Shown: piece after piece, positions 1-64,000 of the stretch | Layout of the letters: each line of letters begins with the position of its first letter | Position numbering within the stretch: position 1 is the first letter of the stretch | Source of the DNA: Entomortierella parvispora E1425 | Taxonomy: Eukaryota; Fungi; Mortierellomycota | DNA length: 64,000 nucleotides | Direction: 5' to 3' | Assembly (NCBI GenBank): GCA_020891255.1 | Contig: BQFW01000001.1 | Span: 2,604,001 to 2,668,000 of the forward strand | Translations under genes and position numbers: made by a program | Notes under the pieces: generated by a model | The model's database searches: none | What the model saw: only the letters and a program-made list of their open reading frames with translations | What the model was told of the DNA's origin: nothing

Positions 1-1909
1 TGATCGCGATTCGTAGACAACCCTTTCAAAGACCAGCGCGGTTCCATCGAAAGTTCTTACTTTTGGTCCCTTTGGCGCCAAAGGTGATCGGCAAGGCAGC
101 TCATCAGATGCTATGTGGAATACCCAGCTTGAAGGTTGTTGTGGCTACTGAGCTGAGGGACAAGGAGATGGTAGAGGACCATTGGTCGCGTGTTGGCGTG
201 GATTTCGAGGAGCTCAGGTCCGGGATTTGGTTGTTGGTTGTCGAGGTTTCCAGCAGATCTTCCTGCCCTAGCTTTGACGATCAAAAGGTCCTTCGTACGG
301 GTGGCCCTATTTGATGTTCACGAAAAAAAATAGTGGATTTAGCCGCATTGGTAACAACCCCAACCCATACAGGTTGGAGCAGGAAGGGGGATATCAAAGG
401 AATAGACCGGATTGCTGACTGCTGGGAGCGGCTTGAGAGGCAGCGCAACACAAGATTCTCACCCCCGACACAAGAGAGTGCTCCTGCCCATCCCCGACAG
501 AAACACAACTCGAGCATCTTGACCCCCAAACATATCCCAGATAACGTACTAGCGACAAAGGTACTGCTCCCTACTCGCAAGCAAGTAGAGAAAAGAAGCT
601 CAGCTACACGGCCCCACAGCACTCGCTTTGCCCTCATAGCCGGTCCGAACCACCTTCCTTCTCATCCAGCGACGTGTCAAGAATAACAGACCCATCATGC
701 TCCTTGGCCACGACAGAAGGATTCCAAACGAAAGCCGATAGAACTCCGTAAATGAGAATATGCCCAGAAGACAACGCTGGTCCACACACATCCTCACCGA
801 CTTGCAACCTCCCCAAACACCTTGCTGCAAGATCATAACCCAGTGAGAGAAGAACGGGGAACATTTGCAAACGAAACAAAATAAATAGAAACGCGTCTGC
901 CGCTGACCGAAGGTTGAGTACCCCTCCAACACCTCCAAGCGGGAATCCTTAATGACGGGTTGCCGGTGAAGGCAACGCGTTGAAGTCAACTACTCTTCCA
1001 CCAGTCTCCTTGACCTCAACTCCTCCCTGTCGCTGGTCTTGAAAAAGAACCAAGGGAACTTCAAATGGAGGCCTTTTCATTCCATGTCCAGAGACATGCA
1101 AGCAGGGAAATGTAAACAAAGTTCACATGGAAAAGAGAGAGGAGCACCACCTGCATTCTCAAGACCCGACACAGCCATTACTTCTGTTTTCCGCCTGCCA
1201 GAGAGACATTCAGGGGACAATGCCTCTCGTTCTGCGCTTGGAACGTCGTTGAAGCGGTTGAAATGACCAGTCCTTCCCCGAAGCATACCCCTTCAATGAC
1301 GATTGCGCACAATACCGCAGCCGGTTGGCAGCTCCCCGGAGTAGCTGCCTCTCAGCAAGAAACACGATACTTACCTGGGACCACCCCCGGGCTGGGTATC
1401 CCACGGCGGCGACAGCGGAAGAACAGGCGGCCCAAGGTTCCATGGTGGCGAAAGAGGAAGAACAGTGGCACTCGCGTGGACGCGGTCCTTTTGTGCCTCT
1501 TGGCCAGAATGCAAGCCACCGAGCATGAGTCGTCACGTGCATCATCCCTTTCGTCGTTTTCTTTTTGATGGATGCACGCACATCTGTGGATGGAACGAGC
1601 ACCAATCGTCCATCTCGTTTCGAATTGCGGAATGATCTTTTTGCAACGCGCACTGGCGAGCACGACCTGGAGACGCAGCAATCACGATCGAGGAAGATAT
1701 CTACCTGTAATCGTATTTACTGCAGAGCAGCAAGTACGATGGAGGAAGATATCAATTCGTCGCGAGAGATCTCGTTTTTCCATTTCGCGAACAACGGGAT
1801 TGGCGACCAAATTGTGATGTCGCCCATCCATTCCACATGGGGGATCATGATGACCAAAACTCGCGTGTGGGGTATTTCAGTTTATTTTGGGCTCCGCCTT
1901 CTCGATCTG
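1..1909. repeat. Left arm of long inverted repeat (runs off the window start)
   Basis: Reverse complement of 5087-6995. Position 1 pairs with 6995. Mirrored ORFs translate identically. One 1-nt indel near 1026 and about 7 differences in 1691-1909. Confidence 0.97.
99..245 (+). pseudogene. F-box/LRR C-terminal remnant in left IR arm
   Basis: AHQMLCGIPSLKVVVATELRDKEMVED aligns with VHQMLCEMPSLKVFVATMVKDKDIIED of the gene at 1947-3398. No F-box and no full ORF. Confidence 0.75.
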
Positions 1910-1946
1910 GTTACAGGATCCCTGTGATGATCCTATTGGGTCGCGT

Positions 1947-3398
1947 TTAAAAGGATGCTCTACCTTCCAGTGCAGCCTGCAGTTTTGATCTCAAAGAGTC
2001 CTCCAACAGCGGCCAAGCTTCCAGCATCCACTGTATTTCATTTTCGCCTTTGAATTTCTGGACCCAATTGGCACTGCGCAGCCGTCGCAGGTCCTTGAGC
2101 TTATCCAAACCGCCCTCGACCTCAAGCAAGAGCATGTAGCCTTTTTCATCTCTTGGCAAAAAACCCTTCAACACCTCTAGTTTTTTCAATTGACCCACTC
2201 GTGCCAAATACCCCTCAATAGGCAAAGCTCGAACAGATGGGTCCGCTGAAAAGCTTGTAAGAAAAAGTCTCAAGGTGAGCTCCTTGAGGTCCTGACAGAC
2301 CCATGGCCGAGGATCTTCTATTATATCCTTGTCTTTCACCATCGTAGCAACAAAGACTTTTAAGCTGGGCATCTCACAGAGCATCTGATGAACAGCGACG
2401 CACGGTAATCTGACGCAGTTGTTCAAGTTCAAGACTGTGAGTGTTGTCAAATGAGCGGGATTCGTCGTCCGAAGGATCATCCACGATTCTGGGTTAAAGT
2501 TGGTGTAGCTGAGATCCAGACAAAGCAGTCGAACCAAGGATTTCATCAAGAGGCGAAAGGCATTGTTCTTCATCTTCCCTTGATTAAGTGTGATGTCTTC
2601 CAGTTTCCTCCCGAATGTCGAGTCGTTTCGAAAGATTTCTACGAGTTGTTCCATGGGAGAAGTTGCACCATGGGTTTGAACCCATTGTAAGCGAACAAGA
2701 TCCGGGCATTGCTTTACGACCCAAGCACAAAATCCGAGGGCACTCTCAGGTAGATCGAAAGTCAGGCTGAGGCGCTGTACCCGGTTTTTGGAAAGAGGCC
2801 ACTCTACTGTTGGCGCTGCCACCGGTGTTGAGAGGCTGGGGTTAATGCTGTCATGCAAAGAGATTGTTTCGAGACGAGACCAAAGTTTCGGGAAGTGGAG
2901 GATCCATTCAGCAGGGTGCGAACTATGGCCCTGGTTTTCTAGCGTGAGGGATTCTAGTCGTGGACATTCCTCCAGGGCCGCCAGGACGGCGTTGTTTGCG
3001 TCCTGGCCAAGGGTCACGGAACTGATTGTTTGATTATGTTGCTTGATAAAAAGGACCAGTTTTGGGTCGTTAAATAGTTGTCGCCGGTTGAGTCGATAGA
3101 TGGTTAGATTGGCAAGAATGGGAAAAGTCGTTTTACAGCTGGACAACCATAGGACTGAGTCGTAGTCGATAGTGAGCATTCTGATAAGGGACGCGTGCGA
3201 AGGAATTGAGGTCAGAATCGGACTCCCTGACCTGCCAGGGCCATAGAACGTGGTCGCCTCCCAAAGCCCAGGAAGAAGCACGCGGTGCCAGAGTAGGGAG
3301 ACACGCAGACACTCGATCAAAGAGTCGCGACTCAGGAACAGTCCGACAGAGGACAGAATCTCTGGTATGTCGAGCGGATGGATCTTTCTGCATTCCAT
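1947..3398 (-). CDS. F-box / RNI-like LRR protein (intronless, about 483 aa)
   Basis: ATG at 3398 (MECRKIHPLDIPEILSSVGLFL...CLRVSLLWH, F-box-like), then degenerate LRRs and a PRPWVC..L.EL motif. The upstream extension of the tracked ORF runs through a poly-T tract. Confidence 0.85.
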   Translation of the reverse strand: MECRKIHPLDIPEILSSVGLFLSRDSLIECLRVSLLWHRVLLPGLWEATTFYGPGRSGSPILTSIPSHASLIRMLTIDYDSVLWLSSCKTTFPILANLTIYRLNRRQLFNDPKLVLFIKQHNQTISSVTLGQDANNAVLAALEECPRLESLTLENQGHSSHPAEWILHFPKLWSRLETISLHDSINPSLSTPVAAPTVEWPLSKNRVQRLSLTFDLPESALGFCAWVVKQCPDLVRLQWVQTHGATSPMEQLVEIFRNDSTFGRKLEDITLNQGKMKNNAFRLLMKSLVRLLCLDLSYTNFNPESWMILRTTNPAHLTTLTVLNLNNCVRLPCVAVHQMLCEMPSLKVFVATMVKDKDIIEDPRPWVCQDLKELTLRLFLTSFSADPSVRALPIEGYLARVGQLKKLEVLKGFLPRDEKGYMLLLEVEGGLDKLKDLRRLRSANWVQKFKGENEIQWMLEAWPLLEDSLRSKLQAALEGRASF

Positions 3399-3554
3399 GA
3401 TGTCGATCGTGCAATGAATGAACAATAGGCGGCATGTGCGATGGGCAAGAAAGATTATTTGAGATGCGATGCGAAGCAAGGTGTTTGCACTGCCACCATT
3501 GTTCTGGACCGTGGACGACCACTCTCTTTGATCCACACACGTGCAGAATATACG

Positions 3555-3585
<31 letters not shown>

Positions 3586-4420
3586 TTGAACTCCAAGTAC
3601 AGTCTGTGCCACCCAGATGTTTCCGGTCGGTGAAAGGTCCGTGATCAGGCTGTGCGATCAGAACAAGTCGCACACGCTCCTCCTTCCTTCTGGTTATCTC
3701 GCCCAGAAAGCAAAGAACGATCAGGAGGTTGTTGACGAGCAATTGCCTTGCTAGTCCCATTGCTTGACCTTGCTTTCGTTCCCTCTCGTAGCCCCTCCGG
3801 GCTGTGGTTCGTTCGCCGGGTGTACTCAGGCCCGATTTGGTTATTTTTTCATGCCAACACCCTGCTCTCCTTGCTAGCAATAAGAGATAGGATGGAAGGA
3901 CATGCGCCATCTTCCCTTTCAAGAGCTATGCGCAATCTTGCCAGCACAATCTTGCCAGCACAATCCGCGGGTGTTGGATGACGTTCCGAACGCGCGGCCT
4001 CTTCTGATGATCCACAGGGTCTTCTTAAGATGCTCCGCAGCAGTGCCCTCTATCATTTATTTCATATGTGTTTCGATTCTGACAATGGCAAAGCGCACAG
4101 TGTTCACCTAAACCACGCGACTCTGCAGTAGGGCTCGAGTTCTATTTGAGTGCTGCAGATTATCCTCGTTTGGCAAAGCATGGAAAAATTATCAAGGCGA
4201 AGGCGTTCACCTGACGATCTACAATGTTGTCGTTCTCCAAGCGAAATAAAAGGTAGCTCAATTCCCCGGATTTTTTTTTGCTGCCAGCACCACCCCACCT
4301 TTCACAAACCCTCTCATACAACCTTTCTACCACTCTGATCGACAAGTGTGTTGTCAACGCAGGTTTATTCTCTAACATCCGCCAAGTCCATTCCGCAAAC
4401 AACAGACCGCGACAAGAAAA

Positions 4421-4849
4421 ATGGATTCAGTCCATAAACTTAAAGTGTCGTTTCACGGCAACAAGAAATGCTACCTTGTGTATCATTCGATCGTCAATTG
4501 CGAATGCGAGATCTGCGAAGAGTGGACTCGGTACGAGGTCATTGAGTATCCTGACAATAGATACAGTTACGGGGCCATCCCTCTTGAGAGCGCAGGCCAA
4601 GTGCGGACATTTGACATCTGTCAGAACCAAGAGCTGAGGATCAAGTTGGTTCCATGGTCGAGACGGAACAACTCACAGCTGAACGAAGATACCCTGGTTG
4701 TCATGGGCTGTAACCGATCAACCATCTTAAAGGACAGCCTCAAGGTCGATGGTGAAGTCTGTGGTGTATCTCTGGAGAAGTTTCTTCCAGAAGATGCGTT
4801 GGCGAAGGCATTTGGGAGGACCCTCGATCGGCGAATGATCAACCAGTAG
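4421..4849 (+). CDS. Hypothetical 142-aa protein in IR spacer
   Basis: ATG in AAAATGG context and globular-looking composition. No family recognised. Confidence 0.5.
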   Translation: MDSVHKLKVSFHGNKKCYLVYHSIVNCECEICEEWTRYEVIEYPDNRYSYGAIPLESAGQVRTFDICQNQELRIKLVPWSRRNNSQLNEDTLVVMGCNRSTILKDSLKVDGEVCGVSLEKFLPEDALAKAFGRTLDRRMINQ

Positions 4850-5086
4850 CATGGAACACTTGCTCCCAAAGACGGCTTCCCAGTAGCGAGCGAGCCTTCG
4901 ATCAGAAATCCAACATCCAGCCACCTCTTCTCAATTGCAGACACCGCCTCAATACCCAAAATTCATCTTAATACCAAGGCCACACTCTCCTGCAGATATC
5001 AGTTTCCTGTTGATGTCTTTTTCACCTGAGCTACAACTCACAGCGCGTCAGGGCTTGAGACCTCAGTCATAACAAAGATCCGGCAT

Positions 5087-6995
5087 CAGATCGAGGAGGC
5101 GGAGCCCAAAATAAACTGAAATACCCCACACGCGAGTTTTGGTCATCATGATCCCCCATGTGGGAATGGATGGGCGACATCACAATTTGGTCGCCAATCT
5201 CGTTGTTCGCGAAATGGAAAAACGAGATCTCTCGCGACGAATTGATATCTTCCTCCATCGCACTTGCTGCTCTGCAGCAAATACGATTAGAGGTAGATAT
5301 CTTCCGCGATCGTGATTGCTGCGTCTCCAGGTCGTGCTCGCCAGTGCGCGTTGCAAAAAGATCATTCCGCAATTCGAAACGAGATGGACGATTGGTGCTC
5401 GTTCCATCCACAGATGTGCGTGCATCCATCAAAAAGAAAACGACGAAAGGGATGATGCACGTGACGACTCATGCTCGGTGGCTTGCATTCTGGCCAAGAG
5501 GCACAAAAGGACCGCGTCCACGCGAGTGCCACTGTTCTTCCTCTTTCGCCACCATGGAACCTTGGGCCGCCTGTTCTTCCGCTGTCGCCGCCGTGGGATA
5601 CCCAGCCCGGGGGTGGTCCCAGGTAAGTATCGTGTTTCTTGCTGAGAGGCAGCTACTCCGGGGAGCTGCCAACCGGCTGCGGTATTGTGCGCAATCGTCA
5701 TTGAAGGGGTATGCTTCGGGGAAGGACTGGTCATTTCAACCGCTTCAACGACGTTCCAAGCGCAGAACGAGAGGCATTGTCCCCTGAATGTCTCTCTGGC
5801 AGGCGGAAAACAGAAGTAATGGCTGTGTCGGGTCTTGAGAATGCAGGTGGTGCTCCTCTCTCTTTTCCATGTGAACTTTGTTTACATTTCCCTGCTTGCA
5901 TGTCTCTGGACATGGAATGAAAAGGCCTCCATTTGAAGTTCCCTTGGTTCTTTTTCAAGACCAGCGACAGGAGGAGTTGAGGTCAAGGAGACTGGTGGAA
6001 GAGTAGTTGACTTCAACGCGTTGCCTTCACCGGCAACCCGTCATTAAGGATTCCCGCTTGGAGGTGTTGGAGGGGTACTCAACCTTCGGTCAGCGGCAGA
6101 CGCGTTTCTATTTATTTTGTTTCGTTTGCAAATGTTCCCCGTTCTTCTCTCACTGGGTTATGATCTTGCAGCAAGGTGTTTGGGGAGGTTGCAAGTCGGT
6201 GAGGATGTGTGTGGACCAGCGTTGTCTTCTGGGCATATTCTCATTTACGGAGTTCTATCGGCTTTCGTTTGGAATCCTTCTGTCGTGGCCAAGGAGCATG
6301 ATGGGTCTGTTATTCTTGACACGTCGCTGGATGAGAAGGAAGGTGGTTCGGACCGGCTATGAGGGCAAAGCGAGTGCTGTGGGGCCGTGTAGCTGAGCTT
6401 CTTTTCTCTACTTGCTTGCGAGTAGGGAGCAGTACCTTTGTCGCTAGTACGTTATCTGGGATATGTTTGGGGGTCAAGATGCTCGAGTTGTGTTTCTGTC
6501 GGGGATGGGCAGGAGCACTCTCTTGTGTCGGGGGTGAGAATCTTGTGTTGCGCTGCCTCTCAAGCCGCTCCCAGCAGTCAGCAATCCGGTCTATTCCTTT
6601 GATATCCCCCTTCCTGCTCCAACCTGTATGGGTTGGGGTTGTTACCAATGCGGCTAAATCCACTATTTTTTTTCGTGAACATCAAATAGGGCCACCCGTA
6701 CGAAGGACCTTTTGATCGTCAAAGCTAGGGCAGGAAGATCTGCTGGAAACCTCGACAACCAACAACCAAATCCCGGACCTGAGCTCCTCGAAATCCACGC
6801 CAACACGCGACCAATGGTCCTCTACCATCTCCTTGTCCCTCAGCTCAGTAGCCACAACAACCTTCAAGCTGGGTATTCCACATAGCATCTGATGAGCTGC
6901 CTTGCCGATCACCTTTGGCGCCAAAGGGACCAAAAGTAAGAACTTTCGATGGAACCGCGCTGGTCTTTGAAAGGGTTGTCTACGAATCGCGATCA
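5087..6995. repeat. Right arm of long inverted repeat
   Basis: Mirror of 1-1909; 6961-6995 is the exact reverse complement of 1-35. Confidence 0.97.
6751..6897 (-). pseudogene. F-box/LRR C-terminal remnant in right IR arm
   Basis: Mirror copy of 99-245. Confidence 0.75.
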
Positions 6996-7471
6996 AAGTC
7001 GGGAAACACGGATCCGGGCGACTAAGTTGTGGAGATGCCATTGAAACTCTTTCATTATTCTTTGATCAAGTTGCCAAAAAAAAAAAGTCCATGAATCTTT
7101 GGGCCTCCTCTCAGACAATCGACTCTCTTCTTGAAAATATAATATCATAATGTACAGGACGGACCAACAAGCCGGCAGCAGACCATTTCACCTAACTACA
7201 TTTAATGCCAATAAAGTGAAAGACAAATTATGAAATCTTGCCAAGTGCGAAACAAAGATCCATGTCTCGTCAGAAATTGGCAGTGGACAAAGCACCTTGA
7301 AGGATCCTAGATGCCGCCCAAGGTGGCCCCTATAAATAAGTCAGGGCGCAGTGAGGCGATAGCAGTGAGTGGCATCGGTCGAGGAGCTCATGGTGGTGTG
7401 CGTTTAAAGCTATGTTAAACCGTGGTGCCTTCAAAGGGCAAAGAAAACGCAGGGAAGAGAGGGCGGGCGCA

Positions 7472-7502
<31 letters not shown>

Positions 7503-7626
7503 GCAAGGCAAGGCAAGGCAAGGGATGATAGGGCTGTGCAACCTTTGCACCCAAGAGCAGCACGAACACTTTTGCTCATTCCTCCTTTACCTCGCTCATT
7601 CGTCTCTGGATTGCAGGATCGACATC

Positions 7627-9119
7627 ATGGAACGCAAGGTCCATGTACTCGACATTCCAGAGATTCTTTCCTCTCTTGGACAGTTCCTAAGTCGCGACTC
7701 GTTGGTCAAATGTTTTCGTGTCTCCAAACTATGGCACCGCGCCCTTTTCCCTTGGCTTTGGAAGATGACGACGTTGAGTAGATACGGTGAGGACGAGGGC
7801 CCGACTCTTTCCTTAATTCAAAAGAACAGATTCTTCATCGACACTTTCACTATCGACTGCCCCTCCTTTCCTAAAATGGCCAGCGACAAGTTCACGTTCT
7901 CCATTCTTGCCAACCTGACCATTTATGACACCACCAACTCGGGTCAACAGTTTGACAATCCCGCCCTGGTCTAGTTTATCCAACAGAACAAGCAGACGCT
8001 AAAGTCTGTGGCCCTCGGCAACCCTGTAGACGACACTGTCCTGGAGGCTTTGGGGGACTGCCCGCGTCTGGCATCTCTCAAGCTAAAAAATCACGGCAAT
8101 ATCCTGGATCGAGCACAATGGGGTCGCCACTTGGAGCGGCTGTGGTGGTCTAGTCTTCATACACTCGCCTTGGCGGATGGCAATGCCTTTAGCCTATCGA
8201 AACCAGCGACCGCAATCACAACGGAAGGGCATCCATTCGAAGGACCCAGTCGGATCCAGGAGCTATCTCTGCTCTTGAATTACACAGTGAACAATCACCA
8301 ATTTTCTATCTGGATTGTAAAGCAGTGTCCGGATCTAGTTCGACTCAATTGGATCTATGATGAAAAAAGTAGACATGAGCCCTTGGAGCAACTCGTTGAA
8401 ATCATGCGAAGCGATCCAACATTCGGCAGGAAGCTGGAAGAGATCTCGTTTAATCTAACAAGATTTAAGAATGAATCTTTTCAGTTCTTGATTCGATCCT
8501 TGGGTCGGTTGCGCTGTCTGGCTCTGGGGTTTAGTAACTTTGACCATGACTCTTGGACGATCCTTCGGACAACGAGACCGGCTAGTTTGGAAGCCATGAC
8601 GGTCTTGAACCTGGATTATTGTAGACAACTGCCCTCCAAAGATGTTCACCAGATGCTCCGTGAGATGCGTAGCCTGAAAGTGTTCGCGGCCATGGCGGTG
8701 GAGGATAAGGAGATGATGGTGGATCCCCGGCCTTGGGTCTGTGAGGACTTGGAGGAGCTCACGTTGCATTTGTTTTGTCGCTGACAGATCTCCCATTGGA
8801 TCCGTCCATTCGAACTTTGGCCATCCAATGGAACCTGGCACGGGTGAGCCAACTGAAAAGACTGCAGGTGCTGCGTCGGTTTTTGCCGATGTATGAACAA
8901 GCTTCCATCCTTTTGCTGGAAGTGGAGGGTGGGTTGGATATGTTGAAGGATCTGCGACAGCTACGAGGCGCTTATTGGGCGTGCCAATATAGGAACGAGG
9001 ACATAGTCCGGTGGATCCTCAAGACTTGGCCAGGGTTGGAGCCACCGCTGCGGCGCAAACTGCATGCCATTATGGTTCGTTGCATATATCTCAGAACCAG
9101 ACCAGATAAAATCCTCTAA
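7627..9119 (+). pseudogene. F-box/LRR paralogue of 1947-3398, disrupted
   Basis: MERKVHVLDIPEIL start. In-frame TAG at 7972-7974 where the paralogue has Leu. A 1-nt frameshift near 8775 is followed by continued homology (LLLEVEGGLD.LKDLR.LR). Confidence 0.85.
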
Positions 9120-9879
9120 TGAGTAGAACCCTTTGGTCCTGTTTGTATCGTGCCAGAGGATACCCGTCAAGAAAATGGAATGGGTATCTGTTTTAGAGGG
9201 TCTGCGTTTGTTTTAAGTGCATGCAGCGTGTCAATACCCAGACTGATACTTGACTTGATTCTCCTTCAAGTTCAGCTTCTGTACTATGTTGATGATAGCC
9301 TGGTTCACGGCTCCCTTTTTTTTTTTTTTTTTTTTTTGCGGAGGGAATATCATCTCCAGAGGCTGAGATCCACGGAATTTTGCGCTCTGAGGCCTGTAGG
9401 GGCGATAGAGACGGACGTCCGACTTCCGAATACAAAGAACGCCATCCATTCTTAGAATGGCCCACTTTGCAGAGATTGCAACCAACAGGGCAGAGGAACG
9501 CGTTCCTCCTTCACGTGTGCCCCGCACGATGCATCCTCCAAGGATACAAAGATCAACTTCCGGATCGATAGTTATGACATGGAAATGATAAGCAAGGGGA
9601 ATGAATACTCGTGTCTTTTTTTTTTTTTTTTTTGGATATGTGCAGCAAGTTGTACTTGAATCTCCTTTTCCCTTTTCCCGTCTATGTTGCCACTGTTATC
9701 TCATCTTCAACACGCACGCACATCCCGACTCATAGCCAAAGTCTTACGGCAAAGGGAGCAGTGCTCCAAAAGTAGTAGAGAGTGAACAGAGGGTAAATTT
9801 GTATTTACAAAAAACAAACAACAAAAAAAAAAAAAAATGGTCTAAGTAGAAGAGGTTTGGGTCATTAAATAGTTGCAGC

Positions 9880-12102
9880 CTACGCATGCTCCTGGTTCTG
9901 AAGAGCGCGGACAAGGGTCACGATAACCGTAATGTCATCGATTTTTCTATTAGATAAAAAGGAGAGAGAGAGAGAGAGAGATACGCGGTTAGGAATCGAA
10001 AGAGGTAACCTGGACTTTCAATTTCAAAATGACAGGGGAGAAATAACATACCCTCCAGATCGAATGTGTCGCGCAGATTGACTAAAGGGCGTGCGTCTCT
10101 TTTGGTCTAGCGAAAACCGTCTGGCGGTGTTGGTCAAACGCTGAGAGAGCGCCCGCACTCGTCCCACCGTGTCCTCGACCGAGAGAGCACCCTTCTTGCC
10201 CTCCTTGCTCTGCTGAATGATATCGCCCAATTCGCGTTCGACCAATTCGATGGCCTCCTTCGTGAACACATTGTCCCAGAAACCATCCGTCGCCAGCACG
10301 ATCACATCGCCGTCCTGCAATTGATGGCTGGTCTGAGCCGCGTCCTTGGGCATATCCATCACATGCTGCTTCGCGCCTGGGTAACCTGGTGGCAAGACCG
10401 TGAGCTGATAAGGGCAGTTCCAGAAGTGTTGCTGAGAGGGCGATTCGTAAATACATTTGTTGTCACGGATCAAGAGGAAGGCACTGTCGCCCAAATTGGA
10501 GGCCCTCAAGGTTCCTGTCACCTTGCAGAGAGAGAGGATGCATGCTGTACTTGATCCTGTTGACACCGGAGAATATTTTTGGAAAGGAGAACAACAAAAA
10601 GAAAAAAAAAAAATAAGAATGGGCACGCGACGCGAGGTGACTGGTGTTGGTTTCACCAAGGTGGGAATGTCCAGAAGTCCAGACTCTCGAAAAAGGGCAA
10701 AAAAAATCTTCCCACGTGTGATAAATATCCATTGTGCAGTACCTGCTTCGACCTTGCCGCTTTGAACTAGCTCGCTGTAGGCACCATCCAAGATGGACTG
10801 AGCGTCTAGGGGAATCTTACTACGAGCTGCATGGGCTCCTGCATCCTTGCTCTCCGAATGATCCACGTCCGTTAACCGTGCCACAGCCTCAGCATTGTCC
10901 ATCAATGCCCAGCTGAAAAGTGCAGGGTCAACTCCGACCTAAACGACCCAAAAAAGAATGATGGTCAAAGGTCAACATCTGCAGGAATTTTGCCAATCCC
11001 TCTCTGTGCAACCGCGGTCCTGTTTGTCGTAATCGAAACACATGGAAACTCATGCGGTGATGCAATGCAGGCGGGAACTTGTGTGCCCACAGGGACGGCA
11101 ACTCATCCTGCAAAACACGATCGCCCATGACATCCTGAGGACCTCACAGACTTGAGAGGCGATTCCTGTTATTCCACATCAAGCCATTGGGGTTGTGGTC
11201 GCTCGTTCCTTTGGCATTGTGTTCACAATCCTTGTTCCTTGACCCCTCCCCCGTGTCCTGTCCCTGTCATTAAGCGAGCCCTTTGTTTTGCTGATCCAAT
11301 CCACCTGGGAAAATAATTGAACGTGAGATTTAATCATCCGGTTTGTGGAGAAACTCACCTCTGACCAACCACCGACTCCATCGGCTACACCGAGAGCGAC
11401 TCTGCTTGGGGTGGACACATGGAAGAAGGCATCCTCGCCTGCGTCCACCTTGCCGGCTCTCAGCTTTTGCTTCCACCACTTGGGGTTGCCTTCGCCTTGC
11501 TCTGGATCCTCGTCCTCTTCTGAAGCCGAGGAAGAAGTAGGGAAGGGTGGCCTTGTAGGAGGAAAGGGACTTCTCTGGCGAGACTTTGGGTGCCAAGACG
11601 CCGCCAAAAGGTAGTTGAATGCCACTGCAGATCCTGGGACCGGTGGTGCTGGGGCCGCTGCAGTTGTGGGGGCTCCAGAGGCAGCGGATACCTCGGGAGC
11701 GGCAGTGGCCGCGGCAGAAGGACTTGGATTTGACTCTTCTTTGGCGTGTTTTTTAGTAGGATGAGGTGGGGCGACCTGGGGCTGGACGTGATGGGTCTGC
11801 TGCTGCTGTTGCTGTAATGAGGTCGCTGAAGTGTGGACCTGGCATGTCCCGGACGATGGCGAAGGTAGCGAGGAAGGCGATACTGCAGAGAGGGGAGAAG
11901 ACGACGAGAGGTCGAGAGAGGAGTGATTGGGCGTGGAGACAAGCAACTGGGGGGCCATAGTGATGTACCGCTGCATGTGCATGGTGCTCCCGAATGGTCT
12001 TGTGATCCAGTGGGCTATCCGATGGGACCTGGCGGTGCTGTAGACGGCGGCGATGCGCGCGGGGGTGATCCCGAATGGACGGGCTGCATTCCTGCCCAGC
12101 AT
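9880..12102 (-). CDS. PTC7: PTC7-like PP2C protein phosphatase, 4 exons (12102-11359, 10938-10743, 10556-10052, final exon to 9880)
   Basis: Motifs GEDAFF, GVADGVGGW, GSSTAC, NLGDS, QQHFWNCPYQL, ATDGFWDN and GKIDDITV. GT-AG introns restore the frame. Transit-peptide-like N-terminus. Confidence 0.9.
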
Positions 12103-15100
12103 GAGAGTATAAGTATGAATTGATGAAGAGGTAAAGAAGGAAGGAAGGGTAATGATGGAAGGAGTGAGGAGCAAAGAGGGACGGAGAAGCAGGAAGAGAA
12201 GAGAAGAGAGGTAGATCTCACACTCGGATGTGTGACGGGTCACTTCTTACTTCACTTGTCACTGGTCAGGAAATCAGCGAGTGAGAGAGGAGTGAGAGAA
12301 TGAGTGAGCCAAAAAAGGACGTCTCACCCCGGGCGGGTCTGGGTGATTGATCGAGTCTTTCTTTTCTTCCCTTCCTTCCTTTTGTTCCTGCCTCAGTCCT
12401 CTTTCCTGCTCTGCTTGGCCTGCTTTTTGTTGGCTTCTATGTGTCCCTCCCTTCCCTCCTCCCTGTCCTCCAAGTGCTGGGGGTGCTCCCTCGTTCATAC
12501 CGCGCCATTCTCGCTCTTGTTTTCCCCTTACTGTTTATTCCCACTGTCTGCGTGTTGATGTCAGCGTCTTTTTGTTTCTATTCTCAAATGTTCGTTGTGT
12601 TCCCGCGCAAGGGTTGACACTCCTTTTCCATGGGTGCATCAGCCTTGCATGTTATGTTGTTTGTGCAGCTTGGGAACCAAAAGAAGAAAAAAGATGGCAC
12701 CCCAGTTCCAATGGACAAAAAAGGGACAGGACGACCTGAACCACAATAGGCCACTGCCTATAAAGAACGTCGACCGTTCACCCGAAATGCTTGACTATCA
12801 ATTGGTCAATCATGTCTTTGCTCTGACAAAGCCAGACGCACAATTGCAACGCGCGTACTATTGGGCCCTTGCAGCAAGGTCAACACGTATCTTTGAGTGC
12901 GCGTGTGCAGAAGGAGGAGCCTGACACAGAGGGACAAAAAAGAACTATTTGCTACTTTCCCATGCAGCGAATGAGAACAGAGGACTCATTCATTCATGCA
13001 TTCAATCGAGCAGTCCAGCCCGCGGGCTGGACAATGGCAAAAATCAATGAGGAAGGAAAGGCGTGGAATAGGAAGTGCTGTGCTCTGACAGTTTCCCAGC
13101 CCCTGCTTTTTGCTCTCGTTCTCCGGACCAAAGAAAAACAAAACACGAAATAAAAAAAGGATTCGATTCACCCGCCACTTTTTTTTTTTATTACTTTTTG
13201 GGGCCATGCAAATTACAGGTTTAAAGCAAAGAAACACGCTGGCTTGATCCGTTTTCCTCCTGCACTGCCAGAAGGAGTCAACAACCCCAGACGTGAGCGT
13301 GGGACCCTGCTCACTCAATGGGATCCATCTTGGATCGGTTTTCCAATAAGGCAAAACCGGCCGATATGTGAATTCCCACCGTCCCCGCCTGTTGGCTTTC
13401 AACAGCGTTGTCTTTTCTCATTGTCTTTTTCTCTTGTTGTCCTCGCTATCCTGCCCGGCGCAAAGATCACCGAAAATGACGTTCTCTGATGTCTCTCCGG
13501 CCAAAAGGCACAGAACGTAGAGAGGGAGGTGGTACGTATGATGAGTACAAGTCCACACCTTGCACCATTGATTGAATTGAGAAAGGAGCACACGAAGGAA
13601 AAACAGAACAAGCAAGGCAAGAAAAAAACGAGGCCACAACAATTACCCACATTGTCCCACAGCAAACTAAATGAGCAGTTTTGCACTTGTCACCCTTGTT
13701 TTCACCCCACTTCTTTGTTCATCCATTCCTTTCTCTTTCATTTTTACATATTTTAAACTTCTTTGCATCCCCCCTCCTTCTTCTTCTCTATCCTCTCCTT
13801 CTCTGCGACAAGAATTCCCCCATTCTTCACTTTCACTCTCAGTCGTGTATTCACCGAAAAAAGATCCCCGTCACGCTATTTCCTCCGCTCTCTGACCACA
13901 AGACACCCACACCCCTGCCCTACCCCACCGGCCATTGATTCTGTCACGCACCTTCTCACCCTTTCCCCCTACCTGCACCATTCGTCCTTCCATCAGTCTC
14001 GTCCCTCGGAGCAAACTACTTGGACTCGAAGGTAGGGGCAACAATGGATACGACACCCTATTTGCGTTAGAGTACACCTTTACTTTTATTTTCATTGTTT
14101 TTGCGCCAAAGGTACAATCGGTGCTCAGAGACATACCGGAAGATCTGCCATGTCATCTCCATTTTGACTGCATGGGCACAGCAAAGAACGATAAGAAATC
14201 AAAAAAAATATGACCATGTTGCTCTTTCGCCCTCGCAATTATCATTTTTTTATTGTTTTGGATATTATTTTTTTTGCCCCGGTGAGGATAGTGTTCGGTC
14301 GCTGAACCCTTGCTGCCCATTCTCATCTCGAAGTTCGGCTCTATGCATCTCACCCTTGCTGTGCATGTATCCATGGTCCCGCTTTTTTTTTTTTTTTTTT
14401 TCCTTTTTTTTGGTCTCTCCTTTCCTTTGGGCTCAGGGAGATGGAGGGACGGGAGAGCTGTGATCACCCAATTTTGTACCCTTTTCTGACTTTGCGCTGG
14501 GAGCCCTTGGAAATGCTATTTTTTTTTTTCTTTCCCGCTTTTCGATTGCAACCCTCGTTTTTTGACTTTGGGTTTCTTTTTTTGTGTTCATTTCGATCCT
14601 CCGACCAAAAAGCAAGAGTCGGGAAAGAAAAAGGTGGAGAGAGAGAGAGGAGGAGGAGGAAGAGGAGGTTTCTGACCGCCGTCCTGTTCAGGTCCGGCCT
14701 TGTGTGTTTGTTGTTTCTGTGTCTGGTGTGTGTTATGTTTTGGTCTTTGGACGGCGACAAGGGCCACAACAAAAGGCAACAGAACAAGTAAAAAGAAAAG
14801 AAAGAAAAAAACAAGAGCGCAACTGGATCTCCTGTGCTTGATATGCCATGGATGCCATTGGATCCCACAGCCAAAAGAAACGACAAAAGGAAAGACCTGA
14901 TGGCCGCTCACGCTTTTTAATTTTCCTTTCCCCCCCTCTCATCTCTTTTGTTTGTTCCCTCCTTTGTCCCTGTGGACGCGTTCTCCCCGCGTAAAAAAAG
15001 AACTCGCCAGCTTCCCACCAAAACCGTACTTCTGCCGTGTACACCCAGACTCGGTTCCCGCCTCTTCTTCCTGATGCATGTATCTTTTTCTACCCCTGGC

Positions 15101-15303
15101 TGGGACCGCCTCCTTGTCCTCCACTTCCTGTCCTCCTCTTTTTTCCCTTTAATAAGGCCCGATTTGCCCGGTAGTCGATGACTTTTTTTTTCTTCTTATT
15201 CTTTTTTCCCTTTTCTCTTCTGCATCTAACTGACACCCTTTTTTTTTGACATCCCACCCAAATTCTTGCTGCCGACAGTCCCTCCTTCCACCCTTCTGAC
15301 ACC

Positions 15304-17094
15304 ATGGAGGACCATTCAATGGACGCTACTGGCGTCCATGATCCAGACCTGACGCAACAGCCTCCGCCTCCGCCTCCTCACGAGAACGACCCGATGTTTG
15401 TCGGAGATGAAGACGACCATGATGAGGACGATCATGAACAAGAGCCCGAGCCGGCCCTCCCTCGGCCGCCTCCAAGAATCAATCGAGCCGCCCAAAAGGT
15501 CATGACGACACCAGAGTTGATCCTCCATATCTTGAGCCACGTCGATCCACGATGGTTCCCCGATGTGGGTCGGATTAACAGAGTCTGGAACATGATCGTC
15601 CATGACTGGTCCTTACCCTTTGGCTTTTCCAACCGGATCTTGCGACATCGGTTCGAGAGCCAACCTAGAGTGATCCACATCCTGACTGCATATGTTCTCC
15701 AATACCCACCCTCGACCCATGAAACGGACCCGGCCACAGGGGAGGGCAAAGCTGGTCGAGAGAATTATCAGTTTGTCTTTTCGTGTCAAGCTGGTCGATC
15801 TCAAAGCATAGACAGCAGTGGCACCACTGGCAGTAGCAGCGGAGGCCAACAAGCCAGCAGTGGAAGTGGAGGAAGTGCTGGTGCTGGAAGCAATGGTGGA
15901 AATGGTGGAAATAGTGACGGAGGGAATGGCCTTGGGAGCAACAGTAGTAGCTATCAAACGCCCAATCAACAACATATTCATTTCCATGGCGAGAACTTGA
16001 GCGGAGGAAGCCATGGAAGTCAACACTCGCATCTTCATCTGCATCATCACCATCACCATCGAAGCCATGAACCCGGCCACGAGAACGCGCTAGAGCAGCC
16101 GTCGTTGCAGGCCCTGGGCCACGCGTTTCAGTCGACGGCCATCATCCCTAATATTTACATGCGGAGTGCCGTTCAATTGTCGGGGGAGCAAGTTTCTCCC
16201 CTGCCGGCTCCTCAGCCCTTTGTCACGGCGCCGACACCTCCTGTTCCCATCCAGGAGGGTGTACCGTTGCCCCCGCCTCAGTCGCCCCCTCTCATCTCCA
16301 CCGAGCAGCTCCATCTTCAAGAGACCTTGACCCTCCAAGCGTCCTCATTTTCGTCCACGTCGACGTCATCTTCCTCTTACCCATACTACCTCGCACCCCT
16401 TGTTCGTGTCGTCCCTTGTCCGTATGATTACAGTTCCGAGAGCTCATCCATGTCCTATGAGGATACGACCTCGTTCCTGTCGAGCACCAGTCCACTGATA
16501 GGCCCCGGAGGCCTCTCTCGTCGGCGTCAAGAGACGGCTTTTTCCGTCAACACTACGGGCACGACAGGGAGCGGCAGTGGTAGCAGCGGAGGAAGCCGCC
16601 ATAGTGGTGAGAGCAGTGGCTCTGAAAGCTTTAGTGAAACACAACATGAAATGGCCGCGGTGATGTCGACGACCAGCGTCGGCACAGTGTCCTCATCGTC
16701 GTCGTCGGTGGTCACGGCTGTGCCGATGCATCCAACGGCGCCGGGCCAGCCGCTGCCTCCACATGCGCAAAGGATTGTGGCGACGACGTCGGGGTCGACC
16801 ACGACGTCGAATCCCTCCCGTCATTGGAACGTGTCGATGCAGTCGTTTTACTTTAAGCAGGCGGCCCTGAACGCCATGATCCGGGCGGCCAACCATCTGC
16901 TGCAATCGCCCGAGGGCCGAGGATGTGCCGTGTTGGAGCGACATACGGGGAGTCGCATTATCTGGAATGAGGAACGGCGCGTCGAGTATATCTGGACGGT
17001 GACCTCGTCGCTGATGGACCGGACGAACCCAGACTATGTGGAGCGGGACTATGACCCCGAGGAGGACGAGGACGAGTTTCGGTCGTCCGAGTAA
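15304..17094 (+). CDS. F-box-like protein with long low-complexity inserts (596 aa)
   Basis: Long intronless ORF with AAQKVMTTPELILHILSHV...VGRINRVW (F-box-like) and Gly/Ser/His/Pro-rich tracts. Confidence 0.75.
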   Translation: MEDHSMDATGVHDPDLTQQPPPPPPHENDPMFVGDEDDHDEDDHEQEPEPALPRPPPRINRAAQKVMTTPELILHILSHVDPRWFPDVGRINRVWNMIVHDWSLPFGFSNRILRHRFESQPRVIHILTAYVLQYPPSTHETDPATGEGKAGRENYQFVFSCQAGRSQSIDSSGTTGSSSGGQQASSGSGGSAGAGSNGGNGGNSDGGNGLGSNSSSYQTPNQQHIHFHGENLSGGSHGSQHSHLHLHHHHHHRSHEPGHENALEQPSLQALGHAFQSTAIIPNIYMRSAVQLSGEQVSPLPAPQPFVTAPTPPVPIQEGVPLPPPQSPPLISTEQLHLQETLTLQASSFSSTSTSSSSYPYYLAPLVRVVPCPYDYSSESSSMSYEDTTSFLSSTSPLIGPGGLSRRRQETAFSVNTTGTTGSGSGSSGGSRHSGESSGSESFSETQHEMAAVMSTTSVGTVSSSSSSVVTAVPMHPTAPGQPLPPHAQRIVATTSGSTTTSNPSRHWNVSMQSFYFKQAALNAMIRAANHLLQSPEGRGCAVLERHTGSRIIWNEERRVEYIWTVTSSLMDRTNPDYVERDYDPEEDEDEFRSSE

Positions 17095-17510
17095 AGAAAA
17101 GAATAAGAATGGGGGTCCCTTGCCGTTATCATTTCATATCTCATCGTTCCCCCCTTTGTGTCATAGTAATAATAAAGAGGGACAAAAACAAAAGAAGGCA
17201 CTGCATGCAATGCATGAATGGAACGTCAACAGAATATTGCATACGGGACAAGAAAAAAAAACCTTTACATGCAGAAAAGGGGCGATCTGTGCGCGCGTGC
17301 TGGAAGAACGGAAGGGAGGGAGGGAAGAAAGAATAGAAAAAATGAAAGCGTGCTCTGGCCTCGCTTCCTCTGTGTCATTGTCTCCTTTCTTTCCTCTCTT
17401 TCGTTCTCTCTCTCTTCCTTCTCATTCACCACACCGTTTATCGCTGTCGACATATAGACATATACACTCACTCACCTCACCACTGCACCATTCCATCTGC
17501 TCATCAACTC

Positions 17511-20500
17511 ATGGACACACCCCGCCCTCATCCATCAGGGTCCCTCGCCCAGCTGCATCTCATTGACGAGGAGAAAAAGTTTAGGCAAGGTTTCCCTTGT
17601 TTTCAGAGCCGCGTTGCGTTGCACACGGACACCTACACCACACACACACACACGCCACTTCCCGCCCTTCTTTCGAGTTTGGAATGACAGGCATTGACAA
17701 TGTGCAATCCATGTTGTGTTGGGGCATGTCACGTCTGTCTGTCTGTCTGTGTCCTTCTGGAGGAGAGCATGTTTGACTCTTCCAGTCTTCCCCTGCTAAC
17801 CACTGCCCTTCTTTATTATAGTCAGGAGCTCTCCACCTATGTCGATCAAAAGTGGAATCTCAAGGATGCAGGATTCAACTATAATGTGTTGGCTGTCTTT
17901 GGAAGCCAGAGCACTGGAAAGAGTAAGCGATCCGCCCCCTTTTCATGGCCCTCAAAAGTGAAAAGTGAAGGAGTGGAAACGAGAAGCATGTTTTATGCTC
18001 TGACACGTATGGCGATCGTCCTTGTTTGGTACTTTTTTGCTTTAGGTACGCTCTTGAATCGACTTTTCGGGACCCAGTTTGATGTCATGTCTGAATCATC
18101 CAGGCAGCAAACAACAAAAGGAATCTGGATCAGCAAAGGCAAAGACATGAAAGTTTTGATCATGGACGTGGAAGGAACGGACGGGCGGGAACGTGGAGAA
18201 GATCAGGATTTTGAACGCAAGAGCGCCCTCTTCTCCCTGGCCACCTCAGAGGTCTTGATTGTCAACATGTGGGAACACCAGGTTGGACTATACAATGGTG
18301 CCAACATGGGGTTGCTCAAGACTGTCTTTGAGGTCAACTTGCAGCTTTTTGGAAGCAATCGAGGGTAAGAGAAGCTTTTCGAAAAAAAAAAAAATGTTGT
18401 TTTTTGTTGGTCTGAGAAAAAAAATGGGGTCAAACAACTGACACATCTCATGACGAATCCAAATAGGAAAGAAAAGACATTGTTGCTTTTTGTCATTCGT
18501 GATCATGTTGGAGCGACGCCACTCGCCAATCTGTCGAATACACTCAAGGCTGATCTGGACAGGATATGGCAAGGGCTATCAAAAGTACGATAACTTTATG
18601 ACCAGTGGGCTCTGATGTCGGATGCCAACTGGGCAGAGACTGACATTCCTCGACCCTTTATCAATGTTGTGCTTGATTAGCCCGAAGGTCTGGAGAACTG
18701 CAAGATCTTGGATTATTTTGACTTTTCGTTTACGACTTTGGCGCACAAGCTGCTTCAACCTGAAAGGTTTGAAGAGGAAGTAGCGTTGCTTCGACAAAGG
18801 TATCTCTCCCTGATCCAAGAACGTGGTTATGCCACCGGGTTGTTTTCGTATTCTGCCCTCAGGTTCCTCACACGTTTTTGCTGATTTTAGGTTTATTGAG
18901 CCATCGAACCCTGACTACGTGTTCAAACCTCAATATTCCAAACGGGTGCCCGCAGACGGACTTCACGTGTATGCAGAGGCGATCTGGGAAAAGATCGTGA
19001 CCAACAAGGACTTGGATTTGCCAACTCAACAGGAACTTTTGGCACAATTCCGATGCGATGAAATTGCAAATCTGGCGTTTGTTACTTTCAAGGACTCTAT
19101 CAGGGACTTTCGTCATCCCATTGAATCGGGCCAGTTGGTTGAAAACCTCGGTCCAAAAATGAGAGAGATCCGTGATGTTGCCATCAGTAGGTGTCACTCA
19201 TATAAGGGACAGATATGAATCACAGAGGCAAAAAAAAAACTAATGCTCCTTTCTTATCATGACCGTTCTTAGAATCGTTCGTTAAGGATGCATCCAGATA
19301 TCACGCAGAGGTTTACAAGAGGAAACATGCTGAGGTTTTGACAAAAGCAAACTCGATGCTTGAATCCTTCTTTGTCGGACAACTCAAAAATCTTCACAAG
19401 AAGGCTGTTTCCCAGTTCTCGTCTGAACTGCAACAGGCCCTGAAAAAGGATGGCGCAGAGTTTGGAGCTGTGAGCGCGACAGCAAAGGACAATGCGACGG
19501 CGTTCTTCCTCCAGGGTGCCGCAGCCATCAAGCTCGAGGAAACAGACTGGGAATATGAGGAAGAGCAATTCCAGTTGGAACAGGACCTGCAGGAGTTTGC
19601 CGCCACTCAGCGTGAAAAGGAGCTCTCCAAAATGTTGACTGGACTGGAGAAACAAATCAAGAAGGATCTGGAGGACCCCATCAAGTTGGCGCTGGATCAT
19701 CCTGGACCTGGCATGTGGGGACGTGTAATCACTACGTACCACCACACCATGTCCAGAGCAGAAGAATTGCTTCACAAGAAGGCAAGGACGTTTGAGCTCG
19801 GCCAGGAGGAACAGCAGACGCTGGAAGAGAATCTCAGGAGACAGGGATGGGTCTTGCTGACAATGAAAGTCCAGGAGGAATCTGTGGATGGACTGTTGCT
19901 TTACAAATTGCTGAACCGGTTTGAGGAAAAATTCCAAAGAGATGAGAGAGGGCTTCCAAGGGTGTGGAAACCTGATGATGATATCGATACGCCCTTCCGA
20001 AAAGCAAGAGACGAGGTAAGATATATAAAAAACAGGACGTGTTTATTGTTTCGATGAAAAGAATCTGACGGTTCCTTCCCATCCCTCTCGCGATAGACAC
20101 TGGAGTTGATTCCCCTTTACGCAAAGATCAAGGCATTGGATCCAACTACAGGTGAGGAGTTCTCGCTGGAGTCAACAGACGATTTCGACTTCGATCAGTC
20201 CCTTCGCGTCCTTTCTGAAACGCGGCAACAAGAGCTCACTACTCAGCTCAAGCGCAAGACGGACGCATCGTTTGTGGAAGCCAAGAGATCGGTAGTTTCA
20301 ACACAGGTCAAGGTGCCCTACTGGGTTGGCGTGGCGTTGATAATTCTGGGCTGGAACGAGTTCATGGCGATCTTGATGAATCCGCTGTACCTCTCCTTGA
20401 CTCTGATGTTGGGCTTGCCATTCGGCATTCTGTGGTACTTGGATCTACTACCGCTCGTACAAAGGATTGGATGGAAGGCGTATGACCAAGCGATGGAATT

Positions 20501-20720
20501 TGGTCGGGAGAAGCTGCGTGATGTAGTCCACTCCAGCGAACCTGTCCTTGTCCGAGCACCCCAGCAAAGGATCCTTGAGGAGGAGCAGGGTCGGCCTCAG
20601 GATTTTCTGCATAGACACTCGGCCAGGTCCTTGAGTAGTCATGGACATGAACGAGGCGACACCCGTGATGATGGGGAGGGACTAGAGATGAGTTCGTTTG
20701 AAGACAAGAAGAACTTGTGA
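17511..20720 (+). CDS. SEY1: SEY1/RHD3 dynamin-like ER fusion GTPase, multi-exon
   Basis: Spliced [12 protein letters not shown] Walker [39 protein letters not shown] and a C-terminal hydrophobic hairpin ([17 protein letters not shown]). First intron 17585-17821 needs a GC donor. Confidence 0.95.
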
Positions 20721-20770
20721 GGAAGAACAATAAAATATCATATATATGCCTTTCATGTGCGGAGCCAGCC

Positions 20771-21257
20771 GATGCACGTTTTGCCACCAACCTCGCCGTT
20801 TTTTTTGGTGGCGTCAGTCACTCTGCAGGCCATCATGGCACCGCACAGCTTTTTACTCCACCCTACTCCCTCCTCAACGAGAGGAAATACAGCGGCAGAT
20901 AATAATAGAAATGACCCGCCCTGGATGCCACGTCGTTTCCCCAATTCTTGATTGTTTTTGTATTTACTGATGAACCACACAGCTGCTGAAGGGGAGGATG
21001 TTCTTCTGGTTGTGATGCTTCTGGGAAGCATACGGATGGCAGCATCCATGTCCCAGGCCACAGGTTTGCAACAGCCCTCAGTTCCCTTGAATTTTTTTTT
21101 TTTTTTTTGTTGTGTTCACGATGGTTGCATGGTCCCTTATTCGTTAGCCATTTTGGTCGCACCTGCGTCTTTTTTTTTTCTTTTTCTTTCTCCCACCCTC
21201 CCCCTTCCACTTCCCATCTCTACTGTATTGCAGACACACATGTCGATAGTTGGAATC
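20771..21257 (+). repeat. Conserved upstream block of the LRR-gene duplication unit (copy 1)
   Basis: Homologous to 42185-42596, about 25165-25647 and partly 38437-38609. Begins with GATGCACGTTTTGCCACCAACC. Confidence 0.85.
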
Positions 21258-24200
21258 ATGGAAAAGAGTCAAGGATTTCGTGTTGCTGGAACAACAGCCG
21301 ACATTGAATACATTGCCGTCAACCACGCCAAGGAGCAAGATGTCATCTTCTGGGAAGACATTCAAAGAGTGTTTCCTGGCGTGAAGTTTGTCCGGCGCGG
21401 TCACGTTGTACTCAGCATGCTGAGGACGCAGAATGGAGACAAGTAAGTGAGAGAGGGCCGAGTGACTGGAGTGTTTGGTCAAAAGCTGACAGCTCTGGTT
21501 TGAACCACTTTCCTCTAGATATAACCCAGAGCGCATCAAGTACCACCCAAACGAAGTCCTGAATGTTGAATTGGGTACCAACGACAACGACACTTTGGCC
21601 TCCATGGATGGTCGAATCGACATTCACTCAGCAGCTTCAAGCAGCGCGATCAACCCTGAGACGACCCCCATCAGCTTGCTCTCCGATACAATTTCTGACC
21701 TGGGAGTTGCCTCGGACCGGGTCATCATCTCTTCCACCATCGAACCTGGACTCACTACCTTGAAGAGAGCAAGCACAGCTGATATCCATAATATAACCAC
21801 TGCTCTTACGGAAGCAATTGAGCTCTCCAACGAGTCTGGGCAGCCCCTCACCAAGGATGAACTAACGTTGCTCGTCCGATCAAAGTTGCACTCGGAATTG
21901 CCGATCAAGTCCGCATTCGAATCCACAGTCCTTCGTGAGCTGGGTGCACTTCACGATCAAGGTGCTACCACACAGCAAATCTCAGCTACTACACAACAAA
22001 TCTCTGCGACCACACAACAAATCGTCCTCAAAGTATTGGAGCTGCAACGACAGATGAGCGATAGGCTGATTCTGATCCAGAGCAAGACGGAAGCTATCTT
22101 GACGCAGCAGTTGGAGCTGAATGAGTATCCCATCCCTCGGCTCTTTATTGTCTTGCCAGAGAAAATGTCAAAGTACGATGCTGGCACTTGGTTTAGGACC
22201 AAATTCCGTCTGTACTTCATCTGTGAGTGCGGTAAACATACCCAAACAGAGGGAAGCAAAACCCCTCACCATCTCCACCTGGCAAGACATGAAGGATATG
22301 TGATCCGAGAGCCAACCGAGTTTTTCAAGAAGTACGGCCCCTTTCTTGTTTTGATGTTGGAGCTCGTCAAGATCAGCACAAGTATCGCCAGTCATGCCGT
22401 GCCAGCATTGGTTACCTTCAAAATTGTCGAACTGGCTGATTCTGTCCAACAGACTATGGAAACTGTCACGGAAATGATTGACTACTCGCTTGAGTGCATT
22501 GACAAGCAAGCAGACAACGTTCGTTCATCTTCTCTGGGAGACCTGGACGACCCAGACAACCGTCCATCTAGAACACAACAGGACTTCACTAACTTTCTGA
22601 AAAATGTCGAGGGTCTTGAAGGCGTCGAATTACGGCAGCTAGGATCATTCTTGACCACGTCAAAGGCCGACAATCTCCTTGGGAACCTTTATCGAATGTC
22701 AACATCGGATGGACATATCAAATGGGTTTGTCGCGATCATTATCGTGCTGGTTACCAGAAGGCGAACGTTGACAAGTTGCGGAATATTGTCGAAAGCTCA
22801 GGAGGAACGTTTGACGAGCAATTGGGAGTGGTCAAAATATCTTTAAAGTCCAGTATTGCAGCCACGGAATTCTTTGATGCCCTCGCTAAAGCCAAGGGGG
22901 TGCTCGAGCTCATTGTCGATTTCAATTGGGAGTGTTCCTGGAAAGATATCGATACACTACGCAAAGCAATCAAGAGATCATCAGTTTCTACTCTCCATGT
23001 GGATCTCCAGCAGTTTAAGCCGAGCCTTCTGAGAACTAAGTTCTCCTCCTCAGTGCATTCTCGGTACGCACCTTTATCTCGACTGATGGAACCATTTCAG
23101 CTACGATCGGTTCACCTGATCCTTCCAGAAGACATCATCCGACTTTCCAACTTCACCCCTACAAGACCTTCACATCTTTACAAGCTAACTTTCGAGATGA
23201 TACTCGGGCGAAGAGCCGATGGCAAGGTTGCTAAAGTATTTGCAGAGGTGTCTAAGTCCAATTCAACATTGGTTTCTTGTTACTGCTCAACTGAAGAGAA
23301 AGGAGCCCAGGCGCTGTGGCAGGCACTCAAGACCCACTGGACGCTTGCCGCTCTGATCCTGGCTGGTTTTTCGATTAGAGAAAATGGAGCGCAGGCATTG
23401 GCAGAAGCACTCAAGACCAACTCGGCGTTGACCACTTTGGACCTGCGCACCAATTCGATTAGAGATTTAGGAGCACAGGCGTTGTCAGAGGTACTCAAGA
23501 CCAATTCGACACTGACCACTTTGGACATCGGTAGCAATAAGATTGGAGATTTAGGAGCACAGGCGCTGTCAGAGGCACTCAAGACCAATTCGACGCTGGC
23601 CACTTTCGACATGAGCGGAAATATGATCGGAGAATTAGGAGCACAGGCATTGTCAAAGGCACTCAAGACCAACTCGACGCTGACCACTTTGAACCTGTGG
23701 AGTAATTCGATTGGAGGGAAAGGAGCGCTGGCGTTGTCAGAGGCACTCAAGACCAACTCGACGCTGACCACTTTGAACCTGTGGAATAATTCGATTGGGG
23801 AGATGGGAGCAGAGGCGTTGTCAGAGGCACTCAAGACCAACTCAACGATGATCACTTTGAACCTGTGGAATAATTCTATTGGAGATTTAGGAGCACAGGC
23901 ATTGTCAGAGGCACTCAAGACTAACTCGACGCTGACCACCTTGAACCTGCGGAATAATTGGATTGGAGAGAAAGGAGCACAGGCACTGGCAGGGGCACTC
24001 AAGCCCAACTCAACGCTGATCACTTTGGAGATGGGTGGCAATTCGATTGGAGATTTAGGAACATGGGCTTTGTCAGAAGTGGTCCAGACCAATTCGACCC
24101 TGGCAACTTTGGACCTGAGCGACAATTCGATTGGAGATTTGGGAGCACAGGCGTTGTCAGAGGCACTCATGACCAACTCGACGCTGACCACTTTGGACAT

Positions 24201-24561
24201 GAGTGAAAATTCGATCGGGGAGGAGGGGGCATGGGCTTTATCGGAGACACTTGAGACCAACACAAACCTGACCACTTTGAACCTCTGGAACAATTGGATT
24301 GGAGATCTAGGAGCACAAGCCTTTTCAGTGGCACTCAAGACCAACTCGACGCTGACCACTTTAGACCTGCGCGCCAATTCAATTACTGATTTAGGAGCAG
24401 AGGCGTTGTCAGAGGCATTCAAGACCAACCCGACGCTGACCACTTTGAACCTGCGGTTTAATCCGATCGGAGATTTAGGAGCGCAGGCATTGACCGAGGC
24501 GTGCAAAGTCAACTCAGTCGTGGATGTCTTTACTGATCCATATTGTTCTTATTATTTTTAA
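21258..24561 (+). CDS. LRR receptor-like protein copy 1 (intact): N-module exon, central Cys/His domain, 13 canonical LRRs
   Basis: join(21258-21442,21519-24561) is in frame with a GT-AG intron and a CTGAC branch site. It carries 28-aa RI-like repeats ALSEALKTNSTLTTLxLxxNxIG. Confidence 0.9.
23395..24486 (+). repeat. 13 x 84-nt LRR tandem array
   Basis: Counted from the translation. Confidence 0.95.
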
Positions 24562-24786
24562 AAAGCATGCTCCTTGTCCGAAGTCACTAAACGTCTGCGT
24601 TGAAAGCTGAATGAAGTTCCTTCAATTCACCATGCCCAGGCCAGCCTTATAAAGATTAACAAATGGAGTAGGGCGAATTGATCTGCGGTCATTCCATAGA
24701 AGCGTCCACAGCAAAGAGCAAAACACAACAAAAGTTCGCAGTTCAACGCGAAAGTAATAGTTTAAATCTTAAAACAGATGCTTGCT

Positions 24787-25000
24787 TTACAACTTGGCCT
24801 TCAATTCTTTAACGGTATCGTCGAGCTTTTCTGATTCACCGTCGTTGTCAATAAGTCCAAGCCTCGTCATGGAACCTTCCAGTTTTGTCCAAGACTGTGA
24901 CATCCTTCATGTTCGCTGGCCCGACCAACGTTTTGTTCTCCATGCTCTTGCCTGCAATGATATCTCGGATCGTTTTGCACGGGACCTTGCCGGACCGGGA
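24787..25000 (-). pseudogene. Acyl-CoA synthetase 3' tail remnant A
   Basis: Matches the last exon of 46611-49582 from RSGK to the stop, with decay. Confidence 0.9.
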
Positions 25001-25647
25001 GGTGCAGACACAGGAACGGCAACGGCAATGGCAGCAGTAGCTGCCAGGAAGTGTTGGGAAACATTGCTGTCGTGCAGTTACCAGTCTGCCAATGGGATCT
25101 AGATCCAAATAAAGAAGTTAGAGGAGATGCCATTAGTCGTAGATCAAGAAACAACAGGAAAAGAGTAAGTCGCCGTTTTGCAACCAACCTCGCGACCTTT
25201 TCTTTTCTTTTTCTTTTTTTTTTTTTTTTTTTTTTTTTTTGGTGGAGCTATTCACACCGCACATCTTTGTACTCTACTCCCTCCCAAACGAGAGGAGATA
25301 CAGAAGCAGATAAAAATCGAAATGACCTGATTTGCCTGGATGCCGAGATTGTTTTTGTATTTACCGATGAACAACACTATTGGTGAGTAGAGGATGTTCT
25401 TCTAGAAACATAGTTGTGGTCCTCCTGGGAAGCAGAGAGTCAGTCACTAAATCCCAGGCCACAGGTTTACAACAGCCCATTCAGAAATTGATGGCGAAGT
25501 AATTTTTGGGTTCCCTTGAAATTTTTTTATTGTGTGCACGATGGTTGCAATGATCCCTCGTTCTCTTTTTTTTTTTTTTTTTTTTTTTCCCACAGTCCAC
25601 CATCTCTCCCATATCTATTACAGACACACAGAGAGCCGCTTTGGATC

Positions 25648-28483
25648 ATGGAAAAGAGTCAAGCATTTCGAGTATCTGGAACAACTGCCGACATCAAATA
25701 CATCGCCGTCAACCATGCCAACGAGCAAGATGTCATCTTTTGGGAAAATATCGAGCGCGTTTTCCCTGGGACCATGTTTGTCAGGTGCGGTCAAGTTGTT
25801 CTCGGCATGCTAAGAGATTCAAACGGAGTCAAGTAAAGTCGATGATAAATGAACTGAGTGGCCAAGGTATTTAGCCAAAGTTACACTGACAACCCTGGTT
25901 TTTGAAACTGTCCCTTTAGGTATGATCCAGAGCGCATCAAGCACTACCCGAATGAAGTCCTGGATATCTAATGGTCTTCTAATATCGATGGCACTCTGGC
26001 CACCAAGGATGGTCGAATCGACATTCACTCAACAGCTCCAAACGAGACGATCAGCCCCGAGTCGACTCCCCTCAACCTGCTCTCCAAGACTGTTTCTGAC
26101 CTCGCCATTTCCTCAGACCATGTCACAGTCTCCTCCACTGCGGAACCACGACTCTCAACCTTAAAGAGAGCAAACACAGCAGATATCCAGAATGTATCAA
26201 CCGCTATGATGGAAGCAATTGAGCTCGCCGACAAGTCTGGGCAGCTACTTTCCAAGGAGCAATTCACGTCGCTCCTCAAATCCAAGTTGAATCCAGGATT
26301 GCCGATCAACTCCGCATTCGAATCCACAGTCATTCGTGAGCTGGGTGCACTTCATGACCAAGGCGCTACGACACAACAAATTGTCAAGTTTTGCAGATGC
26401 AAATACAGATGAGCGACCGGTTGATTTTGATCCAGAGCAAGACGGAGGCCATCTTGACGCAGCAACTGGAACTGGTCGAGTATCCCATCCCTCGGCTCTT
26501 TATTGTCTTGCCCGAGAAAGTCTCAAAGTACGATGCGGCCACTTGGTTCAGGACCAAATTCCGTCTGTACTTTATCTGTGAGTGCGGCGAGCACACCCAA
26601 AAAGAGGAAAGCAAAGCCCCTCACCATCTCCACCTGGCGAGGCATCAAGGATATGTGATCAGAGAGCCAACCGAGTTTTTCAAGAAGTACGGCCCCTTTC
26701 TTGTTTTGATGTTGGAGCTCATCAAGATCGGCGCACGTGTCGCGAGTCATGCCGTGCCCGCTTTGGTTACTTTCAAAATTGTCGAACTGGCTGATTCTGT
26801 CCCACAGACTGTTGAGACTGTCACGGGAATGATCGACTACTCGCTTGAGTGCATTGACAAGCAGACAGAGAAGGTTTGTTCATCCTCTCTGGGAGAACTG
26901 GCCGACCTTGACAACCGCCCTTCAAACACTCAACAGGACCTTACCAACTATCTGAAAAATGTCGAGGGTCTAGAGGGTGTTGAGTTGCGCCAGCTAGGAT
27001 CATTCTTGACCGCGTCCAAGGCCGACAGTCTCCTTGGGAACCTTTATCGAATGTCAACATCGGATGGACACATCAAATGGGTGTGCCGCGATCATTATCG
27101 CTCCGGTTACCAGAAGGCGAACGTTGAAAAGCTACGGAATATTGTCGAAAGCTCAGGTGGAGAGTTTGACGAGCAATTAGGAGCAGTCAAAATGTCTCTG
27201 AAGTCCAGTATTGGGGCTGCAGTATTCTTTGATGCCCTTGCCAAAGCCAAGGGGGTGTTCGAGCTCATTGTCGATTTCAACTGGGAGTGCGCCTGGAAAG
27301 ATATCGATGCATTACTGTACACAAAGCAGTCGAGGGATCTTCAGTTTCCACTCTCCATGTGGATCTCCAGAGGTTTAAGCCAAAACCTAACCTTCTGAGA
27401 ACTAAGTTCTCCACCTCAGTACATTCTCGGTACGCACCTTTATCTCGACTGATGGAACCAATTCAACTGCGATCGGTTCACCTCATCCTTCCAGAAGACA
27501 TCATCCGACTTTCCAACTTCACCCCTATAAGACCTCCACGTCTTTACAAGTTAACTTTTGAGATGATAATCGGGCGAAATGAAGACGGCAAAGTGGCCAA
27601 CATTCTTGCAGAGGTGTCTAAATCCAATTCAACACTGGTTTCTTGTTACTGCTCATCTGAAGAGAAAGGAGCCCAGGCGCTGTGGCAGGCACTCAAGACC
27701 CACTGGACGCTTGCCGCTTTGGTCCTGGATAGATTTTTGATTGGAGATTTAGGAGCGCAGACGTTGTCAGAGGCACTCAAGACCAATTCGACGCTGACTG
27801 CTTTGTACCTGCGCACCAATTCAATTAGAGATTTAGGAACACAGGCTCTGTCAGAGGCACTCAAGACCAACACGACGCTGACCACTTTGGACCTGCGCAC
27901 CAATTCGATTGGAAATTTAGGAGCACAGGCGATGTCAGAGGCATTCAAGACCAATTCGACGCTGACCACTTTGGACATGAGTGGCAATAAGATTGGAGAT
28001 TTAGGAGCGCAGGCGTTGTCAGAGGCACTCAAGACCAACTCGACACTGACCACTTTGGACATAGGTGCCAATTCGATTGGAGAGAAAGGAGCGAAGGCGT
28101 TGTCGGAGGCACTCAGGACCAACTCGACGTTGACCACTTTGGACCTGTGGAACAATTCGATTGGAGGTTTAGGAGCGCAGGCGTTGTCAGAGGCACTCAA
28201 GACCAACTCGACGCTGACCACTTTGGACCTGGGGAGTAATTCGATTGGGGATTTAGGAGCACAGGCGTTGTCAGAGGCACTCAAGACCAACTCGACGCTG
28301 ACCACTTTGGACCTGGGGAGTAATTCGATTGGGGATTTAGGAGCACAGGCGTTGTCAGAGGCACTGAAGAGCAACTCGACGCTGACCACTTTGAACGTGC
28401 AGAATATTTCGATTGGAGGTAAAGGAGCACAGACGTTGTCAGAGTCTCTCAAAACCAACTCAGTCGTGAATATCATCCATTGA
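25648..28483 (+). pseudogene. LRR receptor-like copy 2 (8 LRRs), disrupted
   Basis: Same exon 1 (25648-25832) and intron. TAA at 25969-25971, a 4-nt deletion near 26386 and a 5-nt insertion near 27315. Confidence 0.9.
27761..28432 (+). repeat. 8 x 84-nt LRR tandem array
   Basis: Repeats 6 and 7 are identical at the DNA level. Confidence 0.95.
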
Positions 28484-28699
28484 TCCGTATGTGCAAACAC
28501 TACATGCTCCTCATCGTAAATCGCTAAACCGTTGTGTTTTATCTTCTCAGTAAAAATGAAATCGAGTGAAGTGCCTTAATTTGCAAATGCAAGCTCATGA
28601 TGAAGAGCAAGAAAAAAAAAAGAAAAAAAGAAAAAAAAAAATAAGAAAAAAAAGTGGAAGAGAGAGTATAGTTTGTGAACCTGGAATCAGATTCTCCTG

Positions 28700-29550
28700 A
28701 CTCACAACTTCGCCTTCATATCTTTAACCGTGTCGTCAACCTTTCTTGTCAGTCCATCATTACCAACAAGACAAGTCTCCGACATGGGCTCTTCCAGCTC
28801 TTTCTAGACCGTGACATCCTCAATGGTCACTGGCACGACCAACTTTTGGTTCTCCAGAGTCTTGCCCGCAATCATATCTCGGATTGTCCTGTGCAGAAAT
28901 CTTTCCCGACCGGGTCTTGCGAAAACGACGGATGATATACGTGGGTTGGTAATTGGCAATGGCGCCCAAGATTTTGTTGTACCGTCTGCGCCGTCTCCTT
29001 CTTGATCGACTCCTCGTCCTGAGTTACACCTCATTTAAACACCACCGGACCTACAAGGATCTGTCCCTTCAACTTGTCGGAGAGTGGGACCACATAGCAT
29101 TCCGAGATGACGGATGCTCTGCCAAGATCTTCTCCACGGATCCAGTCGATCGATGTCCTGCCACTTGCATGATGTCGTCCGTTCGTGGCATGACATGGAA
29201 GTAGCCATCGTCGTCCATAATACCCGCGTCGCCAGTGTCGTACTTAGCAGCCAGGGAACCTGGACAGTATCTTTTTTTGAAACCCAGCGAGAATAAGGCT
29301 GAGGGTGGCAATGGTGGTTTGACCACAATGTTGCCAAAGGTCGACGGTCCCTATTCCTTGGCCACACCACTTGTTTCTTATGGATCAGACAGGACTCTGC
29401 AAATCCCCGAAGGATCAACATTGGGTCAATGTGTGTGCCACGAGCAACATAGAGTTCTTGACAAGCTCCTGTAGTCGATGTCCTAACTCGAGTCGTCCAA
29501 TAATTGTCCACCACGGGCTTGGCTCCCATGATACGTCTGAAGTTTGCGAT
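28700..29550 (-). pseudogene. Acyl-CoA synthetase 3'-half remnant B
   Basis: Frameshifted or deleted copies of KPVVDNYW, YDTGDAG, RTDDIMQVAGHR and TIRD.IAGK.LENQKL. Confidence 0.9.
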
Positions 29551-30024
29551 CTCAGTTTATCTCGATTCCACATCTCCTGGACCACACATGTAATAAACAT
29601 TCCATTGTTTGATCTTCTGCGATAGTTTTTGAGTTCCATGGCTCTGCTCTCACTTTCCCGCCTCAAAAATGGCCGCTGCAGAGTCGATCCTCTTCGCTTC
29701 TTTGTTCTTTACACCTTCCACTCTTTACCTCAAACCACAGTGGCTCGTTGCTGCGCTGCAGCAACAACAAGGAAGAGGTAGAGCCTCCGAAACCAGTCGC
29801 CGCTCCAGTCGGGCAGATCTCGCCCTCCACCTACTCGAGGCTACCAATATCATACTAGCCTTCTTTGATGCGGGACAACAATCGAATTCACCAACTAAAA
29901 CGTCGATGGTCGATCCCGCAAGAGCACAGTCACAATACAGACGCGATCTCTCCGAGCGGACAAAAAAAGCCAATGAACATGCAAACAAGTGTCTTTACTC
30001 ATACCCGGATCCAACTCACCAGAC

Positions 30025-31574
30025 ATGTCGATTCTTTGCAGGAGGGCGGCCGCATCGCTCGTCAGGAGCTCACTCACGGATGCCAACCCGATCCTCATCA
30101 AGACAGGATCCAGGACCGCCGCTCCATTAGCACAGACATTACAGATTTCCGCCGGATCCCGTAATGTGCAGCGATGTGCTTTTGCGACTTCCACACCCAG
30201 ACGTTCCACAGCGCCTGGCGAGTCGTCTACAACACCCTCCTCACCATCACCACAAAAGAGCAAAGGGGATTCAGAGGAGGATAAAAAGGGAGCCGAGGAA
30301 GAGCGGATCCGAAACTTGCCTCTTTCGCCCTTTGGAGGACGGTTTGGCGTGCCCGAGCAACCCAAGAGCGCGAAATCGATTGCGATGGCCAAGGCCAACA
30401 ACAAGCGATCGCCTTTCGCAAAAGCCAAGGAGGGCGTGAAGAGCAAGGTCCACGATTGGACAGACAAGGAAAAGAACTTGGAGAAGCGTAAAGAATTGTA
30501 AGTATCCAAGTCAGACGACGAGACGGGGATGCTATGGAGGGGAAAAGAAAAGTCGCTCCTCTTGTAACAATGGGAGGAAGAAGACTTTTTTTTTTTACTG
30601 ATCTGTTCTTTTTTCCTTTTTTTTTTTTTTCTTTTGTTAGGCTGGATGACTTTCAGTCTGGATATTTTGCCGAGTTCAGTGAACTGACGAAAACAGGATC
30701 AAAGCTTTGGAAGGGAACGCCCACCATGGTGAATGCTGATGTACGTTGAACGAAAATTTTTGGAACGAGAAGAGTTGGAGGCTGTGGGGCGCTATGAGAG
30801 ACAATGGAGAGCAAACTGGCACATTCGAGGGGAATTCGAAAGACTACAAGGAAGTGACTGGACCCAACTAAGTGCAGCGGACGGAAACCGGGGACTATAA
30901 AAGCGACAGAGAGGAACTAGAGATGTCGGTGAAAGTCAAACACTATGATGCGCTGGAGCTAACAACCACTCTTATATTACCTTTTTATCACCTTATAGAA
31001 AGCACTTTACATGCCCAACATCGTTGGAACTTCCTTGAAGACTTCAGAACCAGTGGAATTGGTCGATCTGTTGAAGGGTCATATCAGTTTGGTGGCGATC
31101 TCAGGAACCCGATTCGGAGAGGAGCATATCAACTCGTTCATGACACCGTTTTTGGAGAAGTGGGCTGCCAACTCCAAGCACTCGAAAGTGCAGCTGGTCG
31201 AACTCAATATTCAGGAGAACCCTCTCAAAGCTGGGCTGGTCCGTATGATGGTTCCTTTTGTGAAAAAGACCATTCCTGAGGAAAGACAAGTAAGCTGAAC
31301 CAAAACAAGGCTAGGAAGGGGGGTTTTTTATATTCTGTAACCGTATCTAACAACCCTTTGCCTTCAACGTTTGTAGGAAAACTACTTGCTTCACTACAAA
31401 TCAATCAAGCACTTGAGAGGACCCTTGAGCATGCAAAATTCGTATCTAGGCTATGTCTTTTTGGTCGATAACAACTGCAAGATCCGGTGGGGAGCTCATG
31501 GAATGGGCACTGAGACTGAGATTCAGACCCTTTTGGACAGCGTCCAACGTCTTTCTGAACGTGGTGGTCGTTAA
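30025..31574 (+). CDS. ATP10: Mitochondrial ATPase assembly chaperone ATP10, multi-exon
   Basis: Presequence MSILCRRAAASL, then YFAEFSEL..TGSKLW, ALYMPNIVG, QLVELNIQENPLK and GYVFLVDNNCKIRWGAHG. Confidence 0.88.
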
Positions 31575-33012
31575 ACCACAAGCATTGCTACAAAAACTCA
31601 TTATTCATAAACGATAAAGCATTCAGTGTCCATACCCGCAATATGATTCCCCTCGCCCTAGTTATGTGAATAGGGTACGATCTGTGAAAATCCCAAAAGA
31701 CGCAAAGTGCCAGGTCTATGGTGCCATCGACCTGATGGGAACAACGTGGCAGGAGCATGGAAACCTTAGTGGCGGTTGTGAATTTAGTCTGCTGGTGGTG
31801 AAAGAATAGTCATGTATGTACCTATGAAAGGGTGCACTGTCCAACTCTCTTAACCTTCCCTTTGTTCCCGAGAGGGCGAAAGGGCCACCTTGTTCGCTTG
31901 ATTGAAAGAGATGGCCGTTCCCCTTGTCTATTTCTGAGCTCTTTTTTGTTTTTTGGTCATTCTCGCCACATTTTCAGGCGCCGATGCAATTGAGACGCGG
32001 GAAACGATGGGTGACGGAGTGAAGGTTCTACTTTTTATTCTTTTCTTTCTTGGTCGACCTCCTTTTGCTTGCGAAGCTGAGCATCAGTAGGATGCTGGGT
32101 TCGGTGTGTCTTGAGCTGCCTTTTTTGGTTTCAAAATAAACAATTCGCCAACAAACAAGAAAAGGGTACATGTGCGTGCGTCCGGGAAAAGACATCCGAC
32201 TGAGGGATAAAAAAAAAGTCCTTGCGAGGCAATCGGATGGACGCGCCAATCTGTAGACTACAAGGATAAATCTACGAAAGCGTCTAATCTGTTCCCTTCC
32301 GCTTCTTTCCTTCTCTGTCACTCGCTCGATGTGAGTGGCCAAAGGACATGTGGGATTCATTGTGGGTGCTTTGTTGACAGTGGTGGGCGTAAACGAATGT
32401 TTCTTTTAAGGTTGTTGTAGTTGATGACACGAGTTGAGTCGAACTTTTTTTCATTTGCAACCTTTCAACCGTTGGCAGACTGGATGCGTGCATGTAGACT
32501 AGACATGACATGCGACAAGACGAAGGGAGGGTGGACCAGCAGAGGAGAGGAGGAGTGGCCAACAAACAAGGGGGCGGACCAACAACTGCCATCCAAGCTG
32601 AGTTGAAAGGACAGGGGTGAGTGAACAAAGAAGAATACACTTCTGCTCTCGTGGCTCCAAGGAGATTTTTTTTTTTTTTTTTTTTTTTTTTTCATTTTCA
32701 CAGTCCTCTCTCTCCTTCCTTCCCTTTGTTCCTCTTCAGTGCCGCCCCCCTTTCTTTTTTTCGTTCTCGACTTTTCTACTCCATCCTCTCTCTCTCTTCT
32801 CTTTCTCATTCTTCTTCATTCCTCCTCCCATCACGTCGCTTATACCCTCCTGTTCTATCTACTCCATACCCTTTACACCTCGACCCCTTGCCCACTCTCG
32901 CAGTTTCACTTTCTTCCTCCTTCCTTCTTCGTCTTTTCTTCTTGAGACCAAGCCTTGACCACACTCGTTCTCTTGTCGACGTCTCTGCTCTGAACGTCGA
33001 AACATTCAAACC

Positions 33013-35594
33013 ATGTCAGAAGTCAACGCCCAGGAAAGAGTCCCTACCGGACCTGTAGGATCCCCGCCTTCATATGCTACACATGACCAGACACCCCCAG
33101 AGTCACCCCGCTCCTCACCAGATCGCGCCACGCCCGTCAGAACCTCGTCTTCGACCTCTTCCCTGGACCATCTGCCTCCAGCCATGAGCGCACAAAGATC
33201 CACCCCGGCGCCGTCTCAAGAGCATTCCGATATGGTTGCCCACACGAGCGACCTTGTTTTAGAAGACGACGAGGACGAGGGCGACGATGCAGATCATGAC
33301 CGCGAAGAGGACGACGAGGATATCCGTCGAGCCTCTGCCCTAGCAGGACGACGCAGAAGCTATGGCCACCACCACCACCCTAGTTCGGGCTCTAGACCTC
33401 AGCAACGTCAGCAACTCACGCTTCCAGCGGCCACCGCCGCATCTCTTTTGAGTCACAATACCAATCAGCCAGCGTTGACGCATGCGGTCGCCGGGTCAGC
33501 GGCGTCGTACAGCTATTCGCCCACGATTCCCAGTCGATCAGACACTGGCGTCTCCTCGGTTTCATCGAGTCGCAGCAACTCCAGGAGGAACAGTCTTACG
33601 CAGCAACAGCAGCAGCAGAGTCAGAACAGCATCTCGCCCTTCTCGTTCTTCACGCACAAAGACGAACATCCGTCCTCGAGTGGGAGTGGCACCAAGACGC
33701 TGAAGATTGAGCTGGCGCATCCAGAGGTTGTCCTGAAGAGTGGCGAGATGACGACGATGAAGGGCATCGTGTATGTGAACTGCCACAAGCCAGTCAAGGT
33801 CAAGACGTTGCTCCTCGAGTTCTCTGGACGGTCCTCAGTAACCTGGGTCGATGGTAAGCTACTTTTTATAACTGGCCGTGAGTCAGCGACGAGACATGGG
33901 GAGGGCAGGAGAGTGATCTTCTACTGTGTGGAAGTGCTCTTCTCTCTTTCTCTCCTCTCGTCCCTCTGACCTTGAGAGCCGTGTGAGAAAAAGAAAAAAA
34001 AAATGAGCTAAAAAAAAGGGAAAAAAAGCGTCCACTCACCGCGCGCTTGTGATTTCGCCCATTCCTTTGCGTAGACAATGCTTATTCGCCCGCCACCCGC
34101 CACACCACCGCGCCTCATATTGAGCACTCCTGGACCCTGGTCGGTCATCAGCACAAACAGCCACCAACCATTTTGGCACCTGGACAGCATGCTTTCACTT
34201 TTAGCCTGGACATGCCCGAGACTTTGCCCGAGACTTTGACCACGACGCACGGAAAAGTCGCCTATAGATTGACCGCCACGCTCAACAAACCAGGATTGAC
34301 GTTTCATTCTTCCTCAGTGACGATCCCTGTCACCATCTTGCGTCGCCAATCTGTTCAGGCATCCAGGGCTTATCAGCGAGGAGGAAGGGCTGCGAGCAAA
34401 CCCGAGGACCAAGTTTCGTACAAGATCAGCATGCCCCAAACCCGGGTCCCTCACAGCACAAAAATCCCACTTCAGGTGTCTATCACTGCGCCCAGCACTC
34501 GGACCAACATCAACGTTCTCCAAGTCAGTCTCTGGGAGCGCGTTGTGTACAGGGCCGATGGTCGCAAGCGAGTCGATTTGAGACTGGTCAAGATTCAAAA
34601 GTCAGAAGGTTGGGCTCGACCCCCTCATCAGGAATCTGACGCTGTGACATGGAACAAAGTCTTGTTGTTTGACATGCCCCCAATTGGATCAGAGCAGAAT
34701 CAGTGCAACCCTTCAGCCGACAATGGGCTGATGAAGGTGACCCACATGCTGCGTTTCTCGATTTTGGGAGCCGAGGGCACGAAGCGATTCCGACTTGAAA
34801 ACGACATTGATCTGAAGGTTCTAGCATTCGAGGATGAATACCAAATGGATGACGAGGACGACTTTGAAGACGAGGAGGACGAGTTTGAAGAACAGCAAGA
34901 AGGTCATGTGGAGATTGTCGATGGTCACCCTGTACGTGTCGTTCGTCGTCGTCGCCGCCGAGGCGAGGATCGAGACGGACTTCCGTCCTACCTGACCTCC
35001 TTCTCGACACCTCGCGTTTCGTTTGATTCAGAGCGGGACATGGATCCGGCAGATGACGATCTGTTGAGGGCCATGGTGGCTCGCATCCATTTGCCAACCT
35101 ACGCAGAGTCGGAATCGGATATCAACAGCCGGAACCCGTCCAGGGATGTGAGTCGAAATGCCAGTCGTGCAGCGAGTCGGAGCACCAGTCCAGAGCGTGG
35201 AATCTCTGGATCTTCAGGATTTGTCCCGAATGCGACTATCATTACTGCTTCAGGAGGTGGATTCTTCCAGCAACACCCTCAACACACGCCATCCCCTATT
35301 CACCAGCATCATCATCATCACCATCCCCACCACGGGGTCCATAGTCCTCAGCACCACCATCTGCATCATCAGCCTCATGGTCATAGTCCTCTAGCGGGTT
35401 CTCCTCCTAGAGTACTTTCTCCTGCGGATGGCGGGCCACCCACCGAGCGTAGGTCTTCGGATCCTCAGGGACAACAGCGGCGAGAAGGAGAGCAGGAACT
35501 GCATCAGCAGCACGAAAACGCTGCTCTTCAGCATCCACAACCTCGTATATCCAGCACTGTGACCCCTCTTCCGGAATCTGAGAAGGGCTATTGA
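33013..35594 (+). CDS. Alpha-arrestin (ART-type adaptor), one intron about 33855-34075
   Basis: KGIVYVNCHKPVKVKTLLLEFSG, GQHAFTFSL.MPETLPET, HGKVAYRL; LPSY and LPTY motifs. Confidence 0.85.
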
Positions 35595-35833
35595 ATTAAT
35601 GGACAAGACTGCAAAGGGTCTTCTAGATAACCTCTCGAGTGTTTGTCAATCCTTCATAAACAGGGAAGAACCACATCATATACCAGAAGCATTACAGAAA
35701 AAATAAAACGGCGCCGCGCCACCCAAGTTCATGCCCACCAAATAATTTGAGGTTTCTTTTTGCACGACATTTCAATCTCTTCATCCCATCCCCTTCTCAT
35801 TCCATTCCCCATCATTCATCTACAACCAAGAGC

Positions 35834-37357
35834 ATGAACCACACCCGGCAGAATGCTCTCTATATCCCCGAGATACTCCTCGCCGTCAGTGAGCATCTAA
35901 CTACTTCGTCGCTGCTCCCCTGTCTCTGCGTCTCGCGCGCCTTCCACGCGATCCTCTCTCCCATGTTCTGGACGGATATTTGTATGAGCGCCACAAGCGC
36001 CAAAAGCACCGGCAAGCAGGAGCCCACCCTCGGAGCGGTTTTGAATCATGCGCACTTGATCCGTAACCTCACCCTTCGTTACGCCAGCGCCGAGGATCAT
36101 TTTGACGAAGGGTGGAGGGTAGTCTTTTCCAACCTCACCCACCTTTCGATCGAGCGGCGGGGTCCTGATGGATCCATCCTTCTGCCATCACTGGCATCCT
36201 TTATTCAAAACAACAAGGCTACGTTGGTCAACTTCACCATGGATCATCAATTCGTGGACGATAATGCGCTGGAGGCATTGTGTGAATGCCCGCGATTGAA
36301 AGAGTGCAGACTTGCCCATCGGCTCCTGATCGACGACCCTGACCGTTGGACTAGCCAATTTGAACGACTTTGGTCCAGACTCGAAGTTGTTTCGTTGCGA
36401 GAGCCAATGACCGGTAGTAAGTACATCCCCTTGAAGACTTGTCCAACGGATTGGTCAGCACCGAGGGATTCGACAGGACAACCCCTCGGCAACCAGATTC
36501 TCGATTTGACGCTCTCCAACTATAACAACTATGTATATGAGGCACAGCTGTGGATATTGCTGAGGTGTACGAATCTGAAGAAGCTCTCGTGGTACATCAA
36601 GGGCAAGGAGATCATGACACCGATGCAGCAACTGGCTAAAATCATCCAGCAGGGCCATTCTTGTCAGCAACTGGAAGAACTTCGGATGGGGTACATGAAC
36701 TTTGAGAACACGGACTTTGCATCCTTGCTGTCGTCCATAAGTCAACTGAACCTACTGGATCTCCGTTATTCGAGCTTTGACGGAGAATCTTGGGAATGCT
36801 TACTGGACGAATCCAAGCATTTGAGAACCTTGGCCGTCTTGGATTTGACGGCGTGTCATGGCTTACCAGGCTGGGTTGTTCAAGAAATACTATGCGAGAT
36901 GCCGAACCTGAAGGTGCTCCGGGCCCCCGAAATGGAAGACATGAATATCTTGAGACATGATCTGCCTTGGGTGTGTCAGGAACTGGAGGAACTGGAGCTG
37001 ACCTTTATTCTACGCAAAGAGGTGTATGGGAAGGACTTGATCCTGACCCGGCTTTCAGAGTTGACAAAACTACAAGTGCTTCTGGTTGATTTTTTTAGAT
37101 CCAAGCCCATGACGGATCTTCGCAACTTTTGGACAGAGGATGGAGAGGATCATTTAAGTCTGTCGGTACACGAGGTAGAAGGAGGGGCCGAAGTAGGAGG
37201 GGGACTGGATCATTTGCGGACATTGAGACGACTGCGCGTGGTGTCAGAATCTATGGTTTTGTACAGGCGTCAGGAGGAAGCAGAGTGGATTGTGAAGAAC
37301 TGGCCTCGGCTGGAGGGTCCGGTGAAGGATGGGGTCACCCAGGTTCTGATGCGCTGA
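35834..37357 (+). CDS. F-box / RNI-like LRR protein (intronless)
   Basis: MNHTRQNALYIPEILLAVSEHL...CLCVSRAF, and C-terminal VQEILCEMPNLKVL and LPWVCQELEEL shared with 1947-3398. Confidence 0.85.
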   Translation: MNHTRQNALYIPEILLAVSEHLTTSSLLPCLCVSRAFHAILSPMFWTDICMSATSAKSTGKQEPTLGAVLNHAHLIRNLTLRYASAEDHFDEGWRVVFSNLTHLSIERRGPDGSILLPSLASFIQNNKATLVNFTMDHQFVDDNALEALCECPRLKECRLAHRLLIDDPDRWTSQFERLWSRLEVVSLREPMTGSKYIPLKTCPTDWSAPRDSTGQPLGNQILDLTLSNYNNYVYEAQLWILLRCTNLKKLSWYIKGKEIMTPMQQLAKIIQQGHSCQQLEELRMGYMNFENTDFASLLSSISQLNLLDLRYSSFDGESWECLLDESKHLRTLAVLDLTACHGLPGWVVQEILCEMPNLKVLRAPEMEDMNILRHDLPWVCQELEELELTFILRKEVYGKDLILTRLSELTKLQVLLVDFFRSKPMTDLRNFWTEDGEDHLSLSVHEVEGGAEVGGGLDHLRTLRRLRVVSESMVLYRRQEEAEWIVKNWPRLEGPVKDGVTQVLMR

Positions 37358-37706
37358 TGCTCTGATACGCCATACTTTGGTCAACAGAGAGGCAATGTTC
37401 AACCGTCGAAGGGAAGGGATGTCATCATATAAAGCACCCCCAAGCGCCGGTCTGTCGTCGCCAGGAACTGAGTTTTTTTTTTCTCTCTTGGGAAACGAAA
37501 TAAATGGATGTTTTCTCAATGATGTATCTTTTTGAGTTCTGTATCTACTTGCTCTCTCAGTCGAGTCGACTTTGGCCATGCTGTTGCACAAAGAGGCCAT
37601 CCTTCCACTTTAGTTTTACATTCTGGCTTTCCTCCCTTTTCACCTTCCTCTTCTCCCTTCTTTATTTCGTATCTCATCCCGCCCTCCCCATCCCCCCAAA
37701 TCGCCT

Positions 37707-38210
37707 ATGCTCGCTTTCGAATACCTTGTGATAGCGATAGCGATAGCCATTCTCATCTTTGCTTGCCGCCGCTGTGAGTGTGTGGGCAGCGTTAGCTACC
37801 AGGGAGATGTGGCGCCTCCGCAGCCCATCATCGTTTCAATCCTGGGCTCCTCGCCCTATGAAAACACGATGCCACCGATATCACGGCACTCTCCCTCGAT
37901 GCGCGATGACTATCAGGATGCAGCTCTCGCTTCCCAACTGGCGTGGCAACAGCTACACCAACAGCTACAGCATCAGCCTCAACCACAGGCACAGGCACAG
38001 GTACAGCCATTGGGAGCTGCTGTTGTCTCTACTTTGACTTCAGAGCAAGAAGACGAAGAGTTGCCGGCTTATAAACGGAATCCAGATCCGGATACAGAGG
38101 TTCGGAGGGAGGGAGATCACCAGGCCGTGGTTGTCGTGGACCCGGAGACGGCGGAGACGGCGGAGACGGAAGCGCCACCGCCCGCGTATGTTATGCCACC
38201 AACCTCATAG
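37707..38210 (+). CDS. Small single-pass membrane protein with PY-type motifs (167 aa)
   Basis: N-terminal hydrophobic helix followed by CRRC; LPAY and PPPAY motifs. Confidence 0.65.
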   Translation: MLAFEYLVIAIAIAILIFACRRCECVGSVSYQGDVAPPQPIIVSILGSSPYENTMPPISRHSPSMRDDYQDAALASQLAWQQLHQQLQHQPQPQAQAQVQPLGAAVVSTLTSEQEDEELPAYKRNPDPDTEVRREGDHQAVVVVDPETAETAETEAPPPAYVMPPTS

Positions 38211-38609
38211 ATTTTTCTTGAGTGCACCCAGAAACAAGAAGGGTGGCTACAACCGTGTATAATAATAAAGCGATGCCATGTGCATGCACGATTAGAGATA
38301 GATTTCCATCATGAGCTGCTCAAGGGAATTGATGTCCATCTGCCATCATCCTCATTATTTTGGCAAGTAGTGTAGACCAGCCGCCGCAGAACAACATCAA
38401 CGACGCAGCGCCCACTTTGCACAACGTTCATCTCGGTTCCCATGATTTTTTTTTCTTTGTTTTAGTCAGTTTGTTGTCCTTGTTGTGCTCACGTTGTCGG
38501 ATTACAACGTCCATTGTTTGACTTCGCCATTTTTGCACCTCTTTTACTTTTTTTTTCTCTTCCAACCTCCCACCCTCCCGTCCCAGCAAGATATCGTTCC
38601 TTGGAGACC

Positions 38610-41600
38610 ATGGAAAAGAGTCAAGCATTTCGAGTTGCTGGCACAACAGCCGATATCAGACACATCGCCGTAAACCATGTCAATGGGCAAGATGTCATCT
38701 TCTGGGAAGATATTGAGTGCGTTTTCTCCGAGGTCAAGCTTGTGCAGCTCGGTCATGTTGTGCTCAGCAAGTTGAGGGATTTGAACGGAATCAAGTAAAG
38801 AGAACAACATCCCGAACTGGGTCGACCCAATTATTTGGCAAAGTAAACTGACAGCCCTGGCCATGCACCTCTTCCTTTTAGATGCAACCCAGAGCGCATC
38901 AAGTACCCGAATGAAATCCTGGACATTGAATTGTTCAACACCGTCGACGGCACTCTGACTTCCATGGATGGACAAATCGATCTCAGTACAATTGTTCCAA
39001 CCCACACGATCAACCCCAAGTCGAGTCCCAACCACCAACTCACCGAGACAACATCTGACCTCTCTGTTTCTTCAGAACCCATCAATGCCTCTTCCACCGC
39101 CTCTTCCACCGCCTCCTCCACCGTCTCTTCCTCCGCCAAACCGCTAATCACAACTTTGAAGAGAGCCAGCACAGTTGATATCCATAACATCTACGCAGCC
39201 CTGACTGAAGCAATTAAGCTCACCGACAAATCAGGGCGGCCACTCTCCAAGGAACAACTTACTTCACTCCTTCGATCCAAGCTGTACTCGGAATTGCCAA
39301 TCAAATCAGCCTTCGAATCCACAGTCATTCGTGAGCTGGGTGCACTTCACGACCAAGGCGCCACAACACAACAAATCGTCCTCAAAGTTTTGGAGTTGCA
39401 ACGACAGATGAACGATCGGTTGATTCTGATCCAGAGCAAGATAGAGGCTATCCTGACGCAGCAGTTGGAACTGACCGAGTACCCTATCCCCCGGCTGTTC
39501 ATTGTCTTGCCCGAGAAGGTCTCCAAGTACGATGCTGCCAATTGGTTCACGACCAAATTCCGTCTATACTTTGTCTGCGAGTGCGGCGAGCATACCCAAA
39601 CAGAGGGAAGCAAAACCCCTCATCATCTCCACTTGGCGCGACATGAGGACTATCTGATCCGAAAGCCCACAGAGTTTTTCAAGAAGTACGGCCCCTTTCT
39701 CGTTTTGATGTTGGAGCTCATCAAGATCAGCGCCAGTGTCACAAGTCATGTTGTGCCCGCGTTTGTTACCTTCAAAATCATCGAGCTGTCAGATTCTGTC
39801 CAACAGACTGTGGAGACGGTGACGGAAATGATCGATTACTCGCTCGAGTGCATTGACAAGCAGACGGAAAAGACTCGATCATCGTCTAATGGAAATATGA
39901 ATGAGGGAGAGAATCGACCTATAATGACTCAACAGGATCTCAACAGCTATCTAGGAAATATCGAGGGAGTCGAGGGAGTCGAGTTACGCCTTTTAGGATC
40001 GTTCTTGAACGCCTCCAAGGTGGATAATACTCTTGGAAATCTCTATCGAATGTCCACACCGGATGGGCACATCAAATGGGTTTGTCGCGATCATTACCGC
40101 TCCGGTTACCAAAAGGCGCACGTTCAAAAGCTGCGGGATATTATCGCGAGCACTGGCGGAACGTTTGACGAGCAATTAGGAACGGTGGAAATATCTCTAA
40201 AGTCCAGTATTGCAGCAACGGAATTCTTTGACACCCTCGCTAAAGCCAGAGGTGTTCTCGAGCTCATCGTGGATTTTAATTGGGAATGCGCCTGGAAAGA
40301 CATTGAGGCTCTACACAAAGCCATCAACAGATCCTCCGTATCGACTCTCCACGTTGGCCTACAGATGTTCAAGCCAAGCCTGCTCAAGTCTCAATTTTCG
40401 TCGATAGCCCCACGGTATGAACCCTTGTCTTGACTGATGGAACCGATTCAGTTGAGATCGGTTCACCTCATCCTCCCACAAGACATTGTCAGACTCTCCA
40501 ACTTTGCTCCCAAAAGACCTCCCCACCTTCGTAAGCTAACCTTCGAGATGGTAATAGGGAAGAGTGTCGACCATAGAGCAGTCAAGGTCCTGGCCGAGGT
40601 GTTTAAATCCAACTCGACCAGGATTTCTTGCTATTGTTCAACGGCGGATAAAGGAGTAGAGGCGTTGGCAGAGGCGCTCAAGGCCAACTCAACAATGACC
40701 ACATTGGACATGAGTGTCAACTCAATTGGAGAAAAGGGAGCACAAGCGTTGTCTGAGGTACTCCGAACCAATTCAAGGTTGACCACTTTAACCATGAACA
40801 ACAATTCGATCGGAGAGAGAGGCGTCGAGGCACTGTCCGAGGCCCTCAAGACCAACTCGATGTTGACCACGTTGGATGTTAGCTACAATTCGATCGGAGA
40901 GAGAGGGGCGCAATCATTGTCAGAGGCGCTCAAGGTCAACTCCACACTTTGCATTTTGAACATGAGTGACAATTGGATTCGAGAGAAAGGAGCCCAGGCG
41001 TTGTCGGAGGCGCTCAAAAGCAACTCAAGGCTGACCTCTCTGAACATCAATGACAATTGGATTAGAGAGAAAGGAGCGCAGGCGCTGTCAGAGGCACTCA
41101 AGATCAACTCGACGCTGACTACTTTGAACATGTTTTACAATAAGATTGGCGGGAAGGGAGCTCAGGCGTTATCAGAGGCGCTCAAGATCAACTCGACGCT
41201 GACCACTTTGGAGATGAGTGGCAATTCGATTGGGGATTTGGGAGCGCAGGTCTTGTCAGAGGCACTCAAGACCAACACGACGCTCACCACTTTGAACGTG
41301 GGCTACAATTTGATTGGGGTAGAGGGAGTGGAGGCGTTGTCAGAGATACTCAAGACGAACTCGACGCTGACCGCCTTGGACATGAGTCATAATTCTAGGG
41401 GGGCGAAAGGAATACATGCGTTGGCCAAGGCACTCAAGGCCAATTCAAGGCTGATTTCTTTGGGCATGAGCCGCAACTCGATTGGAGATGAAGCAGCCCA
41501 GGCGTTGTCAGAGGCACTCAAGACCAACTCGACGCTGACCACCTTGAACCTGTGGGACAACTCGATTGAATGGAAAGGAGCACAGGCGTTGGCAGAGGCA

Positions 41601-41720
41601 CTCCAGACCAACTCGACGCTGACCACTTTAAACATGAGTAACAATGTGATTGGAGGGGAGGGGGCATGGGCTTTGATCGAGGCACGAAAGACCAACTCGG
41701 TCGTGAACATCATCACGTAG
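38610..41720 (+). pseudogene. LRR receptor-like copy 3 (12 LRRs), one in-frame TGA
   Basis: join(38610-38794,38882-41720) is in frame except TGA at 40431-40433, which is CGA in the other three copies. Confidence 0.8.
40662..41669 (+). repeat. 12 x 84-nt LRR tandem array
   Basis: Counted from the translation; the most divergent repeat set. Confidence 0.95.
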
Positions 41721-41783
41721 TTATTTTTACATCACTCCCACCGTCTTATTTCACTAAACCGTGGAGAAGCAGATTCCTTCCCC

Positions 41784-41997
41784 TCAAAACTTTGCCCTCA
41801 TGTCTTCAACAGTGTTATCAACCTCTCCTGATTTACCATCATTGTCAACAAGTCCAAGCTTCGTCATGGAACCTTCCAATTTTGTCCAAGACCGTGACAT
41901 CCTCCATGGTCGCTGGCCCAACCAACGTTTTGTTCTCCATGCTCTTGCCTGCAATGATATCTCGGATCTTACCGCACGGGATCTTGCCTGACCGGGA
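41784..41997 (-). pseudogene. Acyl-CoA synthetase 3' tail remnant C
   Basis: Same extent and breakpoint as remnant A. Confidence 0.9.
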
Positions 41998-42596
41998 GTT
42001 GCAGACACAGCTACGGCCACGGCAACGGCAGCAGTAGCTGCCTGGAAGCTATTGGGAAACATTGCTGTCGTGCCATGCAGACCGTCAGAGCAAGAAGAAC
42101 AGTCTACCAATGGGATCCAGATCCAAATAAAGAAGCTAGATGCCATTAGTCGCAGACCAAGAAACAGGGACAGAGCACGTCGCTGATGCACGTTTTGCCA
42201 CCAACCTCGTCTTTTTTTTGGTGGCGTTATTCATTCTGCAGGCCATCATGGCACCACACAGCTTTTTTCTCTACAACAGCACATAATAATAGAAATGACC
42301 TGCCCTGGATGCCACGTTGTGCCCCCAATTCGAGATTGTATTTGTATTTATCGATGAACCACACAGCTGTTGAAGGGGAGGATGTTTCTTCTGGAAGCAT
42401 AGCTGTGGTCCTTCTGGGAAGCAGACGGATCGCAGCAACCATGCAGGTTTGCAACAGCCCTCAGTTCCCCTGGAATTTTTTTGTTGTGTTCACGATGGTT
42501 GCATGGTCCCTTGTTCGCTTTGCCATTTTTGGTCTCATCTGTGGTTTTTTTTCCTTCCCATCTCTATTGCAGACACACACGTCGCCAGTTGGAATC

Positions 42597-45500
42597 ATGG
42601 AAAAAAGTCAAGGATTTCGAGTTGCCGGAGCAACAGCCGACATTGAATTCATTGCCGTCAACCGTGCCAATGAGCAAGACGTCATCTTCTGGGAAGATAT
42701 TCAGGCAGTCTTTCCTGGCGTGAAGTTTGTCCGGCGCGGTCATGTTGTACTTAGCATGTTGAGGGATTCAAACGGAATCATGTAATGTCAACTCATAAGG
42801 AGCGAGTGACCAAGATGTTTGGCCCAAAAAGACTGACAACCCTGATCTTGAACTTTCTTTAGAAATAACCCGAGGCGGATCAAGCACTTCCCTAATGAAG
42901 TTCTGGGTATTGAACTGTCTACCACAATTGACAGCACTCTGGCTACCATGGATGAGCAAATCGACATTCACTCAGCAGCTCCACATGCCACGATCCACCC
43001 CGAGTCGATCCCCATCAGCCCGCCCTCCGAGGTCTTTTCTGGCCAAAGCCAACCTGCCGCGTCTGAACCCATCGTCGTCTCCTCCGCGGCAGAACCACGA
43101 CTCACAACCTTAAGAAGATTAAACACAACAGATGTCCATAATGTATCAACCGCTATGGTGGAAGCAATTGAGCTCGCCGACAAGTCTGGGCAGCCACTTA
43201 CCAAGGAACAATTAACGACGCTCCTCAAATCCAAGTTGAATTCAGGATTGCCGATCAATTCAGCATTTGAATCCACGGTCTTTCGTAAGCTTGATACACT
43301 TCACGATCAAGGCGCTACGACACAGCAGATTGTCCTTAAGATTTTGGAGGTGCAAAAACAGATGAGCGATCGGCTGATTCTTATTCAGAACAGGACGGAA
43401 GCTATCTTGACGCAGCAATTGGAACTGGCCGAGTTTCCCATCCCTCGGCTCTTTATTGTCTTGCCAGAGAAGGTCTCCAAGTACGATGCCACAAATTGGG
43501 TCAGAACCAAATTCCGTCTGTACTTTATTTGTGAGTGCGGCGTACATACCCAAACAGAGGAAGGCAAAACCCCTCACCATCTCCACCTGGCGAGACATGA
43601 AGGATATGTGATCCGAGAGCCAACCGAGTTTTTCAAGAAGTACGGCCCCTTTCTTGTTTTGATGTTGGAGCTCATCAAGATCAGCACGAGTATCGCCAGT
43701 CATGCGGTGCCAGCGTTGGTTACCTTCAAAATTATCGAGCTGGCTGATTCTGTCCAACAGACTATGGAAACTATCACGGAAATGATCGACTACTCACTCG
43801 AGTGCATTGACAAGCAGACAGAGAAGGTTCATGCATCCTGTCTGGGAGACCTGGATGACTCTGACAACCGTCCTTCAAGAACTCAACAGGACCTCACCAA
43901 CTATCTGAAAAATGTCGAGGGTCTTGAAGGAGTCGAGTTGCGCCAGCTAGGATCATTCTTGACCGCGTCAAAGGCCGACAATCTCCTTGGGAACCTTTAT
44001 CGAATGTCAACATCGGATGGACACGTCAAATGGGTATGCCGTGATCATTATCGAGCTGGATACCAAAAGGTGCAGGTTGAAAAGCTGCGGAATATTGTCG
44101 AAAGCTCAGGTGGAAAGTTTGATGAGCAATTGGGAACGGTCGAAATGTCGTTGAAGTCCAACATTGCAGCCACTGAATTCTTTGCTGCCCTCGCTAAAGC
44201 CAAGGGGGTGATCGAACTCATTGTCGATTTCAATTGGGAGTGCGCGTGGAAGGATGTCGATGCATTACGGAAAGCAATCAAGGGATCTTCAGTTTCTACT
44301 CTCCATGTGGATCTCCAGATGTTTAAGCCGAAACCTAGCCTTCTGAGAACTCAGTTCTCCTCCTCAGTACATTCTCGGTACGCACCCTTGTCTCGACTGA
44401 TGGAACCAATTCAGCTGCGCTCGGTTCACCTCATCCTTCCAGAAGACATCATCCGACTTTCCAACTTCACCCCTACAAGACCTTCGCATCTTTATAAGTT
44501 AACTTTCAAGATGATAATCGGGCGGAATGATGATGGCAAAGTGGCCAAAGTTCTTGCAGAGGTGTCTAAATCCAACTCAATGGTGGTTTCATGTTACTGC
44601 TCAACTGAAGAGAAGGGAGCACAGGCGCTGTGGCAAGCACTGAAGACCAGCTCGACGCTAGCCGCTTTGATTCTTGATAGATTTAGGATTAGAGAAAAAG
44701 GGACGCAAGCATTGGCAGAGGCACTCAAGACCAACTCGACGTTGACCACTTTGGACATCAGTGGCAATTCGATTGGAGAGATTGGAGCACAGGCGCTGTC
44801 AGAGGCACTCAAGACCAATTCGACGCTGACCACTTTCGACATGAGTGGAAATAAGATTGGAGAATTAGGAGTACAGGCGCTGTCAGAGGCACTCAAGACC
44901 AACTCGACGCTGAACACTTTGAACCTGTGGAATAACCCGATTGGAGAGAAAGGAGCACAGGCATTGTCAGAGGCGCTCAAGATCAACTCGACGCTGACCA
45001 CTTTGAACATGAGATACAATGGGATTGGAGAGAGAGGAGCACAGGAGTTGGCAGAGGCACTCAAGACCAACTCGACGCTGACCAGTTTCAACCTGTGGAA
45101 TAATTCGATTGGAGAGAAAGGAGCAGAGGCGTTGTCAGAGGCACTTAAGACCAACTCGATGCTGACCACCTTGAACCTGCGGATGAATTCGATTGGAGAG
45201 AAAGGGGCACAGGCATTGGCAGAGGCACTTAAGATTAATTCTACGCTGACCACATTGAACCTGCGGATGAATTCGATTGGAGAGAAAGGGGCACAGGCAT
45301 TGGCAGAGGCACTGAAGCCCAACTCAATGCTGATCACTCTGGAGATGGGTAGCAATTCAATTGGAGATTTAGGAGCATGGGCTTTGTCAGAGGCGGTCAA
45401 GGCCAATTCGACTCTGGCAACTTTGGACTTGTGGAATAATTCGATTGGAGAGAAAGGAGCAGAGGCGTTGTCAGAGGCACTTAAAACCAATTCTACGCTG

Positions 45501-46304
45501 ACCATTTTGAACCTGCGGATGAATTCGATTGGAGAGAAAGGGGCACAGGCATTGGCAGAGGCACTCAAGGCTAACTCAACGCTGATCGCTTTGGAGATGG
45601 GCGGCAATTCAATTGGAGATTTAGGAACATGGGCTTTGTCAGAGGCGGTCAAGACCAATTCGACCCTGGCAACTTTGGACCTGTGGGATAATTCGATTGG
45701 AGATTTAGGAGTACAGGCGTTGTCAGAGGCACTCATGACAAATTCGACGCTGACCTCTTTGGACATGGGTGGAAATTCGATCGGAGAGGAGGGGGCATGG
45801 GCTTTATCGGAGGCACTCGAGACCAACACAAACCTGACCACTTTGAACCTGTGTAATAATTCGATTGGGGATCTAGGAGCACAGGCATTTTCAGTGGCAC
45901 TCATGACCAACTCGACGCTGACCACTTTGGACCTGCGCGGCAATTCAATTAGTGGCTTCGGAGCACAGGCGTTGTCAGAGGCACTCAGGACCAACTCGAT
46001 GCTGACCACTTTGGACATGGGTGGAAATTCGATCGGAGAGGAGGGGGCATCGGCTTTATCGGAGGCACTCGAGACCAACACAAACCTGACCACTTTGAAC
46101 CTGTGTAATAATTCGATTGGGGATCTAGGAGCACAGGCATTTTCAGTGGCACTCATGACCAACTCGACGCTGACCACTTTGGACCTGTGCGGCAATTCAA
46201 TTAGTGGCTTCGGAGCACAGGCGCTGTCAGAGGCACTCAGGACCAACTCGATGCTGACCACTTTGAACCTGCGGCTCGATCTGATCGGAGATTTAGGAGC
46301 GTAG
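42597..46304 (+). CDS. LRR receptor-like copy 4 (19 LRRs), C-terminal cap lost to a late TAG
   Basis: join(42597-42781,42863-46304) is in frame. TAG at 46302-46304 replaces the CAG of copy 1, and the ALTEACKVNSVVDV cap continues after it. Confidence 0.85.
44709..46304 (+). repeat. 19 x 84-nt LRR tandem array with 252-nt block duplications
   Basis: 45759-46010 and 46011-46262 are near-identical. Confidence 0.95.
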
Positions 46305-46610
46305 GCATTGACCGAGGCATGCAAGGTCAACTCAGTCGTGGATGTCATTAGCTGAACCATATCCATAGTTATTATTTTTACAAAGCATGCTCCTTGTCTT
46401 AAGTCACTAAACGTCTGCGTTGAAAGCTGCATGCAATTCCTTCAATGGACCATGCCCTGGCAGCCATAAAAAGATTAACAAATGGAGTAATGTGAATTGA
46501 TCTTTGATCATTCCATAGAAGCGTCCACGGCAAAGAGCAAAAAACACAACTAAAGTCCGCAGTTCAAGGCGAAAGTAATAGTTTATGATCTTAAAACAGA
46601 TGCTCTTGCT

Positions 46611-49582
46611 TTACAACTTCGCCTTCACTTCTTTAACGGTATCGTCGACCTTTCCTGCCTCGCCATCATTGCCAACAAGACCAAGTTTCGTCATGGAGTC
46701 TTCCAGTTCGTTCAAGACCGTGAAATCCTCAATGGTCGCCGGCACGATCAACTTTTGGTTCTCCAGACTCTTGCCCGCAATGATATCTCGGATCGTCCTG
46801 CGCAAGATCTTGCCTGAGCGGGTCTTGGGCAAGCGACGGATGATATACGTGTGTTGGTAATTGGCAATAGCGCCCAGGTTCTGTCGTACCATCTGCGCAG
46901 TCTCCTTCCTGATCGACTCCTCGTCCTGGGTCACACCAAATTTGAGCACCACCAGACCTACGGGGATCTGTCCCTTTAACTTGTCGGAGAGCGGGACCAC
47001 ACAGCATTCCGAGATGGCGGGATGCTCTGCCAAGATTTGTTCCACGGATCCAGTCGAGAGACGATGTCCAGCCACCTGCATGATGTCGTCCGTTCGCGAC
47101 ATGACATGGACATAGCCATCGTCATCTACAATACCCGCGTCGCCAGTGTCGTAGTAGCCAGGGAACCTGGACAGGTAACTTTTTTGAAACCCAGAGCGGT
47201 TGTTCCAGAGTGTGGTCAAGGCCGAAGGCGGCAGTGGTAGTTTGACCACAATGTTACCAAAGGTCGACGGTCCCAATTCCTTGGCCACACCACCTGTTTC
47301 CTCTGGATCAGACAGCACCCTGATATCATATCCAGGCATGGCCATGCCGGCTGCTCCTTGTCGGATGGCGATAGGGTCGATGTGGGTGCCATGAGCGTCA
47401 TAGAGTCCTTGACAGGCTCCTGTGATAGGTGATCCAGACTCTGTTGACCAGTAATTGTCCACCACGGGTTTGCCTCCAATGACATGTCTGAAGTGCGCGA
47501 TGGTGCCTGTATCCGAACGTTCGCCGGCAAGGTAAAGCCCTCTCAAGTTATGAAGGTCGTACTGAGCACTGAGCTGAGCCTCTGGATCCACTCGGCGAAT
47601 TGCGCGCAAGGCCGTAGGGGCGGTATACCAGATGCTGGCCTTGTACTCCTCAAGAACCCTGAAGAACGCCCCTGCATCTGGTGTGCCGACCGGCTTGCCT
47701 TCGTAGAGAACTGTGGAGCAACCGAGCAGCAGAGGCCCGTAGCAAATAAAACTGTGGCCCACAACCCAACCGACATCACTGGCGCAAAAGACCACATCGC
47801 CTGGTTTCGCTCCAAAGAGTGTCTTCATGGTCGCAAGTGTCTGGGTTGCATGACCGCCATTGTCCCGAACCACTCCCTATTCAAGGACAAAGAGAGAAAA
47901 AAAACAAGGTTATGAGCATCTTGCACAAAGGTCTCGGGACTTTGAACTGAGGACCCAGACCCTGAAGGGCGCTCTTTCATTTTTTTTTTTCGTAAGCGTC
48001 CATCCCTCAACGCCGCTGTCGCTCTTTCTTTTTTACCTTGGGCAAACCCGTGGTGCCGCTAGTGTACAAGATATAGAGCGGATGCTGACTTTCAACTGGT
48101 ACACACTCTTTGAATTGCTTCCCACCAAGTCGGATCCTCTGCATCTCGTCGTTCCAATCCAAATCGCCACGGGATGGGTCCAGCACGGCACGACCGGCGT
48201 CCCGCTGGAAGATAATCCTGTGAGCCGGCTTGTGGTCGCTCATGTCAATTGCCTTGTCCAACATCTCTAAAGTACAAACAAGCGGAAAGAGATGTTTTAG
48301 TCAGAATAAACGGCATTCTTAACCGAACACAATCGCCGATGGTAATGATGGTCCCAAGCAAGAGGGAGGAAGGGAGAGCAAGTTACCCTTGTAAGGAACA
48401 ATCTTGTTGACCTCGATACCGCATGAGCCGCCAATGATCAGCTTTGGCTTGCAGTCGTTGATGCGCTTTTGAATCTCCAGGGGGGCGAAACCACCAAAGA
48501 CAACCTGTTAGTCCGAAACCAAAGAACAATGATCAGCCTTCTGTGCTTTCTTTCCTGCACCAGGCAGATAGATCCTTTGCATTCCTGTCCTTGGACTCAC
48601 GCTGTGGGTGACGCCGAGACGGGCGCAGGCGAGCATCGCAACCAATGCCTCGGGGACCATGGGCACTAGAGAGAGAGACGATGGATCATGTTCCTTTTTG
48701 TTAGACTCCCAGCAGTCTGGTCATTGTTCCTTTTGCTCGGCAGCAAAGAAGCCTCTCTTCCTTACTGTAGATAAGGATCGTGTCTCCCTTCTTGGCGCCA
48801 TGGGAAGCAAGGACGCCCGCGCAGGTCTGCACCTCGTCCAGCAACTGCTGGTACGTCAGCTGTCTCTTTTCGTTGTTCAGAGGCGAGTCGTAAAAGATGG
48901 CGACCTGTTTCCCACGCCCAGATAGGACGTGACGATCGATGGCATTGTAGCAGGTGTTGAGTTCGCCGTCCTTGAACCACGTATAGCCAACGTCCCCTTG
49001 GGTGGGCAAGGAGTTGGGAGAGGGGTAATGGAGCACTTTGGAATACGGGACATGCCAATGCAATTGGGATGCATAGCCGCCCCAGTATGTCTCTGGGTCC
49101 TGGAGGGATTCCTTTTGCAAATGCACTTGGGGATGGACTTCCATGTCGAGTTGATGGGAGGCTCCGGTGGAGGATGAGGACAAGAGGGCGATGCGGGAAA
49201 GGACGGGGAGGAATGAGCGAAGGGAAGAAGGACAAGAGAAGAAAGGAGAGAGAAAAGGCTGGTGGGTTAAAGCAAGCAAAGGTGGGGGGAAGGCGTGGCT
49301 TCTGTATGGGCGACGGTGCAGTGCTCTTGCGGAGAAGGATGCTTCGGAAGAAGAACAAGAAGACGCGGTCGCGCCAGCCGGTCTTGTGGAGAAGATCGAT
49401 CCGAGAGCACTTTCCGAGTTTGTGTTTGTCGCGGGATGGTTGAACCTTTGTTGGGTGGATCGACCATGGTGCAAGAGCAGCCGTGGCGATGCAGAGGAGG
49501 AGGAGGAAAGGGATCTTACTGCCCCAGAAGAGAGAACACGTTGTTGTAGTTGCTGTTGTTGGGTGAACAAGATGTATCGCAT
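46611..49582 (-). CDS. Acyl-CoA synthetase, ACSS3/propionyl-CoA synthetase (PrpE)-like, multi-exon
   Basis: WFKDGELNTCYNAIDRH, PLYILYTSGTTGLPK, SDVGWVVGHSFICYGPLL, DNYWSTESG, YYDTGDAG and LPKTRSGKILRR; transit-peptide-like N-terminus. Confidence 0.92.
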
Positions 49583-49843
49583 TGCTGTGGAGAGGCGCTT
49601 CTCTGAGGACAGAAGGAGGTGCGTGTGCGAGTGCATAGTGTGTGTATGTGTGTGTGTGATCAAGACAAGAAGAAGAACAGGATATGAAGATGAAGAATGC
49701 AGAGAACAAGAACAAGAACAAGAACTAGAACAAAAAAAACGCGTCCACGCCCTTTGCGATCGATCTCGTGCGTGGCTTTGCTGCGTGTCCCTTTATTCGC
49801 TGTGTGCCCGCCTGGCCTGGTGGTGTCTTTACTCTGCACATGC

Positions 49844-50296
49844 TCACGCTGCTGCCGAATTGGCTGAATGGGCTGCCGTGTAGCCAGGCGGATGTGGCGT
49901 CAAGGGTAGCTCATCCGCATCATCCCCGCTGCTGTCTGGATGTCTACTCGGTGATGGTGACGAAGCTACCAACGACGGCAAAGAGGGCATGCTGACAATG
50001 ACTGCATCCGTCGCCTCTCTTGAGTCCGTCTCTGCTACTGGAGGGATCGCTCTCCTTGCGCCCTGTGGGTCCGTCGGTGACTGATCAACGCCTGCAAAGA
50101 CGGCGGGGAGAGTTGAGGCAGAGTACGCTGGAAGGGTCTCTGTCGGTTCTGTCAGTGGAAGAATGAGGTCCAGGCGCCTGCCTGCTGCAGACACCCCCAA
50201 TGACTTTTTGTAGCGGTCGCTGGCAAAGTAGCACCAGAGACCCCCAAACTGCAGAGCAATCCCTAGGACGATAAAGATGATCCAAGTCAACGACAT
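49844..50296 (-). CDS. Small single-pass membrane protein with PY-type motifs (about 150 aa)
   Basis: MSLTWIIFIVLGIALQFGGLWCYF helix; LPAY and PPGY motifs. Confidence 0.65.
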   Translation of the reverse strand: MSLTWIIFIVLGIALQFGGLWCYFASDRYKKSLGVSAAGRRLDLILPLTEPTETLPAYSASTLPAVFAGVDQSPTDPQGARRAIPPVAETDSREATDAVIVSMPSLPSLVASSPSPSRHPDSSGDDADELPLTPHPPGYTAAHSANSAAA

Positions 50297-51681
50297 TCTT
50301 GACAATAATGATAATGAAGACTCTTGTGTATCTGGCAGCCGAGTGAGTTGGGTTCGGAAGGATCGTGTTAGGTAACAGAGGTAGCAGCGCTGTAGAGGAA
50401 AATAGAGGTGGGGTGAAGTGTTGGAGTTGACTGCATGGACGACAAGAGCGGAAATACACTGGCTATGAAGAAGAGGGAACAAGTCCAAACGCTGCCGTTG
50501 ATGGCCGACAGTCTTTATATGAACACAATCGCGTCCCTCGACGATCCCAACGAGATGTTACCGGAAAACGAGGCATTTTTTTCTCTTTTTCTTTGAGCAT
50601 TGCGCCGCCACTCTCCAGTGAGGCAAATGAATAATCGCGCAACTGAACATCGTGGTCGGAGGTTGCATCGAACGAGAGCGAGAGCTGCTACAGATCAAAG
50701 CTGGATGGTGGGGAGGAAGATTCTGTCCTCTCGCCCGAGTTTACCTGTGCACCTGCGCGTCTTCTTGGTTCTTCTTCCTTTACTCAGACCGGTGACACTT
50801 GTTCTGAAGGGGAAAAAAAAAAAAAGAGTTTCTTTTTTTCAAATAAGATGAGCCGGGTGGAGCACCATCTTTCAAGAGGCATGCAGCTCTGCTGGAAGTG
50901 AGATGACAGTACAGCCCAACCATGAAGAGAACCTCCTTGTCGTACGTGTGTGGGATCCTGGAGTGTTGGTTGATGAGTGGATTTCAAGGTGGTTCTCCAC
51001 AGTCAGTGCAACAGTCACGAGATGAAAGGAAGAACCATCCAACTTAACCAGGGATCCACAGCTACACAGCAATTGCTAACGCTCTCAACAGCATCAACAG
51101 CCACTAGATGACAACAATTGACAATGGGCAGCAAACAGGGGCCGTCGTGTGTCGTAAGCACCTAGGGAATCCACTCGACCAAAATCCAAGCAGACTAGAA
51201 TCAGCTTCCGCCTAGCATTTGCATGCATCCACGTTGGCTGCAGCAAACAGCTTCAGCAGATGCAGCAGAGCCAGCCATGTCCTCGATGACCATATCTCCA
51301 ATGGCCCTTTTGTCGACCCAAAAGAGCTGTCAACCATCCGCCCACCCACTAAACTCATGCCTCCACGCTGGAAATCGATTCGTCGGAAGGTTTTTTTCTA
51401 TTGGAAATTCAGGAACACACACGGACCTCCAGAGGGGGCAAATTGACACACCAACCGTCAGCAGCATGCCACAGCAACAAAATGCAATTGCATGAATGCA
51501 CAACAATAGTCCGATAGAAGGGGAGGAATGAGACGCGAGGATGGCTCTCAGTTTTTTTTAATATTCACAATTGTCTTCAATTCTCTCCACTAATCTTACC
51601 ACAGCACCTAGTTCACTTCTCCCTCGACTGCACATTCGAGCTCTTTCACGAGGTCGTTCAATGCTTTGCTAGAGTACCTTT

Positions 51682-53856
51682 TTAAGAGCTAGCAGCATAG
51701 AAGCACCATGGGCCTGCGGTACCGCTGGGGAGAGGGCTCCAACAGCAGGTCGTGGACTGGCACTCGGCCTGGGTGATGCCGACATAGCCGCAGTCCGTGC
51801 GGTTGGCGACAGCAACGTTGCAAGAGTCGGTGATGGGAGGTGTGGGAGTACCAGCAAGAGTAGACAGAGCGGTATCGCGGGCAAACTTGGCCGTGATCAA
51901 GGCGGCGTAGGACCAGGTCAAGTGGTGGGCTCCCTGGCGGACACCGCTGACGGGGTTGAATTGTTCAGTCATCATCTGGTCCGATCCCATCCAGTACGAG
52001 AGAGTGTCCAAGTAAGCATCTGCCTCGCCAAAGAGGTTGTTGACAAGGGTGTTCAAGTCAGAGCCAGAGATGGTGCCGCCCACAGAGGCAGAGACACCAA
52101 AGTACTCGTAAACTTGCTGGTTGTTGGATGTGACCGAGGCGGATCCGGCCGTGAAGAGAGAGGTGGCGGCATCATAGTAGAACTCGGCCATACCTGCGGT
52201 TGCCAGCAACCAAGCTCCGGCGCCATTGTTGTTCACACCATCTGTTTGGAAATAGAGAGAAAGAGACAGAGAAGTTGACTTTGTCAGTTATCGAATAAAG
52301 AACAGACAAGGACAAAAGGCTATTCATCGTGATTAACTTACCATCACCGTTGTAGACATCCTCCATGTAACGACCGACCGTAGGAGCGTAGGCAGAACGC
52401 TGCTGGTTAATGGCAAATTGACCCTTGAAGAAACGGGCATAGCGCCAGACAGTGAGCATGACCTGATCGTTCGTGGGTGAGTTGTAGTTGTCAGTATCGA
52501 ACGAATGGATTGAGCCCAACAAGATGGCGGCATCAGGGCTCTTTCGGCCACTAATGTTCATCATTTGATTAATGTAGCCGGCGGTGGAGTTCCAATGGTC
52601 GGCCATCATGCCCTCGAGGGCCGACGCCGTGTTCTCGTAGCTGCTGACCAAGCTCGAGTTGGACACCCACGAGCTGAAGTAATCCTTGCCCGCAATGAGA
52701 CCACGGCGCTGCACAATCTCGGTGTACCAGTGCTGGGCCGACTTTTCCTCCCAGAGATCAAAGCAGGTGGTACCAGTGATGCAGGCGTTGGCGTAGTTGC
52801 GAACAATGTAGTCGAGATCTCTTTGGAGCTGCGAGCTGAGGCTGGTCGCGTAGGCGGTATCACCGGTAGCGGCGACATAGGCATCCAAGAAACGCTTGAT
52901 GGCGCGCACACGGAGACCGGGGCCATCGTTCTGAGGGCGGCCCCAGGATCCGGTAAAGGCCGAACCGTCCACGTTGAACTTTGGTTCTCCGACATTGTCG
53001 AGGATGTTGCCAGTAATGTTGACCGTGGGGTTGGTTCGGGAAGCGAGACCGGCCTCAAAAGTGATCCAGGCCTGCAGCTTGGACAAGTAGAGGTCGGCGT
53101 TGGTAGTATCACCCGAGGCGATGGCGTTGGCATACAACCTCGCAATGGTATCCATTGTCAGGGAACTGTCGCGGGCCCAATGGTACCAGTAGTCGGGGTT
53201 CTACAAAAGAAGAAAGAGAAATGGCAAAACTGCTTTGATAAGAGGGAGCCGTACTTGCGATTGGGTACATTTGTGCAGAAAGGGAAGAAAAAAATAGCTT
53301 CGTGATCGTGTTTCTGGCACCACTGGCATGCGTGCACGAGCCTAATGAAAGGTTGAGAGCATCAAATACAGTAGTGCAAAAAGCTTACGCTGGTCGACTG
53401 GGCGGCCACAACGGCACCCGCAACGGCGCCTGGAGGGGCGAGAGCATTCAGCAATTGAGTAACGGAGTACGAGTACTGGTTGTTCAACCAAGTGGCGATC
53501 GTGTTGCGGTCGGGGGCTGCGGGACGGGTAGAGTTGGAGGGAGAGGTGTAGTAGCACCAAGCACCGCCGTCATAGACTGGAGTCCAGCAGCAGCTGGAGG
53601 CAGTACAAGTTGACTCGGTGGAGCCAATGCTTCCACAATCCAGGCGACTGTCGCTAGCTAGAAGATTGAAGTGAGGAGATACAGACAACCTGGTGGGTTA
53701 GCTCTTGGTTGCGAGCAGCCATTGAAGGCGAAACACTTGCAAATGGCTCCTGAATGTTGGCGACGTACGGAGATCACTGCAGGTAGCGCGCTCGAAGAGA
53801 ATAGGGGAAGCTTGGGCCAGGACAATGGCCGCAGAGATCAAGAGGAAGGAGCGCAT
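51682..53856 (-). CDS. Secreted GH15 glucoamylase with N- and C-terminal P-type trefoil domains, multi-exon
   Basis: Signal peptide MRSFLLISAAIVLAQA; GH15 motifs NPDYWYHWARDS, GEPKFNVDG, WGRPQNDGP, FDLWEE, TEQF and LTWSYAA; two six-Cys trefoil-type domains. Confidence 0.92.
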
Positions 53857-55695
53857 GACGGATTGGGAGGATCAATTGAGAGGAATCGAAGATCAGGGGT
53901 GAAGGGAGGTGAGGATTGCAGGCGAGAGAGACTTTGGAGGTGAGGAGCCGAAAAAAGAAGAAAAAAAAAGAAAGGAGGATGGTCTTTCGTTCTTTTTATA
54001 CTTGAGATTTTCGTTTCTAGCAATGAGCTATGTCGCCAAAGTGGGCAGATTGCGTCTAGGGATGGGATGCAGTTAGCGAAATGCATGTAGACAAGCAACA
54101 ACATGCGGAATCAAGATAACGAACCCTCTGGGCCCATGTTCTCTCTGTCTGTTGACAAAAGTCTGCGAAAACCTCCCCCCCACAAAACCAGTCGAGGTGC
54201 GACCGCTTGAAAATGGGGCCAGACGAACATTGGTTGCTCCCCACAGTCGCACAAGAATATGGAAAGCTGCAAGCGACAATCTGAAGTCCGTCAGGGGGAA
54301 AAGGGCCAAAGGGAGCTATTGCCTTTTGTCTGTTCGGCAGTATGCCCATAGATGGATGCAGCTCATGGGAATTCAGAGCTAAATAGTCATCTCGCACCTC
54401 TCGACAACTTGTCTTCATAGAAGCGCATGTGAAGAATGTACTCCAAGAGTGTGGAGGAACTTGCTCTTTCTCCGCTCTACCTCTCGTGTCCAGCCCCGAC
54501 AAAGAGTCTTTTCAATCAGGGTCGGTGGAGACGTATATCCCTTGCTTCGTACAACGGAAGCCACGGGCAAGTTTTCAAAGGCAGTGACGTAAAAAAGAGT
54601 ACATACAACCACCAGAAAGATAAGAGCGAAGCAAGAGAAGAAGGGAAAGATATCATGGGAAGATACCATGAGAGCAACAAACAACAAAAAAAGCGCAAGG
54701 ATTCGCGCCCACGGAGCATGCGCTTTAGCCAATCGAATCCGCCCCGGACCTGACCCTGAACCATGGCTGCAGGGCCGTTTTTAGTGTGTCCCTATCAACC
54801 CCACAAATCCCGATCGAACAGGCTCTGCTTCCCTTTGCGCCTTTCGTTTTCTTTTGCACGGGTCATGAAAACCTGCCTAAACGGGCCAGGTGATCTTATC
54901 GTTCAACCACGGCAAAATGAGCCGACCGCTTCTCTTGACAGAGGTGGAAATGGGCCTCTTCTGGCCTGCTCTAATTATCCGCTCCCTATTCTCTCAGTTC
55001 GCTTTCCAGCTCCCTAGTTCCATAGGACCACCTCCCGGATTCACGGTTCTCAGAACTGTGTCCAGGAATCCGCTTCTATCATCCTTTCATCGTCCATGTT
55101 GCTCTCCTGTTCCTTTGGTTCCTGATTGATCTTGCCCTCAATTGCTCTCTTCTCTCGTTCCCGAGCGCTACACCTGCCCAATGTGCCTGCACTTATCACA
55201 TATCCAGTGATAAGTTCCTGCCCCATGGCCCATTCGCCTTACTCGCCTTATTCTTCCACTTTGCTTGCTTCTGACTCATCATTTTTTTTTTGGGGGGGGG
55301 GGGTACCCACATCATGGTTCGAGTCGACCCAAGTAGTATCTTGAGTGAAACGCCACGTCCTTTCAGGCTGCGAACGCCCGCAGTGGCTGTGTGACTCTCA
55401 TTTCGAGATTGATCCGAAACCTGGTTGTTTGTTGGTACTTGATTCTCCGACCTAGCAAACATCGCCAAACACGACCGCGCAGAACCCCATTGACCCTGTT
55501 CAGTGGCGTCTCACCCGGTGCCCCTGACTGCCCCTGGTACCTGAGTTTACCTGGGACCCAGAGCTTATTAGGGTCCATCCTCGGTAGCTCGTTCAAAAAT
55601 AAATATAAATACCTTGACCAAGTTTGTGCAAAAAGAGATCATCACTCAACCTCCACACCTTCTTCTACACTCACCCACTTCCACAACTTTTCATC

Positions 55696-56139
55696 ATGGC
55701 CAAGTTTACCTCCCTCTTCCTCATTGCCACTGCCGCTATTGCCTCCCTTTCCTCGGCAGCTCCCGTCGCCTGCCCCGTCCCCGAGCCCACCGTTGACGCC
55801 CAAAGCGATGTCTTTGCCACCTCGGTCAGACATACCGGCAAGGCCACCTGGTTCACTGACTCGTATGGCGCCTGCAACGTCCACTGGGACGGTAACGTTG
55901 AGCCCATCGTCGCCTTGAACGCTCACCAGATGGGTGCCCAGTCCTGGGGCAACCCCGCCTGCGGCCACAAGGTCCGCATCACCAACAAGGCCAACCACAA
56001 GACCGTGGTTGCTCGCATCGTCGACAAGTGCCCCGGTGACGAGTGCGCCTGGGGTTCTTTGGACTTGAGCCCTGCTGCCTTCACCCAGATTGGTGACTTG
56101 GACACTGGTGTCCTCGAGATCGAGTGGAACTACATCTAA
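55696..56139 (+). CDS. Secreted RlpA-like double-psi beta-barrel (expansin/loosenin-like) protein
   Basis: Signal peptide; GKATWF, GAC, IVALN, CGHKVRI, IVDKCP and LDLSPAAF..IG. Confidence 0.9.
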   Translation: MAKFTSLFLIATAAIASLSSAAPVACPVPEPTVDAQSDVFATSVRHTGKATWFTDSYGACNVHWDGNVEPIVALNAHQMGAQSWGNPACGHKVRITNKANHKTVVARIVDKCPGDECAWGSLDLSPAAFTQIGDLDTGVLEIEWNYI

Positions 56140-56639
56140 ATTGGATAGTCCCTCTATTTCATTTTTTTTTTTATACCCGAATCGGCTGGCCCGATTCGAA
56201 TCTCCATCCTTCCTCGAAAAAAGAACCATTCTCCTCGACGTATTAATATTACAATAAACAAACACAAAAAAAAAGATCAATTGTTCAATGCCTTTCATGT
56301 TTGGCGCCTGCAGATCCAGTCCAATGTTCTTGCGAATCAATTGGCCTCAACAAGAACAAAGAGGAGTAACGCAATAGCTTTATGACCGACGGCGAAACTC
56401 CGAGAAAAGTAAACAACTTATTAATAAATGTTTTGAAAGAAAAAAATCTCTAGATGATTGCAGGAGGCCCGAGTCATCTGAACCTGCGCCGTCGCTGCGG
56501 GTAGGCTTTGACAGTTGTTGGTTCTTTATTTTTTGACCTGACAAACATTACCACATACGACCACGCAGAACCTCGATAGCCTCCCCTAGTGGTATCTCAC
56601 CGCCGGTGCCCCTGGATGCGCCTACTCCCTGAAAAGACC

Positions 56640-58763
56640 TCATCTTTTAATGTCATGTCTATCGACTCTCGAAACACTGAGATCTTTCAGGAATCGGAAC
56701 CTGAACCGAAGCTGCTTCTCCCAATCATCGACATGCACTTTTGCCTGGATCGTTGGATCACCCACTTTAGGCGATTGACAGACATGTAATCGCTCCAGCA
56801 GAGGTGTCTCTGCCATGCAATAGTTGTCCCAAAGAGAGCTGTGGCTGGCAGTACTGTCCAAGGGGACCTGCAGAGCAGCTCGACCAAGACCTTCAAAGAA
56901 AGAGAGATCCATCATGGCATTCAGTATCTCGAGATCAACCAATCGTGGAAGCAGACGTAGAAACGATCTCATGAAGACCAAAGTGCTGGGCCTGACTTTG
57001 TCCAGATCCGATGTGGGATCATTAATAGATCTTAGAGAGAGTCGCGTCAGGGTTCTGGACCAAGGTAAGGCGACAGAGAGGTCCTTTTGAGTCATTCTCC
57101 AGTCCTGCCTTTGTTGTTTTTTCTGCCCCTTTTTGGGTGTCTCCTCTTGTTTTCCTTCCCTCTCCTTCTCTTTCTGTTGTCCCATTTTCTCCGATCTGGA
57201 GGCTTTATCAGAGACGGTCAGGGCGACTTGAGTCCGGGTTCGACTCTCGAAGAATGCAGCTGAGGATCTTAGAGCTGTCGAGATACTCTGATAAGAGAAA
57301 GAGCTTCTCAAGGTTCTGACAAAATCGCGAGTTCAGAACTTTACAAACCCATTCCAGGTTGTCGCTGTAGACCATGAGCTGGGAGGTCGTAACGCCCTTC
57401 TGGGTCAGGGTCGTTACCAAGTTCACCATGGAGTTCAGATATCTCGGATCTCTGGTGAAGGGTAAACGGAAAGAGATCAATTCGAATCCTCCTTTTTCTT
57501 GCAGTGTCTGAGGTTTCCTCCTTGAGATCCAGGTTTGTAAAAGTCGAGAGCAAGTATAGCTCTCGAGACAATTGAGGTCTATATCCATCTTTCTTAAGTT
57601 GGGCATGGGGACAGGACATGGGAATGGTTGTAATGAATATGGGTCTCCTGCCTCCGATGGTATGTCAATGCTGTCGTTGGTAGTGTTGGCGGTGTTGGTG
57701 GCGTTGGCGATGACATGAAGATCCTCTGCAACAGCCCATATCCTGCGACTTGGATCGATGGTCAAACACTCGACGTTGGAAAAGAGGTCCAGGATTGCCA
57801 GTTTAACTGCCTGACTGACCCAACGTCGCACGGATAGCGTCTTCACCGTGGGGGGAAGATGTTGGTGGCACCGTGGCTCTCCTTGTTGTGTCTCCGTTGG
57901 TGGATCCTGGATCTCGACCGCTTTCATCGGGTCCTGGATGTCGATACACCTGATACTAAAAATCTCGAGTTTCCGGAGATCACAGGCACAGTCTCGGAGG
58001 GCCTCAAAGGACATGGGCAGCCTTTTTCGCAAATCTCCAACAATCTCCAAAGACCGCAGCGTTCCTGCGGCAGCGCTGTATCTCAACCGGTTCATAAAGT
58101 TGTCCATAAAGTTGTCAGCGTCTACACGTGTGTGCATTCCCTGGCTAATCTTTAAGGATTCCAGTCGGCTGAGAAGCAGCCCCTCAAGCGGCAAGATGTC
58201 CCATTGACTCCAAGGAAACACATCCTGGTCTTGCCCCCCTTCTCCTATATTGTCCCCCATGCTGATGGCTGTGGTTTCCTTTGCGATGACGCCTGTTGAC
58301 CAAGTCAATCGAGGAAGATGGAAAGATTGCTCACGCCAATGGTCAGAGCTGAGTCCTCCTCGGCCTATGTCCCCAATGTCGACATGACGTAGATGCGACA
58401 GGAGTTGAGTGCAGGCAAGATCATTTGCAGGGACAACTGCTCCTCATGACGGGAGTCCTGATTCTGCAAATGTAGATTTCTGAATTCGAGGCGTTGGACT
58501 TGATCCAGTGGATGCCATTCTGTCGCTCCTGTATCTGCTGACGTTATGCTCGCTGTGGCCTCGAACAGTGTTTGAAAGCAAGAGTGCCGGTCCAAGCTGT
58601 TGGCGTTGAATTTGATCGAAAAGTAGGGAGCACAGAGGAGAAGAGTGGTTTTGTTGGCGGCACGGAGGGAGTGAAGGGCCGAGGGGTCCATGAACTGAAC
58701 GATGGCTGCGAAAAGCTCTGGGATCCTGAAGACTCGGGACCAAGGCTGGTCTCTTTTGGACAT
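56640..58763 (-). pseudogene. F-box-like/LRR paralogue of 58996-60867 with two frameshifts
   Basis: MSKRDQPWSRVFRIPEL start. Frame changes near 58395 and near 57230. The C-terminus (TLTRL, FMRS.LR, DLS.F.GLGRA, FRFL) matches the neighbour. Confidence 0.75.
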
Positions 58764-58995
58764 ACTGTTGGGCGGATGGATGGGAAACAAAAGAAAGAAA
58801 GAAGATCGAACCACTGGTGACCCCTCTTCCCTTTTGCCTGGTGAGGCAGTGTAGATTTTTTTTTTTGGGATCGGTGATGTGCATCGATCGCATGCAGGAC
58901 GGTCCAGCCGTCTGATGGCGCGTGTTTTATTACCCCTTCCATGTAATGTGCCACTACGACGAGATGGATTTAATGAAAGTCTGATAGACAGCAGA

Positions 58996-60867
58996 CTAGA
59001 CCACCAGCTCTTCCAAGAATCGGAAGCGGTACTCCAGCTGAGAACGCCAGGAAAGCTGTTTTTCACTGCCCTTCGGCAACTGAAAGAGCGCCAGTCGTCT
59101 CAAATGCGGATACTCGTCTTCGTTGGGAAAGAGAGATTCAACTTTCTCTGCCGCATCGACATCTCTCTTGGGTGCTCTGCCCAAGCCATCAAAGAGCGAG
59201 AGATCCGTGATCCACTCCAACATCTCAAAATCAACGAGGTTTGGCGCGCACCGCAGGATCGACCGCATGAAATTCAGACTTCCAGGTTCCAGTATGGTAT
59301 CCATTCGACTATCCATGCCAGATGAAATACATAGGCGCGTAAGAGTGCCTATCCATTGGAAGTGACTCCGGAAACTCTCGCGAGTTACTTCAAGTCCAAG
59401 AATCCTTTGACTTTTCAAATACGACAGTGATTTGTTTTGAGGCTGCTCCTGGTGTACTGAGGATTTGAAAGCTGAGATAAGAATATCGGCGGATTCGATA
59501 CTCTTGGACTTGATTTCCAAAACCTCCAGCATACGACTGAGGTGTGTAGCAAGAAAGAGCGAAGCCACATCCTGACACCCAGTTTCGATGCGGAGACCCT
59601 TGTAGGTGATAGTTTTTGAAGTGAACGTGCGGATAAACTTCATGAGATAAAAGATGGAACTTTTATCGTGGTGCCGCTGTAGGTGGATTGAGTTCAATTG
59701 AAAGCCGGCCTGCCGTTCGATCCAATGCTGAAGAAATAGAGATCTGGATAAAAAATTACAAGATAAATCGGGAGCGCCCAGTGTTTTCAGGTGAGGGAAA
59801 GGGTTTGCCCGCTTCATTTGGAGGGTATTGTTACTGTTGCTGTCTTGAAGTAGCCACGGAGCGTGCAAAGCGGTATGGGGTAAGGATTTGGTAGAGCCTT
59901 GCGCTCCAAAGACCTGTCTCTCGGTCTCCGAGTCCAACAAGATATCCGTATGTCCCAAATCCAAGAGCTCGACATTTGGAAAGAGGTCCATGATTGGCAC
60001 CTTGAATTGTGGGGGTATATATCCGCTAAGAGCAAGCCTCCTGACTTTTAGCGAGACGCAGCCATCCTGTCTTTGTTTCAGTCGTCGCTGTAGCTGATGC
60101 TGTGAAGCTGGATCCTGCGAGTCGTTGTGGCCAGGATGGCTAACGGACATCATCCTCAGATCTGCTATCTTTACTGTTTCAAGAGCTTTCAAGGCGCAGA
60201 CACACTCTTGAAAAGGGTCGAATGAAAACTCTCTCCATCGTTCCTGGCTTCCAGTAATGGCCAGAGTGCGAAGAGTCTGTCCCGCGCAACTTTGGCTCAA
60301 TCGAATAAAGAAGTTGTCCAAACTGATGGGCAATGCCCCATCCACCCTGATAGTCAACGACTCAAGTCTGGATAGAAGGGATCCCTCGAGAGGCAAAAGG
60401 TGAACGGTGCTCCAGAGGGTACCGCCTAAATTCGAGAGGTCCGGCCAAAGTAGGATGGGGTCAGATTGTGCAGAGGAGTCTCCATCAAAGATCCCGGGTG
60501 GGTCGGCCATGTTGATGCGTCGGAGGTTACGGCACCGATTGAGGACAGATGCCAGTGGGGCTGAGGCTACAGCTTCGGACTGAACTTGACCGTTGAGCTT
60601 TAGCCCCTGGATCTGATCCAAGATGCTCAACCCATCCGCTGGTATAGAGCTTGCAGCTGCTACGTCGGCGATTTTTTCCAGATCCGGGTACCTTTTGGCG
60701 TTGGCAAGATCTAGCGAGATGACAAAGAAGGGGGAGCATCGATCCCGAAACGAGCGGCTGACAAGTCGAAGGATGAGGATGGTGATTGGTCCCACGAACT
60801 GAAAAACGGCGCCAGCGAGTTCAGGAATATCGAAGACCCTTGAGCACGGGGATTTGTTTCCTGACAT
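58996..60867 (-). CDS. F-box-like / degenerate LRR protein (623 aa)
   Basis: CSRVFDIPELAGAVFQFV...LRLVSRSF at the start of a long intronless ORF. Confidence 0.8.
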   Translation of the reverse strand: MSGNKSPCSRVFDIPELAGAVFQFVGPITILILRLVSRSFRDRCSPFFVISLDLANAKRYPDLEKIADVAAASSIPADGLSILDQIQGLKLNGQVQSEAVASAPLASVLNRCRNLRRINMADPPGIFDGDSSAQSDPILLWPDLSNLGGTLWSTVHLLPLEGSLLSRLESLTIRVDGALPISLDNFFIRLSQSCAGQTLRTLAITGSQERWREFSFDPFQECVCALKALETVKIADLRMMSVSHPGHNDSQDPASQHQLQRRLKQRQDGCVSLKVRRLALSGYIPPQFKVPIMDLFPNVELLDLGHTDILLDSETERQVFGAQGSTKSLPHTALHAPWLLQDSNSNNTLQMKRANPFPHLKTLGAPDLSCNFLSRSLFLQHWIERQAGFQLNSIHLQRHHDKSSIFYLMKFIRTFTSKTITYKGLRIETGCQDVASLFLATHLSRMLEVLEIKSKSIESADILISAFKSSVHQEQPQNKSLSYLKSQRILGLEVTRESFRSHFQWIGTLTRLCISSGMDSRMDTILEPGSLNFMRSILRCAPNLVDFEMLEWITDLSLFDGLGRAPKRDVDAAEKVESLFPNEDEYPHLRRLALFQLPKGSEKQLSWRSQLEYRFRFLEELVV

Positions 60868-62010
60868 CGGGTCCTTTGTGCTGGTTGAAATAGGCTGGGA
60901 GAACGTGCGGTTGAGAATAAAGAGGTTCCTTGCTGGTTTTTTTGTTTTTTTTGTCCACGCACTCTGTGGCAGTGCATGGCGAAGGCATGGGGAAGGACTG
61001 CTTTTTTTTTTTTTTTTTTTTTTGGATGGTTGAACCTGGTCTGGTTCACAGTGGTTGAATGTAGTTCAACTGGTAGAGATGGTGCTGGTGTATCCATGCA
61101 TGGAAGAAGAAAAAAAAACACGCGTGCAGTGCTCTCGTGTGCGTGTACGCGAGTGCCGAGTCGCTTGGGCAAGCTCCACCTGGTCATTTTGTCGACTTTT
61201 TGTTTTACGAGCTCTTTGACACTCGTTGAATGTGTCTATCCACTCCTCTATAGCCGTTGAGGAGTGCATCCAGCCAAGCTGAACTCGTTGAGGGGTGGAT
61301 TCGAGCACGGGATGATCGATTCGTCGATTCTTAAGGGGTCCATATGTGATTCATATATATACATCGTTCGGGCTTGGCTTTTCACTTTTTTTCGTCGCTC
61401 TTTCCGCCTTTCTCTCCATGGTGGCCCGACTGGTAAGTGCCTCTCCTTCAACCCACACTCCACCTTTGCCCCTTTCTGTTGTTCCGTTCTTGTATGTCCT
61501 TGGTTCACAACCACCATTCCTTTCCATGCTTCTCATGCTTTAATGACCGGCTTTCATTTCGACATTTTCTCTCACGCGTCAATGTCGACTGCGCCCGCCA
61601 GCTCAATGTTGATTCATTTCTCTCTATTCCTTGTATTTGCTTTTCCTTGGAAATAGTGGTTGCCTTGGTCGTGGCCTCGATCCATCTGTCTTGAACATGT
61701 ATGGTGTGCTTGCGGGTGGCTCTCTCTGGTAGGTTATGGCTCTTTTTTTGCTTTCGTGTTTGTTGCCTTTTGTGTATGTTGGCTGGTCATCTTCCATGCA
61801 TTCTCACAAGTTCCCTTTTCTCACTGAACGCTCTGCAGACTCTCTCGCATCGCTGGCCCCTGTTGCGTAGCGCCGCTCTGTGGTGGTTTCTGGTACACAA
61901 GTTAAGTATTGGTGTGGGTGTGTCTCTCTCTTGCTCTTCCATCCCTTTTCTTTCTTTCATCTCTTCATCAGATTCAGTTTTGGTGAGAGGATGAAGGGGA
62001 TTTCATGTTT

Positions 62011-63137
62011 CTTGCCCTGGCAACAGGGAACAGAAGCGTGATTTGCAGCTTGCGGTTCAACTGCCGTTTTCTGGTGACAGAATCCAAAAGAAGGACTGGA
62101 GGCTTGCGAGCTGTGCCGTCGTGTCCTGGCAACGGGAAACAAAGCATGGTGGGCCCTTTTTTTTTATCCCATTATAGTCCATGTATGTTTCGCGCTGTGG
62201 CTATCAAACTCCGCGTGTCCGTTTCTGTTCACGCTGCCTTGGGTGTCTCTTGAGATGCCCTTGGTTCCCCTCTTTGTGGCTGTCATTCATCACGGAAGGT
62301 GTTGGGGGCTTAGCCGTTCTGGCGATAATTACAAAGAGTTGAGAGGGTCCCTGAGACGAATCCTTTATGGAACCAGTCTCATACCATCGAAATCGTGGTG
62401 CACTCCTAGGACCCGTAGTTAGATTGAGGAGGACTCCGGCTACCCTAGGCCCTAGTCTCCTGCACACAAGGACCAACGTAGCAACTCTTTCCGGCAACGG
62501 TTAAATCGATCGTCTCGGTTGGTCGAGCCGAGACGTGCCCTGGCAACGGGGCGCCTATTGGCAATACCATTTTAGTCCTGCGTTTGCACTCCCAAACCTG
62601 AACGTGGGCTAACAACCGTATGATGCAGCAGGATTACCGCCTCGAAGATCGAAGCGTCGTATCATACACCCATATACTAGCAGCCCTTTTCTGGCACTGG
62701 ATGACCGTGTCAGCGATCGAAGCGTATATATGGTTGCGCGCACTCCCTCTTCCACCCAGTCCTTCAACAGGACCGTGGATACATTTTTTTTTTCAAAGTC
62801 CTTTTGGCAGTTTGGGTTGCTGAGCTCTGGCAACAGAAATCGGCAACTTGTTCTTGTCAAGATGACTTTAAAGATCTCACGTCTTTCCGTTGGGGAGTTT
62901 GGGAAGTGAAACGTGGTCTTTACCCGTCTAGATCGTGAAGGCGCCTTCCTTGGGGATAGAAAGTGTGTTGATCTAGAACCCAGCAAAGCTCTCTGTCATT
63001 TATTTCGGCATTTTGTGCAGATTTCGAAAGGCGGACTATGAGCTGTGGGTCCGAATCTGTCTCTTGTTCTTCTGGGACCGGAAGCAGTGAAACTCCTCTA
63101 GAGTTCTTGCGTCAATCCTGGCAACGGGAAGTGCAAC
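62011..63137 (+). promoter_or_regulatory. Cluster of RFX X-box-like motifs (CTGGCAAC x5 plus variants)
   Basis: CTGGCAAC at 62017, 62126, 62540, 62827 and 63118. CTTGCCCTGGCAAC at 62011 is 13/14 of the GTTGCCNNGGCAAC palindrome. Confidence 0.55.
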
Positions 63138-63456
63138 GTGGTGTTTGTCTATGATTGTTGGGATTGAGTGGAGCAAGAGCAACAGCTGTCTGAATGCTTG
63201 CTATCTGACTGATGATTGACTTTGTACTATGGACTACTCACCTCTTAACCCATTTTGGGCAGGGACTCTGGGCGGCTACTGGATGATTGGATCCGGCGGC
63301 CATGACAATGCAAGAACAGTTGGCTGAGGCGGAGGAGGTTAGGGATGGCGGGTGGGTCTTCCTTCTGCTCTCAGCGGGATCTTTCTGGCACAAGCGAGGA
63401 TACTGGACACAAGAAGACCATGCACAGAAGCAGAGCCCTAGAGGACCAGGTATAGG

Positions 63457-63611
63457 CAGCCTCACTCGAGCAGACGACACAGCAAAACAGAACAGAGCAG
63501 ACCATGCACCAGGCACTCCATCAAAGCCGAGAAGCAGAACTGTAGTGGACCACACATCGACAGCCTCACTCGAGCAGATGACACAACAAAACATAGTCAA
63601 AGCTGACCATG
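63457..63611 (+). repeat. Degenerate direct repeat of about 50 bp, period 104 nt
   Basis: CAGCCTCACTCGAGCAGA(C/T)GACACA(G/A)CAAAACA at 63457 and 63561. Confidence 0.8.
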
Positions 63612-64000
63612 GATCAAGCAGACGATCCATCAAGTAGAATCCAGGCGGATCGCTCAAAGCCGAGTGTGGGCAAGAGAGACTTCCTGTTCTCCCTTGAGAG
63701 AAGTGAGTGAACCGACAACAGATCATGATAGCTCATTTTTTCCCAACTGAAGAAATAAAAACATCCGAGTTCAAACACCAAGAACTTTTGCCTGATCCAT
63801 AATAACACACAGGTTGCTTGATGCTTGATGTCTGCCAGCCCTTCCATCCTTTGTAACATGCACATCAGGAACCCCCAGATATCGGCGACAATTGTACCTT
63901 CCTCGTTGTTTTCCTCTTTGGATCTCTTTGTTTACCCTGTTGGGTCTTGTCTCCCCATGATGCAGTTCCTCTCGAACCTGGACCGACGCACTGCAATGTT

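Follow-up and report, generated by a model that had tools for sequence, protein, structure and literature searches.

The locus examined here raises the question of whether a cluster of leucine-rich repeat (LRR) genes in Entomortierella parvispora belongs to a receptor family of a kind that fungi are held to lack. Published reviews describe fungi as being without LRR-type receptors and fungal NLRs as using ANK, WD40 or TPR repeats, in agreement with what the first-pass annotation of this DNA had stated (PMC9119436, PMC10197012). Most fungi possess large NLR repertoires, with the Mucoromycotina as an exception (PMC9119436). Our results identify the genes of this cluster as members of a real and undescribed, Mortierellaceae-specific family of NOD-less, receptor-like proteins, and our literature search found no paper on this LRR family.

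In the window, that is, the whole stretch of 64,000 nucleotides analyzed, a tblastn search that used copy 1 minus its LRRs as the query recovered exactly four copies, all on the plus strand, and none elsewhere. They form two tandem pairs (copies 1 and 2, copies 3 and 4), with about 10 kb of ordinary genes between the pairs. An F-box/LRR gene at 35747-37357 lies inside the cluster and is separate from the four paralogues. The proposal that the four share one architecture was borne out by their domain order. Behind the N-module, which we also refer to as the head domain, come a disordered linker rich in S, T and P, several helices of which the last has about 40 residues, a core with conserved Cys and His motifs, degenerate LRRs, canonical LRRs and, except in copy 4, a C-terminal cap.

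Copy 1 (EMPS_00756) is the sole fully intact copy. Its exon 1 (21240..21442, 100% match to P0002) carries the first 61 codons of the N-module, with the annotated start at 21240, a conserved ATG at 21258 as read from the sequence, and a GT donor at 21443. A 76-nt GT..AG intron in phase 2 (21443..21518) separates it from exon 2 (21519..24561), which encodes the end of the N-module and all subsequent domains through the cap, including 13 canonical LRR units of 28 residues each at 23386-24477. Copy 2 (about 25648..28483, partly annotated as EMPS_00757) retains exon 1, the intron and exon 2 with eight canonical units (27752-28423), but is a pseudogene with two frameshifts in the assembled sequence, near 26382 and near 27314. 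Copy 3 (38610..41720), the most divergent of the four and likewise a pseudogene, has 12 canonical units (40653-41660) and a single in-frame TGA at 40434-40436, a stop that a second, independent contig of this sample confirms without mismatch. Copy 4 (EMPS_00763) consists of exon 1 (42597..42781, N-module), an intron (42782-42862) and exon 2 (42863..46304) with 19 canonical units (44700-46295). It ends at a premature in-frame stop at 46302-46304, 17 codons ahead of the ancestral end, behind which the normal tail is still readable. Taken strictly, the earlier statement that copy 1 alone is fully intact is thus correct. Copy 4, however, is missing just the C-terminal cap; it carries a gene annotation and has a spliced transcript.

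The duplicated unit extends beyond the coding regions. By self-blastn, a 5' flank on the plus strand (20768..21239), which is probably promoter and 5' UTR, shows about 80% identity among copies 1, 2 and 4, and a 3' flank (24562..24999, also plus strand) recurs after copy 4 (46420-46822) and copy 3 (41788-42183). A unit of about 4 kb, duplicated long ago, gave rise to the local cluster. The four copies constitute one species-specific clade with 100/100 support, and DNA divergence among them is about 20-26% (about 80% identity). The copies are therefore old, and turnover has not been fast.

The family is strongly expanded and lineage-specific: it comprises more than 536 matches, and the 120 matches listed are all Mortierellaceae or metagenome entries, with some genomes supplying more than 10 of these best 120. 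In Linnemannia hyalina the best homologue is a singleton, as is the sister gene in E. parvispora; both lie among housekeeping genes, with neighbors that differ, so that clustering is not a trait of the family. Clustering with birth-and-death turnover had been put forward as typical of immune-receptor loci; here a local clade with pseudogenes and repeat-number change stands, whereas fast turnover and family-wide clustering do not. The survey of fungal sequences with an N-module profile that had been suggested was carried out as an exhaustive search, an earlier word-based search having matched only two proteins of the window, which reflects a limit of that tool. It matched 974 protein clusters, the named ones all from Mortierellaceae. 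For the N-module itself, some fold matches, whose accessions could not be checked, hint at a broader distribution.

We observed none of the hallmarks of an NLR nucleotide-binding domain. There is no Walker A motif ([AG]x4GK[ST]) in P0001, P0002 or P0003, and Pfam searches returned no NACHT, NB-ARC or AAA match, in line with the earlier view that the proteins lack a P-loop and are not NLRs. An apparent NACHT fusion, P0141, was considered as a link to NLRs and rejected; it consists of two ORFs 200 bp apart that were merged by annotation. No known death, toxin, executioner or signaling domain was found.

The C-terminal solenoid is of the RI/NLRC type. Its repeats are 28-29 residues long, follow the consensus LxxLxLxxNxI..G..L and build a horseshoe, and LRR_6 (PF13516) matches with E values of 1.2e-59 and 1.2e-74 in Pfam. 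Over residues 464-720, the structure model aligns with the LRRs of NLRP2, NOD2, NLRP3, RI and RanGAP at Z 13-15, with Z about 15 for NLRP2, NOD2 and RI. Structurally, the proteins thus carry the C-terminal superstructure-forming repeats of NLRs, with a putative sensor role. Tandem Repeats Finder reports 13.3, 9.5, 12.5 and 19.3 units of 84 nt in copies 1-4, and our in-register count gives 13, 8, 12 and 19 canonical 28-residue units, the same numbers as counted initially; an irregular first unit and a cap come in addition. In copy 4, the solenoid starts near residue 465, about 225 residues before the canonical repeats, as degenerate LRR turns.

Repeats have been gained through recent duplications of units or blocks. 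Copy 4 contains a 252-nt block (45792-46043) whose first two units are copied at 46044-46211 with 98.8% identity. Repeat identity is 0.764 within genes and 0.760 between genes; the repeats show positional orthology between paralogues, not strong concerted evolution. Amino acid variation is concentrated at repeat positions 3, 19, 21, 22, 24, 27 and 28, which form the concave face. Based on pairwise Nei-Gojobori-style counts over 52 in-register units, dN/dS is 0.58-0.87 at the variable positions compared with 0.28-0.32 in the framework, a marginal contrast (Fisher p = 0.077) and a ratio that is inflated by the two pseudogenes among the four copies. The suggested test for selection at LRR positions thus gives a marginal elevation of variable over framework positions and no support for positive selection at the concave positions, with omega below 1 everywhere.

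At the other end of the protein, a conserved intron interrupts the N-module after codon 61. This exon boundary is seen throughout the family, and many gene calls of 61 residues match profile positions 1-61. AlphaFold2 models the N-module as a beta-grasp fold with pLDDT above 90. In a wide VIA search, the best fold match was the TDP-43 NTD (Z 8.3, rmsd 2.0 over 70 residues), and the second was also TDP-43; the other 48 rows looked ubiquitin-like or beta-grasp, as judged by name. Similarly, the top four Foldseek PDB matches were TDP-43 NTD, followed by DIX and PB1, and an ESM Atlas shape match to TDP-43_N clusters gave TM 0.64-0.79. Language-model feature scores against PF18694 clusters were 0.92-0.94 with 172-186 shared features, which exceeds the tool's guide values for membership of the same family, values never calibrated on parts of proteins. 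At the level of sequence profiles, Pfam returned no match at E up to 10 for any of 41 N-modules (TDP-43_N and Crinkler PF20147 included), and a search of the PDB with the N-module profile did not retrieve TDP-43 chains. By predicted structure and language-model features, the N-module is thus best matched to a TDP-43_N/DIX-like beta-grasp domain. It is portable, heading not only this LRR family but also Sel1-repeat and ARM-repeat proteins.

The Cys/His core, with near-invariant CxCxxH, HxxxH and WxCxxH motifs conserved across the copies, has no recognizable relatives in the collections that we searched. There was no Pfam family match for single sequences and 76 members at E up to 10, no match in PADLOC or NCBIfam, nothing consistent among all PDB sequences for the core profile at E up to 10, and a best ESM Atlas feature score of just 0.49. 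The possibility that the core is NACHT-like was rejected, since hhalign of its profile with a Mortierella NACHT region gave a probability of 0.1%. A Roco-like core was rejected as well; there was no Pfam Roc/COR match, and the PDB profile search returned no Roco chain at E up to 10. The PDB sequences searched presumably include LRRK2 and bacterial Roco chains. The core probably binds zinc and may act as a structural or regulatory hinge. This role is a guess because residues 253-438 are poorly modeled (pLDDT mostly under 60, AlphaFold2 with 53 sequences).

As to expression, a contig from the strain's own sample (X1) contains copy 4 in spliced form, joining 42781 to 42863. No run is listed as RNA, but one run of the genome's own sample behaves as RNA, and copy 3 has hardly any coverage in it. 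Coverage in this run is genic only, which suggests that it is the project's RNA-seq of mycelium cured of its endobacterium (PMC8759367); a Mycoavidus endosymbiont lives in the sequenced strain (PMC8759367). Copy 4 would thus be expressed in the absence of any bacterial partner, and so is at least not strictly induced by challenge.

What might such proteins do? We tentatively favor, at somewhat less than an even chance, a multigene Mortierellaceae family whose products are cytosolic, receptor-like LRR proteins lacking a NOD. A cytosolic location is consistent with the absence of a strong hydrophobic segment (maximum 19-residue Kyte-Doolittle mean of 1.52), and the head domain occupies the protein from residue 1 on, which leaves, as far as we see, no room for a signal peptide. 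The concave face of the LRRs would bind ligands, different ones for different paralogues. The helices would dimerize the protein, and the head domain would link ligand binding either with head-to-tail self-assembly or with a single downstream partner common to these proteins. The head would thereby fill the role taken in NLRs by the NOD together with death-fold or TIR domains. The least-supported step is the setting, which may be the recognition of variable, probably biotic ligands from bacteria or endobacteria, from mycoparasites or from other fungi. Endobacteria are present in many Mortierellaceae. On the opposing side, numerous housekeeping functions are known for RI-type LRR proteins as well. 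A role in immunity or non-self recognition is plausible as a reasonable hypothesis, not a finding. The strongest version appears doubtful to us, namely that these are innate-immune receptors of Mortierellaceae without a nucleotide-binding switch, in which a foreign ligand on the LRR, Sel1 or ARM solenoid causes the head to polymerize into a signaling filament, much as death-fold or TIR domains do for NLRs, and which would amount to the first LRR-based non-self recognition in fungi.

Alternatively, the proteins could be substrate or cargo adaptors, with a ubiquitin-like head that docks on the proteasome, a segregase or an E3 and a solenoid (LRR, Sel1 or ARM) that picks endogenous targets, in parallel to the F-box/LRR genes, of which this genome likewise has many. 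We consider this unlikely on present evidence, but several observations are in keeping with it. The head is a beta-grasp fold, and its VIA matches include the UBLs of the shuttle factors Rad23, Ddi2, BAT3 and Herp at Z 5-6; however, its best structural and feature matches belong to the polymerizing TDP-43_N/DIX class and not to shuttle UBLs. Omega below 1, expression of copy 4 in axenic, cured mycelium and the location of other family members as singletons among housekeeping genes all fit an adaptor, whereas the pseudogenes, the species-specific duplication and the change in repeat number suggest that individual members are dispensable. An F-box/LRR gene does lie inside the cluster, but the four paralogues contain no ubiquitin-system domain, and Pfam found no F-box in any segment of their proteins.

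Two further explanations are, in our view, quite improbable. A ubiquitin-like header could mark exported, exchanged or selfish proteins of an effector or conflict repertoire, in the manner of Crinklers. PMC5289972, citing other work, describes CRN headers as ubiquitin-like. Crinklers resemble the present family in having ubiquitin-like N-terminal headers, varied C-terminal modules and expanded families, also in Mucoromycota; this logic of a header with a variable C terminus and the lineage-specific expansion fit, and by shape the head matches a Crinkler cluster (PF20147) from Mucoromycota with TM 0.60. The TDP-43_N matches are clearly better, however, and the C-terminal modules here are binding solenoids (LRR, Sel1 and ARM) instead of enzymatic toxin domains. 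Membership among Crinklers was rejected because the Pfam model finds no header, with no PF20147 match for 41 N-modules at E up to 10. The same low probability applies to structural or cytoskeletal scaffolds of the RanGAP, CARMIL, tropomodulin/leiomodin or axonemal N-DRC type that were duplicated neutrally in the repeat-rich genomes of Mortierellaceae. RanGAP1, CARMIL, tropomodulin and axonemal LRR proteins align with the LRR part as well as NLRs do, and the precomputed Pfam label is LRR_TMOD-LMOD. Scaffold-type RI-LRR proteins are conserved and low-copy, whereas the present family is confined to one fungal family, in whose genomes it has many divergent paralogues; its repeat numbers vary, it includes pseudogenes, and its non-LRR domains are without counterpart in such scaffold proteins.

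With this family, the Mortierellaceae have a large and variable repertoire of NLRC-type LRR proteins whose front end is different and undescribed. If the head is a polymerizing signaling module common to LRR, Sel1 and ARM sensors, it would represent a new logic of receptor assembly and would also provide testable candidates for the perception of bacteria by these fungi. Otherwise, there would still be two uncharacterized domains, the head and the Cys/His core, in hundreds of proteins.

By comparison with known systems, the N-module shares its fold with the TDP-43 NTD (PF18694) and DIX/PB1 domains, which were the best matches in four independent searches, and like the domain of TDP-43 it is located at the very N terminus of the protein. 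By contrast, the partners of the TDP-43 and DIX domains are RRMs or Wnt-pathway domains and not LRR, Sel1 or ARM solenoids. No sequence similarity between them was found at the HMM level; polymerization of the N-module is a prediction from the fold. According to PMC9119436, the LRRs of the fungal adenylyl cyclase Cyr1 sense bacterial peptidoglycan. Cyr1 is likewise a cytosolic fungal LRR protein, and the likeness is by analogy only. Cyr1 differs in being a conserved enzyme that contains PP2C and cyclase domains, and its LRRs are of another type. It is single-copy, and its RA domain is a ubiquitin fold that precedes the LRRs. Fungal NLRs of the HET-E/HET-D type (Dyrka et al. 2014, PMC4986451) combine a NOD with WD40, ANK or TPR repeats, whereas the present proteins have NOD-less LRRs with omega below 1 and no strong concerted evolution. 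Both join a modular N-terminal domain to a C-terminal repeat solenoid, have expanded in particular lineages, gain repeats when units are duplicated and vary at few positions of an otherwise conserved repeat. Animal NLRC/NLRP proteins differ in having NACHT/NB-ARC domains with a Walker A motif and an N-terminal death-fold, TIR or CARD domain, all of which the present family lacks; yet the LRR class and horseshoe are shared with them and with RI, and NLRs, too, are cytosolic proteins that join an N-terminal non-repeat module to C-terminal LRRs.

Four paralogues lie on the + strand of the window, at 21240-24561 (copy 1), approximately 25648-28483 (copy 2), 38610-41720 (copy 3) and 42597-46304 (copy 4), and tblastn, queried with copy 1 minus its LRRs, identified exactly these four and none further within the 64 kb. 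The best protein matches in the databases assign the window to Entomortierella parvispora. By these matches, EMPS_00756 (P0002, 1081 aa) is copy 1, EMPS_00763 (P0001, 1208 aa) is copy 4, and EMPS_00757 (P0003) is part of copy 2. In each copy, a first exon of 185 nt supplies codons 1-61 of a conserved N-terminal domain (N-module, or head) and is followed by a short GT..AG intron, which for copy 4 is borne out by a contig joining position 42781 to 42863. The long second exon encodes, in order, the end of the N-module, a linker rich in S, T and P, helices, a Cys/His core with the near-invariant motifs CxCxxH, HxxxH and WxCxxH, and 28-residue LRRs. Many metagenome "proteins" of 61-62 residues (P0217, P0219, P0225 and P0227, among others) match positions 1-61 of the N-module profile exactly. 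These entries are first exons called as genes, and the intron position is thus conserved across the family. The arrays of 84-nt units in copies 1-4 comprise 13.3, 9.5, 12.5 and 19.3 units according to Tandem Repeats Finder, and counting canonical LRR units in register gave 13, 8, 12 and 19, the same figures as in the first-pass annotation. The absence of a P-loop, which it had also proposed, agrees with our search for a Walker A motif, which found none in the proteins of the cluster. Antisense ORFs of 284-612 aa running through the LRR arrays (23280-24512, 27646-28500 and 44594-46432, all on the - strand) result from the 84-nt periodicity and do not represent separate genes.

An AlphaFold2 model of copy 4 residues 1-720, built with 53 homologues, is confident for the N-module (residues 1-82, pLDDT above 90) and from approximately residue 440 onward. 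In between lie a disordered linker (83-149), a helical segment (150-252) in which one helix spans about 40 residues, and the core (253-438), which is modelled poorly. In structural alignment, the LRR domains of NLRP2, NOD2, NLRP3, RI and RanGAP fit onto residues 464-720 at Z 13-15, so that the modelled solenoid starts about 225 residues ahead of the canonical repeats. Modelled alone, the N-module adopts a beta-grasp (pLDDT 86). When its structure was compared exhaustively with 48,161 PDB representatives, the TDP-43 N-terminal domain ranked first (Z 8.3, rmsd 2.0, 70 residues) and second, and Foldseek likewise ranked it first, with DIX and PB1 domains next. A shape search of the ESM Atlas gave TM 0.64-0.79 against TDP-43_N clusters, for which language-model feature scores were 0.92-0.94. 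HMM searches did not see a relationship to TDP-43, and we therefore name the domain only TDP-43_N-like, by predicted fold and language-model features, leaving homology open. Searches of the Cys/His core against Pfam, PADLOC, NCBIfam, PDB sequences, Atlas features and a NACHT region yielded no match, and the PDB search lent no support to a likeness with Roco/COR proteins; the core probably binds zinc.

Copy 1 is intact. Copy 2 has two frame changes, near 26382 and near 27314, copy 3 has a single in-frame TGA at 40434-40436, and copy 4 ends at a stop at 46302-46304, 17 codons short of the ancestral end, with the tail behind this stop still readable. A contig assembled independently from the sample that also gave the genome covers the copy 3 TGA without mismatch. 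Within the helix-encoding part of copy 1, a 21-nt tandem repeat of 2.9 copies (21964-22023) encodes an ATTQQIS-type heptapeptide, and the first frameshift of copy 2 (near 26380) falls at the corresponding site, which suggests a slippage-prone spot. Sequencing run X1 shares its sample with the genome, has coverage limited to genic sequence and contains the spliced junction of copy 4. Since the genome announcement reports RNA sequencing of endobacterium-cured mycelium (PMC8759367), X1 is most simply taken as that library. If so, copy 4 is transcribed and spliced; copy 3 is almost without coverage in this run. Run X5, from another isolate under the same species label, gave for 40405-46404 only pieces of 88-92% identity from the core and LRRs and left the unique 5' region of copy 4 uncovered, although contigs cannot prove absence. 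Presence/absence, strong divergence or loose use of the species label may explain this pattern.

A maximum-likelihood tree built from the core region groups all four copies in one clade (support 100/100), with EMPS_02592, on another contig, as its sister. DNA identity is about 80% among copies 1, 2 and 4 and about 74% between copy 3 and the others. The duplications are thus species-specific, though not recent. The duplicated unit spans about 4 kb, which takes in some 0.5 kb of flanking sequence 5' and 3', and the array consists of two tandem pairs about 10 kb apart. The spacer holds an arrestin-like gene (33013-35594, with Arrestin_N/C matches in 34173-35594 and perhaps an upstream exon at 33013-33969), an F-box-like plus LRR gene (35747-37357) and small ORFs, one of which (167 aa, 37707-38210) encodes a single hydrophobic segment and, close to its end, a PPPAY motif. 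The cluster lies between Sey1 and a gene for an AMP-binding enzyme. The homologues that we examined outside the window are singletons among housekeeping genes.

Most LRR units pair best with the unit at the equivalent position in another copy, and mean unit identity is the same within genes as between genes (0.764 versus 0.760), so that concerted evolution is not strong. Neighbouring copy 2 units at 28172 and 28256 are 98.8% identical, as are copy 4 units 45792 and 45876 compared with 46044 and 46128, so that repeat number has grown through recent duplications of units and blocks. Among the 52 in-register units, amino acid entropy is highest at repeat positions 3, 19, 21, 22, 24, 27 and 28, on the concave face, and the LRR helix is almost invariant. 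In comparisons that take in two pseudogenes, dN/dS was 0.64 at variable versus 0.29 at framework positions for all pairs and 0.87 versus 0.32 for close pairs, and pN/pS for ten reciprocal-best pairs was 0.58 versus 0.28 (Fisher p = 0.077). This shows weaker constraint at positions exposed in any LRR and does not demonstrate diversifying selection.

Searching with the non-LRR part as the query identified more than 536 proteins. The 120 matches listed are either from genera of the Mortierellaceae or metagenome entries without a name, and some genomes supply more than ten of these top 120. An N-module profile scored against 1.84 billion representatives matched 974 clusters, 320 of them below 1e-10, and all ten matches checked by name are Mortierellaceae. 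About half of the best 150 of the 974 clusters carry the core plus LRRs; the rest carry Sel1 repeats, ARM repeats or nothing recognisable. In AlphaFold DB clusters the same head (TM about 0.8) occurs on proteins that are Sel1/HCP-like, RNI-like or uncharacterised, and it is thus a portable module set ahead of various binding solenoids. An apparent fusion to NACHT in the database protein P0141 was rejected, the annotation having merged two ORFs 200 bp apart. On the Mortierella alpina contig concerned (L003, 1206-6204), 200 bp separate the family ORF (1478-4318) from a NACHT ORF further downstream on the same strand (4522-6204), an adjacency that may reflect chance or functional pairing. Several AlphaFold DB and ESM Atlas structures that match the N-module well (E about 1e-6, TM about 0.75) may, judging from their accessions, be bdelloid rotifer entries, and one of them carries the annotation of an integrase catalytic domain protein. 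Rotifera are also among the sources of the nearest RI-type LRR clusters (several clusters). Horizontal transfer or contamination is possible behind the putative rotifer N-module matches.

The most economical mechanism would be that the LRR binds a ligand, that the protein dimerises through its helices and that the head in turn brings about oligomerisation or recruitment, all three steps being inferred. A role in non-self recognition, though not demonstrated, fits several facts, namely the family expansion, the dispensability of single copies, the changes in repeat number, the location of the variable residues and the endobacterial lifestyle of the host. In the PDB search, the rows beyond TDP-43 were ubiquitin-like or beta-grasp, judged by name, and the proteins might instead be ubiquitin-like adaptors for endogenous targets. 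The Atlas shape search also placed a Mucoromycota Crinkler cluster at TM 0.60, and a Crinkler-like effector or a selfish family is a further rival to non-self recognition, as are structural scaffolds.

Our literature searches found no description of the present family. Reviews consider LRR receptors absent from fungi (PMC9119436, PMC10197012), which bears out this background claim. In conclusion, our results establish a real, hitherto undescribed and receptor-like family that combines a putative LRR sensor of the NLRC type, in the absence of a NOD, with a probable zinc-binding core and a TDP-43_N/DIX-like head common to other solenoid families.

What the first reader, a model, noticed from the sequence alone, without database searches (positions are those of the whole stretch)
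51682..53856. Glucoamylase bracketed by two trefoil (P-type) domains
Seen after splicing out intron 53658-53768: the N-terminal domain is TCSDLPSDSRLDCGSIGSTESTCTASSCCWTPVYDGGAWCYY (53548-53781). The C-terminal domain is SCNVAVANRTDCGYVGITQAECQSTTCCWSPLPSGTAGPWCFY (51697-51822). Both fit the trefoil signature as I recall it (R-x2-C-x-[FYPSTV]-x3-T-x3-C-x4-C-C-W) and attach by Pro/Thr linkers to a GH15 core with both catalytic Glu motifs. Established: fungal glucoamylases normally carry CBM20 or CBM21, while trefoil domains are known from animal TFF lectins and GH31 alpha-glucosidases. Inference: trefoils act here as an unrecognised carbohydrate-binding module.
Basis: partly seen in the sequence, partly recalled or inferred. 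Interest (0 to 1): 0.75.

Follow-up and report, generated by a model that had tools for sequence, protein, structure and literature searches.

The report
Fungal glucoamylase flanked by trefoil lectin domains
A soil fungus (Entomortierella parvispora) makes a secreted starch/glycogen-trimming enzyme that carries, in place of the usual starch-binding module, one small "trefoil" sugar-binding domain at each end; this design is real, old and shared by other early-branching fungi, sits unremarked in public databases, and I found no paper that describes or tests it.

Summary
A four-exon gene on the minus strand (51682-53856) encodes a 591-aa secreted GH15 glucoamylase. It has a Pfam Trefoil (PF00088) domain at each end, both above the curated cut-off. 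All four exons are 100% identical to GenBank GJJ68419.1 (glucoamylase, Entomortierella parvispora), so the splicing is independently annotated.

The design is not a one-off. Orthologues in Mortierellaceae, two Mucorales and a chytrid form one well-supported GH15 clade. That clade is separate from the CBM21 glucoamylases of Mucorales. Other chytrids, metagenomic proteins and a diplonemid carry one to four trefoils on GH15.

In this genome trefoils occur only on this enzyme and on a GH31 alpha-glucosidase. No CBM20 was found, and CBM21 lies elsewhere.

All 21 GH15-linked trefoils keep the acidic residue and the Trp that bind sugar in human TFF3 and in the trefoil of human acid alpha-glucosidase.

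Best reading: the trefoils are lectin modules that hold non-reducing alpha-glucan ends for the exo-acting enzyme. Binding was not tested.

The link to GH15 and to fungi was not found in the literature searched. Moderate interest; a new variant of a known kind.

The parts
51682..53856 (-). Whole coding region of the glucoamylase gene (4 exons, 591 aa), ATG at 53856, stop TAA at 51684-51682
   Evidence: All exons are 100% identical to GJJ68419.1 / P0001.
53769..53856 (-). Exon 1: Met, a signal-peptide-like hydrophobic N-terminus (residues 1 to about 16, cleavage probably after A-Q-A) and Cys1 (C26) of the N-terminal trefoil; ends in phase 1
   Evidence: The signal peptide is inferred by inspection only; no predictor was available. 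AF2 gives a low-confidence helix at residues 4-16.
53658..53768 (-). Intron 1 (111 nt, GT..AG), splits the N-terminal trefoil between Cys1 and Cys2
   Evidence: The junction is confirmed by P0001 residues 29-31.
53548..53781 (-). N-terminal trefoil (P-type) domain, residues C26-Y66, intron 1 included; putative ligand residues D36 (53640-53638) and W63 (53559-53557)
   Evidence: Pfam 36.7-39.3 bits against a cut-off of 21. PDB sequence hits to TFF2 and TFF1. Cys spacing.
53389..53657 (-). Exon 2: rest of the N-terminal trefoil, a short Ser/Thr/Pro linker (about residues 67-79) and the start of the GH15 domain
53201..53388 (-). Intron 2 (188 nt, GT..AG)
   Evidence: The junction S119|N120 is confirmed.
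51889..53442 (-). GH15 catalytic (alpha/alpha)6 domain, Pfam residues 102-523, introns 2 and 3 included; general acid E270 at 52750-52748 in the LWEE motif, general base E498 at 51966-51964 in the TEQF motif
   Evidence: Pfam 231.8 bits on P0001. Catalytic residues are invariant. PDB sequence hits to fungal glucoamylases at E 8e-33. Foldseek TM 0.80-0.83 to 1GAI, 1AYX and 3EQA.
52342..53200 (-). Exon 3 (286 codons plus 1 nt)
52242..52341 (-). Intron 3 (100 nt, GT..AG)
   Evidence: The junction D405-D406-G407 is confirmed.
51682..52241 (-). Exon 4: C-terminal part of GH15, the Thr/Pro linker (about residues 536-545), the C-terminal trefoil and the stop codon
51697..51822 (-). C-terminal trefoil (P-type) domain, residues C546-Y587; putative ligand residues D555 (51795-51793) and W584 (51708-51706), with P583 before the Trp
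   Evidence: Pfam 49-53.5 bits. PDB sequence hits to TFF2 at 7e-12, TFF1, TFF3 and human GAA. The AF2 model has pLDDT 85.6. All 27 Foldseek hits are trefoil domains; the best is TFF3 with ligand, 6V1C, TM 0.84, rmsd 1.6 A.

Best explanation
The gene encodes a secreted, catalytically competent GH15 glucoamylase (glucan 1,4-alpha-glucosidase) of Entomortierella parvispora. Its accessory modules are two trefoil (P-type) lectin domains, one at each end on short linkers, in place of a CBM20 or CBM21 starch-binding domain. Shown here: the architecture, its identity with the public annotation, intact catalytic residues, the trefoil fold, conservation of the arrangement across early-diverging fungi, and retention of the Asp/Trp pair. 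Inferred: each trefoil offers one shallow cleft in which the conserved Asp (D36, D555) hydrogen-bonds O4 and O6 of a terminal alpha-linked glucose and the conserved Trp (W63, W584) stacks on the next sugar. [quoted passage not shown] Two such end-binding sites on one enzyme would give avidity for substrates with many chain ends, such as glycogen, amylopectin and branched dextrins. They would also keep the exo-acting active site close to the non-reducing ends that it attacks. This differs from CBM20 and CBM21, which lie along the alpha-1,4 helix. My odds: architecture real about 0.97; trefoils bind carbohydrate about 0.7; the ligand is an alpha-glucan end about 0.55.
For: The core is a fungal glucoamylase by sequence and by fold, and its catalytic residues are invariant. 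The C-terminal trefoil model superposes on the ligand-bound TFF3 structure and on the GAA trefoil. D555, P583 and W584 align with GAA D91, P125 and W126 (ranges). Those GAA residues contact acarvosine 25 A from the active site (PMC5653652). In TFF3 only Asp20 and Trp47 side chains touch the ligand, and D20A and W47A abolish binding (PMC7221086). Across 21 GH15-linked trefoils the acidic residue is kept in 21 of 21 (19 D, 2 E) and the Trp in 21 of 21. The own genome has only three trefoils: two here and one on a GH31 alpha-glucosidase. It has no CBM20, and CBM21 is not on GH15. The two other GH15-like loci are phosphorylase kinase subunits, so this is the only glucoamylase. The arrangement is conserved: the T-GH15-T(T) clade has SH-aLRT 100 across Mortierellaceae, Mucorales and a chytrid. 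N-type trefoils are 59% identical to each other, C-type 66%, and N against C only 44%. Trefoils also occur on other GH15 lineages and, among the hits, with GH71 and CBM26.
Against: No binding or activity data exist for any of these proteins. In the same chytrid group trefoils are also fused to glyoxal oxidase, and many hits are stand-alone multi-trefoil proteins. The module is therefore not restricted to alpha-glucan enzymes. The N-terminal trefoil of Mortierellaceae has Ala where GAA has the stacking Pro125. The authors of PMC5653652 note that the GAA site may need proteolytic removal of a loop, and that no ligand is seen at this site in MGAM or SI structures. Trefoil pLDDT in the full-length model is only 63-76, and inter-domain geometry could not be read. 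An end-binding module could in principle compete with the active site for chain ends.
Confidence: 0.6

Rival explanations
1. The trefoils are lectin modules for a glycan that is not the substrate, for example the fungus's own wall or mucilage, or alpha-GlcNAc- or alpha-Gal-terminated glycoconjugates of prey, hosts or other microbes. They would anchor or target the enzyme rather than feed it substrate.
For: Chytrid trefoils are also fused to glyoxal oxidase and occur as stand-alone multi-trefoil secreted proteins. The best structural match is the mucin-binding TFF3. The Asp/Trp pair reads only O4 and O6 of a terminal alpha-linked hexose and tolerates Glc or GlcNAc (PMC7221086).
Against: Within this genome trefoils occur only on the two alpha-glucan exo-hydrolases. 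Among the hits, the identifiable enzyme partners are mostly alpha-glucan active: GH15, GH31, GH71 and CBM26. That search was seeded with a GH15 fragment, so GH15 is over-counted.
Confidence: 0.2
2. The trefoils are structural rather than sugar-binding. As compact, disulfide-rich, protease-resistant caps they would stabilise the secreted enzyme, aid folding or secretion, or mediate oligomerisation.
For: The linkers are short (about 10-13 residues), so the domains may pack on the core. The literature cited in PMC13111337 ascribes stability and folding roles to the N-terminal region of GH31.
Against: A purely structural role does not explain strict retention of the exposed ligand pair Asp/Glu plus Trp in 21 of 21 domains across phyla. 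It also does not explain copy numbers from 1 to 4 at either end, which is typical of binding modules.
Confidence: 0.12
3. The architecture is an artefact: a wrong gene model, a fusion of neighbouring genes, or chance Cys-rich matches.
For: The N-terminal trefoil depends on splicing out intron 1, and no RNA data were available here.
Against: The independent GenBank model is identical in all four exons. All splice sites are canonical and in frame. Orthologues in at least seven genera show the same arrangement. Pfam E-values are 4e-9 and 2e-14, and the fold is confirmed.
Confidence: 0.02

Closest known systems
Fungal GH15 glucoamylases with starch-binding modules (Aspergillus niger GA with C-terminal CBM20; Rhizopus oryzae GA with N-terminal CBM21)
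   Same: Same catalytic family, fold and catalytic residues. Secreted, with a catalytic domain joined to small binding modules by Ser/Thr/Pro linkers.
   Different: No CBM20 or CBM21. Instead there are two roughly 40-aa disulfide-knotted trefoil domains, one at each end. The linkers are much shorter than the 36-aa R. oryzae linker (PMC1933424 abstract). The catalytic domain belongs to a separate clade, about 33-36% identical to the CBM21 enzymes. The predicted binding is to chain ends rather than along the helix (inference).
[quoted passage not shown]
   Same: A trefoil domain is attached to an exo-acting alpha-glucan hydrolase. The GAA trefoil binds the non-reducing end of acarbose through D91, P125 and W126, residues that are kept here. 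The same genome has the GH31 version too.
   Different: The catalytic family and fold differ: GH15 (alpha/alpha)6 against GH31 (beta/alpha)8. There are trefoils at both termini rather than only at the N-terminus. The fungal domains have CCW where the TFFs have CCF.
Mammalian trefoil factor peptides TFF1-3
   Same: Same Pfam family, Cys spacing and fold (TM 0.76-0.84, rmsd 1.5-1.6 A). Same ligand-contacting Asp/Asn and Trp. Divalency is needed for function in the TFFs and is also present here (PMC7221086).
   Different: TFFs are free peptides that cross-link mucins through GlcNAc-alpha-1,4-Gal. Here the domains are modules of an enzyme, and the ligand is unknown.

Membership tests
Glycoside hydrolase family 15 (glucoamylase) | Match to the family profile above the curated threshold | tested here: met
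   PF00723 scores 142.8 and 59.3 bits on exons 3 and 4 and 231.8 bits on the identical public protein; the cut-off is 22.
Glycoside hydrolase family 15 (glucoamylase) | (alpha/alpha)6-barrel catalytic fold | tested here: met
   The AF2 core has pLDDT above 90. Foldseek gives TM 0.80-0.83 (target-normalised) to 1GAI, 1AYX, 6FRV and 3EQA.
Glycoside hydrolase family 15 (glucoamylase) | General acid Glu in the WEE motif and general base Glu, plus Arg-Asp and Trp of subsite -1 (A. niger numbering Glu179, Glu400, Arg54/Asp55, Trp120; from established knowledge) | tested here: met
   W269, E270, E271, E498, R129 and W205 are invariant, and D130 nearly invariant, in the 39-sequence alignment. The DLWEE motif is aligned to 1AYX.
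Glycoside hydrolase family 15 (glucoamylase) | Inverting exo-hydrolysis of alpha-1,4 (and alpha-1,6) bonds from non-reducing ends | not testable with these tools
   This needs an enzyme assay.
Trefoil (P-type) domain, PF00088 | Match to the family profile above the curated threshold, with no better match to another Cys-rich family | tested here: met
   The N-terminal domain scores 36.7-39.3 bits and the C-terminal 49.3-53.5 bits, against a cut-off of 21. No other family matched at E<=1.
Trefoil (P-type) domain, PF00088 | Six Cys with spacing C-x9/10-C-x9-C-x4-C-C-x9-12-C | tested here: met
   One search shows C26/37/47/52/53/64 and C546/556/566/571/572/585. The six Cys columns are at least 90% conserved in 108 trefoil proteins.
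Trefoil (P-type) domain, PF00088 | Three-loop fold with a short helix and a two-stranded sheet, and 1-5, 2-4, 3-6 disulfides | tested here: inconclusive
   The fold is met for the C-terminal domain: pLDDT 85.6, and all 27 Foldseek hits are trefoil domains, best TM 0.84. The N-terminal domain was seen only at pLDDT 63-76 in the full model, with the matching helix and strand pattern. Disulfide pairing could not be read because no coordinates were returned.
Trefoil (P-type) domain, PF00088 | Ligand-contacting Asp/Asn before Cys2 and Trp before Cys6 (TFF3 Asp20/Trp47; GAA D91/W126) | tested here: met
   D36/W63 and D555/W584 in this protein; 21 of 21 in GH15-linked trefoils.
Trefoil (P-type) domain, PF00088 | Lectin activity | not testable with these tools
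   This needs ITC, a pull-down or a glycan array.
CBM20 / CBM21 starch-binding modules | Profile match within the protein | tested here: not met
   No CBM family matched in any exon at E<=1. The genome has no PF00686 hit, and the PF03370 hits are on contigs C4 and C8 only.
CAZy carbohydrate-binding module (any numbered family) | The trefoil domain is listed as a CBM family on the basis of demonstrated binding | not testable with these tools
   CAZy was not available. To my knowledge the trefoil domain has no CBM number, but this was not checked here.

The most novel reading that the evidence does not exclude
The trefoil domain is an ancient eukaryotic binding module that recognises the ends of alpha-glucan chains (a 'type C' module). 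It would have been the original accessory domain of both GH31 and GH15 amylolytic enzymes in the ancestor of fungi and animals. It would then have been kept in Chytridiomycota, Mortierellomycota, some Mucorales and Glomeromycota (and found on GH15 in a diplonemid), and replaced by CBM20 or CBM21 in other lineages. If binding were shown, it would found a new CBM family with a recognition mode unlike the known starch-binding domains.
Probability: 0.3. Interest if true: 0.6.

Novelty: new variant of a known kind. Interest (0 to 1): 0.42.

Why it matters
Glucoamylases are among the most used industrial enzymes, and what is known of how they hold starch rests on CBM20 and CBM21. This is a third, unrelated and very small (about 40 aa) module, placed at both ends of the enzyme and conserved across early-diverging fungi. 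It would be a new way to target an exo-amylase, probably to chain ends rather than to helices. It offers a simple microbial system for testing the proposal that trefoil domains of alpha-glucan enzymes, including human GAA, MGAM and SI, are genuine substrate-binding sites. It also shows that the trefoil domain, usually discussed as an animal mucosal peptide motif, is widespread in fungi. The claim is modest. The parts are known families, the gene is already annotated with both domains in public databases, and nothing has been measured.

Tried and rejected
1. Other Cys-rich families: a Pfam scan at E<=1 found only Trefoil in both segments.

2. CBM20 and CBM21: absent from the protein. The genome has no CBM20, and CBM21 only at C4 and C8. 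Those two loci were not examined further.

3. Other glucoamylases in the genome: the two further PF00723 loci (C7, C3) are homologues of phosphorylase b kinase alpha/beta subunits, not glucoamylases.

4. Gene cluster: the neighbours are an LRR protein and an acetyl-CoA-synthetase-like gene, with no functional link.

5. Literature: six searches combining trefoil, TFF or PF00088 with glucoamylase, GH15, Mortierella, chytrid or fungi found no description of the architecture. The only near hit is a passing remark that 'trefoil factors' are predicted in fungal proteomes (bioRxiv 10.1101/2021.04.01.438069). PMC12874731 was checked and is unrelated.

6. Single origin of all trefoil-GH15 fusions: not supported. 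The tree needs at least two changes on starred branches. That was a quick search with long branches for P0031 and the Powellomyces group, so their placement is unsure.

7. Foldseek E-values for the 50-aa model are weak (at best 2.7e-3) because the domain is tiny. I rely on TM-score, rmsd and the fact that every hit is a trefoil domain.

8. Inter-domain geometry (distance of the trefoil clefts from the active site) could not be obtained, because the structure tool returns no coordinates or PAE.

Exons were searched one by one by reference, and the full-length searches, tree and fold used the public protein P0001 that a search returned and that is identical to the four exons.

Full report
**What is in the sequence**

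Read on the minus strand, window 51682-53856 holds a four-exon gene. The exons are 53856-53769, 53657-53389, 53200-52342 and 52241-51682. The three introns are short and GT..AG.

A search with exon 4 returned a public 591-aa protein, P0001 = GenBank GJJ68419.1 / UniProt A0A9P3H1Q3, 'glucoamylase [Entomortierella parvispora]'. It is 100% identical to each of the four exon translations, at residues 1-29, 31-119, 120-405 and 407-591. Residues 30 and 406 are the two split codons. So the splice model is independently annotated, and the organism is a Mortierellomycota soil fungus. All full-length steps below used P0001 by its id.

**Domains**

Pfam finds Trefoil (PF00088) in exon 2 at 36.7-39.3 bits and at the C-terminus at 49-53.5 bits, against a cut-off of 21. 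It finds GH15 (PF00723) in exons 3 and 4. Nothing else matches at E<=1.

- Cys spacing is the classical trefoil one in both domains.
- Both domains hit TFF2, TFF1 and TFF3 in the PDB by sequence. The C-terminal one also hits the trefoil of human acid alpha-glucosidase.
- An AF2 model of the C-terminal domain (pLDDT 85.6) matches only trefoil domains in the PDB. The best is ligand-bound TFF3 (6V1C; TM 0.84, rmsd 1.6 A). Human GAA gives TM 0.70-0.77.
- The core is a fungal glucoamylase by sequence (E 8e-33 to 1AYX) and by fold (TM 0.80-0.83).
- The catalytic residues W269-E270-E271, E498, R129 and W205 are invariant, and D130 nearly so, in 39 GH15 sequences.
- The N-terminus looks like a signal peptide. 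This is by inspection only.

**Context in the genome**

A six-frame scan of the 38.9-Mb genome finds only three trefoils. Two are in this gene. The third follows a signal peptide in front of a GH31 alpha-glucosidase on contig C11. That is the arrangement known from animal GAA, MGAM and SI.

No CBM20 was found, and CBM21 occurs only at two unrelated loci. The two other GH15-like loci are homologues of phosphorylase b kinase alpha/beta subunits. This is therefore the genome's only glucoamylase. The window neighbours (an LRR protein and an acetyl-CoA-synthetase-like gene) are unrelated.

**Relatives**

The word search with P0001 lists proteins annotated with both PF00088 and PF00723 from several genera, and pattern matching gives their layouts. 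T stands for one trefoil domain.

| Organism | Group | Layout |
|---|---|---|
| Entomortierella, Podila | Mortierellaceae | T-GH15-T |
| Linnemannia | Mortierellaceae | T-GH15-T-T |
| Gongronella, Hesseltinella | Mucorales | T-GH15-T-T |
| Blyttiomyces | chytrid | T-GH15 (partial record) |

On a tree of 45 GH15 proteins these form one clade with SH-aLRT 100, together with a Gryganskiella model that lacks a trefoil. The clade is separate from the Mucorales CBM21 glucoamylases. The next-best hits fall to about 36% identity.

Within the clade, N-terminal trefoils are 59% identical to each other and C-terminal ones 66%, while N against C is only 44%. The two positions are therefore old, distinct and inherited together.

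Trefoils also sit on other GH15 lineages:

- Powellomyces: GH15-T-T, two paralogues.
- Gorgonomyces: GH15-T.
- Metagenomic proteins: T-T-GH15.
- The diplonemid Namystynia: a protein with four trefoils and GH15.

Starred branches force at least two changes of the trait. That was a quick tree with some long branches.

Of 108 trefoil-bearing cluster representatives among the hits, 12 carry GH15, 2 GH31, and one each GH71, CBM26 and glyoxal oxidase. The GH15 count is inflated, because the query contained a GH15 segment.

**How it probably works**

Two papers give the mechanism for trefoil domains.

- In TFF3, only Asp20 and Trp47 side chains contact the ligand. Asp20 makes a bidentate bond to O4 and O6 of the non-reducing alpha-linked sugar, and Trp47 stacks on the next sugar. 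D20A and W47A abolish binding. TFF1 and TFF2 have Asn at this position. The authors propose that the trefoils of amylose-processing enzymes bind maltose or isomaltose (PMC7221086).
- In human GAA, the acarvosine end of a second acarbose sits in the trefoil, 25 A from the active site and on the same face. It is held by D91, P125 and W126, and the authors suggest it helps the enzyme adhere to glycogen (PMC5653652).

From the aligned ranges, D91, P125 and W126 correspond to D555, P583 and W584 here. The N-terminal domain has D36 and W63, with Ala in place of the Pro. In 21 of 21 GH15-linked trefoils the acidic residue (19 D, 2 E) and the Trp are kept.

From this I infer that each trefoil binds a terminal alpha-glucosyl residue. 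Two of them would give avidity for substrates rich in chain ends and would hold the exo-enzyme at the ends it cleaves. This would be a different logic from CBM20 and CBM21. It is inference; nothing was measured.

**Rivals**

- The trefoils bind a non-substrate glycan and anchor the enzyme (0.2).
- The trefoils are structural caps (0.12).
- The architecture is an artefact (0.02).

**Against what is known**

The catalytic domain is a member of GH15, and the end domains are members of the trefoil family. Every sequence-level defining feature of both families that could be tested was met. The fold test was met for the GH15 core and the C-terminal trefoil, and left open for the N-terminal one.

Six literature searches found no description of a trefoil on GH15 or any functional work on fungal trefoils. 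One survey notes in passing that 'trefoil factors' are predicted in fungal proteomes. The combination is, however, already visible in public databases.

**Verdict**

This is a new variant of a known kind, of moderate interest.

Noticed in passing
L012:280-3801 (G000:C11:355679-359200, + strand; outside the window): The genome's only other trefoil domain follows a signal peptide in a first exon upstream of a GH31 alpha-glucosidase (Gal_mutarotas_2, GH31 TIM barrel and C-terminal domain). This is the animal GAA/MGAM/SI-type arrangement in a fungus. Here the residue before Cys2 is Glu rather than Asp.
   Followed up: partly
L013 (G000:C7:2472000-2479000) and L014 (G000:C3:415600-422700): Two paralogous long genes with GH15-like domains are homologues of phosphorylase b kinase regulatory subunits alpha/beta (E 2e-59 and 2e-53 to PDB 8JFK). 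They are not glucoamylases.
   Followed up: partly
P0005 (Geranomyces variabilis), P0032 (Namystynia karyoxenos), P0137 (Scutellospora calospora), P0009 cluster (Piromyces sp. E2): Trefoil domains are mobile modules outside animals. Examples: five trefoils with glyoxal oxidase in a chytrid; four trefoils with GH15 in a diplonemid; two trefoils with GH31 in a glomeromycete; GH31 with trefoils in an anaerobic gut fungus. Single hits with GH71 and with CBM26 were not identified by organism.
   Followed up: partly
G000:C4:2022116-2022433 and G000:C8:1491946-1492257: The only two CBM21 domains of the genome lie in open frames of 610 and 818 aa, far from any GH15. They may be glycogen-targeting phosphatase subunits, but this was not examined.
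   Followed up: no
window 42948-46304 (+) and 46611-49660 (-): Neighbours of the glucoamylase gene: a 1118-aa leucine-rich-repeat protein, and an acetyl-CoA-synthetase-like gene (ACAS_N, AMP-binding) split by at least one intron. Several ORFs of 200-620 aa at 55.6-60.9 kb on the minus strand have no Pfam match.
   Followed up: partly
window 53857-54005 (-): Upstream of the ATG there is a long T- and CT-rich tract, and a TATAAAA at about 54000-53994, roughly 140 nt before the start codon. This looks like a promoter and 5' UTR but was not analysed.
   Followed up: no
P0181 (Gryganskiella cystojenkinii) versus P0003 (Dissophora ornata): Both begin with nearly the same signal peptide, but only the Dissophora fragment continues into a trefoil. 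The Gryganskiella model may have skipped a trefoil exon. Some Mortierellaceae may therefore have a second paralogue of the trefoil glucoamylase.
   Followed up: no
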